NCBI RefSeq assembly: GCF_006345805.1
Contig: NC_043025.1
Location: 3,410,088 to 3,474,000, forward strand
Origin: Octopus sinensis
Lineage: Eukaryota
Length of the DNA: 63,913 nucleotides
Direction: 5' to 3'
The position numbers were made by a program, and so were the translations under genes. The notes below the pieces were generated by a model. The model was given only the letters and a program-made list of their open reading frames with translations, did no database searches and was not told the origin of the DNA. The number at the start of each line of letters is the position of its first letter. Position 1 is the first letter of the stretch. This document shows positions 1 to 63,913 of this stretch, in pieces.

Positions 1-1986
1 TATGGCCTGGATTGACTACAAAAAAGGCGTTTGATAGCATCCCCCACACATGGATCCTCGAAACACTAGCATTAACAAAGTAGCACCAACAATCATAAAA
101 TTCATAGAGCACTCTATGAATAATGGCAAACAGTCCTACACCTCCAAACAAAGAGGGACACATGAAAACCAAAGACATCCCCATTAGAAGAGGAATATTC
201 CAGGGAGACACGCTCTCTCCACTCCTTTTCTGCTTGGCACTGTCACCTCTATCTGATATGCTAAATAGAACTGGATGCGGATATAAATGTCACGGCAAAA
301 CGATCAGCCACCTTTTATATATGGATGACCTAAAACTATACGCTGCAAATGACAAACAGCTGGAAACACTATTAAAGACAGTTCATGGATTTACCAAAGA
401 AATAGATATGAAATTGGATTATAAAAATGCGCCAAAGTAACCCTGAAAAGAGGAAAACTAGTTAAGAGTAACAACATCACACTAGATAAAACCAATGAAA
501 TAAAAGAATTAGACCAAAGCCAAACTTACAAATACTTAGGAATCCATGAACTAGATAAGACACAACACACACAATGAAAGAGAAAATAAAAAAAGAATAT
601 TATAGACGAGTTAGATCAATACTAAACACAGAGCTCAATGCTAAAAACAAGATAATAGGTATCAACACTTTAGCTGTCCCAGTTATAAGTTACAGCTACA
701 ATATCCTTAACTGGACACGAAATGAACTGACCAAAATAGATCGGAAAACAAGAAAAATAATGACAGGATCTAGGATGCATCACCCAAAATCTGACATAGA
801 AAGACTATATATACAACGTATAGAAGGTGGATAGGCCTTATACAGCTGGAAAACTACTATAAAATAACCACCATAGGACTGCAAAAATATCTACTTCAGA
901 AGGAAGGAAAACTGATCCAGATAGCGGCAAAACACGAGCAAAACAAAAAAATGTTCTCAGTATTTAAGGAAGCTGACAAATACAAACAAGAAATCATACC
1001 ACCTAATAAACATGAAGAAGAAGATGAAGAAACAACAAAAGCTATAAAACAAATGAAATCCAAACTAAAAATAGAACAGAAACGAACCATGATAAAATGA
1101 TGGCAAGAAAAGCCCCTTCATGGTAAATACTGGACTAAACTAAACGCAAAAAAAAACAAAGAAAAAATCCCAGCAATGGTTGAGAAGCTCAGGACTCAAA
1201 GCAGGAACAGAGGGTTTTAATTGCATCACAAGACAAAGCCTCCCCACCAGAAATTACCAAAAACATGTAACGAAAAGAAATATTACAAGTAACTGCAGAT
1301 ATGTGGAGATGGACAATAAACAATAAATCATATTATCTCTAGCTGCCCAGTCTTGGCTAAGAAGGAATATATTCACAGACATGACACAGTTGGAACCTAC
1401 ATACATTGGAAGCTATGCCAACATTATGGAATAACAACAGAAAAAAGATGGTATAGGCACACACCAGAAAAGGTCACAGAAAACGAGAAGCAACCATACT
1501 CTGGGATATGCCGATACACACAGATAGAGAAATTAAGGCCAACAGACCAGATATAGTTGTCAGAGATCATGAAGAAAAAAAATGCTTTCTAATTGATGTA
1601 TCAATACCGGCAGATGACAACGTGTCTCTAAAAGAAATGGAGAAACTTTCAAAATACAAAGACCTGGAAATAGAGGTAACTAGAATGTGGAATCTGAAAA
1701 CAGAAACAATTCCTATCATAGTAGGTGCATTAGGCATGATAAAAAAAATATTCAGACAAATACATAACAAAAACACCAGGACTTACAAACACATATAACA
1801 TACAGAAAATTGCACTACTAGGCACTGCACACATCCTACGCAGAACACTTTCCATACAATAACCATCAGAGCATCACAACAAATCACAGCACATACCCAA
1901 GGCACACAGAGCTGCGCTCGGTAGTGAAGTGAAAGCACGCTATAAAAATAAAACTACTGAATAATAATAATAATAATAATAATAAT
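1..1986 (+). mobile_element. R4/Dong-like non-LTR retrotransposon 3' part (RT plus restriction-like endonuclease), frameshifted, with (AAT)n tail
   Basis: IRRGIFQGDTLSPLLF, HLLYMDDLKLY, HDTVGTYIHWKLC and RPDIVV..FLIDVS motifs split over several ORFs; 3' UTR followed by an (AAT)n run at about 1960-1986. Confidence 0.9.
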
Positions 1987-2039
1987 CCTTTCTTTATTAG
2001 CCACAGGGGCTATAATTTCTATAATCTCCATCTATCTAT

Positions 2040-2089
2040 CATCGTCATCATCATCGCCTTCAATATCATGATGTCGTACTCATCATCAC

Positions 2090-2133
<44 letters not shown>

Positions 2134-2147
2134 CACATCACCATCAC

Positions 2148-2195
<48 letters not shown>

Positions 2196-2250
2196 GTTCA
2201 TTACTGTCGTCGTCACTGTCGTCGTTGCCCCTGTCTTTGTCATCATCATC
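2040..2250. repeat. (CAT)n trinucleotide microsatellite
   Basis: Direct catcatcat run; source of the poly-M/S/I ORFs. Confidence 0.95.
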
Positions 2251-2644
2251 ACCATCGTCTTCTCCCTCTGCTCCTTCTCCTCATCTTTTCATCTACACAA
2301 TATCCATCCTCATCAGTTTCATAATCCTAGTCATCTTCATCATTAACAACTAACTATTGACATCATTTTCCTTTATGATTATCTTCATCTCAGCCTGTTG
2401 TTTTTCTTTTTCTTATAATCATATTCAGTAGCATCATCATCATCATCATGTCCATCCTCATACTTCTTCTTCCTCTTCTTCTACCCTTCCCTTTTTTCTT
2501 TCTTGTATCCAATTTCCTCGTCATTATTGTCATTCGTTTCTTCTGTATTTTGGCAAATCATCTATTAAAATCTCCATCTCCCCCATGCCCAATTTAGGAT
2601 CCATAATTACCCTCATCTAACTGACACACACTTCAAAACCTGTC

Positions 2645-3850
2645 TTTAAACCCTACAATCTTTACTACTGACCCCAACCCAATCCAATTAGATGCAATAA
2701 TACAACACTTAGTAACATTACCGTCACAACACGCCTCCCCACTGTAATGCCTCGCTCTACAATACTACCCATATGACTACATATAGCAGTGATGATATCC
2801 CTTCCCAATCCAATACTGGTACTGATTATACCCCCAGTTCCGCTTTGTTGATAACATATCTTACGAACCTGACCTTCCCGTCGATAGATTGCAACCGTAG
2901 GTGAGGCAGAAAAACCTGCAATTTCTGGGTGTCTCAACTTTACCCTCTTAAGGTTCTTGACTATGCAAAAATATAATCTACAAATGCCGAGTAGTAACAC
3001 CACGCTCCCACCAAAAAAACGGTCTACATAGGCAGCACCGTTGATTTCAGGCACCACCATCGAGCACGCACGAACTTGCTTTCTCTAATCTAATTCTAAA
3101 TGATATGCCTCCTTAGCAACTTATATGCACAAACTCAAATATCGAAATATTCCCCATACCTTACTCTGGTCCATCGTAAGAGAGGTTCCCCATACGACAC
3201 TAATCTCGGCTTTTGTAAGTTGTGTTTAAGGGAATCGCTAAGCATCCTTCGCAACCACAACCCCTCATTATTTAATAGATTCCCAGATGTAATACTCTCT
3301 TGCAAACACAGGTTCACTCATCATTTTCCCATTTTGTTAAATCTATGTAATCGGATTACTATTGACCGTAAGATGCAACTAGGTTTCACTAGCAACTTAT
3401 CCCTTGCATTAATACACTTTTTCTACGGAATTATTCCTTTTTATGATTACCTTTGCACATTCGTTTCACCCTGTACATCGTACCCCCTTACAGTCACCCC
3501 ATCCTCACACCTTGTATTCTTCCCCTTTTCTCCATCTCTCTACAACCCAAATCACCCACAACTACTTCACTGCTCTCGGTACCAGTCTATCTACTCCTCT
3601 TCCCTCCTTTACTCTCATACACTTCTACATACCTCAGTACTCTCCTTCACCGACAACCCACCTACATTACTTGATCCCCCTCTTCAACCTAAAGCCTCTA
3701 GCAATAACTGCTGCTGTCTTAACTACCAAATTACCCCTCACTTACTCTGTCCACTACCCTCTATCTTCTCTCATACCTTTCTACTTACCTTAGTAATTTC
3801 CCTCCTCCGCCAACTAACTTCTTTTTGTCGAATTGACCCTTAGCCACACC
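2645..3850 (+). mobile_element. Penelope-like element 3' fragment (GIY-YIG endonuclease C-terminus and pyrimidine-rich 3' region)
   Basis: Degenerate CN..CPL.G.CL..NIIYKC..YIGST motif across frames and PYDTNLGFCKLCLRESLSI...FNRFPDVILSCKHR, typical of PLE C-termini. Probably continues at 5561-6010 after the Gypsy insertion. Confidence 0.75.
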
Positions 3851-3904
3851 ATCAGAATCTATAAATTTGACCTTTCCCTCTCTTTAATAGTTGCCCTTCC
3901 CTTT

Positions 3905-5560
3905 AGTTGTGGGAATAATAGTAATAATGCCACATCCATCCCACGTGACGAGTGGTGTGGGAAGTCGCTATAAATAAGGTGATGTCGGTTAGTATAGAAA
4001 GAAAGTACGAAGTAGACGGTTTTAGTCGTGTTTCTACTGGTCTAAAAACTATACTGCTATACCGAAGAGGGCGTTAAGAATCTGACATTAAGGATTATAA
4101 CAGATGCGACGAGAAATGAACAAAATCACGAGGAATTATCAAACAAAAGTTTTTCTTTTGTGCGAATTTTACGGGAAAAAAATCGCAGAATTACGGAAAA
4201 TTTGGTGGCCAATTCGCTCGAGTTGCAAAAACAGCAACAGCAGCAACGGAAAGAACAACAGCAGCAGCAGATGCAATTGCAAGAACAACATCAGACGCTA
4301 CAAAAACAACAATAATTAATATTACAGCAACAAATGCTGTAATTAATGATAGTAACTCATCAGCAAATGCTGGAAAAAATGTTCTCGCCAGATTATGTTG
4401 CGATTTTACTGGTCCTATAAACGGTTCATACTACTCAGTGGTAGTTGATAGTTTCTCTAGATGGTCTGACATTTGAAAGTGTAAAAACCCAACTACCTCA
4501 AATGCGACAATTTTTTTTCTCTTTAAGTGTTTGCGAGGTTGGCATGACAGAGGCGATGGTGTCTAACAACGGAACACAATTTTGTCTCTTGAATATAAAA
4601 AGATTTGTGAAATAGTCGCAGTAGAGGATGTAACTATTGTGTTGTACCATCTGAGATCTAACGGACAAGCAGAACGCTCTGTCGATACGTTCAAGAGAAA
4701 GACGAATAAGGAGGTCACGGGCGTGGTAGCTCTACAATAATACTGAAGAGCATACCGTGTGACACCAAATCCAAATACACCAACAGGTATACCACCAGCA
4801 GAGTTGAAGTTTGCGAGGAAAATAAAACCAGTCTTCGACAATTGCCACCGGGCAGGAAAAGAAAAATTACAAGGGAAAATACAGTAAGATTTTTCAAACT
4901 TAGTGAAAAGGTATTTATGAAGGCATATAAGAATGAAAAACAGAGTTGGGAAGATGGTGCGATCACCAAATGCATAGGAAAATGCTATAGTTGGTAAAAA
5001 GTAGAAAAGGCGTATACAAGAGATACATGAACCAACTGAAGAAAATAAAGATTCGTTGAGAACGAAACCAAGAGAATGGAAGAACCAATAGAATGGCTAT
5101 ATGATACTTTTCAAGTACCAACACCACTACAGGTGATTGAACCCAGGCGCACAAGCGTAAGAAAAAGAAGATGTACATGGTTCCTGGAAGTGGATACCAA
5201 ACGGAAAAAAATATTAAATATGTGACTAAGAAAAAATACCCCTCAAAAATGAGAAGTGGGGTGATATAAAGAGTATTGCAATTAAAAGAAATAAAATGAC
5301 ACTCCATAAGAAAAAAAGAAAGTCGTAAAAGGGGAAATGTTGTTGGGATAGAAATAATAATGGTAGACCCCTCCCACGTCACGTGTAATATGTGAGTCAC
5401 TATAAATAAGGTGACGTCGGTTAGTATATAAAGAGAGAAAGATAGAGAGGGACAGAGTACGAAGTAGGCAGTTTTAGATAGCCGTGTCATTACTGGTCTA
5501 ACAACTATACTGTTATAGCGAAGAGAGTGATATAACAATCCGACATTAAGGATCACAACA
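3905..5560 (+). mobile_element. Internally deleted Gypsy LTR retrotransposon with paired LTRs
   Basis: Related LTRs at 3905-4102 and 5338-5560 ending ...ACA; degenerate PBS gatgcgacgag; polypurine tract before the 3' LTR; integrase remnant DFTGPINGSYYSVVVDSFSRW; flanks ccttt/tcttt (TSD with 1 mismatch). Confidence 0.85.
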
Positions 5561-6490
5561 TCTTTCACATTGTCTCAACTTCCCATTGTTCTATAACCAA
5601 TATCCCTAAATTTTGACATCTATTCACAAACCTAACAACTAACTACCCTTCAATTACTAGCCATTTCACCCCTCCCACTCACCACCCAACTCCCTTATCT
5701 CCTCTCATCCTTCTCTGCCTCAACAATCCCCACTCTCCACCGAGACTTCTACTTCTCCCTCTCCAAAACTGCTTGCTCTACACATTTAACCCCCCCCCCC
5801 CTTTAAACTTCTCTGCATCACGATCTGAAATGTAAGATCTTGCTTCTACCCTGACGAGGAAGGGTCAACTTACCCAACGTTTATTTGATTCCATTACTGG
5901 CCACATATTCTGATGAGCTACAACTACAAATATTATGACGGATTTCTGAGCCCCAGAAACGGATGTTGGATTTGTAACACCTTGCCTCCTCCCCTTTAAT
6001 TTTCTCTGTCGTCTGTACGCAGTGTAAGTTTGATCTATTAACATATAAATATTTATATATTTATGCTCAAATATTCATCGTCTAAAAATCTTCAGTCTTT
6101 ACTTTCTTTCTCTTTACATATATAAATATACCATATATTTTGTATATCAAGCCCAAGCTGCTGTATTTAATTTGTTTACCCACACAACTGCTTCTGTATC
6201 TGATCACCTGGATTCCTCTTACAGTCACACATTACCCAACCAACTGGTAAAGGTGTCGGAGTCTAAGTTCGAATCATTTGAGCGCAACAAAGGATTTTCT
6301 TTAACGAGAATCTTTAGATCTCTTATTTCAATTATAAATACACATGTACACACACACATAAACACGCATATATATATATTGCGTCTCATGTTTGATCTTT
6401 GACTTCTGGCCGAAATCACATCGCCATGTTGATTCGCTAGCTTCTTCGCGCATTTTTTTCTCTCCTTCTTTCTGTGTTTCTTTTCTGTGT

Positions 6491-6530
6491 ATCTTTCTGT
6501 TGAAGAGCGTAGGCTCGAAACGTTAAAGAC
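6491..6530 (+). ncRNA. Minimal type-I hammerhead-like motif with non-canonical core
   Basis: UCUUU/AAAGA stem I; CUGuUGA(A) core; GAGC-GUAG-GCUC stem II; GAAA; palindromic ACGU helix III; GUU triplet. Confidence 0.5.
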
Positions 6531-6879
6531 TTGTTTCATTTATATTTCCTGAGCGCCATACTAATACAATTGTTTGTTTGTATTCCACCTGCCTTCGTCT
6601 TTTGTTTATATCCGTAAACTTGTCTTCGTCTTTTGTATATTTTCATAAAGCTTACCGTTATATATATATATACGCATACATAGACGCACACACTCACGCA
6701 CACGCACATACACACACACACATATATACATTAATAATAAAGAGTATAAATATAGAACTGGTGTGTATATACATACTTGTATGTTTTGTATGTATGTATA
6801 TGTGAAAATTCTTGTTTTACATTGTGTACGTTTTCTCATGCGTATAGTTGCATATATAGACACGCTCAAATATATTTAA

Positions 6880-8690
6880 ATGATAAACTTCTGGAAAGTC
6901 TTACCGAATTTTGCAGTTCCAGTGAGAAATTGGATCTGTAATCTTTGAATTAGCTTTACGTTTCTGGTATTGACAAGCTCAAATTTCTCAAAATTGGTAT
7001 TTAGGTAGTGTTACATATCCCAGTGCGCTAGTAATTACAGGTACAAACCTGAACTTGTAATCTGCATAGGGTATCGTCAGATTTCTCAATAGTTCAGTGT
7101 AGGTATTCCCTTTTTCACTGATCTTCAGCTTAATGTTAACATCCGCTGGGCAGCAGATTTCCACAACTGTACACAGTTTCTCTTCTCAATCCCAAATCCT
7201 TATATATTTCTTTACTATTTTATATATTTCCTGTCTGTTGTGCTTACACTTTATTGAGGTCTGCATGGGACATTCCACCAGTATTCCTTTTTATTATGAG
7301 TGGATATGGCTTCTACCATAATGTGGGTCCTTATTTCTTCGTCCTCTTTTTTTTTATCCCTTGCATATTCTTTGCATAAAGTTTCATGTCATCCACAAAG
7401 AAACAGTGTGTAATTTTGGTGTTTCTGTTTCCGTGTGAACCAGTGAGATATCTTTTAGACTTCAATAACATGAATGACAAAGGGTTTACAGAAAGTATAA
7501 ACACTATCACAGAGAGGCTGTTGCCTTCGAATAGCCTTTGCGACATTGTATTCTATCAGTGATTATACAGTCACTCTTTGCGTTTAATTTCAATATGGTG
7601 GTCTACGATGAAGTCAGGTCAACTATGGTTTTGACCATGCTCACTGGAACTTCAGCAAGTTGAGGGACTTCTAGCATCCATGTGTAGAGAACATAGTCAA
7701 AGGCTTTCTTGTAGTCTAGCTACATTGAAACGAGGTTCATCCTACGTTCTCGCACCTGACATCACACCTTTGTTGATTAACAATTATTCGCCATTGCCCC
7801 AAACTCCCTTCTTCCCAGCTGCTTGTTCTGCTGTGATGATGTCATTAGCTTCACACTGGTAATGGAGGAAGAGTTTTAAACATGTTGTATATATCTTATA
7901 CATTAAGTTCTGGCATGCAATTGGCCGGTACGTTTTTTTTGCTATGTGGATGGTTCTGCATTTGGGGATCAACTTTGTCTCAGTTGGAGCTAACCAGGGT
8001 GGTATGCTACCGTTCCCAATGAGAGTTTGCTGGTAAAGTTCGATAAGATATGGTCGGTAGAATGTTAGCTTCTTGTACCAATATCCAGCAAGTAAGTCTC
8101 TTCCAGATGTTTTTCCATCCTGGAGTTTCTGGATCACAGTTGCAAGGGTTTCACCATCAATGTTGTATGTCTTGGATGTAATGCAGGAGCAATGACTTTT
8201 TCGGATTTCTTCTAGCCATGGAACATCTTGGTTAAATTCCTTCTCTTCACTCCAGATTTTCCTCCACAAGGAGTCTATGTCTCCTAATGAAGGAGCTTCT
8301 GTGATGTTCACTGCTCCTCCTCCTCCTCTCATGTCTGTCTACTGCTGCCTGGTTCCAGTTGAATTTTTATTGTTCTTCTCTCGGTTATTCTCTTCTGATG
8401 TCGAAGTTAATTCACTGACAACTTTTAGCTCTTGCTTCAGGATAATCAGTTCTCTTTTTGCTGTCTCCAAACATCATTTCTATCTCTTTTACTTTCTGTT
8501 GCTGGGACGCATAAGGATTTGTTTGTTTGCACGCAATAAGCATCATTACATGACTTTTGGTCTTCCGTAAAGCAGTTATGTTCTTCTCTGTCTTCAAAGC
8601 CCATGGTGGTACTTCCTTTGTTGCTTCGGTTTTGTTTACCTTCTGAATGTCATTCATGTCCTGCTTTGCAGTAGTAACCAGAGTATATAG
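6880..8690 (-). mobile_element. Degenerate R4/Dong-like LINE fragment
   Basis: YRPIACQNLMYKIYT, EQAAGKKGVWG, ITHCFFVDDMKLYA and RLE remnants on the minus strand. Confidence 0.85.
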
Positions 8691-8696
8691 AATGGC

Positions 8697-8907
8697 GTGT
8701 GTGTGTATGTATGTATGTATGTATGTATGTATGTATGTATGTATGTATGTATGTATGTATGTATGTATAAATATATGTACGTATGTATGTATGTATGTAT
8801 GTATGTATAAATATATGTACGTATGTATGTATGTATGTATCTATCTATCTATCCATCCATCTATCTATCTACCTGTCTGTCTGCCTGCCTGCATATCTAT
8901 CTATCTT

Positions 8908-8970
<63 letters not shown>

Positions 8971-9050
8971 GTCTGTCTGTCTGTCTGCCTGTCTATCTAT
9001 CTATTTGTCTGTCTTCCTGTCTGTCTGTCTGTCTGTCTGTTATCTCTCTC

Positions 9051-9091
<41 letters not shown>

Positions 9092-9120
9092 ATATCTATC
9101 TATCTTTTTATCTATCTAAC
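8697..9120. repeat. Compound (ATGT)n/(ATCT)n/(GTCT)n microsatellite
   Basis: Direct tandem tetranucleotide runs. Confidence 0.95.
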
Positions 9121-10492
9121 GAATATCACTTCCTCCCCCTCTCTCCCTCTCTCTGTCAATCTAACGAATTTATCTGACAAGTGAATATGTATAACGTTTC
9201 ACTGATTTTTAGGCAACTTATTTGGTGTCAATTGTTGTCCATATATTAACCAGTATTTCAGTATCTTCAGTTAACTACTCTTTCACATATCTACTATTTA
9301 AATGTTAATGATTTTAACTTCATGAGAAGACCTTCAATGTGTGTCTAATTGTAATATTAACAGATTTGAATCGCAACCAGAACCATGGGGACGGAATATA
9401 TATTATATCATGTCCGCAACGGTAGCGGTTTCCTTATCACTTAATGTTCTTTGAAAGACTGCTAATGAAACGATTGTAGACATTAATTAGTTCTGTATCA
9501 TATCTCTGTTCTCATTAAGGTAACTGGCATGTGGCAGTTTTATATATTGTAAAATGGATTTAATTTAACAGCGTTTCTTGAGTAAGTTTGTACTCTGAAA
9601 TAATATATATCTCATATATAACTGACGTACTTTACGGTACTTTAGTTTAATACGTGATACTTTGCAGGTTTTCTAAAATTCAAATTATATACAACATTCA
9701 AATAGTATTTCCAACAACATTGAGCTTGTGTGTGTATGGACTGATATTATAAAGGATATACAGGGTGTCCATAATCAACCCTTATAATTTGAAAGATTCA
9801 GGAAGAAAAGAAATAAGGACAACTCAGCAAGTTGCATGCAACCAATGGAACCCACGTAGAAATGTTCTGATGTTTCTAATAAAGAACCGCTAAGTTACGT
9901 AGACGTAAACAACCCAAGACCTGTTGACAAGAGTGTTGGGTGATAAACACAAAGGCAAATACACACGCATATATACGACGGACTTCCACACAGTTTCCGG
10001 TCGCAAATTTACTCAAGGGCTTATTCGACCCAAGGTTGTAGTAGACGTCACTTACCCAAGGTGGCACACAGTGCGACTAAGGAATCCATGTCTGTGACAA
10101 GCAATCGTTATGCCACAGAGCCATACCTGTGCCTACATCGAAAATAATATTTCTCTCATAGATGAGAATGTTGTATAGACCCCATGATATGCACATAACA
10201 GTCTCGTTGTTGTGTCATTTTTATATTTTATCATCTTCCATCTTTTGTTGTTGGGGGTTTCACAAAAGATTTTCTCCTAGCTTAGAAAATCTGAATCAGA
10301 TTGAAGGAACCTATTCCTGTTCAAACAACACTGCCATAAGAACAATTCAAGGAAATAAACAACTGAACTGCGAACATGAACATTTATTCAGTTCGTGTTG
10401 AGTAAAGAGCATTTTAGACAGTACTGAACAAGAGAAAGCAGATTTATTTACTTTTATTTTAATGTGTATAATATTTATCTTTCTTTTTTCAG

Positions 10493-10564
10493 ATATTTGC
10501 ATGATAATCGAATAAAAAACTATGAGGATGGTGCTTTCTTATTCCTCCCCAGCATAAGTCACAT
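10493..10564 (+). CDS. aGPCR exon: single leucine-rich repeat ([25 protein letters not shown])
   Basis: tttttcAG acceptor and GTAAGT donor. Exactly 72 nt (24 aa), phase 2-2, LxxNxIxxxxxGAFxxL pattern typical of one-repeat LRR exons. Confidence 0.9.
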
Positions 10565-13185
10565 GTAAGTAAAACGAATCTGCTTACTGGAAAATTAAGA
10601 TCTTATAGAAGAGATCATCAGTTTCTCAGTTCTTTGTGAAAGACAGATGACAATAAATAACGATGAATTGCTTTTAATTTTAGTGGTTCGAAATGGTTAT
10701 TTCCGAGTATTGTGTTTTATCATTGTAAATCTATGTTCAGATAGCATGAGGGTTGATTTAGCCTAATTTCATCCACGTTTATAAATATACATAATAAACT
10801 GGAGATGATATAATGGCCCAGACACATACATGCATAAATGCTTGTGTATGGGTATGTCTTGGGTCATCCCATAAATAATGCAGCTTTTAATCTTTTATTT
10901 TTCAAAATTAAGATAAACAAAGTTCTTTTTTAATCTAAAAATATACTCTCCTTCATTTTCTATAACGCTCTCCCATCTATCTGGTAGACTTGCGAGGCCC
11001 ATCTAAAATTCACTTGTCCGTGACAAAACATACCCCTCCAGTACTGTTCTGACCTCGTCTACAGAATTCATATGTTTTTCGGTCCAAATGATTTTGAAGA
11101 CTGTGGAATAAATGATAATCAGATGAGGCAATGTCCGGTGAATAAGGTGGGTGGGGTGACGTTTCCCATTCAAACTGCTCCAGCCTTTGGAATTTCAATC
11201 TTCTTGTATGTGGCCGAGAATTATCCTGATGGAAGAATACCTTTCGTCTTGAAACCAAAGATGGTGATTCTTCTTCTAGCGCTGAATTAATCTACTCAAG
11301 CTGCTTGTAGTAGTTCTCCTTTGTTATCGTTTGGTTTCCGGTTTAAAATCTCAAAGAGGATAACAGCACTTTACGTGGGTGGAGACCTTCTTTAGCCTGT
11401 GATTTCGTGGTGAAACCTTAAAAGCCAAGGGTTTAGTGCGGAATAATATGACAAATGTATTTGAAACAGACTGGATGGAATTATTTAACTGATGGGACTT
11501 CACCATCATTTTGTTTTTGTAAAAAATGTGAATCGTTCTTCCGGAGGAATTAAGAAAAGAATTAAAGAACATTTTTCTTATGAATTTGGTTTTTACACCA
11601 AACAAAGGCGAAGTTTCAAGTAAAAGAAAATTTTCTACCGGTATTTAAACCAAAAAGGACTGTACTTTTGTCAACGTCAAAACGAGTTAACGAAGAGTTG
11701 GATAGACTTGAAAAGCTTCGAGTTATTGAAAAACTTGACAACGCTGAATGGGTGTCCCCAACAGTTTATATCAAGAAAGAAGATCTGTGTATATGTTGAG
11801 TTTTCAACAGAGATAAACGAATATTTGATGCCATATAATTACCCCTTACCAAGTCCGGAAGAAATTTTCGCGAATCTGGAGGAAAAGTTTTTCGAAGTTG
11901 GACCTATCTGAAGCACAACTGCGGGTACAAGTTGATGAGAAATGTTCAAAATTACTAACGATAAATACCCATATAGGAGTGTATAAATTTAATCGACTTC
12001 CTTTTGGTATTAAGTTAGTACCAAGTAGGTTCCAGCAAGTTAGGGACACTATGCTCGCAGGTTCGGATTTCGCAATAGCGTATCCTGACAACATACTCAA
12101 AATAAGTGAATCTCGTGGTCAGCATGCTGAGCATGTTAAAAAGGTCTTCGAAAAAATAAAAGATTAAGTTTAGCGAAGAATACTGTGGATTTTTATGCCA
12201 AGAATAAAATATCTCGGGCAGGTTATAGATGAAAATAGACGTAGACCAGACCCGTCAAAGGCGAGTGCAATATAGAATATGCCTCCCCCGACAAACATTA
12301 CAACGTTACAAGCATTGGGTGGGGCTCGCAAATTACTACCAGGTACACATAGCGTATATGCATGATTTGAGAGCACCGCTGATTAACTTGTTAAAAGGAC
12401 GTTAAGTGGAACTGGTCGGACAAATGCCAAAATGATTTTAAAGAAATTAAAAGCATCTTAACGTCAGAATTGTCTTTATCACGTTTTGACCCGAATTTAG
12501 AAATGGTAGTGGCATCAAATGCTAGTAAAATTTGGTATTTGAGCTGTAATTTTACACAAATATGAAGATGGTATCGTGAAAGCTGTAGCTCGTGTTTTGC
12601 GTTCCTTATTTCCGGCTGAGAAAAGTTAGAGTCAAATAGAGAAAGAAACATCAGCCATGAAATCTGCGGTAAAGAAGTTCCATGAATTTATACATGGAAG
12701 ATGATTCCGTCTGCAGATAGACCACTGCTCATTATTCTACTTTCTGGTTTTGTGAAGCCTAATCTCTCAAGATTAGTATTTAGGTAGTGTGTTACATATC
12801 CCAGGGTCCTAATAATTACAGGTATAAACCTGAACTTGTAATCTGGATAGAGTAACCGCAAATTTCTTAATAGTTTATCGTAGGTATTTTCATTTTCGCA
12901 GATCTTCAGCTTTATGTTTATGTCCGCTGGGCAGCTGATTTCAACAACTCTGCACAATTTCTCTTCTCCATCCCAAATCACTATGTCAGGTTTGTTGTGT
13001 CTACATTTTATTGAGATTTTCACGGGGACATTACACCAGTACTCCTTTTTATTATGAGTGACTACGGCTTCCAGTATACTGTGAGTTTTATTTCTTGTCG
13101 TCCGGATTATCCGCGGAGCGAATCTCATTATACAGTATCGAAACTAAAACATCATATCTTAGTGTGTGTGTGTGTGTGTGTTGTG

Positions 13186-13216
<31 letters not shown>

Positions 13217-16200
13217 TGTGTGTGTGTGTTTGTGTATGTGTGTGTGTGTATGTGTATGTAGTTACCTAAAAATCAGGAAAAAAAAGAAGCACTGGGGGTC
13301 TGTTATTAGGCAATAAAATTGGTATATTAGTATAGTTTATTTAATGTTATATCATAGACCAAGGCAGCGAACCGGCAGAACCGTTAGCATGCTGGCCAAA
13401 AAGAAATGGTCGCCGACGTTTTGTTCGTGTTTATGTTCTGAGTTCAAATTACGCCGAGGTCGACTTTACCTTTCATCATTTAGAGATTGATAAATTAAGT
13501 ACCAGTTGAGGAGAGGGGCCGCTATAACCGACTTACACGCTTTGCTGGACTTGCTGGCCTTGTGCTAAAATTGAAGACGACGAGCTTGCAGAATCGTTAT
13601 CATGCTGGACAAAGTGCTTGGCGCTATTTCTTCCGTTTATACGCTCTGAGTTCAAATTCCGAGGCAATCTTTACTTTTCAGCCTTTCGGAGACGATAAGT
13701 TAAATACCAATCGCGTACTAAGGTGGATGTAATCGATAAGACCCCAGCCATAAATCTTCAGACATTGTGCTTGTAATAGAAAGAATATTATATTCTTGCG
13801 ATAACCAAATTACCGAATGGTTTCATGGTGGAAATGCAGAGGCAAAAGCAGCAACCATCAAACATGTCGGAATGGAAATGTTACGGATATTATTACTTTT
13901 GATAATTTGGTAATCATGTGAATATATCATAATAATAATAATAATAGTAATAATTATACATGTGTGTGTTTATGTACAAACTGGGTCATCCCATAAATAA
14001 TGCGTTTTTTCAGTTGCATGAACTACCTGCATCAACTTGTTATAAAAGCAGGTAGTAGTTCTACCTTGAACATATTCTTAGTGTAAGTTTTGAAGCGTGC
14101 AGTTCGATTTTAACAGTTATATTTTCAAAGCTATAATGGAAGTGACAAAGGAACATATTCGGCTTATTTTGCTTCATGAGTTCAATAAAGGCAACAATGC
14201 AATGGAAAGTGCGAGGAATAAGTTTAACCAGTGTCAACAATGGCGCCAAAACTTCCGAGTCGGAATCTACAGCCTAGAAGACAAGCCTCAACCAGGAAGA
14301 TCTGTAGAACTCGACGAGGACGTTCTGAAAAATTCCTTCGTAACTGTTGAGGAACTGGCAGATAAGCTTGGATTTGATCATTCAACCATTCTTCGACACC
14401 TGCGTGCCATCGGAAATGTCAGAGAATTGGGTCAATTGGTTTCCCTCAAACTTTCTGAGTTTAATTGCGCGGGAAGAATGAATCTGTGATCTTCTTTCAC
14501 GTCACGTCTCAAGAGTGAACCTTCTTTGAACCAAATAATGACTGGTGACGAGAAATGGGTTCTCTAGAAAAATGTCAAGCGCCGGAAGTCGATTAAATTT
14601 ATACACTCCTATATGGGTATTTATCGTTAGTAATTTTGAACATTTCTCATCAACTTGTACCCGCAGGTGTGCTTCAGATAGGTCCAACTTCGAAAAAAAT
14701 TTCCTCCAAATTCGCGAAAATTTCTTCCGGACTTGGTAAGGGGTAATTATATGGCATCAAATATTCGTTTATCTCTGTTGAAAACTCAACATATACACAG
14801 ACCTTTTTTCTTGATATAAACTGTTGGGGACACCCATTCAGCGTTGTCAAGTTTTTCAATAACTCGAAGCTTTTCAAGTCTATCCAATTCTTCGTTAACT
14901 CGTTTCGACGTTGACAAAAGTACAGTCCTTTTTGGTTTAAATACTGGTAGAACATTTTCTTTTGTTTGGTGCAAAAACCAAATTCATAAGAAAAATTTTC
15001 TTTAATTCTTTTCTTAATTCCTCCGGAAGAACCATTCACATTTTTACAAAAACAAAATGATGGTGAAGTCCCAAAAGTTAAATAATTCCATCCAGTCTGT
15101 TTCAAATACATTTGTCATATTATTCCGCACTAAACCCTTGGCTTTTAAGGTTTCTCCACGAAATGTCACATCACTTATCATTTTGCCCTTCAAATGCAAT
15201 TTTTTCCTGAAACATCACGTGCAATTTTCTAACTTTCTTTCGACCTATGTTTTCCGATTTTCTCCACGTATCTGCGTTTAGTGTTGTGATATCTCGGCAC
15301 GTATCCAATTGTAACTTGGCATTCCACATTATTCATTTTCAAGAACACAAATTTGCTTTTCTGAGCCTCGTTTAGATTGTTTTGTTAGCAATACTTTCTT
15401 CGAAGATTTTTATTCGTTCGAACTTTCTTTTCTCGCTCTGCGATGTGGGGTTTTATATCCGAATTTCCCAGACTCAAAATATTAAAAAGTTTTACAAGAC
15501 CAGTTACACTTAAAATGTAAGCCTCCGCACCAATAGTATGGATTGAGTCGTAACATTTGTTTTGCTTTTTTCTTATCCGTTACAGGTCTACTCGCATGAA
15601 TATGAGACCAGTCTTGTTCTACAGCTTTATCCGCATCATGTCTTAAATTTATAATGATCTGGAATTCCTCTACAACTGCCTCTATGTTATTAACCGAGCT
15701 TCTATGTTGTGTTTGGCATATTAGCTGAACAATGACGAGCCTTTTTTTCTCTTTGAGCTCTCGCCAGTATTCGCCTACTTGCTCCCCTATTGTGGGTGCT
15801 GTCTCCCCTTTGTAAGCTGTCTTGTTTCTGCACCGTCCTTCAATACTCCGTAAACTTTAGACTACATTCCTAATCTCACAGTTAACCTGTGCTTTCATAC
15901 TATGCAATTGTTTCCCGTACATGTAGGGACCTACCGAAGGAGTAAGTTCTACAGATCAAGATTTTATATGGGTTTCCGGCCTTTCTACTACTTTTATCCA
16001 TAGATTTTCCTTTTCTAAGATGGTATGCTTGTTCGCCATTTGGGTCAACATCAACGAAAATGACATTCTGTTATTTCTTGTTGTCATACCATGAGTTGGA
16101 CTTATCTATGTTTTTCCTGGTTCATTTGCATCCCGTTTCCATCACTTTTTATGATGGCCTTGTACTTAGCCCTGGCTTCTTTGTACACTCTAATCCTGTT

Positions 16201-19200
16201 CTTTTGGTTGTAGCCAGTGACCTGTACGCAGTGGATGAAGTGTTCTATATGTCTTTCCAATTCACAAAGGTCGCAAATGCGAGACACATTCCTCATCATT
16301 CTCACCAAGTCCACTATTAGAATATGAAACTTGCGTTGTCTGCAGTAGCTTCCTTCTTGTGGACCAAGTATTTAGAAGCCATAGGTTGGGCATAGTGGAA
16401 ATGAAAGACCTGGACCTTACTATTCTTAGTTTCCAGCCAGTATTCCGCATCTAAATCCAGTAGCCTATATTTCGGGTGCGTGTTAGGGCTGTCTACTGTA
16501 ACTTTATTTCACTTTGGCCACTATGTCGATATCACCCACATAGGGAGAGTACATGGTTAGGGTTCTGGAGTTCCCTGCTAATCTCCCTTTGAGTCCCTAT
16601 CCGACCATAACATAAATAGGTTAGCCTCATCATCAGCGACACTCACACCGATGGCTACACCTTCCTCTTAGGCGTATATCTTGTTATTAAACTTGAATAT
16701 GTGGCCCTTAACTGTCACCCGGGGACTCGCTCGTACTCATCGCACGTGCAACCATCTCTTTTACACGATCATCATTTTGAGTGGTTGGTATAGCGCTGGT
16801 CCACCCGTTCCATCTCTCTCTCTAGGAGTCTTCTTGGCCACTGAGGTGATAGTAGGGGGTCAACCCTTTACCGATGTAGTGGGACAGAAACGACTAATGT
16901 CATATTCATCTAAGTAAGCCTTGTCAACTGTCAGTTTCAGGAAGGGGCCCAGTTCTTCTGTGTCAACATCAATGGATGGGTATAAGGATACTACATCCAT
17001 ACTGCTCATTACACATCGCGCCAGGTCGTAGCTATGGTTGCAGTCACTGATTCAGAAGACTGATTGAATTAATGAGAATTACGAAGGAAAGAAATTAACA
17101 TCGTATTAACAAAGGATGACATAGTAATTAAAACAAAATATTTTCTTGAAGGAATAAATAATTTAGAATTAAAATAATTGTAGCGTGGTTACGGTAACTT
17201 AAAAAGTAAATTAATAAATAAATTAATAAGTAAATACTCGGTAATGGTTCGGCCAAAGTGTAAAGGGTTCAGAACATTCTCTTTTCTGAAGATTATTTTT
17301 GTTAAAAAAATGAGTGACGAATGTGAGCGAATTATTTGAAAAGCCTATTATTTCAGATATACCTGCCTTAATTTCCAGATTTATTTAGGATGTTTATCAA
17401 TTAAAGCTATTATATCAGATATAACTGGTATTTTACTCAGCAATACCTTGCAGGTCAGCAAAAACTATCGACTTTGACCAAAATACCTAATGTGTTTGCC
17501 GGCTGTAGCTAGGAGGTCAGCTCTATCTAATAGTTGGTAATCTGTATGTTATAGATTAGCTACATATATCTTGTATATCATCTAAATCTAGTTTGTTACC
17601 TGTTTGGTATATCATGTAGTATATTACCTATACATGTCCACTATATATTGTATGTCATCTATATACTGCATTCCTATGTATACTCCCTGTAGTCTCTTTG
17701 ACCGATACATTTTATTGTATCATGTTTGTCTTACGTCTCCGAAGTATATCTAGAATGCTATCTAAAGAAGATATTCTCTCTTTCTCTCCATCCTATTTAA
17801 TTGTACCTTACCAATTCTGATACGCGGAATTCTGTAATATGTCCCCAAATAATTATATTCGTATATATTCGTTTGCGTTTATATGTGAAGAATAATTAAA
17901 GACCAAAAGAAAGAAATGTGAGCTTAGTTCATGCTGAACCTGAAATACAGTTTGATTCAAAGCAGAAAATATTTTCACTTCAACAAAGCCTATTGTAGCA
18001 TTTAGACGGAATAGAAATATAAGAGAACTATTAATCTCTACTTCTGACTCCAGGAAGTCTAACATTAGAGTATCTGCACGCCGTACTTTGAATAACAGCC
18101 GTAAGAGATGTAAGCCCTGTTCATTGTTCTTGTCTTCCTGTCCATCTCCTTTAGTTTCTTCTCTCTCCACTTCACGATTCCAGCGCCATACCGAACTATT
18201 GCGACTGCGTGCGAGTTTATTGCCGAAATTTCTGGCATTTACCTTCGAAGCCAATATATTTCTCACTCGCCTCAGGTACTCTCTTTTCCTTCATGTCATT
18301 GTGTTTGATTCTATCTGCCTCAAGTATTTCCGGGTATTTATAGCTGGATCGAGGTTGAATTGCCCTCATCCTTTCACCACTTAGCAACCATATGCCTTGT
18401 CCTGAGAAGCTTTCCTCGTCTCATCACCGTCGTAGCACATCTTGAGACTCCAAACTCCATCTTAATTTCATTGGATAAAATCCGCACAGACTGGACTAGG
18501 CTGTCCAGTTCTGACTCAGTTTTTGTGAATAGCTTCAGGTCGTCCAGGAATAGCAAGTGGTTCAGTTTTCCTTTACCTCTTCCCAGATCATACCCCAACT
18601 TTGTCTTCTGTAGTATTTCACTCAAGGAAATCATTCTTAGCACGAAGATCAGTGGGGGCACTTTATCTCCCAGGAAGATTCCTCTTTTTGATCTTCGCCT
18701 CTCCTAATGCTTGATTCCATGCTGCCAATTTCGTTCACGAGTCCTTCATGCCATTCCATGTGAGGCTTCACATATTTTCTACTATTCCATACATTCCCAT
18801 TGTTCTTATTATCCAGGTGAGTGCTTTCATATCGTATGCTTTAAGATTGACAACCCATAACATGTTCAGGTTTGTGTGTCGTTTCTTGCAGTTCCTGCTA
18901 ATTAGATCATCAATTAAGAGCTGATCCTTCGTTCCCCGACCCCTCCTTCGGCACCCTGTCTGTTCAATATCTAGCAGTCCACTTTTTTCAAGAATCTATA
19001 CGGTTCACCGGCCAAAACACCTGACATTAGTTTCCACATTAGCAGAAGCCTGTTATTGGTCTAAAGTTGGATGCAACATTTCCCTTTTCAGGATCCTCGG
19101 CACATAACAATATCTTTCCTTTTGTCATCCAGCTGGGTAATTGCTTTCTTTCAATTTTGTTTCCATTTCTTGCCGAGTGTCTTTCCGACACCTAGGACAA

Positions 19201-22200
19201 AGAAATCCACTGTATACATTCATAGACCATTTAAATAAACACAACAGATTACGAAGGGAAGTTATGGCATGGAAAGAAGTGAAAGAAGAAGCACAGAATT
19301 GGTGTGCCATGCCATCATTATTGTTTAGAAAAAGCAGAAAATATTTAATGATATTTCGAAAAATAAACCTTTATCATTTTATTTTCTCCTTGCTAATTAT
19401 GAACATTCACGTGCATGTCTGCCATAGAAACTAAAAAAGAATACATCTCTGTACTTCTTCAGTTTCTGCAGTGGTACATCTCCAACCTTAAAGACAGCTG
19501 GTGCGTAGAACAATCACAGCGTTCCTAGTGCCACAACGTCCCGTTTAAATGTGTTTTAGTCAGAAACAATGGCCAGGTTGTTATTACCAAACCTCCGACA
19601 CCAAAACCGCCCTAAACCACCATAAAATGGAATCATTTCAAGTGACTAATAGTCTTCTCGCTTAAAGGCACTTTATTATTCAACAATGTTAGCTAAAAGA
19701 GAACAGGAACTTTATATGGTTCCACTTTCCAGTAAAAACCATTTCACATTATTGATGCTATCAGCATCTTTTGGAAAAAATAAACCTGAATGTCATAACT
19801 TTAATAAGCTTGCTCAAATTTTATAAACCTTGTTTCTTCTTAAATCAAACAGAAGTTTCTCTTTTGATCTGAAGCGTATTCAGTTAGAGTTCTCTTTATA
19901 ATTACAGCGACCTCAAAGGCAATAAGGATTTGATGTGTGGATGTCACCTGCCAGCCTTGGTGAAATATATGAGAAATAACTATAACAGAACTGTGAATGT
20001 CAGTGGCGAGTGTCAGTCAGATCTCGGCAAAAGAATACCAATACCGAAATATTCGCAATGTACAAGTTAGTAAAATCCTCCTTGTTTCTCTTGTTCTTTT
20101 ATTATTAACACAAAGAAAATTCCGGTTATTCTCTGCAGCTCACAATATAATGTCTTACGAAACAGGAACAACAGATACAGATATAAAGAAATAAACGTTT
20201 TACCATCCACACGCTTCACATATTCTTTCTGATGCATTTAAGGAGTCAACTGTATCACACAAACCCTAATTGACACACACACACACACACACACACACAA
20301 GCACACATAATGACACACACATACACACAACAGCGCACGCAGGCATGAATGGGCATTCACATACACACATGTACAGAGACACATCCTCCTTCTAACTCAC
20401 CCTCTCTCACATACATTCTCACTCACATCCGTACGACTACATAAGCATAGAACCAGAAGATAAGATTGATATTGAAGAGGTCATGAATGGCGACAAAATG
20501 TCTCTAACAACCATAACTGGTTGAGAGAATAATTCGTTAACAAATGATTAAACAAATTGACGAATCATAAAGAAGTGAAATTGAACAAGTGCGAGCGTTT
20601 TTTATTGGCATAATGACCTCCCGGAGGTACAATAAATGCTCTAGTATTCGATCCTCAGAAAAGGGCAGCTTGGTAAGAAAGCCTACCCTCATCTATGGAC
20701 ATGAATGTTGATTAACGACCGGAAGAGTGTGATCACAAAAAAACAGAGGCCGAAATTAATTTCCTCCGAAGAAACTCTAGAATAACACTACTTGACAGGG
20801 TCCATGCTTCGGAGATGACGGCGCCTCTCCAAACCGGCAGAACATCTAAGGGCAGACCAAGAACAAGATGGTGAGATAATATCCAGTTTCAGTCGGTCCC
20901 GTTCGAGAATCCAGCCAGAAAGTGTATTGACAATTGCTTTTGATAGGACCCTATGCATGAGGTACTTCAGGACTCTATCTTCATGACCCTCACTAGAATA
21001 ATGAACATAGAGGATGAACATATGGAGGAAAATGTGCAGTGTTCGGATTAAATATGACGATCTTTATATCCCATTTTTTCAGGAAAAGCTTAAGGTATTC
21101 GTGAACAGTCAATGGCGTTGGAGAGCATAAACATAAAGTTGTAGCTGAGAAAAATTTAGCTGACATGGAGAACTGGGATCCATCTGAATATTGGAAAACA
21201 GTCACATGTATCATTATGTTTCGTACCGGTTATCAAAATGCTAACATCATGCTTGCTGCTCAATGCTTTGTGAACAATGTAAAGACTGTAAGACGTGACA
21301 TGGAGAGATTCAGCAGAAACTAGAAGCTAAAATTCGAATGCGAGAAGAAAATTATTTGAGAAGATCAAATATCAAGACAAGATAAATTCCAAGAAACAAA
21401 AGAAAAATCAGGAATATAAAAAGTCTGACAAGATGGCACACTTCATGAAGATCAAATAATGTAGACGGTTCAATCAAGGCGTTGGTACACATGTGTGAAG
21501 AGAGGGTAAGAAAATGGGTGTCAGAAGGAGGAGAGAAGAGCAAAAGTGTTTTTTTATTGGAAGAAGAGTGAACACAATTAGTGAGAGACGGAAGAAGAGC
21601 GATTGCGTGGCGGTTATGTATATGGGAGTGAAATGGTTGCAGTTGATAGCGGCCAAGCAGTAATGAAAGGTAAAAGGAGGAGAGAGACGTGAATGAGTTA
21701 GAGGTACAAACCAAAGCAAGGTTTAAGAAAGTGAATGTGTGAGAGCACATGTGTGTGTGTGTGTCTGAAGAGTAAGTGTGCATGAATATGTCTGGGTCCA
21801 TGTACCAGTGTATACTTGTTTGTATGTATGTGTAAATGATAGAAGACGCTAGGGGAAGAGGTGTGCGTGTGTGTGTGTGTGATAAAGTATGAAGAGAGTA
21901 ACTATGATGACCGAGGTGAGATGTTTGTGTGTGTAAAATCTGCGGCGTGGGCAGGAATTGAAATCAAAAGTTGTATAAGTTTTGAGATAGAAGATATACA
22001 TCACTTTCCTGAAGAAATGGAGAATCCGGTGCTGAAGGTCAACTTGAAAATCGAGAGGCGTTGGGTAGAGTGGTCGGTGAAGCGGAAACATCGAGTGACT
22101 GGTGATGCTTTGCCAAGTAGGATGACTCTATGATACTTTAAGATGTCCTTGATATTATGGGCCAGTGTTCACCTAGATCGGATCACGAACAAGCCTTGTT

Positions 22201-22885
22201 TTGAGTATATGTGGCTGGTAAATGTCTTTACCGTGACCCTTTCCAAGGCTGCTGTGATTGGCTGGAGAAAAGGGAGGAAGATATCCTCAAACCAGAGACA
22301 TGCCGTGATTGTTTACAACAGAGAAGAAGCCTCTGTTAAAGGCAGCCACGGTTCCAAGTGATGGACATAATATGGGGATCGATTACGTACACCACCCAAG
22401 AAAACATACACTTCATTATGTATAGAAATGTATATGCGCACACGTACATGCAACACATACACACATACTCACAGATATACACATACATACATACATACAT
22501 ACATACATACATACATACATACATACATACATACAACTTTCCAAAAGAAGAGTAGAATCAAATATGTGGAGCAGGGGCGCACATGAAGACAAAATGTGTC
22601 ACTGAAGAGGTCACAGATGTGCGACGAAAGATTTTCAGACAATGGTCATGAGTTACAATAAGAACAATAATAAAGGTATATTTATTTGGCGAAAAAAAAT
22701 GACCATCCCGAAATACAACAATATGTGTTTCAACACGGGATTTCACATCAGAAGTCTTGGAAAATAAATTCATAAACAAGTAAAAGAATAAAAGACTAAT
22801 AGACTATGTATTATAACATTTTATTATATATTTAAATTAAATGTCCTTGACAAGTCTTGCCAAGCAGTTTGTCCTTTCCTTTTGC

Positions 22886-22951
<66 letters not shown>

Positions 22952-25900
22952 CATCACCGGAACTGTAAAAATCTGTACAACTCTCCACAAGTTTATCATT
23001 TATATATATACAATTATGTCTAGATTCGCAAGTGTATGCATGAGAATACATACATAGTGCAAAACATACGAATCTGTACTTATACATACATATATACATA
23101 CGTAGATACATACATGCATACATACGTAGATACATACATACATACATACATACATACATACATACATACATACCATACATACATACATACATACTACATA
23201 CATACATACATATAAAAGTACCCTGTTAATGTTGTTGAAACTCTAATGAAGAGCCTAGATTAGAAACCGGTTCTCTCCTAATTGGCAAGAAATCTTCAAA
23301 TAAAACTGAATACTGACATACATCCTTAAATTTATATATTCAAAAGAGCAGCATACTATTGCTAATGTTTTCTAATTTTATTCAAATATTTTTTGGCTCA
23401 GTTCATGCATTAAGACCATGTTTATTGTTCACATGTTTATCGTTCATAAATTAGGAAAAGGTTTATAGTCTTTGTTAATGTATAAGAACATGTTTATAGT
23501 CTTCCGTAATAATTTGGATTATATGTCTAACACGTATTAATTCCAACACTTAACACGTATATATTTGCTTCGCATCACAAAGTATTTCTTGTTATTGCTA
23601 TGCATGACACTATTTGGTTTCTAAATATGGATATTTATTTATGTTCTCTAGATTACTCGTTGTTTCAACGGAATTTACAGTGTCAGACATGTTCAGGGAT
23701 GATGTGCAATCATTCAGGAGTGACAAACTGTCCAGGAGCAGAGGTAAACCGAAATGTTACTTTCTTCTTTTCCATTAAAATATATCCACAGCCATCACTC
23801 GACAGCCAGTGTGACCAGGTAGCTTGTACTATGCTCTCGCTAATTGTTTTAGGTGCCAGTGTAAACGTAGACACCCTCTCGGTATTTTTATCCTTAACTC
23901 AATGGGACAGCAAGGATAAGACACATGAAGGGAGAGATTGATGACCATCACTAGACTGGAACTCATTTTAAGTTAAGACTGGGTCAAAGCGAAATGAGGT
24001 GCCTTGTTTAAGAACACAACGTGCCACCCTGTCCAGGAATCGAACACGCGAACTTATGAGTGATCATTGCCTGACAAACATGGTTGTACTTAGAGTGTGA
24101 TATATGAATGCATGTGACCAGGAATCAATTCGGAAACAAAGGTCTCAGTTCAATGACCTCGGAACGCTAGATATAAAAAGGGTCGTTGGAAGTTGGACGT
24201 GTCCCTACCAGCTCGCAACGATTACAGGAAGCGTTTTAATGAATTAGTTAAGCATCAGGTGACAGAAGCAACCATGAAGAACCGGTGGTAGGACGTACTT
24301 AAGGGGCCTATTAGATGAGAATCGAAAGTGTTTCGAAAAGAGCTACCAATAAAGAGGAATAGAGTGGAAAGGTGATTAGGAGAGGTGCTTGGTAAAAGCA
24401 TGGCAACCAACATTCTAGTGCTGAATTTGGCCCTCGAGCATTTCTTTAATGGAAAACAAGAAGACTGCGTTACCAGAGCAAAAGTCGTCTCTGCATTAAA
24501 ACACGAGGGAACAAACACCCACAATTTGGCCTTTGGTGGATGGAAACGGTACGTGGTACTCGGTTTCGAAGAACAGATATGTATGGCTACGGTCGAGTAT
24601 TCGGGGCCGCTAATGATTCGGAGACAATAGGCGACCTCAAGTGCCTACCTCCATGGACTACCTGCTCCAGTGAGAAGCTGATGACACTAGCTCATATACT
24701 GGAGGTGATGAGCGAAGGAAGAAGGCACAAACTGCCATGTTAAGATGGTCTGCTTTCTGAGATTTACGAATTCATGCCAGATTTGCCTGGGAAACTCTTA
24801 AAAGATAATTATCGCAACTAGCAGCAGAACGGGGGGAATTCCTAGTGGTGTGAGACTGGAGTGGCAATGCCACTAAGAAAAGGAGACACATTATACAATT
24901 TTCGGCCCATAACTTTTGCAAATTCAGAATTTAACATATGGGTAAAAATGATAGCTTTTGTTAGGGTCGTGGACATTCTTTACTTGGACGATATGCAAGA
25001 AGCGGCCGAGTTCGAACAATTTTTACAACACTTTTATTTGCTGCGATGCACAGCGACACCTACTCGGTGGTCAAAGTTTACAGCCTTTTCTCAAAGAAGG
25101 CTGCCCTCTCTCTCGCCTCACATGTAGGTGCCGGGTTTTAAGTCACAACAGCGATAGATGGAACCAGCTCAAAGATGTTCCTTTCGAACTGGAAAGTCCT
25201 TGTCAGTTTATGCGGACGATGCCATTGTCACGGTATTGGATACTACCGAAGTGAAAACAAACGGTACAATTTTAAAAGAATACGAAACGGTGGCATGCAC
25301 TAAGATCAACTTGGACAATTGAGTAGATATAAAGCTAGGCATCTGGAGAGGCAGGTGGAGAGGCTGGCGAAAAGTGTTGTGCTACCCTGGCACGGTGAAC
25401 AGCTTAAATTACTTGGCGTCTGGATATCTCCCTACGTCCAGGTGGAGAAGGACTGAAAAAAGATAAGGAGCAGCGTGGCTAGTCTTAATCAGAAATGGGC
25501 TGAAATAAAGCTGTCTCCGAAGGGTCGGGCAGTGGTGAGGAAATGTCTTATCACCTATTTTATTGATTATCACATGACCATTATGCCCTGTCCCAGCTTC
25601 TATTACACTGGATTTACTTTTCATGGAAGGGAAGGGTTCCAATTATCGAACAGCCTATCTTTGTGCAGCTCCTTCTGAAAGACGGGTTAGGAATGCTCTT
25701 GCTGCCAATGCACAGGCACGCGTTGAGGGTGTGGAGACCGATCGTGAAGCACGTTTTTTCGCGGTTCGTGTCTGTGAATGGGCTTCGGTCCTCAGTGAAC
25801 TTAAGACCAAGATTAGATTCCCGGTATCTATTATGTCATCAGGCAATCTATCCCTCTCGTAGTTGTGTAACTGAATCTGTAGACGCTCCACTCTAGCAAT

Positions 25901-28684
25901 GTAGAGGATTTGTAGCAAGGAAGAATGAATGTATCCTCCGAGAAAGTTTAGATGTCGATGGAAACAAATTGGTTACTCTGTTCAGGAGGACTTTCGGATC
26001 GAGAACTACTATGGTTAACTTCCGGAAGCCTCAGTTCAGGAAGTGCTATCAAGGCACCCTAGCTGTTCGAGCTTTTCTGAGATGCGAGCAGAGCGATAAA
26101 ACCATTCTGCACACAGTCGTTCAGTGTCAGGGAATTGCTGACTTGTAGAGTTATATCGAATAAATGTTGTGTGTAAAGCGGATCTGGCTAATGGCTGAGT
26201 CTATAAGGATTATATCCCGTCCCTCTCCTGGAACTGGGCAGAGAACATAGTTTTTCTTTGTCTTGTGGCTTTAGCGAAAGAGGTTGTTTGGTAGACGAGA
26301 TTGAAAGTTATGAGAACAGAGAAATATATAAACCTGCCAACGAAAAGATGGAAGAGGATTAAATCTTCCCTCATACCAAGTACTTCATCAAAGTCTCCAG
26401 AACATAACTGGTTGGGGATTATTTCAAGTGGAAAAGACAACACCTATATGTTTAAAACGCAGCCAAAACCCGGGTTGAAATTGCCAGACGTGTCCTGGAC
26501 AACACAGTTATACTCCAGTACATGGGTCAAAGAATCTCAAGTGAGACAATAAGAGAGACTGAAAACGACACAGAGCTATGGTTCACATCAACTGATATTG
26601 AATCGAGCCGGATATAAGCACATGGCTGCATCCCCTTCTGTTTTACTGTCTGTCCTCTTCTCAGATCTTTTTTTGTTCTCTTGAAGCTGAATTACCTTAT
26701 TTAATACTTCATTCATTTGCAATCACCAACTTTATTTGTTTTTTGAAGTTTCAGGTTCAAATTAAGGTTACACACATCTTATTTCTAACTTTGTGGTCGA
26801 TTTTTTCATTGCCTTTTATTGTTACCAGGTTTTTGCGATCATTAATTGTATTTTCGTTTTGTATCGTCCTTTTTATCTTCTAAATTTCTGGTATTTTTTC
26901 GTTTTCAGAATCTATCTTATTAAGTTAACTTGTTTGTTGAAGTCCGATACGTTTAGATCTGGGCCATTTTCTCTCCAAATTTTATACAAATATATTGTAT
27001 TTTCATTTCGTGACTATAAACTATGCTTGAGGAATAGAAGCATATTTCTCTTGCGTCCATTTTATGCATTTTCTGTTTTATTTGCTAGACTTGAGGAGTT
27101 CAGTCTGACAATTATATTTAATTATCATCTTTCTGTGCGGATGTATTAGTTTCCGTTCCTGGTGAGTTTTGCACACGTTATTGTTTTCGTAAATTTTGCG
27201 CAAAAGAAATTCCAGTGTGCATTCCTCGATTGAAAAGAAACTTGGATTGAATGATATTTTATGTTTTATTGGAATTATTTGACGAATTTAAGGTGGCGAG
27301 CTGGCAGAATCGGGAGAGCACTGGACGAGATGCTTAGCGGTATTTTGCCCGTCGTTACGTTCTGAGTTTAAATTCCACCAAGGTCGAAATTGCCTTTCAT
27401 CCTTTCGAGGTCACTAAATAAAGTTCCAGTGAGACACTGAGGTGTATGTAATCGAGTAGTCCCCTCCCCTCAAAATTTCAGACCTTGTGTCTATGATAGA
27501 AAGGATTATTTCACTAATTGTAAGTTTGATGGTTTATGACAAAGAGTTGTGATTTTAATATGGACTGTAATTCGATGGCCATGTTTATATGTGATCCGAG
27601 CGCGTTGGTATTCATGAAGCATTTCAAGAAATGTTATTTATAAATGGTAAATATCAATAAACTTTCAAAGGGGTCACTTAATCTATTATCTTACAACACT
27701 CTCGCAAATTATTTTCGGTCTTATTTACTGTTTGGGGATACATTTTGTAACAATGATTAAACTCTTTTACGTGGTAAACATCCCCAGCGTTGTAGTTGTT
27801 GTTGTTGCTGTAGTTAGCAGTAGTCGTACAAGTGAATGTCGTGGTTGTAGTATATGACTGTTATATCTATTCTTACAGCCTGTTTGTCGGTTGACTTTAT
27901 CAATGAATGGTGTTACACTGAGGTTTGAAAGGTCCTGCAGCACATACAGAAAATGCGTGGAAGCTATGAGAAACAATAGCCACAGATGCAAGAAATGGAC
28001 CGATGGCACTTCCTGTACTGGTTGTTGCGTCGGAAACTTGTGTAACAAGAATGACATCATTGGTAAGTGTTATTTATTATCTAACTACATCTGATTTATT
28101 ACACCTTAATAGTTAGTAAGAACATTGATTAATAGTTTATATATAGGAAGCTATTTTATTGTGTGCATGTGCGTGTGGCATGTGTGTGTGCAAATGTGTG
28201 TGCATGTGTGTACATATGTGTGTATGCTTTGAGATAAATTTCTTTAATTTTCCCCGAGATAAAAGTCACACAGCACTGTTTTATTTAAAGCTCCCGTTCC
28301 TGTATGGTTGCATTCTATTTACAATCGATCAGGAAAGTTTTGACTGGTGAAGTCTTGTCTCCCGCAAGGAACATATGAACTTCCGCAAAACAGGAGCGCA
28401 TATTCTATCGGGGTTGACAAATGATCGTTTATGTCTATGATAATGATGACTGAATGATTCTTCCGTTACCCTAATATATACTTTAGGTCCATTCCTGTAA
28501 TTTGATTCAATATTAATGCTATATACTATCGACTTTGCCAGACAGTTACCCTCTAGGGGGCAGTTCTAACGAATTCCGGAGGTTGCATAATACTTACTGG
28601 CCAGCCAGCTGTTTGCATCTTTTGTCGATTCAGCTTCCCAGCATTATAAGCTTTGATACAGCAACTGGAATCCTGGAATTTATG

Positions 28685-28736
<52 letters not shown>

Positions 28737-28896
28737 TATATATTCTTGATTTTTATATAATTTTCATCTGTCTTGCCCGCCTATGGTCTGGTGTTGGCTG
28801 AATTTTCTTTGGGGAACATTCTTTCTTTGTAGTTAAATCGTATGTGATCTACTTCTAGCATATGGCTGTCCACATAGTGGTTTTTTAGCCCTAAAT

Positions 28897-28936
<40 letters not shown>

Positions 28937-31387
28937 GTATACTAGCAGTATCGCCCGGCGTTGCTCGGGTTTGTAAGGGAAATAACTATATAAGCATTTT
29001 TAGAGAGTTATAGCCAAAAAATAGCAAAAAATGCATTAAAAATGGAAAAAATATGATGGTAATTTTTTTTTAAATCGTTGACTCATCGTAGACATTTTTG
29101 AGAGTTACTTCCCTTATATAATAGCGAAAAAATGCATTAAAAATGGAAAAAAAACGATGGTAATTTTTTTTTTTAATCGTAGACTCATGTAGACGCTTTC
29201 TTAGCCATTTCTGTTTTGGTGTCTTCAAGCCATGAAGTCGTTGTTCTAAAAGAACGCTGGTCTCCTTGACAACGCATTACGACGTTGATTTCCTTACACT
29301 CCCTTCCCCACTGGTGCAGGTGTGAGCGTGGACGCCAACTCCGCCGCCATCGACACACGAAAAATTATGCATTAAAATGGAATAAAAAATGATGTTAAAT
29401 TATTTTTAAAATCGTAGCCTCATCGTAGACACACGCTAATACTCAGACGGGCTCGATATGAATCACGACTATAAGATACCCAAATTTGGTTAAACTGCAC
29501 CGCAAAATGTGCGAGTAGTTAGGAATCTAAATCGAAGGGGACAGACACTCACACAACTACAGTTTTATATATATAGATATACATAGCGCAGTAGTGGTGA
29601 GATGTGACAGCAAAGAAAAGCATACATTCACTCTCTGCATGCAATTAGACTCGGAAAGTTCGTGAGGAACCCATTGACCCAATTTGCTGACTTTTCCGAT
29701 AGCACACAGGTCTCAATGAATGGTTGAATGACCAAATCCAAGCTTCTCTGCTAGTTCCTCAACAGTTACGATGAGATTTTGTTCCACCAGGGTTTTCAGG
29801 ATGTCCTTGTCGAGTTCTACAGATCTTTCAGGATGAGTCTTCTAGGCTGTAGTTTATGGCTCGGAATTTCTGGAACCACCATTGACACTGCCTTACGCTT
29901 ATTGTCCAATCCCCATATACTGCATTAATATTTCTTGTACTTTCCGTTGCGTTGTTGTCTTTATTGAACTCATAAAGCAAAATATGCCAAATATTCTCCT
30001 TTGTTACTTCCAAAATAGCTTTGAAAAAAATAGCTGTTAAAATCGAAATGCACTCTTCAAAACTTGCACTATGAATAAGGACAAGATAAAATTACTACCT
30101 GCTTTTATAGCAAGTTAATATAAGTAGTTTATCCCATTCCCCTCTGACATTTAGTTCAAGCTGTTGAAAAAACCGCATTATTATATATATATACATACAT
30201 ACATACATACATACATATACACACACACTCTCTCTCTCACACACATGCACACATTTATATTCTGTTATTCTTTTATATGTTTCAGCCTTGAGGTTGTGGC
30301 CATGCTGGATCATGTGTGTGTGTGTGTGTGTGTCTATCTGTCTGTCTGTCTGTATGTATATATGTATATGTATGTGTGTGAACAATAATATTTTCAACAG
30401 ATGTGTTGCAAATGTATCTGATTGTTCTCAAGCTTCAATACTGTGTGTGTGTATGTGTGTGTGTGTATGTATGTATGTATGTATATGTATGTATGTATGT
30501 ATATGTATGTATGTATGTGTGTCTGTATGTATATGTGTGTGTATGTATGTATGTGTGTGTGTATGTGTGTGTGTATGTATGTATGTATGTATGTATGTAT
30601 GTATGTATGTATGTATGTATGTATGAGTGTATGTTTACTTTATTACTAACACAAGCCACTACGGTTATTTAATGTAAAGTCTTCCTCAAATCACTCTCTC
30701 TTGCTATTTACTCTCTTCCAAGAACATTTTCACTCACTCTTATGTCTTAGCTTCCTATACATTTTGCTCATGTATCTATCAGCGTCATAGACAGAAACAA
30801 ATATTACATGGCCATCGTCACCGCATTCTATTGTCTACCTGTCAACACACTGAATTACTTTCACTTTATTCGTAGCATACTGTGTGTGTGCGTTTGCGTG
30901 TGCCGTAAACCAGACTAAGAAAAGCATTTGACATACACACCAGAATGTGAGTTTTCTGTAAATTTTGCTTAATTGGAGTTTAAATTTTAAAAACTGGACC
31001 TGGCATGACCCGATGCATTCTACTCTTAAAAATGCTAGGTAAATTGTAATTGAAGAAATCCTATATTGTAGATTTCTATAAGATACAAAGGGAGGCAGAT
31101 AAAATCTGCCTTTTATAATAAGAGATATATTAGTACCAGTTACGCACTGGGGGCGGTGTATATAAACCTACATTGCATTTAACTGTTTATATTAATTGTT
31201 TTAGTATACGCATTAGCATTTCGTTAATTTAGCCACAAATATTTCTAGCAAAAATACATCTACAACAGGCGCAGGAGTGGCTCTGTGGTAAGAGGTTTAC
31301 ATCTCGGAGGAGTATCTTCTACTGCAACTTCGGGCCAACCAATCTTTGTGAGTCGATTTGGTAGACGGAAACTGAAAGAAGATTGTC

Positions 31388-31439
<52 letters not shown>

Positions 31440-34218
31440 ATAAATATTAGGGAATAAATCCAAACTTACAGGGAAAAATCAGATTTAGGATTGAATCCAA
31501 TTTTATAATAAAATATTATATTATATTAAATTAGAGACAAAACCACTATTATGCAATTCAAACAAAGAAAGACTTAATCCAATACATACATTAATTTATA
31601 TTATTTAGAAATTTAACAATTATTAATATCCACTACGATCGTTTCATGTCTTCTTTTCAACACATCTTTGAGTAGTAGACATTCTTCAGGTGGTTTCAAA
31701 TCTAAAATATAATCAATATTTTTAAGATATAAGCAATCTATATAACCTAAAATAATAATTTACTTATAATAAACTCTATTATTAAATATGATTATATCGA
31801 AATCGACTATAATGTTAAATATTAACTTTAATTTATAAGGCAGAAAATGCATATTCTAATATCCATTTTAGTCAATATCTACTTATATAGATTTTTGAAA
31901 TGACTAATATATATACATTATCAATGAAAAAATATATAAATATTATAATCAAGATCTAAAATAATCTCTATAAACGATAGTATATAATGAAAACCTAATA
32001 TATTTAATTTCTCATCTTTAAAGATGAAATTGCTAATTTCAAAATACAAAAAATATATATACATGCTCACGCTCATATATATATGTATGTATATAAACAT
32101 ATATAAATACGTACATAAACACACACACACATATATATATATCTATACATACACATATAGATATAGACACGGATATATTTTATAATGCAGCCCTATACTT
32201 CTACACATTACTTATCATACTCGCACACACACACATACAATCACTCATTCATAAACGTATACTCTCAGCAAGACACTAACACAGAGGATAAATAACATCC
32301 AGTAGCCGCAGATACTCAACCACATACTTATAGAAATATTCCATTCTTAGTAATATAGTATTAAATAAATACTATAAGTACTATAAACAAAATTATGGAT
32401 GGGAATAATTATCTAAAATTATGCTATTAAATTAGACATGGCCTAAACCATCTTAAGTCGAAATCTATCTAATTTATCAAAATTTATCTAAATTATTTAA
32501 TATCTAATAACATAGAAAAATACGATAAATAGATCATTACATAAACAACAATATTAACATAAGGAGAATATTATTACTCCAAAGGCTTATACAATATTAA
32601 AAATTAACAATTTGAAGATCCACGAAACACGTGGACCAAAACTTAGTCCGGTGATTCCAAAGACAGTTACGGGGCAGTTATCTCCCTTGCAAGGGTGTGT
32701 GTGTGTATAGGGGTGTATTGAGTCATCCCATTAATAATGCGTTTCTTTGATGCTTTTATTTTTTAATTAGGATCAACAAAGTTCGTTTCTAATCTAAAAC
32801 AGACACTCCTTCATTTTCTACAATGCTCTTCCATCGATCTAACAGACCTGCAAAGCCCCTCTTCAAAAATTTACTTGTCCGTGACGGAATGTACTTCTCC
32901 AATGCTGTTCTGACCTCGTTTATAGAAATCATATTTTTTCCTTTCAAATGATTTTCAAGACTGCGGAATAAATGATAATCAGATGGGGAAATGTCCGGCG
33001 AATATGATGGATGGGATATCGTTTCCCATTCAAACTAATCCAGTCTTTGGAATGTCACCGTCACTATATGTGGCTAAGCATTATCCTCATGGGAGAACAC
33101 CTTTCGTATTGAAGCAAAATGTGGTCATTTTTTCTAGCGCAGATGTTGATGAACGGTTGAATAACCAAATCCAAGCTTCTCTGCAAGTTCTTCAACAGTT
33201 ACAATGAGATTTTCTTCCACCAGTGTTTACAGGACGTCCTGTCTTCAAGGCTGTCGTTTTCTGGTATTTCTGGAACCATCGTTGACACTGGCTTACGCTT
33301 ATTGTCCGATCCCCATATACTACATTAATATTCCTCGCACTTTCCGTTGCGTTGTTGCCTTTATCAAACGCAGAAAGCAAAATATGCCAAATATGTTACT
33401 TTGTCACATCCAATATTGCTTTGAAAAAAGTAACTGCTAAAATCGAACTGCACTCTTCAAAATTTGCACTAAGAATAAGCTCATGGTAAAAGTTACTACC
33501 TGTTTTTATAGCATGTTGACGCAGGTAGTTTATCCTATCCCCCTCTGACTTTTAGTTCATACAGCGGAAAAACCGCAATATTTATGGTACGACCCAATAT
33601 ATATATATATATATATATAATTTATTTCGTAATGAGACAAATTAACTCGAAACTGCAGTCCGTGCGTATCGCTTATGTTTACGAGAGAGGGATGACCTCC
33701 CTTTGCAAATACCATAAGGGCACAGAAAGTGAGCCTACAGCCAGCTGGAGACGAGGGGCTAAAAGCTACAGTAACACCCACCATTAGTGGTTAGCCATAT
33801 TGATATGGCTAGTATACTTAACGTTGTCGAGCGCTTACTGTTTACATCTCCTTCAGAGATTAATCATATATATATATATATATACATGTACGTTTAAATT
33901 TAAAATAAGTGTGAAAAACTGAATATTAATTTAATTTCATTTTAAAACCAGTGGTGTAGAATATCGAAAAATCTGAAGTTTCAGAAAAAAATTTATTACG
34001 TACATATAAGTTGAATGGCCTGTAAATGGACATCCATTATGCTAGAAGAAGATCCGCTATGGTCTTATCATTCCATTGTTACTGGTAAGACCGTAGCGGA
34101 TTTTCTTCTATCATAATGGATGTCCACTTACAGGTCATCCCTCTTATATGTATATATATATACATGTATATATATATACATTTGTGCAGATGCATACATA
34201 GATACATACATACATACA

Positions 34219-34281
<63 letters not shown>

Positions 34282-37200
34282 CGGAGATGTACTCGCATAG
34301 CAAGTAATTTGATCTGAGATCGTGTGCTGAAACGAATACAATTGAAGCGTGGAAGGTGTTTATAAGCCATTTAAGAAACACACAAAAGCCGTCCGATTCA
34401 CTTCAACATTTAAGTTTAATTTGTCAAAATATTTTCGTCGCTAAAATCCGCGACCTGTTCACTGACAAAGTCCGTGCTGCATCTAAGAAAGTAACATTTA
34501 GTTCGTCATATATATGTACGTATGTATGTGTGTATGTATGCATACATGTGTGTATGTATGTACGTATGCATGTACGCACATACGCCTGTGTATGCATGTA
34601 TGTATGTATGTATGTATGTATATATGTATGTGTGTGTATATGCACGCACATACACTCTATAAAACATAAAGCTATAAACCTGTAGCAATGGATGGATGTA
34701 GAGCGACCACTCATCACAACGCTATCAAATTTCAACTTTCTACGGCCGAAGCTAGAAAGTGAATTTATGACGCTTACTCCCAAAACTATACCCTAAAATC
34801 TATTATCAGAATTTTTATCTCTATATCACAGAACTAATGTTTTACTATTGTGCGTATGTATGTATGTATGTATGTATGTATGTATGTGCGTATGTATGTA
34901 TGTATGTATGTATGTATGTATGTATGTATGTATGTATGTGTGTATGTATGTGTGTATGTACATACGTACGCATGTGCGTATGTATGTATACGCGCTCGTA
35001 TGCATGTGCCCATGTATTTGTGTGCGTACATGTACGTGCGTATGTACGTGTGTATGCCCATACGTAGGTATGTATGTATGTTTGTATCCATGTGCTACGT
35101 ATGTATGTGAGTGTCTAGGAGAATGGGCAGATGTGTCTGTGAGAGTGTGTACATGTGTATGTGTATGTGAACGTATGTCCGTGTACTGGCATGTGTCCCT
35201 CCAAGTTGTGTACATGACTGTTACTTTGCTGAAGGTTGTATACATATTTACATATATGTTTGTATAGACGCACACACATATATATATATGTGTGTGGGTG
35301 TGTGTTTGTTCCTCTCATCATCGTCTAACCGTGAATGGATACAACGCCTAGGTGCAACTGTTCGTATCAAACAACGTCTGCTCATACCGTTGTATATAAC
35401 TGCACATACGCATTGCAACCTGTATGTAAGGACTACAGGTGAAAGGGAGAGAGAGAGGGGGGTAGTTATAGAATAGTCCTTCTGTGCCCTTATACTGCTG
35501 TGGATAGAGTCAGCTATGTGTTGTATAGATGTCATCACCTGTTCTTCACTTGGTAGAGGGCCCATAACTGTGTCTGTATTATATTTCACAACAAGGTTAA
35601 TGTCGTCGACGTAACGAGAGTACATAGCCAAGTGGATGTTACGGTTTGCTAGGCACTTACCATAGACTACCCCTCTAAACACCCCAGTAAACGATTACCC
35701 GTCCTAAATACTGAGCTATGGATGGAAGATGCTATGGTTAATGGTACCATTAAACCATGTATACTCCACTCACACTATCAGAAACCGATGGCTAATCCAC
35801 TAGTAATCCGTAGTGACTCAGCTATGTCGGATACTGCCAAACTCAACATCCTAGTGGCAGACTTAGTTAGAGTAATGAGGAATGTATCACCACTATGCCA
35901 ACCACAAGAACGACAACAACACATCCAGCACAACATATTCCGAATGCAACACTCCGGATACACACTAGACGATAGAGTCAGGGTATACAAAGGAGCGAAA
36001 GCTATATTCGAAAGCATTCTAAGGAACGACGAAAACGGTATATGCCCCCTGTACCGCAACAAGTTCTGGAATAGGTTAGAGAGGGACACCAACAAAAAGA
36101 TGAGAAACGTTACTTGGTACGATAACAGGAGATTTCACGGAGTGATATTCGTTGACGCCACACCTAAGAACGAGCTAAGTAGGGCATTCAAGAAAGTCCT
36201 GCGCACTACGGGCCTAAAAGTTAAGGTTGTAGAAAAGACAGGTAGGACTATCAAATCGGCATTATGCAGATCATATCCATTTGATAGAATCACCTGTCAA
36301 AGTAATTGTGCAGTATGTTCGACAAATCCACATGTAAATTGTAAAACCAAGGGCACTGTATACCAGATTAAGTGCCAGGAGGGAGCTTGCGCGACTACCC
36401 AGAGTCATACATAGGTGAGACCTCTAGAAGCATCAATGATAGGTTCAAAGAACACCTGGACAACTACATTGAAAGGAAGCCAAACTCCATCTTCTACCAA
36501 CATGCTGTAGACTGCCACAAGGGATCCTTAGGGGAGCTTAAGTTGAACATCCTAGCAACACATCCCACCGATGCAATGTTGAGACAGGTCACAGAAGCTG
36601 TTTGTATACAAGAATACAAACCTACTCTCAACCGAAAGTCCGAATGGAATAACATCCAGATCCCATTCAGAAGGACTATTCTATAACCACCCCTCTCTCT
36701 CTCTCCCTTTCACCTGTAGTCCTTACATACAGGTTGCAATGCGTATGTGCAGTTATATACAACGGTATGAGCAGACGTTGTTTGATACGAATAGTTGCAC
36801 CTAGGCGTTGTATCCATTCACGGTTAGACGATGATGAGAGGAACAAACACACACCCACACACATATATATATATGTGTGTGCGTCTATACAAACATATAT
36901 GTAAATATGTATACAACCTTCAGCAAAGTAACAGTCATGTACACAACTTGGAGGGACACATGCCAGTACACGGACATACGTTCACATACACATACACATA
37001 CACATGTACACACTCTCACAGACACATCTGCCCATTCTCCTAGACACTCACATACATACGTAGCACATGGATACAAACATACATACATACCTACGTATGG
37101 GCATACACACGTACATACGCACGTACATGTACGCACACAAATACATTGGCACATGCATACGAGCGCGTATACATACATACGCACATGCGTACGTATGTAC

Positions 37201-40200
37201 ATACACACATACATACATACATACATACATACATACATACGCACATACATACATACATACATACATACATACATACATACATACATACGCACGCACAATA
37301 GTAAAACATTAGTTCTGTGATTTAGAGATAAAAATTCTGATAATAGATTTTAGGGTATAGTTTTGGGAGTAAGCGTCATAAATTCACTTTCTAGCTTCGG
37401 CCGTAGAAAGTTGAAATTTGATAGCGTTGTGATGAGTGGTCGCTCTACATCCATCCATTGCTACAGGTTTATAGCTTTATGTTTTATAGAGTGTATGTGC
37501 GTGCATATACACACACATACATATATACATACATACATACATACATACACACATACATACATACATACATACATATATACATACATGCATACACAGGCGT
37601 ATGTGCGTACATGCATACGTACATACATACACACATGTATGCATACATACACACATACATACGTACATATATATGACGAACTAACTGTTACTTCTTAGAT
37701 GCAGCACGACTTTGTCAGTGAACAGGTCGCGGATTTTAGCGACGAAAATATTTTGACAAATTAAACTTAAATGTTGAAGTGAATCCGACGGCTTTTGTGT
37801 GTTTCTTAAATGGCTTATAAACACCTTCCACGCTGCAATTATATATATATATATATATATATATATTACTAGCATTATGACCCGGCAAGTACATGCATAT
37901 ATGTGTATATATATGTGTACATATTACATGTACATCTATATATATACATCTACACATAAAATACAAAATACAAAAGTATATCTTGATATCGCTAGTGATA
38001 ACAATATTCAAAATATATAACAGACTGGAATTGTACGCCCGTCTCTTGCAATTTCGATCAATTGTATCTTGTCCTCCCTCTTGTATAGAAGTGTGGCTAC
38101 AATCCAGCCTACCTCTACTTCTGGGGGGACATTTTAAATTTTTATCCAGGACGTCCTACGTCCCAGATATAAAGGTAAAGATAAAATATTTCTACTTTGC
38201 AAGGTTCGAGTCGAGTACTCCCTTGTACGCTCCGTTGACTCGAACCTTGCTTCTATTGTGGCGAATTTACCGCCTCTGATTAGATACTTGATATCTTTCA
38301 TAGTCGCACCAAGACACGCTTCGATGGTGCTTTCCTCCAGGTGTTCAAATATATTTTTTCTCTACATTGTATACTTTATAGACAATAGTCTTTTCTTTAA
38401 TTTAATTTTTTTTATTTCGTTTGGTGGTGTTATCCTAGATTCATCGTCTTTGTCGGTGATCAATCCGAAATAGGTTTGTATTTCTTCCATTTTAATTTTA
38501 ATGAGATCGCCCCGCCGACGGCTGCAGCGAAATTCATTTTAGGACTTTCTTCTATCGAAGATATTTTAACAAAAATGCTTACGTATAAACGGTGAAAATA
38601 TTGTCAATTTCCCCAAGCAGGGATACAATTCAATTCTTAAACAATAACCAAAGCTCCTTCTCTTAAAGGGAGAGGGTTACGGTTTACAATTATTTAACAA
38701 ATGCAACACAACAACGCTTCCCTTACGAGGAACCCACAAACGTGATAACAATAGTTAAACAGTAATAATAATAACAACAAACCTTACGGTGAATCAAAAA
38801 GCAGTACTCAGTTGAAGCTATAGTCGTTTATGGATCAGAAATAAACCAACAGCAGTACTCAGTAGAAGCGTCTGTTCGAGAAAACAGACATTACATACGG
38901 CAAACTTTACATAGATACTTTAATGCTAGCTAATTAGCAGATAATCTAATGTAAAAGCCGTGATAAAAGAGTATGTGCACAGCTCCATCTGGACTATTCC
39001 ATTTCTGCACTTAAGTAGAGAGATGTTATTGTTTCACTACATGGGACATAAGTAAGGCATGTGTAAAATTTGAATGAAATTGATTGTGTAGTTCTCAAGT
39101 TCTAGGGATTCACACAGACAAGAGAGAGAGAGAGAGTGAAAGAGAGGAAGAGAAAATTCACAAAAAAACAAAGGACGAAGACATGTGGTGTAGACATCAA
39201 ACAGATGAAATAGTTTAACGCTCGGGAAGTGAAAAAGTCTAACGTTTCGAGCCTGCGCTCTTCCACAGAAAGGAGCACAGAAAGAAACAAGGAGAGAAAA
39301 TATAGAATGTGTAGTGGGTAGCAATTTATCATGGCGAATATATATATATTGTTGTATTTCGGAATGGTCATTTTGCCAGTTTATCCAATAAAAACACACG
39401 TACTATATATTTGGTGTTATTTTGCTTCAGTGTTATTCCTTTTTTTACATTAATCTTAATCTTATTTCGGCCAGAGTTCTTTCGTCACACTCCTGTGACC
39501 GCATCAGTGGTCCTTTGTTTTCTTCTTTCTTATTTGTGTCTCTCCTTACTAACGGTCAGCTATTTTGTATTTTTACGGTTAGTAAAGAGAGGCACAAATA
39601 AGAAAGAAGAAAGCAAAGGACCACTGATGCGGTCACAGGAGTGTGACGAAAGATCTCTGGCCGAAATAAGATTAAGATTAATGTAAAAAATAAATAACAC
39701 TGAAGAAAAGTAACACCAAATATATAGTGCGTGTGTTTTTATTGGCTAAACTGGCAAAATGACCATTCCGAAATACAACAATGTATGTTTCAACACACGA
39801 CTTCACATAAAAAATCTTGAACAACAAATATATATATAAAACGATAGCGTCTTACCATCCCAGATCAAATGGACAGGAGGAGTGATTTGTTAACACGTTG
39901 AAGAAAGCTTTGGGAAAAGCAAGCAAAGAAGTCACAAACGAAGTCGCTCAGCAACAATTCTTAAGGGAGTACTACTGGGTGACACCCATTCCCTATACAT
40001 CAACAGGAAATTCTCCAGCAAAACTAATGTTCACTGGGAAGGTGAGCAGTTACTTGGCGAGTAAAGAAAAATTCTAGGAAAGACAATCCAAAGTTTTTCA
40101 AAATTGGTAATAAGGTGTACATGAGATCTGATAAAAATGGTAAACAGTCCTGGGAAGAAGACTAAATTACAAAGTACATAGGAAAAAGTATGTACGGTGT

Positions 40201-42211
40201 AAAAATTAAAAAAAGGTATTGAAAAATGTCAGAAATCAATTGAAGAAGAGATTCACAGAAAACGAACCAGACAGGTTGGAAGAACCTATGAAATAGCTGT
40301 ATGAGAGATTCCAGGTACCAACACCGTTGCAGCTAGTTGGATCCACGCGTACAAGTGGAGGCAATAGGAAGAACAAAGAGTTCCTACAAATAGACGCCAA
40401 AAAGAAAAAAAACACGCTAAAATGGTAGGTGAGGTAAATAAAGTAAAATAAAATTACTTGCTCCACACCCCCAAAAAATATTAAAGGGGAGATGTAGTGA
40501 AAAATGGTACCCCCTTCCCGCCTGACAAGTGGTATTGAAGTCAATCATGTGACTGTCGCGGTCGGTAGTAACAGAGTTGTTGTATGAGTTCTCATTTGTA
40601 GTCAGAGTTAAGGTAGACGTTGCAAGTTTTGCGGAGCTTTCAGCCATAACACGAGAAACAAGTCAAGGATAGAAGACACGAAAACCACCATCAAATAATA
40701 GTGGCGATAAGAACATAACAAAGTGGAGAGAGGATAGCACACACATAACACATTGCAACAGTGGCGATGAGGATAAGGCTTTGTAACAATATATGATGTT
40801 CGTCCGTCGTTGTCGACGATGATGAGGACATCACATGGTAAAAGAATATGAGTTTCGTTGCGTCCGGAGCTTCACCAAACAGGCCGATGCGTGCTCGGAA
40901 TGTTCTGCTGCAGCTAGGGCACGAGTGGTCTACTGAGAATGAATGCAAGGATTTTGCTGTGGATTTGCACAACTCATGTTTTCTTTGTGCTTCTGCGATC
41001 CTTTTTTGTTCGTAGGAGGTGGCACCTTTGTTGGTGTAGTTATGCCATGTAGGGCGGACGTGTGCCTGCATTTCCGAGGCGTCTGGGGTTGATCTGAAAG
41101 TTCTTCCGTGAGACTTCGAAGCGCTTTTTCTGCCCACCTTGTGTGCACTTGAGCTCCTACCAATTCATTGTAAAACAGTCTTTAGCGTAGATGTGTGTCA
41201 GGCATTCGAACAAGGTGGCCTACCCACCTGATCTGCGTTCTCTACAGCAGAGCTGAAATGTTTGGCAAATTTGTTCGAGAGAAGATCATCTTGTCTGGGA
41301 GTTTGTCTTGTCAGGTAATTTTCAACAGCTTTCTCACGCAGCTCATGTGGAAGCGGTTGATCCACCGTTCGTAAACCATCACAGTTTGGCAAGAATATAG
41401 TAGTGTAGGCAGTACCGCCACTTAACACACCTTCATCATGGTGGGTAACCTAATGCCTCATCTCTCCCATACAGTCAACCTAATACTTATTTCTTTATTA
41501 CACACAAGGGGCTAAACATAAAAGGGACAAAGACAGACATAGGTGTTAAGTCGATTACATCGACCCCAGTGCGTAACTGGTACTTAACTTATCGACCCCG
41601 AAAGGATGAAAGGCAAAGTCGACCTCGGCGGAATTTGAACTCACAACGTAACGACAGACGAATTACGGCTACGCATTTCGCCCGGCGTGCTAACGTTTCT
41701 GCCAGCTCGCCGCCTTCGTCAACCTAATACTGAGCTTCCCTTTGCAATACGTGTGTCTAATTCGTCGTTAATGTCCACAGGTCTAGAGAGTGTACTACAG
41801 AGATACGGGAACTTTTTAGCAACCTTTAGGGTCTCCCCTTTGTAAGTAATATAATTCGCTCCACATATTGCTTTTCTGGGGCAAGATGATGCATGACTTC
41901 TGTCTTCTGAGCACTGATTGCGAGGCCATAGTTGTTGCAAGTAGTAGAAAAAACAGTTCATGCACTGTTGCATCTGAGATACTTCCGTTGCATTACCGAT
42001 CACTAACGGAGTGAAGTAGAGATGTTCATCCTGATGTTTTCAGCCATTCTGTCGGAATATTTCCACAACATCGACGAAACCAGCGTCGAGATCAGATTTG
42101 GGTTTGAGAGCAAACCCTTCATTCTGTAAAGACTACGAGCGAAGAGCAAGGTGAAAGAGGATTCAAAGCACGACCTCATGTTCGCAGAAGACTGCGCACG
42201 CAATGCCGCCA

Positions 42212-42269
<58 letters not shown>

Positions 42270-42316
42270 CTATCTATCTATCGATCGATCTGTCTGTGTG
42301 TGTGTGTGTGTGTGTG

Positions 42317-42364
<48 letters not shown>

Positions 42365-42471
42365 GATCGATCTGTCTGTCTGTGTGTGTGTGTGTGTCTG
42401 TCTGTCTTTCTGTCTATCTATCTATCTATCTATCTATCCATCTACTGTCTATCTATCTATCTATCTATCCA

Positions 42472-42507
<36 letters not shown>

Positions 42508-42591
42508 TCTATCTTCTGTCTGTCTATCTGTCTGTCTATCTATCTACCTATCTATCTATTTATCTGTCTGTCTATCTGTCAGTCTGTCTAT

Positions 42592-42654
<63 letters not shown>

Positions 42655-42665
42655 CTGTATGTCTG

Positions 42666-42733
<68 letters not shown>

Positions 42734-42769
42734 CTGTATGTCTGTCTAACTATCTATCTACCTATCTAT

Positions 42770-42841
<72 letters not shown>

Positions 42842-43922
42842 GGAGGGGAGGTACGACGACGAGCTCGGGGCGAACCTGGACGTCGACGAGGAGTACCTGA
42901 CCCGCCTGTTCAGGACGACTTTCGGGCCAGGGCCCATGGACAACTTCCAGAGATCCCTGGCCTGGCAGTGCTACCGAGAAGCGCTACCCGTTCGGGATAA
43001 GCTCTACAGACACGGCTCGAGAAACACGGGGCCGACCTGCCCGAGATGCGGTCAGAGCGACGAAACCGTTCTGCACGCACTCGTGCAGTGTCCAACAATT
43101 TCCGACCTGTGGGCTTATGTCGAACAACTGCTGTCACGTGTGGGACGAGTCGGTTTATCAGCTGAGTCTATCGTCAATATTGTCACGCCTCCTTCCTTCA
43201 AACGGGAAGGAAGAGCTATTTTCATCATCCTTGTGGCTAAGACGAAAGAATGTATCTGGTGGACGCGTCTGAAAGGATTGGAGACAAACACTTTCCTCTC
43301 TGGTCAATCTCTCATCAACTTCTTCAAGTACCACTTGAAAAGGAAAGTGAGAGTAGAGAGGCAAGTTTTGTCTAGCGAATGTTTTAAAAAAAGATGGGTG
43401 AATGTAGCAAGGATGGCACGTATGAATGACGAAGCCACCTTGAGCATAATCCTATGAACCCAGAAATTGAAAACAGAGGGTTACCCACTTGCAAACAAAT
43501 GTGGTAACATATAACAATATTGACCAAGGTTACCGTGGTCTTTTTCGTAGGCTTTTCTTCCCACGGATAAATCTTACTTGCTTTCCCCTTTACACCATAT
43601 ATCATAACACTGTGATACACGATCCCTATTGATCGTTCTTTTTTTCCTCTTCCCTTTTTTTCCCCCTTTTTTCTTCTTTTTTCATTTCTCTTTCCTTTTG
43701 TTCCTTTTCCTTTTCTTTTTTTTCTCTTTTTATTCTTTTTATTTTATTCAATTTTTTTTTTGTTTTTGTTCTTTTCTTCCCTTTTACGATCCCTCTTGAT
43801 CGAAAACCTACGCCACCCCTTTATTTTTCTTTTGTTTTTTCTTCTCTTCATCCCCCAAAAGAAAAGCTCTACCTTGTAACTTGTCCCATCTGTGTGCAGC
43901 CCTGTGTGGCCAATAAAGAAAC

Positions 43923-43973
<51 letters not shown>

Positions 43974-44036
43974 CTGTCTGTCTGTCTATCTATCCATTTA
44001 TCTATCTATCATATCTATCTACGGACGCTCTCCCTG

Positions 44037-44092
<56 letters not shown>

Positions 44093-44318
44093 CTGTCTGT
44101 CTGTCTATCTATCCATTTATCTATCTATCATATCTATCTACGGACGCTCTCCCTGTCTATCTATCTATCTATCTATCTATCTTCTGTCTGTCTGTCTCCC
44201 TATCTATTTATTTATCATATCTATCTACGGTCACTCTCCCTGTCTATCTATCTATCTGTATGTCTGTATGTCTGTCTGCCTATCTATCTCTGTCTGCCTG
44301 CCTCTCTATCTACCTATC

Positions 44319-44392
<74 letters not shown>

Positions 44393-47300
44393 CGGTCGCT
44401 CTCCCTGTCTATCTATCTATCTGTCTGTCCGCCTGTCTGTCTGTCTATAGTAGGCACGACAATTTCTGTGAACTTAGGTTCGATCATAGGTTCCATCAAT
44501 AGGTCTAAACTCAGTCTTAAGAAATCTACCCGCACAAAGCTTTACAATGAACCCTATAACTCCAAAAGTGACACTAGCTCTAACATAAATATTACACCAG
44601 GTCACCCCTTGACAGTCGGGTGTGACTTAACCTCTAGCAATCGAAAATTTAATACTGATGCGTGGGGAGAGGACATGTAATGCGGGTGCGGGACATGTAA
44701 TTGTCGAATTAAGGTGTCGTGTCCCCTAGCCGGATCTTGTTTACGTAATAATGTAGTATATAAGTGTTCTGTGGAGATCTCTGCTACACAGAGGGTAAGA
44801 GATAATATAGGAAGCCCTGTAAACTTTAAATGTCAACATAGGGCCCTTCTCAACTATTTTACTAACGTAAAATATAAATTGTCCACAACGCGAGCTACGT
44901 ATACACAAGAAATTAAACTAAAATAAACATACAATACTTTTTATCTTCGTCTGTAATAGCTGAAGCACCTCCGTACAGTACACTTTTGCGTATTTGTAAA
45001 TTGTGCATTAGAGAGTCCATGAATATTCTTCGTCGATACGAGCCTACATCATTAAATAAGTTTTGGGATGCTATATTTTCTTGTAACCATAGATACCGTT
45101 CAACAATTAAATATTTTGATAAATCACGATAAACTATTAAATTTTAATTACATTTATTTCAGTTAATCTCTGTACTACTGCTATCCTGTAACTTCACTTT
45201 AATGAATTATTACCTGCTTAACATTTATTATATTTTATAAATTACATTTCCCATAATTCCTATAATAACATTTCCTCCTCCCTATATAACTAAATTTTAT
45301 CTACCCAGTAAAACATTGTACGAAATGTGAAACCCTGAATAAGATACTCTTTGATGAAGGAGGCAGTATCCAATTTTCGGAATGAAAATACTCTGTGGTT
45401 TACTGTGCCCCGGAAACAGCCGTCGGAGTATTACCACCAACGGTTTATCTAAACAGGATAACTTATTCTCATAGATTATGTAGATACGCTTTTTGAAAAA
45501 ATCCACTCTCAACGCTACGATGTTTTTTATTTGCTGTTCGGAAGACTTTATTTTATCCCCCTTTTTGTAAGCGCATATTCCATTCTTAAATAACATTTAC
45601 AACGCTGTTCTCCAGCACCTTTTAATATGACTGAAATTCTAAATATATTTTTATACATCTATATCTTTATGCATCTAGACTTTTATACATCTATATTTTT
45701 ATAATGCTTATATATCTAGCTAGCTAGATGCGTAAGCATTATATATAGGATCTAACTTCTTAAACCTATTAGTAATTTGAATCCTTTCGAGAAATATGTT
45801 AAACTTTGTTGTACAAGCTCATAAAGCTCTGGCGAGATTCTGCCCCATATAGTTGAAAATGATAACAATACTTCGCATATGACCAAATGCTTAGGATTAC
45901 GTATCCCGTAGGGGCATGAATTGAAACATATATGTAGGTTTTCGGTATCTGCCATTCCTTTTAGAGCTTTACAACTTAAGACTTATTTGTATCATTTTAA
46001 TAAAAAATATATGTGGGTTTCTGTGAATCTATGACGTGTGTCTCATTTACAAACTGTATGGTCATCTTCTGCTTTATATCCTTCCATAGGCTGGACCAAA
46101 TCCTTTGAATTCCATCTGATTTTCAAAAATCTCAACGAATATAAAATCTCTGGTGAAAACATGTCAATATCAGTGAGTAGATATCTGTCTTCTCCTTGTC
46201 TCTCTCTCCTTCTCCTCCTCTCTCTCCACACACACACACACACACACGATTTATAGAACAAATGCCAAACATCAACTAAATAATGAACTCAGTATCTTTA
46301 GTAGATAGAATTATTGATTTCGTTCAAAGACGACAGCAATTTTTGAAAGTTCACCAGATCAGCTTTTCAAAATATTATTTCCTTTCCACGAGGAAGACAA
46401 ACAGAAAATATTTTAGAAGCTAGTAAATCTATACAACTTTTAAGATAACTGTATGTTCTACAGATCAGAGATTTTATGGAGGTCGCTGGTCTTTCTACTA
46501 CTTTAATCCGTAGATTTGTATTAACCTTAAACTTTTACTTGTTTCAGTCATTAGATTGCGGCCATGCTCGGACGTGGCTTTGAAGAATTTTCGAGTCGAA
46601 TAAATCTTAATTTATTTTTAAACCTGGTACTTATTCCATCGATCTTTTGCCCAACCGCTAAGTTATGAGAGTATAAATACAGCGGCACTGGTGGGAGACA
46701 ACACAGGCACAAGCACACACACACACACACACACACACACAAGACAGGCTGCTTTCCAGTTCCTCTACTATATCCCCTTACAAGGCGTTGCCCAACATGT
46801 TACGTAGTGGGACTGAACTCAAAGGCATGTGATTGGGAAGCAAGGTTTTTACCACACAGCCACGCCTTACCTGAAATTTTCCCAGAACGATATGCTAGTT
46901 CTCCTCCAGGAGCAACGTGGTCTCACACACTACACATAGACGTAAACGTATAGGTACATAGAGATACATAAAACAGAAAGGGCAACATGTAAAAAGCAGG
47001 ACAAGAGGAAACACATGGAACAAGGAGTCACCGAAGAGGTAACAGAATGTGTGACGAAAGAGGTTTCCCAACCGTATAAACTAGAATTAATACGAAGAAA
47101 AGCTTAGATGAAGATCGAATAAATAGTGCGTGTGTTTAATTGGCAAAAAATGGATGTCCTCATGTACAACAACCTTTCATCAAAACTCTTTCAAACAAAT
47201 ACATAAAGGTATGTATATATATATAAGACACAAAGAGGGAAAAAAACTTCAGAAGGCTTGTGTTATATGGTTAAAGAATATATTTAAATCGTTATTTAGA

Positions 47301-49440
47301 AAAATGTTACAAAACTTTGCGTATAGTAACATCGTTTTTAGAGAAATAACCGGTTTCGTATTTTCTTTTCAAATTTCTTTACCTACAGCTGCGGCCAAAA
47401 TGTTCAGAACGGCATTGTTTTCGTCAGAGAAGTAGGTATAATCTTTTTATCAAAGTTGTTTTAAATTTATAATTTTCACAGACAATAAATACGATATTAT
47501 TTGCTATTGTTTGAGATTTTGGTGTAATTTGAGAGGATAATACAAAAGTTATGGATGATTTAGTGATTTACTGCAAAACCCATGGCGGCCAAAATGATCA
47601 GATCGGTTGCTTTTACTCCGTGATTTAGTATATTTAACCGGCGAACTCCAATGTTTTGAATTTGTTTACGTGACGGTTCGTTTAGTAAGAATACCTGCAG
47701 TGTACTTTGTTAATATAATGCCATTTACTCCGTTCCAATTCGTCAGCAGATTATTAAGCTTCGAAAGAAGGATAATTTAAGTATTGGGTCTATTGTAAAG
47801 ATTGTTAACAAGTCAAAAAGTGTTGTTCACGGTATTCTTAAGGTCTACGATGATTGTGGTTCGTGTGAAGCAAGAAGGTCAACAGATAGTCCAAGAAAAA
47901 CGACCAAGATAGAAGATCGTGCAATGGTAAAGTTGGTTAAAAAGGACAGATTTAAAACTGCTGCTGTTTCTCGGGAAATGAGCATTGTACTGAAGAAAAC
48001 TTTATCTCGAAAAACTGTGTCTCGTCGTTAGTTGAAGATGACCTACAAGCAAGAACATCTTCAGTGAAGCTCCAAGAATAAAAAGTGTCGTCTTACCTTT
48101 GCAACCGAACATGTGTTGTGATCTCAAGAGAAATGGCAAATGGTGCATTTCAGTGATGAATCAAAGTTTGTTATTTGGCTCACAGATGGGAAAAGGTACG
48201 TTCGTCGAAAAGTTGGTGAAAAGTTGTCGCCTAAATGCCTTAAGACTAGTATTAAATTCGGTGGAGGAAGTGTCATGGTTTGGGGGATGATATCTGGAAA
48301 TGGTGTGGGTCCTTTGGTGCGATTACATGGAAAGGTAAATGCAGGAGTTTATAAACAACTTGTAAAAGATCATGTCTTGCCTGTGCTGAGAAATTCAACT
48401 AAGCGACCACCCATATTCATGCAGGACAACGCCCCATGTCACAAGGCTAAGGTGGTCATGAACTTCCTCAAGACTGAAAAGGTTATTGTTATGGATTGGT
48501 CTGCTCAAAGCCCAGATCTCAATCCTATGTGTGGAATATTCTAGGAGAACGTTCGAAAGCCAGAAATCCTAAAACAATCGAGCAATTATGGAATGCCCTT
48601 CAGGAAGAATGGAAGAAGATCATCCAGCAAGAAACTGAAAATTTAATTTCCTCATGCAGTCGAAGATGTCAAAGTGTGATTGAAGCTAAAGGGCTTCACA
48701 CTAAATATGAAATAATTCCAGTAGTCTCTGTCATTTTTGATTATTTTGTTATTGTTTCAACCGTTCTGATCATTTTGGCCGCCATGGGTTTTGCAGTAAA
48801 TCACTAAATCATCCATAACTTTTGTATTATCCTCTCAAATTACACCAAAATCTCAATTAATATCGTATTTATTGTCTGTGAAAATTATAGAATATAAAAC
48901 AATTTGATAAAAAATTATACCTACTTTTCTAACGAAAACAATTCCGTTCTTAACATTTTGGCCGCAACTGTATATCGTGTCATGTCTTCGCTATGTTGTG
49001 AAATATGGAGTTCCAGGCAGAGGAAGGTTATCAGGGATTTTTCTGGTATAAGGGAGATAATTAAACATGTTGGGAATGACTAGGCATGATTAACATGATT
49101 TGGTTTAGAAGGAATAGAATGTTTCAAGTAGTTAGGTTTTGCTTTATATTTTTTTCAATGAGGTGAGTTTCCTTATTTAAAAATGTTAGAAATGGTCAAG
49201 TTTTGGCTTATATTTTTCAATGATGAAGGTTTCCTTATTTAATCTAACTTGTCTTGGTGTTCCAATGGTACATTGATCGAATGGAAAGATTACAAATTGT
49301 GGTAGCAGTTTCTTGTTTTAAAATGAATTCGTTGAAAGTGTCGTGGAGAGGAGGTTGTTAATTGTTGGGTTTGTTAAGGAACATTGAGTTGAGGGTTCTG
49401 CATAAAAGCTGTAAGTCATTACTAACCTACATACACACAC

Positions 49441-49506
<66 letters not shown>

Positions 49507-49842
49507 TATATATTATATATATACAACCGATTATTGCAGATTGAGAACGAATTATCATCCTTGACGGGAACCTTCAGTGTTGAATATTGCAAGTAAGCAA
49601 AAACGTTTTTCACTTTTATTCAAATTTATTTATTTTTGCCTCAAAGAATCCAGAGTTATTTTTATCGAATGTATTAAATATTGCAATACTTAACAATGCT
49701 GTATTTGTGAACCACACTATACAAAATTTATTCTGCCAATCAAATGGCAAAGCGTTTTATCATGCAAAAGGCAATCACATACACGTATAGACGTACTGAG
49801 CGAAAATTTTCTCTCTCTCTCTCTCTCTAAATGTATACACAC

Positions 49843-49906
<64 letters not shown>

Positions 49907-50011
49907 GTATGTATATATATACAATATATATACATATGTGTTTATGTATATATATATGTATATATATGTATACATACACATATATATAATATATAAGCAT
50001 ATGTATTTATG

Positions 50012-50080
<69 letters not shown>

Positions 50081-50081
50081 A

Positions 50082-50114
<33 letters not shown>

Positions 50115-53100
50115 GTATATGTATGTAAGTATGTATATTGTTAAAATACAAAGGTGGAATCAGCACGAAGGTATGTTTCGAGATTCTTTTATATTTGTTA
50201 CTTTGAGTGGCATTTTATAAAATATTTCCGGTTTCGATCTGTTTGTCCATCTCATCAAATGTCAAGATTTGAAAGTCAAAAACATTTTGTTCTCATATAT
50301 TGTACATCGTTAAGAAAATATGTGAAATTTCAGCTTAGAGTCTCTTCTTTTATATGGTAGCTATGTAAGGTTCTGGGATGGGGTTCAAGGGGTCAAATTT
50401 CAGGAATTCTATTGCAGTAAAAAGAATTCTCTTGAATTGGATAACTAGTTTCTATTCCGGATATCGTCAGTTACACGTTTGCATGTATGTGTGCGTGAGC
50501 GCCGCTCGCCTGTGTTTTGTATGCTGTGCTGATGAAGGAAAGATGTTATTGTCACACGTCTTTTCATTTCCTTTTACTACAGAAAATGGTTAGCTGTTTA
50601 TTGTATTAGAATGATTTCAGAGGCGGTCAAAATTTTATTGAATCAACAATTAAAAAAAAACCCTTTTCTGTTAAGAATATGATCAGCTGTGTGTGCATAT
50701 TAAGTTCAATGAGTTTCAAGGATGGTTAACAATTAAATTGGAAGAGTTTGGAAGGAATTGTTTTTCCCTGCTTTGACGTGTGTGTGTTTTTTGTGCTGTG
50801 TTTTATTTTGTACCGTGCTTGTTTGTTTTTGTGGTGTGTTCTTGTTTTACTTGTGTCAGTGTATGTATTTTTTCTGTGTGAGTGTGTATGTGTGTTTTTC
50901 TTGCATGCGTGAGTGTGTGTGTTTTTGTCTATTGTGATGTGTGTGTGTTTGTGCGTGTATCTTTCTTTTTTGTGGTGTGTGCGTGTGTTTTGTTTTTCAG
51001 AATATGTTGATTTGTGTGTGAGTATGTTTTGTTCTGTGTATATGTTTGTTTATTTATAGTGGTCTGTGTGCTTGCTTTTGTGGTGTGTGCATGTGTGTGT
51101 CTTTTATTTTTGGGAATATGTTGTTTTGAAGAAGGAATTATTTTTGTCTCGAAAATTTATTGAATCGTAGAATTCTTTATGAGTGTGTGTGTAAACTAAT
51201 AATCTTTATTTATTAACTAGCATTATGACCCGTCGTTGCCGGGTCATAGTGCTAGTGCATGTATATATGTGTATATATATATGTGTACATATTACATGTA
51301 CATCTATATATATATATATACATCTACACATAAAATAAAAAATACAAAGTTATATCGCTAGTAATAACAATACTCAAAATATATAACAGACTGGAATTGT
51401 TAGCCAGTCTCTTGTAATTTCGATCAATTGTATCTTGTCCTCCCTCTTGTATAGAAGTGTGGCTACAATCCAGCCTACCCCTACTTCTGGGGGAAGGAGG
51501 GCATTTTAAATTTTTTTTCCGGGACGTCCTACGTCCCCGATATAAAGGTAAAAATAAAATATTTCCACTTTGCAAGTTCGAGTCGAGTACTCCTTTGCAC
51601 TCTCCGTTGACTCGACATTGCTTCTATTGTGGCGAATTTATCGCCTCTGGTTAGATATCTTTCATAGTCGCACCAAGACACTTTTCGAAGGTGCTTTCCT
51701 CCAGGTGTTCAAATCTTTTTCTCTACATTGTATACTTTATAGACAATAGTCTTTTCTTTAATTTAATTTTTTAGTATCCATCTGGACTTTTCCATTTCTG
51801 CACACTAATTTTATTTTTTATTTATTCCTATTCATGTGAAACCACTTATTCAAGTTCAAGTCATTGATGCAATTTTATACCAATTGCTATTTTCACTTTT
51901 GTTATGTTACAATTATATTATACTTTAGTTTGATTTTAATTATTACTTACTACATATAATTCAATTGTCATTACTATTTTTATTGTTAAAGTGATATTAT
52001 CTTACATAAAATAGAGAAACGTTTTTGTTTCCCTCTTAACACGTAATACTGAAATAGTGGAGACGATATGATATTGCTATGGGTTCGCTCTAGGCAAGAA
52101 GTTGAACATTTTTTTTGCCCATAAAACTACATGGACCCTAAGTAAGGCATGTGTAAAATTTGAATGGAATTGGTTGTGTAGTTCTCAAGTTTTAGGGAAT
52201 CGTAGTGGAGAAGATATGACATTGCTGTGGGCTTGCTCTAGGCAAAAAGTTAAAAGTGTTTTTGCCGATGACACTCCCCGGACCCTAAGTAAGGCATGTA
52301 TAAAATTTGAATGAAATTGGTTGTGTAGTTCTCAAGTTTTAGGGAAACACACAGACAGACAGACAGACATACACACATTCTCAGTTTTATATATATATTA
52401 TATATAATGGTGGTAAATTCCATAATTAATTATGGTTTTTACTTGTGTGTGCATATTGTGTTAAATGGATTTCAAGGATGGTCAAAATTTAATTGAAAGC
52501 ATGTATATTAGTCATAGGCAGGTTCCACGTAGTGGCTTGTTAAGCAATATATTCATGGATAATTAATTAGGCTAATTGTGGTACTGAAGTAGGAGCAATG
52601 GTATCAGAAATATTTATATTTCTGATGCTATTGCTCTACTTCCACGTGACTGGTGTGCGACCAGACATTATCTGTCTTGCTTTCTTTGCTTGACTACCGG
52701 ACGCGAAGCATCTCTTATATTCCTGTCTCTTGACTTTCATCTCTTATGTTCACCTCCAATGATCCTGCCTCAAGACTTTCACTCTACACACACCGTCTAA
52801 ACTTGATTCGTCCTTCGTAGTCGAAAGACACCGGTTCTTATTGTCCTGTTGTTTGTATTTGTAATTGTGTAACATGTTCTCCGTTATTTGTCTTTGTTGT
52901 CGTACATATTCGCTTGCTTTCTCCCCCAAATTTAATGCTTTTAGCTTAGATTTTCGAGAGCAGCTAGATTCGAACAGTTTCAAGTGTAACTGCCCGAAAC
53001 TGTATGGATAATTTGGAACTTGTCTGACGAGAAGGGGTTACGTCCTTATTTTTTCCTGTCCATCTTTTTATCGTTTTTCCTGTCCGTCTATCTATCCGGA

Positions 53101-53170
53101 TGTTTTAATGTTGCGTTCTTGTTCCACTTTTTGGATTTGTATAAACTCCGTAGGAAATCAGCAGAGATAA

Positions 53171-53204
<34 letters not shown>

Positions 53205-54261
53205 TATTTAACCTGGGAATACTTAGAATGTCATAAAGCCGCTGAGAAAGCATAATACTAATAAGCACAGAATATTAACAGCCGACAAAAGAACATTTAG
53301 AACCGGCGGGGGAAATACTAGATCACGTGTGTATGGGTATGAGGGTGGTGCTTGCTTATGCATGCAAGAATGTCTGTATGTATTAGTTTGCTAACATAGG
53401 CACATATGTTTTGGAAGCGTGGAATAATTGTTTCATTTGACACCTGTAATCAACTAGGTAATAATCGCAGCCATATCAAAGTAAAGAAATAGGTGTGACA
53501 CGCACCAGTGTGGATACATTGTTATCCATAATCTGTAAATGAAAGCTTGTCCGGTGAGTCAGTGGTCAGTGTTATATAACGGTGCAATTTAGATTTCTGT
53601 CACTAGGACAAAAACTTTAAAAGCAGATTGCCATCGACCAGAAAAATTCTGCTCACTCTTGTTTAACACACACATATATTATATCTATATATATAAAACT
53701 GTAGTTGTGTGAGTGTCTGTCCCCTTCGATTTAGATTCCTAACTACTCCCACATTTTGCGGTACAGTTTAACCAAATTCGGGTATCTTATAGTCGTGATT
53801 CATATCGAGCCCTTCTGGGTATTAGCGCGCGTCTACGATGAGTCTACGATTTTAAAAATAATTTAACATCATTTTTTATTCCATTTTAATGCATAATTTT
53901 TCGTGTGTCGATGGCGGCGGAGTTGGCGTCCATGGTCACACCTGCACCTGTTTGCTTCTCCCCCTTCTTCCCTCCCTCGTGAAGCTGTGGGGAAGGGAGT
54001 GTAAGGAAATCAACGCCGTAAAGCATTGTCAAGGAGACCAGCGTTCTTTTAGAACAACGACTTCATGGCTTGAAGACACCAAAATTACCATCATTTTTTA
54101 TTCCATTTTTAATGCATTTTTTGCTATTTTTTTGCTATAACTCACTAAAAATGCTTATATAGTTATTTCCCTTACAAACCCGAGCAACGCCGGGCGATAC
54201 TGCTAGTTATATATAACATTATATTATATTATATTATATTATACGTATATATATATATAAT

Positions 54262-54324
<63 letters not shown>

Positions 54325-54606
54325 GTATGTATATATGTATGTATGTATCAATGTATGTACGTATGTATTTATTAATTTTTATTTCAGTTCAGCAGAACGG
54401 AAAAATATATTTACTATATACAGTGAGGTGGTCAGAAATGTTACTAAAGATGAGCTGAGGCACAACATATATAATGTTATAAATTCATCCAAGACGCTGC
54501 AGGATTTGGAAATTCAACAGCAGAATATAGAATTAATTGATGAAAGTAGGACATAATTTTCTTATTATTTCTATCACAATTACCTTCATACTATTGCTAA
54601 CACAAT

Positions 54607-54647
<41 letters not shown>

Positions 54648-55532
54648 GTTGGTGTTATTGTTAGAGATTGTGGTAGCTCTGTTGTGATCTGTATTGCTGT
54701 TGTGCTAATTGTTGTCATCTTCCTTATTTTCCGCACCCTCGATGGAGTGTTGTTGCAACCAAAGCTGTTTTTCTCTCCATACTTGTCACTGTTGCTCTCG
54801 CGTTCCTCTTATGAATCTCTTCTGAAATCTTCCGGAAGCTGTTGTTGCTGTCACCATTGTTACTTTTTGATCATAATTAGATTTATCTTCACCATTACCA
54901 TCATCATCGTCATCATCGTCATCATCATCAGTTGCTAATACCATTCAGTGAAAACACACACACATCTGTTTCTTTACCTGTTCTCGAAACCAGAATGTTT
55001 TCAATAAATCAGCAATTTTTCTTTTGTGTACCTTTCTTCACTCAAATTCCATCTGTTTGTCTCGCTCGGCTGTTTGTGTTCTTGCATTTTCGTTTCGTTT
55101 CAATTATGCAAATTACCCAAAGCCAAAAGATATTTTCAACAGATGCAAGCTCAGCGCTTCACTGACAGATTAACAAAATTCGGATGTTTTCTTTAGCTCA
55201 AACAGGGAAATTATTTGATGTTGCAAACAATTTGTCTGGGCACAAATTCACTTTGTGCGACGTATTCATGTTCCCTTTTCAACAAGGAAAGATAGATGCT
55301 CATACACAACTGAAGCTTTTTCATCCACGTCTAACAAACATGCAATGGAAACAAATCCCTTGCCTCTGTCGAACAAGGATATCATGTTCTGCATTAGGTT
55401 CGTTCGTTTCATCTGTTTTTAACAGCACCAAGTGTCAACCTAAAGTCTATGTATTTCCAGAATAAATATATGTATGTATGTATGTATGCATGTATGTATG
55501 TATGTATGTATGTATGTATGTATGTATGTATG

Positions 55533-55566
<34 letters not shown>

Positions 55567-56429
55567 TGTATGTATGTGTGTAGGTAGGTAGGTAGGTAGG
55601 TAGGTAGGTAGGTAGGTAGGTTGGTAGGTATGTATGTATGTATACATGTATGTATGTATGTATGTATGACGGGCTTCTTTCAGTTTCCGCCTACCAAATC
55701 CACTCTGGCCCGAGGCTATAGATTAAGACACCTGCTCAAACTGCCACATAGTGGAACTGAACCAGGAACCATGAGGTTTGGAAACAAGATTTTACGACAG
55801 AAAAACGCCTGCGCCTCCACATATAATATTCATACATACACACACACGCACACACGCACGCACACACACACACACACACACACATACACACACAGTAGAC
55901 CACTCTTTTATTTTGATTCTGTGACTGGTCCCTTGTTCTACCAAGTATTGAAGAGCACTTTGAAGTAGTAGAGTTTATTTCGGACAAGATTTGGCACCCC
56001 CATATCTCGTTGGTTCATCCTTCTTTAATCAGAATCCTTCTTTTTTAAGGACAGCCTCTATGTCACTGCCTTACATGCCCATGATTTGTACTTATCTCAC
56101 TAAGGAAGTAAATCTTTCTTTCTTGAAACATCATGGAAGGTTGATGGTGAGGCATTTTCGAGGGAATTGATTAATAGTTCAATGTTGAGGTCACGCCTGG
56201 CTTGCCTCAAGGAGATAATTTAATAATTACAAAATATCCTAAAAATAGAACAAAATGATCAGATTCCTGTTTAGCACAAGAGTATGTCTCCCCAGATATA
56301 CTGATAACGATTCATGAATCATTGCCCTCAACTCAGCCAGCACGTCCAAACTATTTATTTACAACAGCAACTACTACTACTACTACTACTGCTGCTGCTA
56401 CTACTACTACTACCACCACCGTCACCACA

Positions 56430-56496
<67 letters not shown>

Positions 56497-58985
56497 TTAC
56501 TACTAGTGGCTTTTACCATATACATGTTTTGCTTCTTTTCCAGGGTCTTGTAATGAAGACACAACCTCAAATAATGGTATTTTCCATTGGCCAGTGACGA
56601 AAATAGGAAGCAATGCGACGATTCCATGCCATGCAAATGTAGCAACGAGACTCTGGTTCGTTTCTATTGTTTCATTTCTTCTCAGAATCTGTAGTTTTCT
56701 GTGTCATCATATTATGAGAGAATGTTACATGGTAGAGGAAATAAAACGCCAAGAGAGATTAAGATGACGAGATTAATGTCCTTCGGTTGAAATCGCTTGT
56801 CAACAATTTTACATTTTATATGTTTTATATATTATATGTTTTATATATTATGTATTTTATGTATTATGTGTTTTATATATTATGTGTTTTGTAAGTGTTT
56901 TATATATTATGTGACACAATTTTGCTTTGGTCTAACTTCCAAGATTTGATTTGTTGCCAATATTAGACAAAGATTGAAGGCAAACTGGCAGAATCGTTAA
57001 CTCGTCAGGCGAAATGTTTAGCAGCGCTTCGTCTGTCTTTATGTTCTGATATCAAATTCCGTCGAGGTTAACTTTGCCTTTTCTCCGTAGGAATCGATAA
57101 AATATGCCCCTTTTGAGCATTGGGGTAGGTGCAATAGACTTAGCCTCCCCTCCAAAATGGTTGGTCTTGTGCCAACATTTGAAAGCAATATTTAACAAAA
57201 CATCAGCTCGTCCAGTTGGAAAATTCATTTTATATTTATTTTGAGGATCGGAATCTGGAATAAATAATAGACGTCTTACAAAAACGCATTACACTATTTA
57301 CTCTTCTTTCACTAGATTATGAGTTCAAATCCCAACCAGGTCTATGATCTCTTCATTACTCTGAGATTGATGAGAGAATGTCTTACATTTATTTTTTCAG
57401 TTCTTCCAGGACGGTGAAGCATCCAGAAATGGCATCAAACCAATCTAGGACATCACTAAAATGTTCACCATTTACTGGTATCTGGCAAGAACCAGACATG
57501 TCACAATGTTACAATACTGAGGGGATCACTCGACGACTAAAAGACATCAGAAGCCAAGACATTGATCAAAGTAAGCGAGTGATTATGATTCGAAATACTT
57601 TTACTGTATATGTATGTGTCTTTGCATTTCTCCTTCCTTACGACCACCATATACGTGTGTGTTTGTTGCTAATTAATATTTTATCTTTCAAGCGGTAGCA
57701 CCCTTTTCAGTTCTCCAGCAATATATTCATCTCGTCCAATTGCAGATCAATTGATTCACTTATGGAATCGTTATGACACATTTTATTAATTAGGAGAGTT
57801 GCGTCTATTTTTATATCGTTAAAACTACTCCTTCCTTAACTTTCTGCCGATGGGCTGACTACATAGAGAAGTAGAAAAACAACAAAGATAGTTACTGGTA
57901 CATACTTCTCCGCATACATTATGTTGGGTTATAAATCTACAATGACGCTGTCCACATAGCTGTTTATCATAGAAAATGAGCAATTTACCACTCTCAAGTG
58001 TTATTATGCGCTGTAAAATTGAAGATATTTTCATAGGCACACAGTCATTTGATGACTTCACTTTCTTTTAAAAATCTTGATGAAAACCTTTCAATTTTAC
58101 TCTTTAGATTGAGGAAGTGAGGTGGCAGAATCGTTAGCAGGTCGGGTGAAGGAAGTGCTTGGCGGCATTTCGTCTGTCTTCACTTTCTGAGTTCAAATTC
58201 CGCTGAGGTTCACTTTATCTTTCATCCTTTCGGAGTCGAGCATTGGGGGTCAATGTAACTGACTTACACCCTCCCCCACAATTGCTGGCCTTGTGTCAAA
58301 ATTTGAAGCCAATATTATTCCTTAGAACAGCGACCCTTTTTCGTTTAGATTCACCTTGGCATTGGAAAAATAATTGCGTTGAAATTAATGGCGGTTTATG
58401 ATGGTTGGTGTATCGCAGTTCATTGATTGTCAATGATATTACGTACAAACACCCTTCCACCACCGTCAAGTGTCTGCCTTACTCACCTATAAAGGGATCC
58501 CTAGTGTTGCGTAACTGCCCCGCTGTTCCAGTTAATGTTACAGTGCAGGGGCCCCTAAGACTGTATAACGATGAACTGAACAACCGATGAACTGAACACA
58601 TTAAGTTCCTTAAAGCTGGAGTCGTTAATTAACTTCCGGTGATTCATTAATTGTTTTGTGACATTTAATTTGCGTTTAATGTTTGAACTCAAATCGATTG
58701 TAATTCCATTAAATTTCATGTTAAATTTTTCATTGCAGGGAATATCGCCAATATTTCGAAAGAGGCATTGAATGTTTCGCAGAAATCAGTGTATTTCAAA
58801 CAACAAGATATTGACTTGGCTGTAGATATTCTCGAGAAAATTGTGCCATTGAACGCATCGGCTGACACAAGACTGAAAATTATACGTGGTATAAACAATA
58901 TAATAAACACACCAGAGAAGGTTTTGGCTGAGGCAGAACTATCTAATAGAAGTATCAGCAGGTAATATTCAAATCTGTTTTCTGT

Positions 58986-59021
<36 letters not shown>

Positions 59022-59453
59022 AAAGAAGAAGAAGAAGAAGAAGAAGAAGAAGAAGAAAGAGAGAGAAAAAGAAAAGTAGCAGTAGCCGAAGCCATATTTG
59101 GAGCGGCACAAATAATAAAATTTGCTGCATCAACGCTAACCTAGCAACAACGAAAGTAGTAGAAGCATCAGTAGCATACAAGCCTTGTTAGCTAAGCTAA
59201 TTAGTGTAATTACACCTATAGCTAATTACGTATTAGAAGCACACTGTTAATTAAAAATCGTTTTCTTGATTTTCTCTTCAGAATGCTGGGCATTATAAAA
59301 ATATTGCCAAAAACAATTCCACTGGAAGAGCAGCAAGTCAACGTTTTATACTCAAATCTTGGTATTGGTGTTTCCAAAGTGAATCAGGATAGTTTCGATG
59401 GTCTTTTCTATGGCGTTTCCTACGGAACTAATGAAACGGAAGCAAACACACAG
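10493..59453 (+). CDS. Partial multi-exon adhesion GPCR (LRR-LRRCT-LU/three-finger-like-SEA-like-HRM-GAIN), 11 exons in window
   Basis: Manual splicing of 10493-10564, 19908-20065, 23652-23743, 27879-28062, 46090-46172, 49540-49592, 54388-54545, 56544-56655, 57401-57570, 58739-58961 and 59282-59453. All introns are GT..AG, phases chain 2-2-1-0-1-0-2-1-2-1-2-0 with no stop, and the protein has 15 NxS/T sequons. The HRM motif (C..WPxT..G..AtipC..R.C..GiW.ePDmSqC) is followed by GAIN-A-like helices resembling ADGRG2/G4/G6. Confidence 0.88.
10858..11401 (-). mobile_element. Mariner transposon 3' half (TIR at left end)
   Basis: [22 protein letters not shown] and [16 protein letters not shown] on the minus strand; TIR gggtcatcccataaataatgc. 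Confidence 0.9.
11402..12720 (+). mobile_element. Gypsy pol fragment (RT/RNase H), degenerate
   Basis: [58 protein letters not shown] and VASNAS..GI motifs. Confidence 0.9.
12720..13085 (-). mobile_element. R4/Dong-like LINE 3' fragment (RLE domain)
   Basis: [24 protein letters not shown]...[21 protein letters not shown]. Confidence 0.85.
13361..13790 (+). mobile_element. Two tandem degenerate tRNA-derived SINE copies (13361-~13540, ~13574-13790)
   Basis: ggcgagctggcagaa..gttagc head, gagttcaaattc B-box and cctttcatc..gataaattaagtaccag core, matching the intact copy at 41488-41717. Confidence 0.8.
13980..14583 (+). mobile_element. Mariner transposon 5' half (TIR at left end)
   Basis: TIR ctgggtcatcccataaataatgcg; [46 protein letters not shown]. 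Confidence 0.9.
14584..15560 (-). mobile_element. Gypsy gag/protease-RT fragment, including an inverted copy of 11402-12001
   Basis: 14584-15164 is the reverse complement of 11402-12001 with scattered substitutions and one ~19-nt indel, then continues into upstream protease-like sequence. Confidence 0.85.
15570..17040 (-). mobile_element. Penelope-like element (RT to GIY-YIG), degenerate; same family as 35485-36690
   Basis: [36 protein letters not shown]....RIRVYK.A and GIY-YIG remnants on the minus strand. Confidence 0.85.
18290..19130 (-). mobile_element. R4/Dong-like LINE RT fragment
   Basis: [26 protein letters not shown] and MEFGVSRCA motifs. Confidence 0.85.
19908..20065 (+). CDS. aGPCR exon: LRR C-terminal cap ([52 protein letters not shown])
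   Basis: ctctttataattacAG acceptor and GTTAGT donor. 158 nt, phase 2-1, DLxGN then CxC...C...C four-cysteine LRRCT pattern. Confidence 0.9.
20640..22140. mobile_element. Degenerate RTE-like LINE fragments (about 20640-21240 minus, about 21340-22140 plus)
   Basis: Broken YGSE(T/M)W-like, GRP..RW.D.I and YL(K/S)YLGS-like remnants; heavily decayed. Confidence 0.5.
22560..22780 (+). repeat. Dispersed repeat also present at 39348-39782 (both orientations) and about 46940-47200
   Basis: Shared string aaaatgaccat(t/c)ccgaaatacaacaat..tgtttcaacac..cttcacat. Confidence 0.7.
23652..23743 (+). CDS. aGPCR exon: first part of LU/three-finger-like domain ([31 protein letters not shown])
   Basis: ttatgttctctAG acceptor and GAG/GTAAAC donor. 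92 nt, phase 1-0, opens with the CxxC typical of LU domains. Confidence 0.85.
24190..26620 (+). mobile_element. Degenerate L1/Tx1-like LINE (ORF2 remnants)
   Basis: [24 protein letters not shown]-like and 3' [17 protein letters not shown] remnants homologous to 42841-43457. Confidence 0.7.
27290..27510 (+). mobile_element. tRNA-derived SINE
   Basis: aaggtggcgagctggcagaatcg head and cctttcatcctttcgaggtc core. Confidence 0.85.
27879..28062 (+). CDS. aGPCR exon: second part of LU/three-finger-like domain (PVCRLTLS...[17 protein letters not shown])
   Basis: ctattcttacAG acceptor and G/GTAAGT donor. 184 nt, phase 0-1, ends in the CCxxxxCN signature of Ly6/uPAR domains. Confidence 0.9.
28940..29578 (+). 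mobile_element. Non-autonomous Helitron-like (Lep1/HINE-type) element, family A
   Basis: 5' tactagcagtatcgcccggcgttgctcggg and 3' acagacactcacacaactacagttttatatatatagat; inverted copy at 53683-54207. Confidence 0.65.
29660..30182 (-). mobile_element. Mariner fragment (5' portion)
   Basis: [48 protein letters not shown]. Confidence 0.85.
31630..31693 (-). ncRNA. Type-I hammerhead ribozyme motif with intact core
   Basis: Minus strand: CCAC CUGAAGA AUGUCU-(25 nt)-AGACAU GAAA C-GAUC-G UA GUGG. Stem I 4 bp, stem II 6 bp, palindromic helix III, GUA cleavage triplet. Confidence 0.8.
32718..33597 (-). mobile_element. Internally deleted mariner with both TIRs and TA target duplication
   Basis: TA-ttgagtcatcccattaataatgcg ... 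cgcaatatttatggtacgacccaa-TA; HTH and HPPYSPD/DYHLF remnants. Confidence 0.9.
34341..37840. mobile_element. Penelope-like element with a 5' inversion and ~1.15-kb inverted terminal arms
   Basis: Arms 34341-35484 and 36668-37840 are reverse complements. Minus-strand RT piece 35485-35658 ([10 protein letters not shown]). Plus strand 35659-36686: [12 protein letters not shown], thumb, [21 protein letters not shown] with one frameshift near 36400. Confidence 0.9.
37868..39135 (+). mobile_element. Non-autonomous Helitron-like element, family B
   Basis: actagcattatgacccgg 5' end, internal sequence shared with 51216-52398, and 3' gtaaggcatgtgtaaaatttgaatgaaattg..acacagaca. Confidence 0.6.
39348..39782. 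repeat. ~205-bp fold-back inverted repeat with 24-nt spacer
   Basis: 39348-39553 is the reverse complement of 39578-39782 with scattered mismatches. Confidence 0.9.
39830..40772 (+). mobile_element. Gypsy integrase remnant, PPT, LTR (40493-40760) and PBS-like sequence
   Basis: [24 protein letters not shown] motif; ttaaaggggaga-TGTAG...AACA followed by gtggcgatgagg. Confidence 0.75.
40790..42210. mobile_element. RTE-clade LINE, 5' truncated with inversion (minus 40790-42000, plus 42000-42210)
   Basis: Minus: [15 protein letters not shown]-terminus and [23 protein letters not shown]. Plus: TNGVK and RAKSKVKE...[11 protein letters not shown] segment. Confidence 0.85.
41488..41717 (-). mobile_element. 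Full-length tRNA-derived SINE with a perfect 14-bp TSD
   Basis: gtcaacctaatact at 41474-41487 and 41718-41731; head aaggcggcgagctggcagaaacgttagcacgccgggcgaaatgcg; B-box gagttcaaattccgcc. Confidence 0.92.
42212..44450 (+). mobile_element. 5'-truncated Tx1/L1-like LINE (42841-43920) embedded in a (TCTA)n tract
   Basis: Open zf-RVT-like [39 protein letters not shown] ending at 43457; pyrimidine-rich 3' UTR; AATAAA at 43912; (TCTA)n on both sides. Confidence 0.88.
44450..44930 (+). mobile_element. Penelope-like GIY-YIG fragment
   Basis: [26 protein letters not shown] motif. Confidence 0.7.
45290..45960 (-). mobile_element. Possible highly degenerate Penelope-like RT fragment
   Basis: Weak resemblance of minus-strand ORFs to PLE RT motif 3 region; no clean motif. 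Confidence 0.35.
46090..46172 (+). CDS. aGPCR exon: SEA-like module part 1 ([28 protein letters not shown])
   Basis: tatccttccatAG acceptor and GTGAGT donor. 83 nt, phase 1-0, the phase needed to link exon 4 to exon 6. Confidence 0.75.
47386..48970 (+). mobile_element. Full-length inactive Tc1-family transposon with long IR/DR termini and TA TSD
   Basis: TA-cagctgcggccaaaatg...cattttggccgcaactg-TA; ~220-bp TIRs; [24 protein letters not shown] and SPDLNP motifs; stops and frameshifts. Confidence 0.95.
49430..50130. repeat. (TA)n/(TG)n/(TATG)n microsatellite cluster surrounding exon 6
   Basis: Direct dinucleotide and tetranucleotide runs. Confidence 0.9.
49540..49592 (+). CDS. aGPCR exon: SEA-like module part 2 ([18 protein letters not shown])
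   Basis: ttattgcAG acceptor (weak pyrimidine tract) and AA/GTAAGC donor. 53 nt, phase 0-2, bridges its neighbours in frame. Confidence 0.7.
51216..52398 (+). mobile_element. Non-autonomous Helitron-like element, family B, second copy
   Basis: 5' hairpin ctagcattatgacccg/cgggtcatagtgctag, homology to 37868-39135, internally duplicated 3' block and acagacagac..ttttatatata end. Confidence 0.65.
53683..54207 (-). mobile_element. Non-autonomous Helitron-like element, family A, inverted copy
   Basis: Reverse complement of 28940-29578 with internal indels. Confidence 0.7.
54388..54545 (+). CDS. aGPCR exon: SEA-like module part 3 ([52 protein letters not shown])
   Basis: ttttatttcAG acceptor and A/GTAGGA donor. 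158 nt, phase 2-1, amphipathic beta-alpha-beta pattern. Confidence 0.8.
56544..56655 (+). CDS. aGPCR exon: HRM domain part 1 ([38 protein letters not shown])
   Basis: gcttcttttccAG acceptor and TG/GTTCGT donor. 112 nt, phase 1-2, C..WPxT..G....C HRM motif. Confidence 0.92.
56977..57195 (+). mobile_element. tRNA-derived SINE (degenerate) in the 745-nt intron between the HRM exons
   Basis: ggcaaactggcagaatcgttaac..caaattccgtcgagg..tttgccttt. Confidence 0.75.
57401..57570 (+). CDS. aGPCR exon: HRM part 2 and start of GAIN ([10 protein letters not shown]...[31 protein letters not shown])
   Basis: attttttcAG acceptor and A/GTAAGC donor. 170 nt, phase 2-1, GxWxxPDxSxC motif. Confidence 0.92.
58118..58320 (+). 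mobile_element. tRNA-derived SINE (degenerate)
   Basis: gaggtggcagaatcgttagcagg..gagttcaaattccgctgagg..ctttcatcctttcgg. Confidence 0.8.
58739..58961 (+). CDS. aGPCR exon: GAIN subdomain A helices ([35 protein letters not shown]...AELSNRSIS)
   Basis: tttttcattgcAG acceptor and AG/GTAATA donor. 223 nt, phase 1-2, DIxxxVxxLEKIV and NxxxxxxxxL helical pattern of ADGRG-type GAIN-A. Confidence 0.9.
59282..59453 (+). CDS. aGPCR exon: end of GAIN-A and start of GAIN-B ([58 protein letters not shown])
   Basis: tttctcttcAG acceptor and CAG/GTACCA donor. 172 nt, phase 2-0, NL(G/A)IxV...FxGL strand motif. Confidence 0.9.
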
Positions 59454-59609
59454 GTACCAAATGTTCTCATGATTACTCTCTCGTTAACCATTTTGTTATA
59501 AACACCCGAATTGATGGAATACATTTGAATTGGAAAATAATTTCATTTATTGTCGTATAAACTAGTTATTGTATACACATTATCTGATGCAACTTACAAT
59601 TTTAAATAT

Positions 59610-59704
<95 letters not shown>

Positions 59705-59889
59705 ACACTCACATACATAGCAGACAGATTAAACAAATCAGCTGCAATGCTAACCTAATAATTAGAACTTACAACTGACGGCATTATTTTTCTAATCGTT
59801 TGCTTCATCAGAAAAAAATTACATCATCATCATCATTTGTGCAAGTTTCATCTATATTATATCATCCTCATGATCATCATCATCCTCCT

Positions 59890-60420
59890 CCTCCTCATCA
59901 TCATCATCATTTAACGTCCATGTTTCATGCTGGCGTGAGTTGAATGGATTGACAAAATCCGGTCTCCCCTGGGACTGTATTGAGCTACAGTGTCAGCCTT
60001 GGCTTGATTTCTGTGGATGGCTGTTGCCCTCCCTAACGTCACCCACTTTACAGTGCGGACTGGATGCCTTTCTCATGCCATTGGCAGTGCTGAAGGCGCA
60101 TGGCTCAGTCGTTAGTATGTTGGTCTCACAACCATGAGGTAATGAGTTCGATTCCCAGACTGGGCTGTGTGTTGTTTTGTTGAGCACGTTGCTCAAGTTC
60201 ACTCAGCTGTAGAAATGAGTTGCGAGGTCACTGATGCAAAGCTGTATCGGTTTTTGCCTTTCCCCTGGATAACATTGGTGGAGAGGGAGGCTGATATGCA
60301 TGAACGACTCCACGAACAACCTCGCCCGGACTGGTGCCTCGGAGGGGAACTTCCTGGGCGCAATCCCATGGTCATTGATGAAAGAAGGGGTTCTTTACCC
60401 TTTACCCATGGCACAAGGAT
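59890..60420. mobile_element. SINE cluster, including a second tRNA-headed SINE family at 60095-60420 (+)
   Basis: ggcgcatggctcagtcgttag A-box and gagttcgattcccagac B-box. Related partial tRNA-headed copies at about 23790-24060 (-), 31264-31392 (+), 46530-46870 (-) and 55670-55800 (-). Confidence 0.7.
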
Positions 60421-61194
60421 GTAATTGAATTTTGAGTGGCTGACATGACTGGAGGCGTGGGCAATGGAGAATCTCAGTTTTGGGGAAGGTAATGAAAATA
60501 GAGGAGGAGGAGGAGATTGGTGAAAAAGCAAAAAACAAAAAAAGAAAAACGGCGGGGAGCAAGAATTAAATAAAACCATTGATAGTTAAGATATAGTGAG
60601 ATAATGCGAAGTGCAGAGGATAGAGAAGTTGCACAGTGACAGAGATAGAGGTAAGAGGCACGTAGGACTGGATATATTGAGTGACGAAAAGTAAAGGGAT
60701 TTCGATGGCAGATGTAAGAGGGTATTCAGGGCAAAGAAACGTTCATTGGAAATAGGGAACAAAAGGATGATAATCCTAGACAACAAACCTCAACTTTTTT
60801 GTTACACACACGTCAATTCCTGATTCCTATCCAATTTCTGATGCTAATTTCACAACTGACATCTAAATTGTTCTATCACATCCAGATTTTGTGTAATCGA
60901 AATCCCTTATTTTTCCTTTTTTTGTCGCCTGCTTCTATTACGAAAGCCGTCTAAGTACTTTTCCATGCCACGTTTTATGTTAAGCATACATAAATAATTA
61001 GTGAACAGGTGTGTTTTTTCCTCCTTCTTCCAGCTTAAAACAGAATTCCGCTGGAGGAGTTACCATCCCTCCGCCCAACCAACCAACCAACACCCACCCA
61101 CCCAAAGAACGTTAGTATTTTGTTGTCACTACCGAAAGGCGATTTCCTGTTCCTAAGGGAAACTTTAGTATTTTCCTCTTAATTTGTTATTTGT

Positions 61195-62125
61195 ATGAAG
61201 ACGAGTTCTCCTTCTGCAGGAACCAACAATAATCTCGCATCATATTTGGGTTGAAATTACCTTGGGATCTGTTTTCCTTAACTGAGATCTGTTGGTGGAA
61301 TCGCTCATCAGGCTTGTCGTCCAGTCTCCTAGTTTTTTCTCATTTAGATTAAATGTAAACGATAAGTCGAGGATGACACTGCGGATCTGAGGTCAAGTGA
61401 AACCTTCAGCTTCTAGGTTTGCATCTGTAAAAATTCCTTTGATTTATCCTTTAATTATTGGAAACCACTACATTGATCATCCATACTCTTCATGAAATTC
61501 TTCAAAGGCCCAAGTGTAATGTGAAGTGGTGGAAGATGGTCTTTCTGAGGGTCAGTAAGTGCTGGGTATTTCACATTGTGATTACCAACATGTTCAGTTC
61601 TAGATGGCCAATCACGTTTTTTGTTGTATTTCTTGCCATCTCTGCTGTTCCATGGACACAAAAAGCAGATAACCCAAGAAGTAATAATACAACTTTAAGG
61701 TAGTCACAAATACTACATATGTGGTCCTTATATTTGATGAAGCTTAGTAGCAGTTCCATAATTCATAAGTCTCATTAAGATCAGTGGCTAAAGATATTGA
61801 AAGATTTTCATTGCTGTTGTACAGTAATAGAGCTTTAAGACAAGCTTCCCTAGAGTCAATAGACAGTCTCCATAGTTTTGGTTCATAGCAAAAGTCAATC
61901 CTTTCCCTCAAACCACTGATATCGTGGCAGAAACAAATGTTGTCCTCGTCTAAGTAAAATGATGAAAACTGCAGATGGCGAATAGGAACTTTGGAGTTTC
62001 GCTGGAGAAAATTCCGATCTTGAGGTCTGGAACCGTGCAACTCTACCTTTTCTTTTAATAATTCCAAATTGGACACTATGTCATTTAACTCCATTTGACT
62101 TCCCAAATGTAGGGAGCTAGTTGCA
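61195..62125 (-). mobile_element. Degenerate Chapaev3-like (CMC superfamily) DNA transposase
   Basis: ELNDIVSNLELLKEKVELHGSR, WRLSIDS..CLKALLLYNSN, ICDYLKVV.LLLGL, W.SRD..Y.K.DWP.R, LPPLHITLG..KNFMKSMD and DERFHQQIS..E.R.QG..NPNMM.DYCW motifs. Family name recalled from memory, not searched. Confidence 0.7.
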
Positions 62126-63635
62126 TCTGGAAAATATATGCTATTCTTTCCCCTATTTCTATTTCACTATCAAACTGGTGAACTGCTGTCTTCAACAACG
62201 AATCTACTTGGCTGTCATACAGCGACTGACCGTTGGGCAATTGGCAACTCTTGACTCAGTGTGGCTAACTCGGGATAAATTTTATTGATCAGAATCATTA
62301 GAATCTGCATATAGTTGTCAAGCAAAAATTGCTTTCACCTTGAAAAGCAAACACCATATCACTGGCATTAAGATTATTAAAACCAAAATCTGGACGTGGT
62401 AAGAAATCTTATTAAGTGATTGGCATTTCACACAAAATCTAGACATTATAGAAAAAAATGTAATTATAGATTTAAAATGAGAATAGCAAAATAAGCGAGG
62501 AACACTTATTTGGTCTTCTGTAACAAAATCTTTGTTGTTTGTATGTGATAGAAGTGTTAGATGAGAGATAAAAGAAGTGATTCCAAGGAAAGGGATAATT
62601 AGTAGCACAAAAGGGGATGGAATATGTGCAGTTCAGCTCTTATATAATTACATCAACTGAGGAAATTATACCATAGTCAGGGGTGATCGTAGTGTGGGTG
62701 ATGTGAAGATGAGTTGGTGGGGAGGTTTGACAGATACAGATTGAATCCGTGGGAATAGATAATAAAGATATGCTTTTAAAATCCCAATTTGCTTTAGAAT
62801 GACGGTTCATCTCGTGTCGTTTGTCGTCATTTTCTGCGAGAGACTCAGCAATGGCATGGTTGGTTTTTCACTACTGCCTCCCAACCGTCTTCACTATACC
62901 AGTGCCGACGCCCCTCTTTCTCTCTTGCACCTTATATCTCATTCATTTTGCCCTGTTTTTCTCTCAACTTATATGCACATTCTCGTTCATGCAGACTGAT
63001 TCATATATATATGTACACATAAATATATACACACACACCAATACACTCCGTTCTCACCACTCAACATTTATATATACGTCCGTTAATATATAATATCATG
63101 CATTCGCAATTAAACACCAAAAGTCGTCCAGTTAAATGTCCAAAGCACAACAGTGTAGTCTCGTTATACAAGATCTTTCATATTTCTTTTTAATCTTAAT
63201 ATATTTGATGACAAATTATTAACACAAATTATATTATTAACACAACCACAGAAAAGTACAGAAAGTTGTGTTCTTCACTATAAAACATTTCTTGTGCCTG
63301 CTGCTAAATGGCTTAAAATTTCTGTGGCGGCCACAAAATGCCATACTCTCAAACCTAACCATTCAACAACTTTGTCTGTGGACGACGACACTTCTGTTTA
63401 TAGGGTTATATTAATGAGTCTAATTGTTAAAGAGATACTAGGTTAATTATCTTTTCAAATTCTTCTGCTCCTCCATCATCTGTCCTATATCTTTTTTTCT
63501 ACATCTTTTAAATGCAATAAATAAGTGTGGTAACAATGGTGGGAGAAATAATGTTCTTTATGTGTATTTACTGCTGCCGTCAACCAATACACACACATAC
63601 ACATGCGCGTGCGACTACATGAATACACACAAACG

Positions 63636-63712
<77 letters not shown>

Positions 63713-63761
63713 AAACAAGTCAAAAATAGAAAATGCTAAGATGATTTTATAGTGAATCTTT

Positions 63762-63799
63762 CAGTACCGGTTTCGGTCATTTCGAGACCTTTTCAACTG
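63762..63799 (-). ncRNA. Minimal type-I hammerhead motif with U3-A8 core variant
   Basis: Minus strand: CAG UUGAAAA GGUC-ucgaaau-GACC GAAA C-CG-G UA CUG. Confidence 0.6.
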
Positions 63800-63913
63800 T
63801 AACGATTAAATAATTAAATTTAGAAAAATTTAGAAAAATTAGAAGAAAGGTTTTTTTAAAGGAATACTTCCATAGTAGTGTTCAGATATAGGTGGCATTC
63901 TGCCTTTCTCTGA

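Follow-up and report, generated by a model that had tools for sequence, protein, structure and literature searches.

Eleven internal exons of an octopus adhesion GPCR gene encoding an LRR-LRRCT-LU-SEA-HRM-GAIN ectodomain

Results

Can short coding segments dispersed over about 49 kb of octopus DNA belong to one receptor gene, and what kind of receptor would that be? The stretch analyzed here (hereafter, the window) is 63,913 nucleotides long, and the original prediction chained such segments into a hidden adhesion GPCR (aGPCR) gene. In our reading, the window holds 11 consecutive internal exons of a single octopus aGPCR gene of the group 3 family, orthologous to LOC118768405 plus LOC118768404 and to the O. 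vulgaris 'ADGRG6-like' gene, to which we assign a probability of approximately 0.85. The underlying observation was confirmed, and the interpretation given with it was partly supported.

The exon chain

The chain was rebuilt independently from the sequence, which gave the following exons between 10493 and 59453.

10493-10564, + strand: last leucine-rich repeat (LRR), 72 nt; phase 2 on both sides; AG/GT; tblastn P0005, P0015
19908-20065, + strand: LRRCT cap; phase 1 out; tblastn P0005, 96% identity, E 5e-29
23652-23743, + strand: LU (Ly6/uPAR three-finger), first exon; phase 1 in, 0 out; tblastn
27879-28062, + strand: LU, second exon, ending CCVGNLCN; phase 0 in, 1 out; tblastn P0005, 94%, E 4e-35
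46090-46172, + strand: SEA-like 1 (beta1 and start of alpha1); phase 1 in, 0 out; tblastn P0021, P0023, P0025
49540-49592, + strand: SEA-like 2 (end of alpha1 and beta2); phase 0 in, 2 out; tblastn P0007, P0010
54388-54545, + strand: SEA-like 3 (beta3, alpha2, beta4); phase 2 in, 1 out; tblastn P0022, E 2e-11
56544-56655, + strand: HRM (hormone-receptor motif) 1; phase 1 in, 2 out; tblastn P0001, 97% identity
57401-57570, + strand: HRM 2 and linker into GAIN; phase 2 in, 1 out; tblastn P0005, P0001, 96%, E 1e-31 to 1e-33
58739-58961, + strand: GAIN subdomain A, exon a (helices); phase 1 in, 2 out; tblastn P0001, 91%, E 1.5e-30
59282-59453, + strand: GAIN exon b (end of subdomain A and start of the next part); phase 2 in, 0 out; tblastn P0017, 95%, E 3e-35

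These exons sum to 1477 nt, that is, one base finishing a codon followed by 492 stop-free codons; both outer coordinates and the number of codons agree exactly with the original prediction. As it had also stated, the splice sites are canonical, with a pyrimidine tract and AG before and GT after each of the 11 exons, and the intron phases agree over every junction. A total of 492 codons is reached only with the acceptor at 57401, not 57410, and the RefSeq ortholog also uses 57401, giving LCSS.... When octopus proteins were used in tblastn, each of the 11 exons was matched with E-values down to 1e-35. Each junction is present in at least one annotated model among the octopus models compared: the LRR, LRRCT, LU, HRM, and GAIN junctions are used in P0005, P0017, and P0001, the junction that leads into the SEA cassette and both of its inner junctions in P0031, and the SEA-to-HRM junction in paralogs such as P0029 and P0018. 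The 11 exons are real, and the chain is far beyond chance.

The spliced product contains 22 Cys and 15 N-glycosylation sequons (NxS/T), in line with the predicted Cys pattern and heavy glycosylation, and the introns do contain transposon remnants (RVT_1, Mos1 HTH, zf-RVT, DDE_3). The three SEA exons total 294 nt and constitute an in-frame cassette. All borders of the LRRCT, LU, SEA, HRM, and GAIN modules lie in phase-1 introns, which fits an exon-shuffling assembly and permits in-frame skipping of whole domains.

Domain identities

No Pfam family reached its gathering threshold on the window's own spliced protein. Pfam LRR_8 gave E 1.5e-3 on the spliced window protein and 2e-11 on ortholog P0005. 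Pfam LRRCT gave no match; the LRRCT exon was read from the sequence by its four-Cys pattern CGC...C...C, and paralog P0046 carries the UniRef name 'LRRCT domain-containing protein'. The LU profile searched against the PDB matched LYPD1 (E 5.4e-9), LYPD6 (2e-6), SLURP-1 (2e-3), and LYPD6B, followed by an activin receptor and snake toxins. LYPD1 aligned with it from end to end, with Cys in register and the CC....CN signature at the end. The octopus-family LU possesses 12 conserved Cys columns (10 invariant and 2 in ≥90% of sequences) in an alignment spanning octopus, other molluscs, an annelid, and echinoderms, whereas the LYPD1/LYPD6/SLURP-1 type has 10. Those proteins are small, single-domain, and GPI-anchored or secreted, while the octopus LU sits as one inner module within a large receptor.

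The next domain is, judging from its predicted fold and profile comparisons, a divergent SEA domain. The AF2 model of ortholog P0031 exhibited pLDDT >90 across it with the order beta-alpha-beta-beta-alpha-beta, and Pfam SEA was the sole recurrent family on such segments. Further, hhalign gave 95.5% probability against other lophotrochozoan segments, and an HH link leads to mollusc segments that themselves match Pfam SEA. Pfam HRM was the top match in 9/9 family segments, and on the window segment it gave E 1.1e-3 (19.7 bits, profile positions 7-64 of 66). The HRM-GAIN family profile matched only one solved structure, the GAIN of ADGRG6 (6v55, E 1.2e-5). The proposed LRR-LRRCT-LU-SEA-HRM-GAIN parse of an aGPCR ectodomain is supported for each of its domains.

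Orthologous loci and the downstream GPS

Collinearity of the window extends through the introns, both against O. sinensis LOC118768405 plus LOC118768404 (96-98% nt) and against the O. vulgaris 'ADGRG6-like' gene (92-94%). In the O. sinensis locus all 22 splice dinucleotides are kept without gaps; the LRR exon corresponds to 15401-15472 of L003, the exons 23652-23743 (LU) and 57401-57570 (HRM) are identical, and SEA-like exons 1 and 2 are conserved and open. GAIN exon a is intact in the window and in O. vulgaris, and carries a 1-bp deletion (frameshift) in the O. sinensis assembly copy, which may be an assembly error and because of which the O. sinensis ortholog is split into two models. That the gene is hidden, as had been supposed, is not supported, since its orthologs are already annotated, though public annotations break it into pieces or omit the SEA exons. 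P0005 unites the LRR, LRRCT, LU, HRM, and GAIN-a exons and skips the SEA exons, and P0031 unites the LU and SEA exons.

Past the end of the window, the next exon follows after about 300 bp, at 15284-15475 of L001 (window position 63708 corresponds to L001 14765). In O. vulgaris, ortholog P0001 starts at HRM and continues across GAIN and GPS (CSCDHLTSFALLMDV, Pfam GPS E 1e-12) to TM1, on exons located 10-24 kb further downstream than the counterpart of GAIN exon b. This GPS, which is outside the window, reads HL|T followed by the tethered-agonist-like TSFALLMDV. The downstream GPS-7TM that the original prediction asked for was found in this ortholog as far as TM1; TM2-7 were not found in the 12 kb beyond TM1 in O. 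vulgaris, and P0175 is a candidate for them without an assigned genomic place. Full-length paralogs P0055, P0056, and P0051 carry LRR_8, GPS, and 7tm_2 together with LU and SEA HMM matches, and P0061 is an unbroken 3.5-kb ORF from LRR through 7tm_2 on a 4.2-kb Logan contig, which is taken to be a transcript.

Discussion

Three other explanations were weighed against a single functional gene. Names found in databases, such as 'slit homolog 1-like', 'decorin-like', and 'LYPD1-like', would suggest a secreted LRR-LRRCT-LU-SEA protein with a distinct HRM-GAIN-7TM receptor gene after it, and many public paralog models cover only the N-terminal or only the C-terminal part. O. vulgaris P0001 also begins at HRM, and P0029 and P0034 terminate in the intron past HRM exon 1 like a short secreted isoform. 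However, neither a stop codon nor a terminal exon occurs between the SEA and HRM exons of the window, where all phases fit; the RefSeq model P0005 spans LU to HRM-GAIN, the full-length paralogs and the intronless contig hold all domains in a single ORF, and the 1-bp deletion accounts for the O. sinensis split. Two genes are accordingly very unlikely. It is somewhat easier to imagine, though still improbable, that these are relic exons left by a recent duplication within a large tandem family, and that no receptor is made from them. The frameshift in O. sinensis GAIN exon a would fit such decay, as would an exon identity to O. sinensis (about 95.7%) not above that of introns, a dN/dS of 0.51 across the whole chain and near 1 for the LRR and LRRCT exons, and substitutions concentrated in the LRR exon and SEA exons 1 and 2. 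Those substitutions are few, and dN/dS has low power here because the species compared are too close. The window copy, moreover, retains 492/492 open codons, 22/22 intact splice sites, and the conserved Cys, Trp, and motifs such as GWT.SF.F, and the frameshift concerns an exon that is intact in O. vulgaris.

An ADGRA (GPR124/GPR125) ortholog with its Ig domain swapped for LU and SEA is the least credible alternative. ADGRA2/ADGRA3 do share the N-terminal LRR and LRRCT and the HormR-GAIN ahead of the 7TM, several family members have precomputed Pfam matches to PF26588 (GAIN_ADGRA3), and NCBI named one paralog 'ADGRA3-like'. In contrast, Ig is absent from the octopus protein, where LU and SEA take its place, and the 7TM of paralog P0055 scored 163-169 bits (E about 1e-47 to 1e-48) against ADGRG2/G4/G6 and ≤110 bits against other PDB aGPCRs (ADGRL3, E 1e-30), in a PDB set containing no ADGRA 7TM. 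By this sequence comparison, the 7TM of family paralogs appears closest to ADGRG2/G4/G6, not ADGRA. The earlier comparison with ADGRG6 (GPR126), which carries SEA ahead of HRM/GAIN, was apt, as the membrane-proximal SEA-HormR-GAIN-7TM order is common to both and the GAIN profile and HL|T site point the same way. They differ in the N-terminus (CUB-PTX in ADGRG6, LRRNT-LRR-LRRCT-LU in octopus), in gene number (one ADGRG6 gene versus dozens of tandem paralogs in Octopus), and in the SEA itself, which is very divergent in octopus and in the window copy reads CNSAERK at the turn between beta2 and beta3, without a G|S cleavage motif.

For the single-gene reading, the signal peptide, LRRNT, and more LRRs would lie upstream of the window, which itself encodes the last LRR, LRRCT cap, LU, divergent SEA, HormR, and helical GAIN subdomain A; the remaining GAIN with the GPS site, and then a complete 7TM, would follow downstream. 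By analogy with relatives and known aGPCRs, the LRR solenoid and LU may serve to bind a protein ligand or a partner in the matrix, and GAIN may undergo self-cleavage at HL|T. This would expose TSFALLMDV as a new N-terminus, which could activate a 7TM of the ADGRG2/4/6 type as its tethered agonist once the extracellular fragment is displaced or pulled on.

Ritschard et al. 2019 (PMC6408891) described an octopus aGPCR expansion, 'group 3', treated as octopus-specific, with GPS and adhesion 7TM, LRR in 5/22 sequences, co-localized genes, and enrichment in axial nerve cord, suckers, and skin. The present family, tandemly expanded and octopus-rich, is identified with group 3 because the Death-domain member A0A0L8FLR8 (P0154) occurs both in their group B-3 table and in our match set. 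The arrangement, which had been called unrecognized, exists in public full-length O. bimaculoides proteins of exactly the same layout (e.g., XP_052827273.1, XP_014773211.1). Oyster and Aplysia proteins contain LRR, LU, SEA, HRM, GPS, and 7TM; abalone, whelk, scallop, zebra mussel, and tubeworm have at least the LU-SEA core ahead of GPS and 7TM, the core thus also occurring in an annelid; and echinoderms and a hemichordate show LU, a mucin-like linker, and HRM. A mollusc- or cephalopod-specific class had been proposed; given these proteins, the layout is not cephalopod-specific, and it is to some extent already common among annotated bilaterian aGPCRs. In the InterProScan table of PMC6408891, Ly6/uPAR, SEA, and hormone-receptor domains have 0 occurrences, and we found no recognition of LU and SEA in these receptors in the literature or annotations. 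The presence of LU and SEA in the ectodomain looks to be the undescribed part, and the present analysis adds the LU-SEA-HRM module and the relatives outside cephalopods to the group 3 picture.

Reconstruction of the Eleven-Exon Chain

The window is AT-rich eukaryotic DNA with abundant microsatellites and transposon remnants, across which the original prediction had drawn an eleven-exon chain of 492 codons. The exon chain was rebuilt independently, since the prediction carried no exon coordinates, and both its ends and its codon count were reproduced. All exons listed below lie on the + strand and are bordered by AG and GT in compatible phase.

Table. Exons of the receptor gene in the window.
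10493–10564, +, exon 1 (LRR)
19908–20065, +, exon 2 (LRRCT)
23652–23743, +, exon 3 (LU exon 1)
27879–28062, +, exon 4 (LU exon 2)
46090–46172, +, exon 5 (SEA exon 1)
49540–49592, +, exon 6 (SEA exon 2)
54388–54545, +, exon 7 (SEA exon 3)
56544–56655, +, exon 8 (HRM exon 1)
57401–57570, +, exon 9 (HRM exon 2)
58739–58961, +, exon 10 (GAIN exon a)
59282–59453, +, exon 11 (GAIN exon b)

The joined exons comprise 1477 nt, which is one base closing a codon followed by 492 stop-free codons, and the spliced protein contains 22 Cys and 15 NxS/T sequons. This codon count is reached only with the acceptor at 57401, whose use yields the peptide found in the database orthologs. An acceptor at 57410 was rejected; it loses the Cys of LCSS and conflicts with the ortholog models. 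Every exon in the window was matched by octopus proteins using tblastn (E down to 1e-35), and 22 of the 22 splice dinucleotides are kept, ungapped, in O. sinensis. The chain is not a product of chance. Each junction is also present in at least one public model. The O. sinensis ortholog model P0005 uses the LRR, LRRCT, LU, HRM, and GAIN-a junctions, while the junction from GAIN-a to GAIN-b is used by P0017 (O. sinensis) and P0001 (the O. vulgaris “ADGRG6-like” ortholog). P0031, an O. bimaculoides ortholog model, uses both internal SEA junctions as well as the one leading into the SEA cassette, and paralogs use the SEA-to-HRM junction.

The LRRCT|LU, LU|SEA, SEA|HRM, and HRM|GAIN boundaries are all phase-1 introns (20065/23652, 28062/46090, 54545/56544, and 57570/58739, respectively), and the three SEA exons form a cassette of 294 nt. 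Public ortholog and paralog models that skip SEA (P0005 and P0006) or both SEA and HRM (P0020) remain in frame. Judged from intron phase, such modules are consistent with exon shuffling as the mode of assembly and with possible isoforms that skip domains; alternatively, the domain-skipping models may simply reflect annotation gaps. O. sinensis does have the three SEA exons skipped by P0005, with open frames and correct borders.

Two peculiarities of the public models touch on intron sequence of the window. Reading through the donor that follows HRM exon 1 (window 56656–56764) gives the same peptide that ends the paralog models P0029 and P0034 (“WFVSIV...”), which hints at intron retention, a short secreted isoform, or a common annotation artefact. 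P0031 owes its N-terminus to translation of the intron immediately 5′ of LU exon 1; the ORF in question also occurs in the window at 23600–23651, and this N-terminus is false, being an annotation artefact.

Table. Transposon remnants and repeats in the window.
123–440, 11829–12164, 14094–14486, 42750–43454, and 48122–48541, transposon remnants (RVT_1 twice, Mos1-type HTH, zf-RVT, and DDE_3 of Tc1/mariner type)
34336–35484 and 36668–37844, inverted repeat arms, ~1.15 kb each, 95–99% complementary
8647–9184, 30288–30672, 42151–43000, and 43892–44680, long microsatellite-like arrays

All transposon remnants except the first (123–440) are located inside introns of the receptor gene. The inverted repeat arms are rich in microsatellite-like sequence and enclose a 1.18-kb core with ORFs at 35653–36411 and 36372–36683, of which the latter contains a motif reminiscent of GIY-YIG endonucleases and gave no Pfam match at E ≤ 1e-3. 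The microsatellite-like arrays generate spurious ORFs of 100–260 aa (“YLSIYLSI” and “CMYVCMYV” repeats) in several frames.

Domain Architecture of the Ectodomain

Pfam applied to the spliced protein alone gave one sub-threshold LRR_8, and the domains were therefore called with family profiles. Together with domain-by-domain tests, these bore out the predicted order LRR-LRRCT-LU-SEA-HRM-GAIN. LRR_8 matched the only repeat within the window at E 1.5e-3, the ortholog P0005 at 2e-11, and a paralog at 1.7e-58. The paralogs P0035 and P0040 possess a signal peptide followed by LRRNT and about eight LRRs. P0035 resembles IGFALS (1e-89) and LGR4 (1e-51), as well as LGR5. A putative LRRCT was called from its four-Cys pattern and the UniRef name of the paralog P0046; the Pfam LRRCT family gave no match.

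For the Ly6/uPAR three-finger (LU) domain, 18 segments were aligned that came from octopus and further molluscs, from an annelid, and from echinoderms. They share 12 conserved Cys columns, ten of them invariant and two occupied in at least 90% of the sequences, and the domain ends in CC-x4-CN. The resulting profile matched LYPD1 (5.4e-9), LYPD6 (2.1e-6), SLURP-1 (2.3e-3), and LYPD6B in the PDB, and all nine PDB matches listed are three-finger folds. The Pfam families Toxin_TOLIP, UPAR_LY6_2, and Activin_recp were detected on LU at sub-threshold level only, and the AF2 model of the domain was unreliable (pLDDT about 30). This disulfide framework and the similarity to LU proteins argue for assignment as a Ly6/uPAR domain.

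The segment between LU and HRM was accepted as a divergent SEA domain on profile and model evidence. An AF2 model of the ortholog P0031 gave pLDDT >90 for residues 110–208, with the order beta-alpha-beta-beta-alpha-beta. Pfam SEA was the only recurrent family, being detected in 2 of 13 octopod segments (best 3.5e-4) and in 3 of 9 LU-to-HRM segments from other molluscs and an annelid (best 1.4e-6), while the window’s own segment gave no Pfam match. Iterated HMM searching did not reach the non-cephalopod relatives, but profile–profile comparison did, aligning the octopod with the other lophotrochozoan segments at 95.5% probability (hhalign, E 1.5e-8). No SEA entry ranked among the top 50 Foldseek matches of the SEA-like model; the folds recovered were exclusively generic ferredoxin-like ones (E >1e-3). 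A sequence-profile search of the PDB gave nothing meaningful. The autoproteolysis motif G|S[VI]VV is missing at the beta2–beta3 turn of the window copy, where many paralogs have YCGS followed by a loop of 4–6 residues in place of a strand.

A set of models (P0021, P0024, P0025, P0027, P0028, and P0043) continues from HRM into a second SEA-like domain and a short terminal peptide, “...SSSTGNGTEDRTAETNF”, and several O. sinensis models of this type share the 17-Mb contig of the ortholog. They may represent alternative 3′ exons encoding a secreted LU-SEA-HRM-SEA form, or chimeras of neighbouring tandem paralogs. No exons for this HRM–second SEA–terminal peptide type were seen in the window.

All 9 of the 9 family segments had the hormone-receptor motif as their top Pfam family (best 7.2e-6). 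In the window, the match spanned profile positions 7–64 of 66 (E 1.1e-3), and its 19.7 bits fell short of the 26.2-bit cut-off. The invariant columns of the family include C3, W16, C29, C38, C59, W66, and C74. A sequence search of the PDB with the HRM profile gave nothing meaningful. The profile match and the Cys/Trp framework point to a HormR domain.

GAIN, GPS, and 7TM Regions

The GAIN exons in the window encode subdomain A only. A family profile spanning HRM, GAIN, and GPS matched one solved structure, ADGRG6, across GAIN (E 1.2e-5), and Pfam GAIN was detected in P0002 (8e-4) and in the relative P0074 (2e-9). AF2 gave no usable subdomain B; for the helical part, the best Foldseek matches were the GAIN domains of BAI3 and BAI2 (E 0.016), obtained with a model that was poor overall (pLDDT 45). 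The GPS lies outside the window. In O. vulgaris, the ortholog P0001 runs through CSCDHLTSFALLMDV (Pfam GPS, E 9.7e-13) into TM1, its GPS exon being located at 38455–38634 of the locus sequence (L002), ~23 kb after the GAIN-b equivalent, and its further exons 10–24 kb beyond that equivalent. The predicted HL|T cleavage site and a putative tethered-agonist sequence are hence present in this ortholog.

For the 7TM of the window gene itself, TM1 alone was seen, in the O. vulgaris ortholog. Exons for TM2–7 were not found in the 12 kb downstream in O. vulgaris, and a 7TM-only model (P0175) could not be placed. Full-length paralogs gave 7tm_2 matches with E 1e-24 to 1e-42, and in the family a GAIN domain immediately precedes the 7TM. 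The predicted identity as an adhesion GPCR (aGPCR) is well supported at the family level by GPS and 7tm_2 in these paralogs and by the GAIN profile. When the 7TM of the full-length paralog P0055 was compared with the PDB, ADGRG2 (1.1e-48), ADGRG4 (7.7e-48), and ADGRG6 (8.3e-47) ranked highest, with a large gap to ADGRL3 (1.1e-30) and ADGRG3 (1.4e-30). This similarity ranking, made on one paralog and distinct from a phylogeny, suggests that the 7TM is closer to the G2/G4/G6 clade.

An assignment to ADGRA was also considered, and was rejected on this 7TM similarity to the aGPCR structures available in the PDB. The ectodomain differs as well; ADGRA has an Ig domain between LRRCT and HormR, whereas the octopus receptor has LU and SEA in that interval, and no Ig family appeared in any Pfam scan. 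The N-terminal part likewise departs from that of ADGRG6, which carries CUB and pentraxin domains, while only LRR families were detected by Pfam N-terminal to LU in the full-length members.

Orthologous Loci and Patchy Divergence

Across introns as well as exons, the window aligns collinearly with O. sinensis CM016887.1 at ~3.09–3.16 Mb (96–97.7% at the nucleotide level) and with O. vulgaris OX597843.1 (92–94%). The gene had been described as hidden, which does not apply to its orthologs; these are annotated in sister species, though divided into two models in O. sinensis, LOC118768405 (P0005) and LOC118768404 (P0017). This RefSeq split falls together with a 1-bp deletion (GAAAAT-GTGCC) that the O. 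sinensis assembly GCA_006345805.1 carries in GAIN exon a (window 58851, and about 9944 in the O. sinensis locus sequence L001). The deletion occurs neither in the window nor in O. vulgaris, and may be either an error of assembly or a genuine frameshift.

Both ends of the gene are truncated by the window. The next exon is located ~300 bp beyond the window end (L001 15284–15475). At the other end, positions 1–9080 are not collinear with O. sinensis (compared with 9000–13988 of the locus sequence L003), and the O. sinensis LRR exon that precedes exon 1 (L003 12355–12426) has no counterpart in the window. A scan of 1–10492 for LRR exons of the AG-72 nt-GT form gave nothing credible; the preceding exon was either moved past the window start by an insertion or lost.

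Within the part contained in the window, the copy is intact throughout. Against O. sinensis, dN/dS was 0.51 (41 nonsynonymous and 21 synonymous changes), and the exons were no more conserved than the introns. The differences are concentrated in the LRR exon (10493–10564; 12 of 72 nt) and two SEA exons (46090–46172, 13 of 83; 49540–49592, 8 of 53), which are 15–17% divergent between flanking introns of ~95–97% identity, and none occurred in LU exon 1 and HRM exon 2. In SEA exon 1, the family consensus (GWT.SF.F) is retained in the window and departed from in O. sinensis. Such patchy divergence, together with the frameshift, is possible under decay of the O. sinensis locus, gene conversion among tandem paralogs, or positive selection.

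Family Members, Other Taxa, and Published Records

With an alignment of the database relatives as query, 114 matches were obtained among 1.84 billion representative proteins. These matches include full-length O. bimaculoides proteins that combine LRR_8, GPS, and 7tm_2 with LU and SEA HMM matches, such as XP_052827273.1, XP_014773211.1, and the XP_014788728.1 cluster, one member also having a Death domain. The cluster of P0051, P0153, and P0154 matches the family profile with E 5e-115 and has LU and SEA HMM matches. A further member, P0061, comprises 1155 aa in an uninterrupted ORF, encoded on a Logan contig of 4.2 kb that lacks introns (L004, SRR21372857_4053, 4201 bp); it has LRR_8, LU and SEA HMM matches, GPS, and 7tm_2, and is only about 46% identical to P0055. 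This contig is probably a transcript of another cephalopod. The size and layout of P0061 are similar to those of a Euprymna member of the published expansion described next.

Ritschard et al. (2019, PMC6408891) reported an octopus-specific class-B expansion, “group 3”, characterized by GPS and the adhesion 7TM. Of its 22 sequences, 5 had LRRs and one had a Death domain; the genes were co-localised, with enrichment in the axial nerve cord, suckers, and skin (PMC6408891). The protein A0A0L8FLR8, which has the Death domain and is listed in their group B-3 supplementary table (PMC6408891), is the family member P0154, and the family has therefore already been published as group 3. The InterProScan table of that study contains no Ly6/uPAR, SEA, or hormone-receptor entries (PMC6408891), a 2026 consortium review of aGPCRs does not mention Ly6/uPAR, and a full-text literature search gave no paper in which adhesion GPCRs are treated together with Ly6 or UPAR_LY6. 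From these three sources, the LU and SEA content of the family appears to be undescribed within the limits of the literature searched.

The receptor had also been proposed as possibly a mollusc- or cephalopod-specific class. Restriction to cephalopods was contradicted by oyster and Aplysia proteins with the same layout (LRR, LU, SEA, HRM, GPS, and 7TM) and by the LU-SEA core ahead of GPS and 7TM in abalone, whelk, scallop, zebra mussel, and a tubeworm. In proteins of sea urchins, a starfish, and an acorn worm, the LU is followed by a linker rich in Ser/Thr/Pro, after which comes HRM-GAIN-7TM. The window gene is one paralog of the published expansion with an ectodomain richer than annotated, and belongs to a wider invertebrate LRR-LU type of aGPCR related to ADGRG2/4/6.

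Implications for the Receptor Family

In a receptor of this layout, the LRR-LU head would bind a partner, GAIN would cleave itself at HL|T, and TSFALLMDV may act as a tethered agonist on the G2/4/6-type 7TM once the extracellular fragment is displaced.

The window result itself is ordinary, being one of many paralogs that are annotated already in sister species. Classification of aGPCRs relies largely on ectodomain modules, and no LU-bearing aGPCR is known from vertebrates, nor is a Ly6/uPAR domain known from any human member. An invertebrate branch with LRR, three-finger, and SEA-HormR-GAIN domains extends the set of known aGPCR modules by one, and the LRR-LU receptors suggest a route by which the ADGRG6-type core acquired different N-terminal binding heads. 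The published octopus expansion, described as LRR, GPS, and 7TM only, gains a more complete domain map, and fragments of these receptors account for many Octopus database entries under the names “slit homolog-like”, “decorin-like”, or “LYPD1-like”.

A broader reading is tentative, and we give it a probability of roughly 35%. The layout LRR-LU-(SEA)-HormR-GAIN-7TM would be an old, unnamed branch of ADGRG2/4/6 type, occurring in molluscs and an annelid, with a mucin-like linker replacing SEA in echinoderms and hemichordates. In octopods, this branch would have been amplified to dozens of tandem genes, whose phase-1 modules would permit in-frame skipping of SEA or HRM and so yield a combinatorial repertoire. 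If this is true, suckers and the arm nervous system would be served by a combinatorial set of surface receptors from this family, which would bear comparison with the expansion of protocadherins.

What the first reader, a model, noticed from the sequence alone, without database searches (positions are those of the whole stretch)
23652..28062. 12-cysteine Ly6/uPAR (three-finger)-like domain fused inside a GPCR
Seen: CQTC-x4-C-x7-C-x6-C...C-x5-C...C...C-xx-CC-x4-CN, 12 Cys in about 80 aa. Known: LU domains end in CCxxxxCN, usually have 8-10 Cys, and mostly occur as GPI-anchored or secreted modulators (Lynx1, Drosophila Quiver/Sleepless, snake three-finger toxins) or in TGF-beta receptor ectodomains. 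Inference: a tethered toxin-like fold on a GPCR with an extra disulfide could bind ion channels/nAChR-type proteins or TGF-beta-like ligands.
Basis: partly seen in the sequence, partly recalled or inferred. Interest (0 to 1): 0.72.

Follow-up and report, generated by a model that had tools for sequence, protein, structure and literature searches.

The report
Lynx2-type Ly6 domain in octopus adhesion GPCR
Two exons of an octopus gene encode a 12-cysteine Ly6/uPAR ("three-finger") module in the outer part of an adhesion G-protein-coupled receptor; this domain was missed in the octopus-expanded receptor family, but the same combination has been reported in starfish.

Summary
Window 23652-23743 and 27879-28062 (+ strand) are two ag/gt-bounded exons encoding a 92-residue module with 12 Cys ending in CCxxxxCN.

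All 12 Cys are kept in 32 of 38 distinct octopus copies. A family profile finds human LYPD1/Lynx2 at E=8e-5, and every PDB sequence hit below E=10 is a three-finger protein. The Cys framework equals the six-disulfide Lynx2/LYPD6 type, so the "extra disulfide" is not new. Pfam misses the domain. AlphaFold2 gave a low-confidence model, so the fold is not confirmed.

The two exons are flanked by phase-1 introns and read in frame with neighbouring exons. Upstream lie an LRR and an LRRCT exon. Downstream lie a ferredoxin/SEA-like module, HormR and the start of GAIN.

No 7TM exon is in the window. The orthologous O. vulgaris locus continues into GPS and TM1. Full-length relatives, including one transcript contig, carry signal peptide, LRR, LU, GPS and 7tm_2.

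No independent GPI-anchored transcript is supported. The family is the octopus-specific adhesion-GPCR expansion of Ritschard 2019, where LU went unnoticed. LU-bearing adhesion GPCRs were already noted in starfish. Ligand specificity (nAChR, TGF-beta) is untested. Verdict: real, a new member of a known kind, moderate interest.

The parts
10493..10564 (+). 72-bp leucine-rich-repeat exon (..[23 protein letters not shown]..), the last LRR before LRRCT. It starts after one base of a split codon and ends with two bases that join 19908.
   Evidence: tblastn hits from 25 family proteins. ag/gt boundaries and 72-bp length. 12/73 mismatches to the O. sinensis orthologous locus over 10491-10563.
19908..20065 (+). 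LRRCT exon ([52 protein letters not shown]), the C-terminal cap of the LRR module.
   Evidence: tblastn. Splice sites and phase. It follows LRR_8 hits in the homologues.
23652..23743 (+). LU exon 1: (N)[30 protein letters not shown]. It holds Cys 1-4 (loop I with its extra disulfide) and is entered from a phase-1 intron.
   Evidence: 0/92 differences from the O. sinensis orthologue.
23744..27878 (+). 4.1-kb intron between the two LU exons. It holds a decayed stretch with a YADD motif, which Pfam does not confirm as reverse transcriptase, and a dispersed SINE-like repeat at 27286-27500.
27879..28062 (+). LU exon 2: PVCRLTLS...[16 protein letters not shown](G). It holds Cys 5-12 (loops II and III, the CCxxxxCN end) and leaves into a phase-1 intron.
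   Evidence: 4/184 differences from the O. sinensis orthologue.
46090..46172 (+). Exon 1 of a roughly 98-residue ferredoxin/SEA-like module ([28 protein letters not shown]).
   Evidence: tblastn. Phase. AF2 on the P0006 homologue gives beta-alpha-beta-beta-alpha-beta at pLDDT 70-85. Foldseek hits are ferredoxin-like folds at weak E.
49540..49592 (+). Exon 2 of the ferredoxin/SEA-like module ([17 protein letters not shown]).
54388..54545 (+). Exon 3 of the ferredoxin/SEA-like module ([53 protein letters not shown]).
   Evidence: The acceptor was chosen by frame and by alignment to the homologues.
56544..56655 (+). HormR-like exon 1 ([36 protein letters not shown]).
   Evidence: Sub-threshold Pfam HRM hits in homologues P0006, P0015 and P0078.
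57401..57570 (+). HormR-like exon 2 ([57 protein letters not shown]).
   Evidence: Acceptor as in RefSeq model P0008. 0/170 differences from the orthologue.
58739..58961 (+). First GAIN-domain exon.
   Evidence: PF26588 (ADGRA2/3 GAIN) is precomputed for homologues.
59282..59453 (+). Second GAIN-domain exon, the last exon of the gene recognised in the window. The next GAIN exon, GPS and TM1 lie beyond position 63913.

Best explanation
The two exons encode a Lynx2-type, six-disulfide Ly6/uPAR (LU) module. It is an internal extracellular domain of an adhesion GPCR.

The domain order is signal peptide, LRRNT, LRRs, LRRCT, LU, a ferredoxin/SEA-like module, HormR, GAIN/GPS, then a 7TM closest to ADGRG6/G2.

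The gene belongs to the tandemly expanded, octopus-specific adhesion-GPCR family (Ritschard 2019, 'group 3'). The same LRRCT, LU and SEA-like arrangement occurs in a scallop protein. LU-bearing adhesion GPCRs are also reported in starfish.

The LU module has the canonical mobile-module structure of two exons between phase-1 introns. This fits acquisition by exon shuffling.

Inferred mechanism (not shown): together with the LRR module, the LU domain forms the partner-binding head of the receptor. Its finger tips vary most among paralogues and would set binding specificity. Engagement of a partner in trans or in cis would be passed through the SEA-like/HormR/GAIN stalk to the tethered agonist after the HL|T GPS site, which then activates the 7TM.
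For: LU identity:
- The framework is C-x2-C...CC-x4-CN with 12 Cys. Among 38 distinct LU segments, 32 keep all 12 and the rest have 11. In the wider family alignment 11 Cys columns are invariant and the twelfth nearly so.
- All 12 Cys align in register with human LYPD1/Lynx2, PDB 6zss.
- A profile of 14 GPCR-embedded copies finds LYPD1 at E=8.1e-5. All 12 PDB sequence hits below E=10 are three-finger proteins.
- An exhaustive HMMER search of 1.84 billion proteins found a sea-cucumber protein at E=1.4e-5. Its repeats pass the Pfam CD59 and Toxin_TOLIP cut-offs.
- hhalign between the family profile and those repeats gives 94.8% probability, E=5e-8.
- The module is two exons flanked by phase-1 introns, the canonical LU gene structure (PMC6600238).
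- The low-confidence AF2 secondary structure (strands 33-40 and 43-50, helix 51-63) matches the Lynx2 NMR elements (loop II hairpin 31-39/42-50, helix 51-61; PMC7582953).

Part of a GPCR gene:
- One open frame runs through 11 ag/gt exons from LRR to GAIN.
- The orthologous O. sinensis locus L002 is 95-97% identical including introns. It adds a signal-peptide/LRRNT exon.
- The orthologous O. vulgaris locus L003 continues into GPS (CSCDHLTSFALLM) and TM1.
- Full-length relatives P0080, P0081 and P0085 carry LRR, the LU module, GPS and 7tm_2, as does P0082. P0006 carries LRR, LU and 7tm_2 without a GPS hit.
- P0082 comes from a 4.2-kb contig with an uninterrupted ORF, so it is a spliced mRNA.

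Diversification and context:
- Sequence entropy is highest in the three loops (1.07-1.14 bits, against 0.39-0.69 in the N-terminal, head and C-terminal segments). N-glycosylation sequons at N63 (30/38) and N73 (24/38) are common.
- Ritschard 2019 reports LRR in 5 of 22 members, one Death domain, and expression in axial nerve cord, suckers and skin. P0081 carries a Death domain.
Against: - No Pfam LU model reaches its threshold in any of 21 members. The best values are Activin_recp E=0.047, Toxin_TOLIP 0.93 and UPAR_LY6_2 1.2.
- Two AlphaFold2 runs gave pLDDT of only 33-52 per 10-residue block (mean 41.8) for the LU part. Foldseek on the LU-only model was meaningless. The three-finger fold and the disulfide map are therefore inferred by homology, not shown.
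- The window has no GPS or 7TM exon.
- At the orthologous O. vulgaris locus only TM1 was seen in the 12 kb available downstream. An intact 7TM at this particular locus is not demonstrated.
- RefSeq models of the family are fragmentary and sometimes chimeric, with 2-3 tandem LU copies in P0009, P0013 and P0077.
- Nothing here tests binding or signalling.
Confidence: 0.8

Rival explanations
1. The LU exons also, or mainly, serve short non-GPCR products. One option is a soluble LRR-LRRCT-LU protein made by retaining the intron after 28062 or by early polyadenylation. The other is the reader's independent small LU protein.
For: - Read-through after 28062 stops after 9 codons ([10 protein letters not shown]).
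- RefSeq models P0001-P0003 (151-160 aa) end in exactly such read-through. Several LRR+LU models (P0042, P0043, P0061) end within about 45 residues after the LU domain.
Against: - The short models start at MMCGCHLP inside LRRCT and have no signal peptide.
- Their tails are not hydrophobic GPI signals.
- Among the 28 proteins found by the exhaustive profile search, no octopus protein has a signal peptide, LU and GPI layout.
- The splice phases fit the neighbouring exons.
- Transcript P0082 carries LU and 7TM together.
- A soluble LRR-LU isoform would add to the receptor form rather than replace it.
Confidence: 0.15
2. The module is not an LU/three-finger domain. It would be another small disulfide-rich fold whose cysteine spacing resembles LU by convergence.
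For: - Pfam LU models are all sub-threshold.
- AF2 confidence is low and Foldseek is uninformative.
- Cys-rich profiles can inflate HMM scores.
Against: - All 12 Cys align with Lynx2 with only three short gaps.
- Every PDB sequence hit is a three-finger protein.
- The hhalign probability to Pfam-validated LU repeats is 94.8%.
- The module has the canonical two-exon, phase-1 structure.
- The C-terminal CCxxxxCN motif is present.
Confidence: 0.04
3. This locus is a decaying duplicate in a tandem array. The LU exons would then be relics without a working receptor behind them.
For: - The family is tandemly duplicated, and many models are partial.
- No signal-peptide exon or further LRR exons were found in the first 10 kb of the window.
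- No 7TM exons beyond TM1 were seen in the 12 kb downstream at the O. vulgaris orthologue.
- The LRR and SEA-like exons differ from the O. sinensis orthologue by 6-16%, more than the introns do.
Against: - All 11 exons in the window are open, in frame and bounded by ag/gt.
- The LU and HormR exons are more conserved than the introns.
- The O. sinensis orthologue has an intact signal-peptide/LRRNT exon and a RefSeq model spanning LRR to GAIN.
- Introns here are long (up to 18 kb), so the missing exons may simply lie outside the sequence in hand.
Confidence: 0.05

Closest known systems
Starfish LU-bearing adhesion-GPCR-like proteins: Asterias rubens LyAr2 (XP_033635706.1, 'ADGRG2-like', 1113 aa, LU at 224-305), XP_033635539.1 ('ADGRG6-like', 1022 aa, LU at 186-244), and A. 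planci LyAp2
   Same: - A single Lynx2/LYPD6-like LU domain about 190-300 residues from the N-terminus of a signal-peptide-bearing, 7-TM, adhesion-type receptor of about 1000-1150 aa.
- The same NCBI naming (ADGRG6/G2-like) (PMC9410279, PMC11595613).
   Different: - A different phylum.
- Starfish have two such genes. Octopus has dozens in tandem arrays.
- The domains flanking LU in the starfish proteins were not described, and their sequences could not be fetched here. Orthology is therefore untested.
Human LYPD1 (Lynx2), PDB 6zss; also LYPD6 and LYPD6B
   Same: - The same 12-Cys, six-disulfide framework: four core bonds plus one each in loops I and III.
- A matching predicted hairpin and helix pattern.
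- The best PDB sequence match (E=8.1e-5).
   Different: - Lynx2 is a free-standing GPI-anchored protein that modulates nAChRs.
- The octopus module has no signal peptide or GPI signal of its own and is an internal domain of a multidomain receptor.
- Sequence similarity is low outside the Cys framework.
Octopus-specific adhesion-GPCR expansion, 'group 3' of Ritschard et al. 2019 (PMC6408891)
   Same: [quoted passage not shown]
   Different: That study used InterProScan and reported no LU domain. Here the LU module appears, wherever the N-terminal region is included in the model, in 45 of the 76 database proteins retrieved.
Vertebrate ADGRG6 (GPR126) and ADGRA2/3 (GPR124/125)
   Same: - The 7TM/GAIN-proximal region of full-length relative P0082 is closest to ADGRG6 (E=4e-66) and ADGRG2.
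- The SEA-like, HormR, GAIN order resembles ADGRG6.
- The LRR, LRRCT...HormR, GAIN order and PF26588 GAIN hits resemble ADGRA2/3.
   Different: - ADGRG6 has CUB and PTX where this family has LRR, LRRCT and LU.
- ADGRA2/3 have an Ig domain where this family has LU plus the SEA-like module.
- No vertebrate adhesion GPCR is known to carry an LU domain (own knowledge; also stated in PMC11595613).
Drosophila Belly roll (Bero), a GPI-anchored LU protein acting as cis-ligand of the GPCR AstC-R2 (bioRxiv 10.64898/2026.06.29.735401)
   Same: An LU domain held at the membrane next to a GPCR and acting on it in cis. This is a functional precedent for LU-to-GPCR coupling.
   Different: - They are separate polypeptides.
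- The receptor is a rhodopsin-class neuropeptide receptor.
- No covalent fusion and no GAIN/tethered-agonist machinery are involved.

Membership tests
Ly6/uPAR (LU, three-finger) domain | Cysteine framework: N-terminal CxxC, four core disulfide pairs, C-terminal CC-x4-CN | tested here: met
   The window has C-x2-C...CC-x4-CN with 12 Cys. All 12 align with Lynx2 Cys 3, 6, 15, 24, 32, 49, 55, 66, 75, 78, 79, 84. 32 of 38 distinct copies keep all 12.
Ly6/uPAR (LU, three-finger) domain | Gene structure: mature domain on two exons flanked by phase-1 introns (PMC6600238) | tested here: met
   The exons are 92 and 184 bp, 276 bp in total (92 codons). The introns on both sides are phase 1 (review text).
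Ly6/uPAR (LU, three-finger) domain | Statistically significant sequence or profile similarity to established LU domains | tested here: met
   Family profile A3 against PDB sequences gives LYPD1 at E=8.1e-5, and all 12 hits are three-finger proteins. Profile A2 against 1.84e9 proteins finds Pfam-validated LU repeats at E=1.4e-5. hhalign gives 94.8%, E=5e-8.
Ly6/uPAR (LU, three-finger) domain | Match to a Pfam LU model (PF00021, PF16975, PF00087, PF01064, PF25152) above the gathering score | tested here: not met
   The window segment gives UPAR_LY6_2 at E=4.5 and 7.9 bits against a cut-off of 31.5. Over 21 members the best values are Activin_recp 0.047, Toxin_TOLIP 0.93 and UPAR_LY6_2 1.2.
Ly6/uPAR (LU, three-finger) domain | Three-finger beta-structural fold | tested here: inconclusive
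   The two AF2 runs gave mean pLDDT 41.8 for the LU-only model and 33-45 per block for the LU part of the second. Foldseek on the LU-only model was uninformative. Only the secondary-structure pattern resembles Lynx2.
Ly6/uPAR (LU, three-finger) domain | Disulfide connectivity 1-5, 2-3, 4-6, 7-10, 8-9, 11-12 (Lynx2 type) | not testable with these tools
   The connectivity is inferred only from the register with Lynx2. It needs mass-spectrometric disulfide mapping or a structure.
Free-standing GPI-anchored or secreted LU protein (Lynx1/2, Sleepless type) | Own signal peptide upstream, and a GPI-attachment signal or stop directly after the LU domain | tested here: not met
   LU exon 1 is entered in frame from the LRRCT exon, and LU exon 2 continues in frame into further exons. 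The read-through tail [10 protein letters not shown] is not a GPI signal.
Adhesion GPCR | GAIN domain with GPS autoproteolysis motif (HL|T/S) directly before the 7TM | tested here: met
   The window holds the first two GAIN exons. The orthologous locus L003 has the GPS exon CSCDHLTSFALLM. Pfam GPS is found in P0010, P0016, P0020, P0079-P0082, P0085 and P0086.
Adhesion GPCR | Secretin-type seven-transmembrane domain (PF00002) on the same polypeptide as the ectodomain | tested here: inconclusive
   This holds for the family: P0006, P0080-P0082 and P0085 carry LU plus 7tm_2, and P0082 comes from an mRNA contig. For this locus, no 7TM exon is in the window, and only TM1 is seen at the O. vulgaris orthologue.
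ADGRA2/3 (GPR124/125) subfamily | LRR, LRRCT, Ig-like domain, HormR, GAIN | tested here: not met
   LRR, LRRCT and a GAIN of ADGRA type (PF26588) are present, with only sub-threshold HRM hits. No Ig domain was found in any member. LU plus a SEA-like module sits in that position. The 7TM is closer to ADGRG6/G2.
ADGRG6 (GPR126) subfamily | CUB, pentraxin, SEA, HormR, GAIN ectodomain | tested here: not met
   No CUB or PTX hits were found. The SEA-like assignment rests only on a moderate-confidence beta-alpha-beta-beta-alpha-beta model and weak ferredoxin-fold matches. 7TM similarity is highest to ADGRG6.
TGF-beta/activin receptor ectodomain | LU-type ectodomain followed by a single TM and a Ser/Thr kinase; Pfam Activin_recp | tested here: not met
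   Activin_recp is sub-threshold (best E=0.047, 5 of 21 members). ACVR1 and TGFBR1 score E 0.15-1.6. No kinase is present, and the downstream domains are HormR, GAIN and 7TM.

The most novel reading that the evidence does not exclude
The Lynx2-type LU head makes these octopus-expanded adhesion GPCRs partners or modulators of Cys-loop receptors. Candidates are neuronal nAChRs or the octopus-expanded, nAChR-derived chemotactile receptors of the suckers (own knowledge, not checked in the papers read here). Binding could be in cis or in trans. This would couple ionotropic contact chemosensation or cholinergic transmission to G-protein signalling.

A variant reading is that the LU domain acts as a built-in cis-ligand on the receptor's own 7TM or GAIN, as free Bero does on AstC-R2.

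Nothing here excludes either idea. Support is circumstantial: Lynx2 and starfish Lystar5 act on nAChRs (PMC9410279), the family is expressed in suckers, skin and axial nerve cord (PMC6408891), and variation is concentrated in the finger tips.
Probability: 0.07. Interest if true: 0.8.

Novelty: new member of a known kind. Interest (0 to 1): 0.4.

Why it matters
- The LU domain is not part of the standard adhesion-GPCR domain repertoire. The 2019 LU review lists secreted, GPI-anchored and TGF-beta-receptor forms and never mentions GPCRs.
- Domain databases miss the domain in this family. The published analysis of the octopus adhesion-GPCR expansion did not see it.
- Recognising it gives that expansion a defined, diversifying binding head made of LRR plus a Lynx2-type LU. 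The expansion is expressed in suckers, skin and arm nerve cord.
- It links the octopus genes to the LU-bearing receptors noted in starfish. That suggests an old bilaterian LU-adhesion-GPCR lineage that vertebrates lack.
- It suggests concrete partners to test, such as Cys-loop receptors and Wnt co-receptors, by analogy with Lynx2 and LYPD6.
- It also shows that RefSeq names such as 'slit-like', 'toll-like receptor 5', 'decorin-like' or 'LYPD1-like' for these octopus models label fragments of one receptor family.

Tried and rejected
- Pfam on the window segment, on 21 family members and on full-length homologues: no LU model above threshold.
- AlphaFold2 on the LU alignment. The result was pLDDT 41.8, and Foldseek against PDB gave only noise, mostly small GTPases.
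- Second AlphaFold2 job on LU plus the next module (P0006 118-306). LU was again low. Only the SEA-like part reached pLDDT 70-85. Foldseek hits were ferredoxin-like folds at E>=0.015 with no SEA entry.
- Third word-indexed homologue search, with the LU alignment: only the five short proteins already known.
- Search for more LRR exons or a signal-peptide exon in window 1-10,400, by tblastn and an LRR regex: nothing convincing.
- ARAGORN for a tRNA-derived SINE in the LU intron: no tRNA call.
- pN/pS between the window and the O. sinensis orthologue: too few differences in the LU exons (3 counted) to be informative.
- Supplements of the two starfish papers: accession numbers only, no sequences. 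Orthology with LyAr2 could not be tested.
- Rejected: an independent GPI-anchored LU gene, a TGF-beta-receptor-type ectodomain, and membership of ADGRA or ADGRG6 in the strict sense (see the membership test).

Full report
**1. The observation**

The window is eukaryotic, AT-rich and full of microsatellites and transposon debris. At the stated coordinates there are two + strand exons with canonical splice sites: 23652-23743 (92 bp) and 27879-28062 (184 bp).

Joined, they encode (N)[30 protein letters not shown]|[61 protein letters not shown](G). The rest of the span (23744-27878) is intron.

**2. The pattern is real and constrained**

A database search with the peptide, and then with a longer gene model, returned 76 proteins, all from Octopus sinensis, O. 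vulgaris and O. bimaculoides. Thirty-eight distinct full-length copies of the module were compared: the window plus 37 database segments, at 62-99% identity to the window. Thirty-two of them keep all 12 Cys and the rest have 11.

In an alignment that also includes Argonauta, an unidentified cephalopod transcript and a scallop protein (down to 29% identity), 11 Cys columns are invariant and the twelfth is nearly so. Sequence entropy is highest in the three loops (1.07-1.14 bits) and lowest in the N-terminal, head and C-terminal segments (0.39-0.69). N-glycosylation sequons at positions 63 and 73 are common.

The orthologous O. sinensis locus (L002) is colinear with the window at 95-97% identity including introns. 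It has 0/92 and 4/184 differences in the two exons.

**3. Is it an LU domain?**

Pfam says nothing significant. The window segment gives UPAR_LY6_2 at E=4.5. Over 21 members the best values are Activin_recp 0.047, Toxin_TOLIP 0.93 and UPAR_LY6_2 1.2. All the weak hits are three-finger families, but none passes.

Profile searches do better.
- A profile of close paralogues finds human LYPD1/Lynx2 (PDB 6zss) at E=0.095, followed by ACVR1 ectodomains.
- A broader profile built only from GPCR-embedded copies finds LYPD1 at E=8.1e-5. All 12 PDB sequences below E=10 are three-finger proteins: LYPD6, LYPD6B, SLURP-1, LYNX1, ACVR1, TGFBR1 and several snake three-finger toxins.
- An exhaustive HMMER search of 1.84 billion representative proteins gave only 28 hits. 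One is a sea-cucumber protein with four repeats (E=1.4e-5) that pass the Pfam CD59 and Toxin_TOLIP cut-offs and have the same 12-Cys framework.
- hhalign between the octopus family and those repeats gives 94.8% probability, E=5e-8.

All 12 Cys align in register with Lynx2. Its NMR structure has four invariant disulfides plus one each in loops I and III (PMC7582953). By homology the octopus pairs would be C11-C34, C14-C19, C27-C51, C57-C80, C68-C77 and C81-C86, numbered in the 93-residue segment. So the 'extra disulfide' is the known Lynx2/LYPD6 subtype.

The gene structure fits as well. The module is two exons, 276 bp or 92 codons, flanked by phase-1 introns. The Ploug-group review gives this as the canonical, mobile LU arrangement (PMC6600238).

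Two AlphaFold2 runs with the shallow paralogue alignment gave pLDDT of about 33-52 per 10-residue block on the LU part, and Foldseek returned noise. The predicted secondary structure (hairpin 33-40/43-50, helix 51-63) does coincide with Lynx2's loop II hairpin and its unusual long helix 51-61. That is a hint, not proof.

**4. The gene around it**

Mapping homologues onto the window gives 11 ag/gt-bounded exons in one open frame:

| Exon(s) | Module |
|---|---|
| 10493-10564 | LRR (72 bp) |
| 19908-20065 | LRRCT (CGCHLPALV...) |
| 23652-23743, 27879-28062 | LU |
| 46090-46172, 49540-49592, 54388-54545 | 98-residue module |
| 56544-56655, 57401-57570 | HormR-like |
| 58739-58961, 59282-59453 | GAIN (start) |

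The LU, middle and HormR modules are each multiples of three bases between phase-1 introns. This is the classic layout for exon shuffling and for in-frame cassette skipping. The RefSeq model P0008 of the orthologous locus indeed joins LU directly to HormR.

The middle module is predicted at pLDDT 70-85 as beta-alpha-beta-beta-alpha-beta. It matches ferredoxin-like folds only weakly. Its position equals that of SEA in ADGRG6.

The window contains no GPS or 7TM exon. Three lines of evidence place the LU module in a GPCR gene all the same.
- L002 adds a signal-peptide/LRRNT exon and another LRR exon upstream, and the next GAIN exon just past the window end.
- The O. vulgaris orthologous locus L003 (87-94% identical) continues into the GPS exon (CSCDHLTSFALLM) and TM1.
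- Full-length relatives carry everything on one chain. P0080 (1010 aa), P0081 (1283 aa, plus a Death domain) and P0085/P0098 (annotated ADGRA3) have LRR, LU, GPS and 7tm_2. P0082 (1155 aa) has signal peptide, LRRNT, LRRs, LRRCT, LU, GPS and 7tm_2. P0082 is encoded by an uninterrupted ORF on a 4.2-kb contig, so it is a spliced mRNA.

The 7TM of P0082 is closest to ADGRG6 (E=4e-66) and ADGRG2 among solved structures. Several GAIN regions hit the ADGRA2/3 GAIN model. No member has Ig, CUB or pentraxin domains.

**5. The independent-transcript rival**

Short RefSeq models (P0001-P0003) begin inside LRRCT without a signal peptide. They end in read-through of the intron after the LU exon. In the window that read-through would add [10 protein letters not shown] and then stop, which is not a GPI signal. 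They look like fragments.

At most they hint at truncated, possibly soluble LRR-LU isoforms existing alongside the receptor. No octopus protein with a signal peptide, LU and GPI layout turned up.

**6. What is known**

Ritschard et al. 2019 described an octopus-specific, co-localised expansion of adhesion GPCRs ('group 3'). It has GPS and 7TM, LRR in 5 of 22 members and a Death domain in one. It is related to two scallop receptors and is expressed in axial nerve cord, suckers and skin. The paper does not mention an LU domain (PMC6408891). The present family matches that description.

Independently, the Lyukmanova/Shenkarev group noted that two Asterias rubens proteins carry one N-terminal LU domain most similar to Lynx2. 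These are LyAr2 (XP_033635706.1, 'ADGRG2-like', 1113 aa, LU 224-305) and XP_033635539.1 ('ADGRG6-like', 1022 aa). A. planci LyAp2 was noted as well. The authors state that the human homologue lacks such a domain (PMC9410279, PMC11595613).

In the searchable library, that is the only paper linking 'LU domain' with adhesion GPCRs. The 2019 LU review lists no GPCR form. The combination is therefore already on record in echinoderms. Its presence in molluscs, and throughout the octopus expansion, appears not to be.

**7. Mechanism (inferred)**

The LU module, together with the LRR arc, most likely forms the partner-binding head of the receptor, and its finger tips diversify among paralogues. Partner engagement would act through the SEA-like/HormR/GAIN stalk on the tethered agonist that follows the HL|T site.

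Which partner is unknown. Possibilities include Cys-loop receptors by analogy with Lynx2, LRP6-type co-receptors by analogy with LYPD6, integrins as proposed for starfish Lystar5, or the receptor's own 7TM, as with Bero and AstC-R2.

**8. Verdict**

- It is a new member of a known kind, of moderate interest.
- No step needed referral.

Noticed in passing
window 46090-46172, 49540-49592, 54388-54545: The roughly 98-residue module between LU and HormR has no Pfam hit. AF2 on homologue P0006 predicts beta-alpha-beta-beta-alpha-beta at pLDDT 70-85, and it matches ferredoxin-like folds weakly. It is a phase 1-1 cassette of 294 bp that RefSeq model P0008 skips. It sits where ADGRG6 has its SEA domain.
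   Followed up: partly
window 10493-10564, 46090-46172 and 49540-49592, compared with L002: The LRR exon and the first two exons of the SEA-like module differ from the O. sinensis orthologous locus by 15-16%, and the third SEA-like exon by 6%. The surrounding introns differ by about 4-5%, and the LU and HormR exons by 0-2.7%. This suggests gene conversion between tandem paralogues or fast evolution of these exons.
   Followed up: partly
P0009, P0013 and P0077 (database models of paralogous loci): Some RefSeq models carry two or three LU modules in tandem at about 72-75% identity. These could be real tandem exon-pair duplications, mutually exclusive alternative exons, or fused neighbouring genes. 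The window has only one LU exon pair.
   Followed up: no
window 28063-46089: The intron after the LU exon is 18 kb in the window. The same interval is only about 2.5 kb in the O. sinensis orthologue (L002, about 32440 to 34942). The extra sequence includes long microsatellite tracts and a zf-RVT-containing retroelement fragment at 42750-43454.
   Followed up: partly
window 27286-27500, 41551-41716 (- strand), 58119-58232: A dispersed SINE-like repeat of about 110-215 bp has three copies at 73-80% identity. One copy lies in the intron between the two LU exons. ARAGORN calls no tRNA in it.
   Followed up: partly
window 120-437, 11829-12164, 14094-14486, 48122-48541: The introns hold transposon fragments: two reverse-transcriptase pieces (RVT_1), a sub-threshold Mos1-type HTH hit, and a DDE_3 (Tc1/mariner-type) transposase piece.
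   Followed up: partly
P0081/P0093 (O. bimaculoides paralogue): One family member has a C-terminal cytoplasmic Death domain after the 7TM (Pfam E about 1e-6). This is an unusual tail for an adhesion GPCR and was also noted by Ritschard 2019.
   Followed up: no
database names of P0013, P0025, P0027, P0042, P0043, P0055, P0062 and P0002: Fragmentary RefSeq models of this receptor family are named 'slit-like', 'toll-like receptor 5', 'LRRC15-like', 'chaoptin', 'decorin-like' or 'LYPD1-like' after whichever domain the fragment contains. These names are misleading for gene-family counts.
   Followed up: partly
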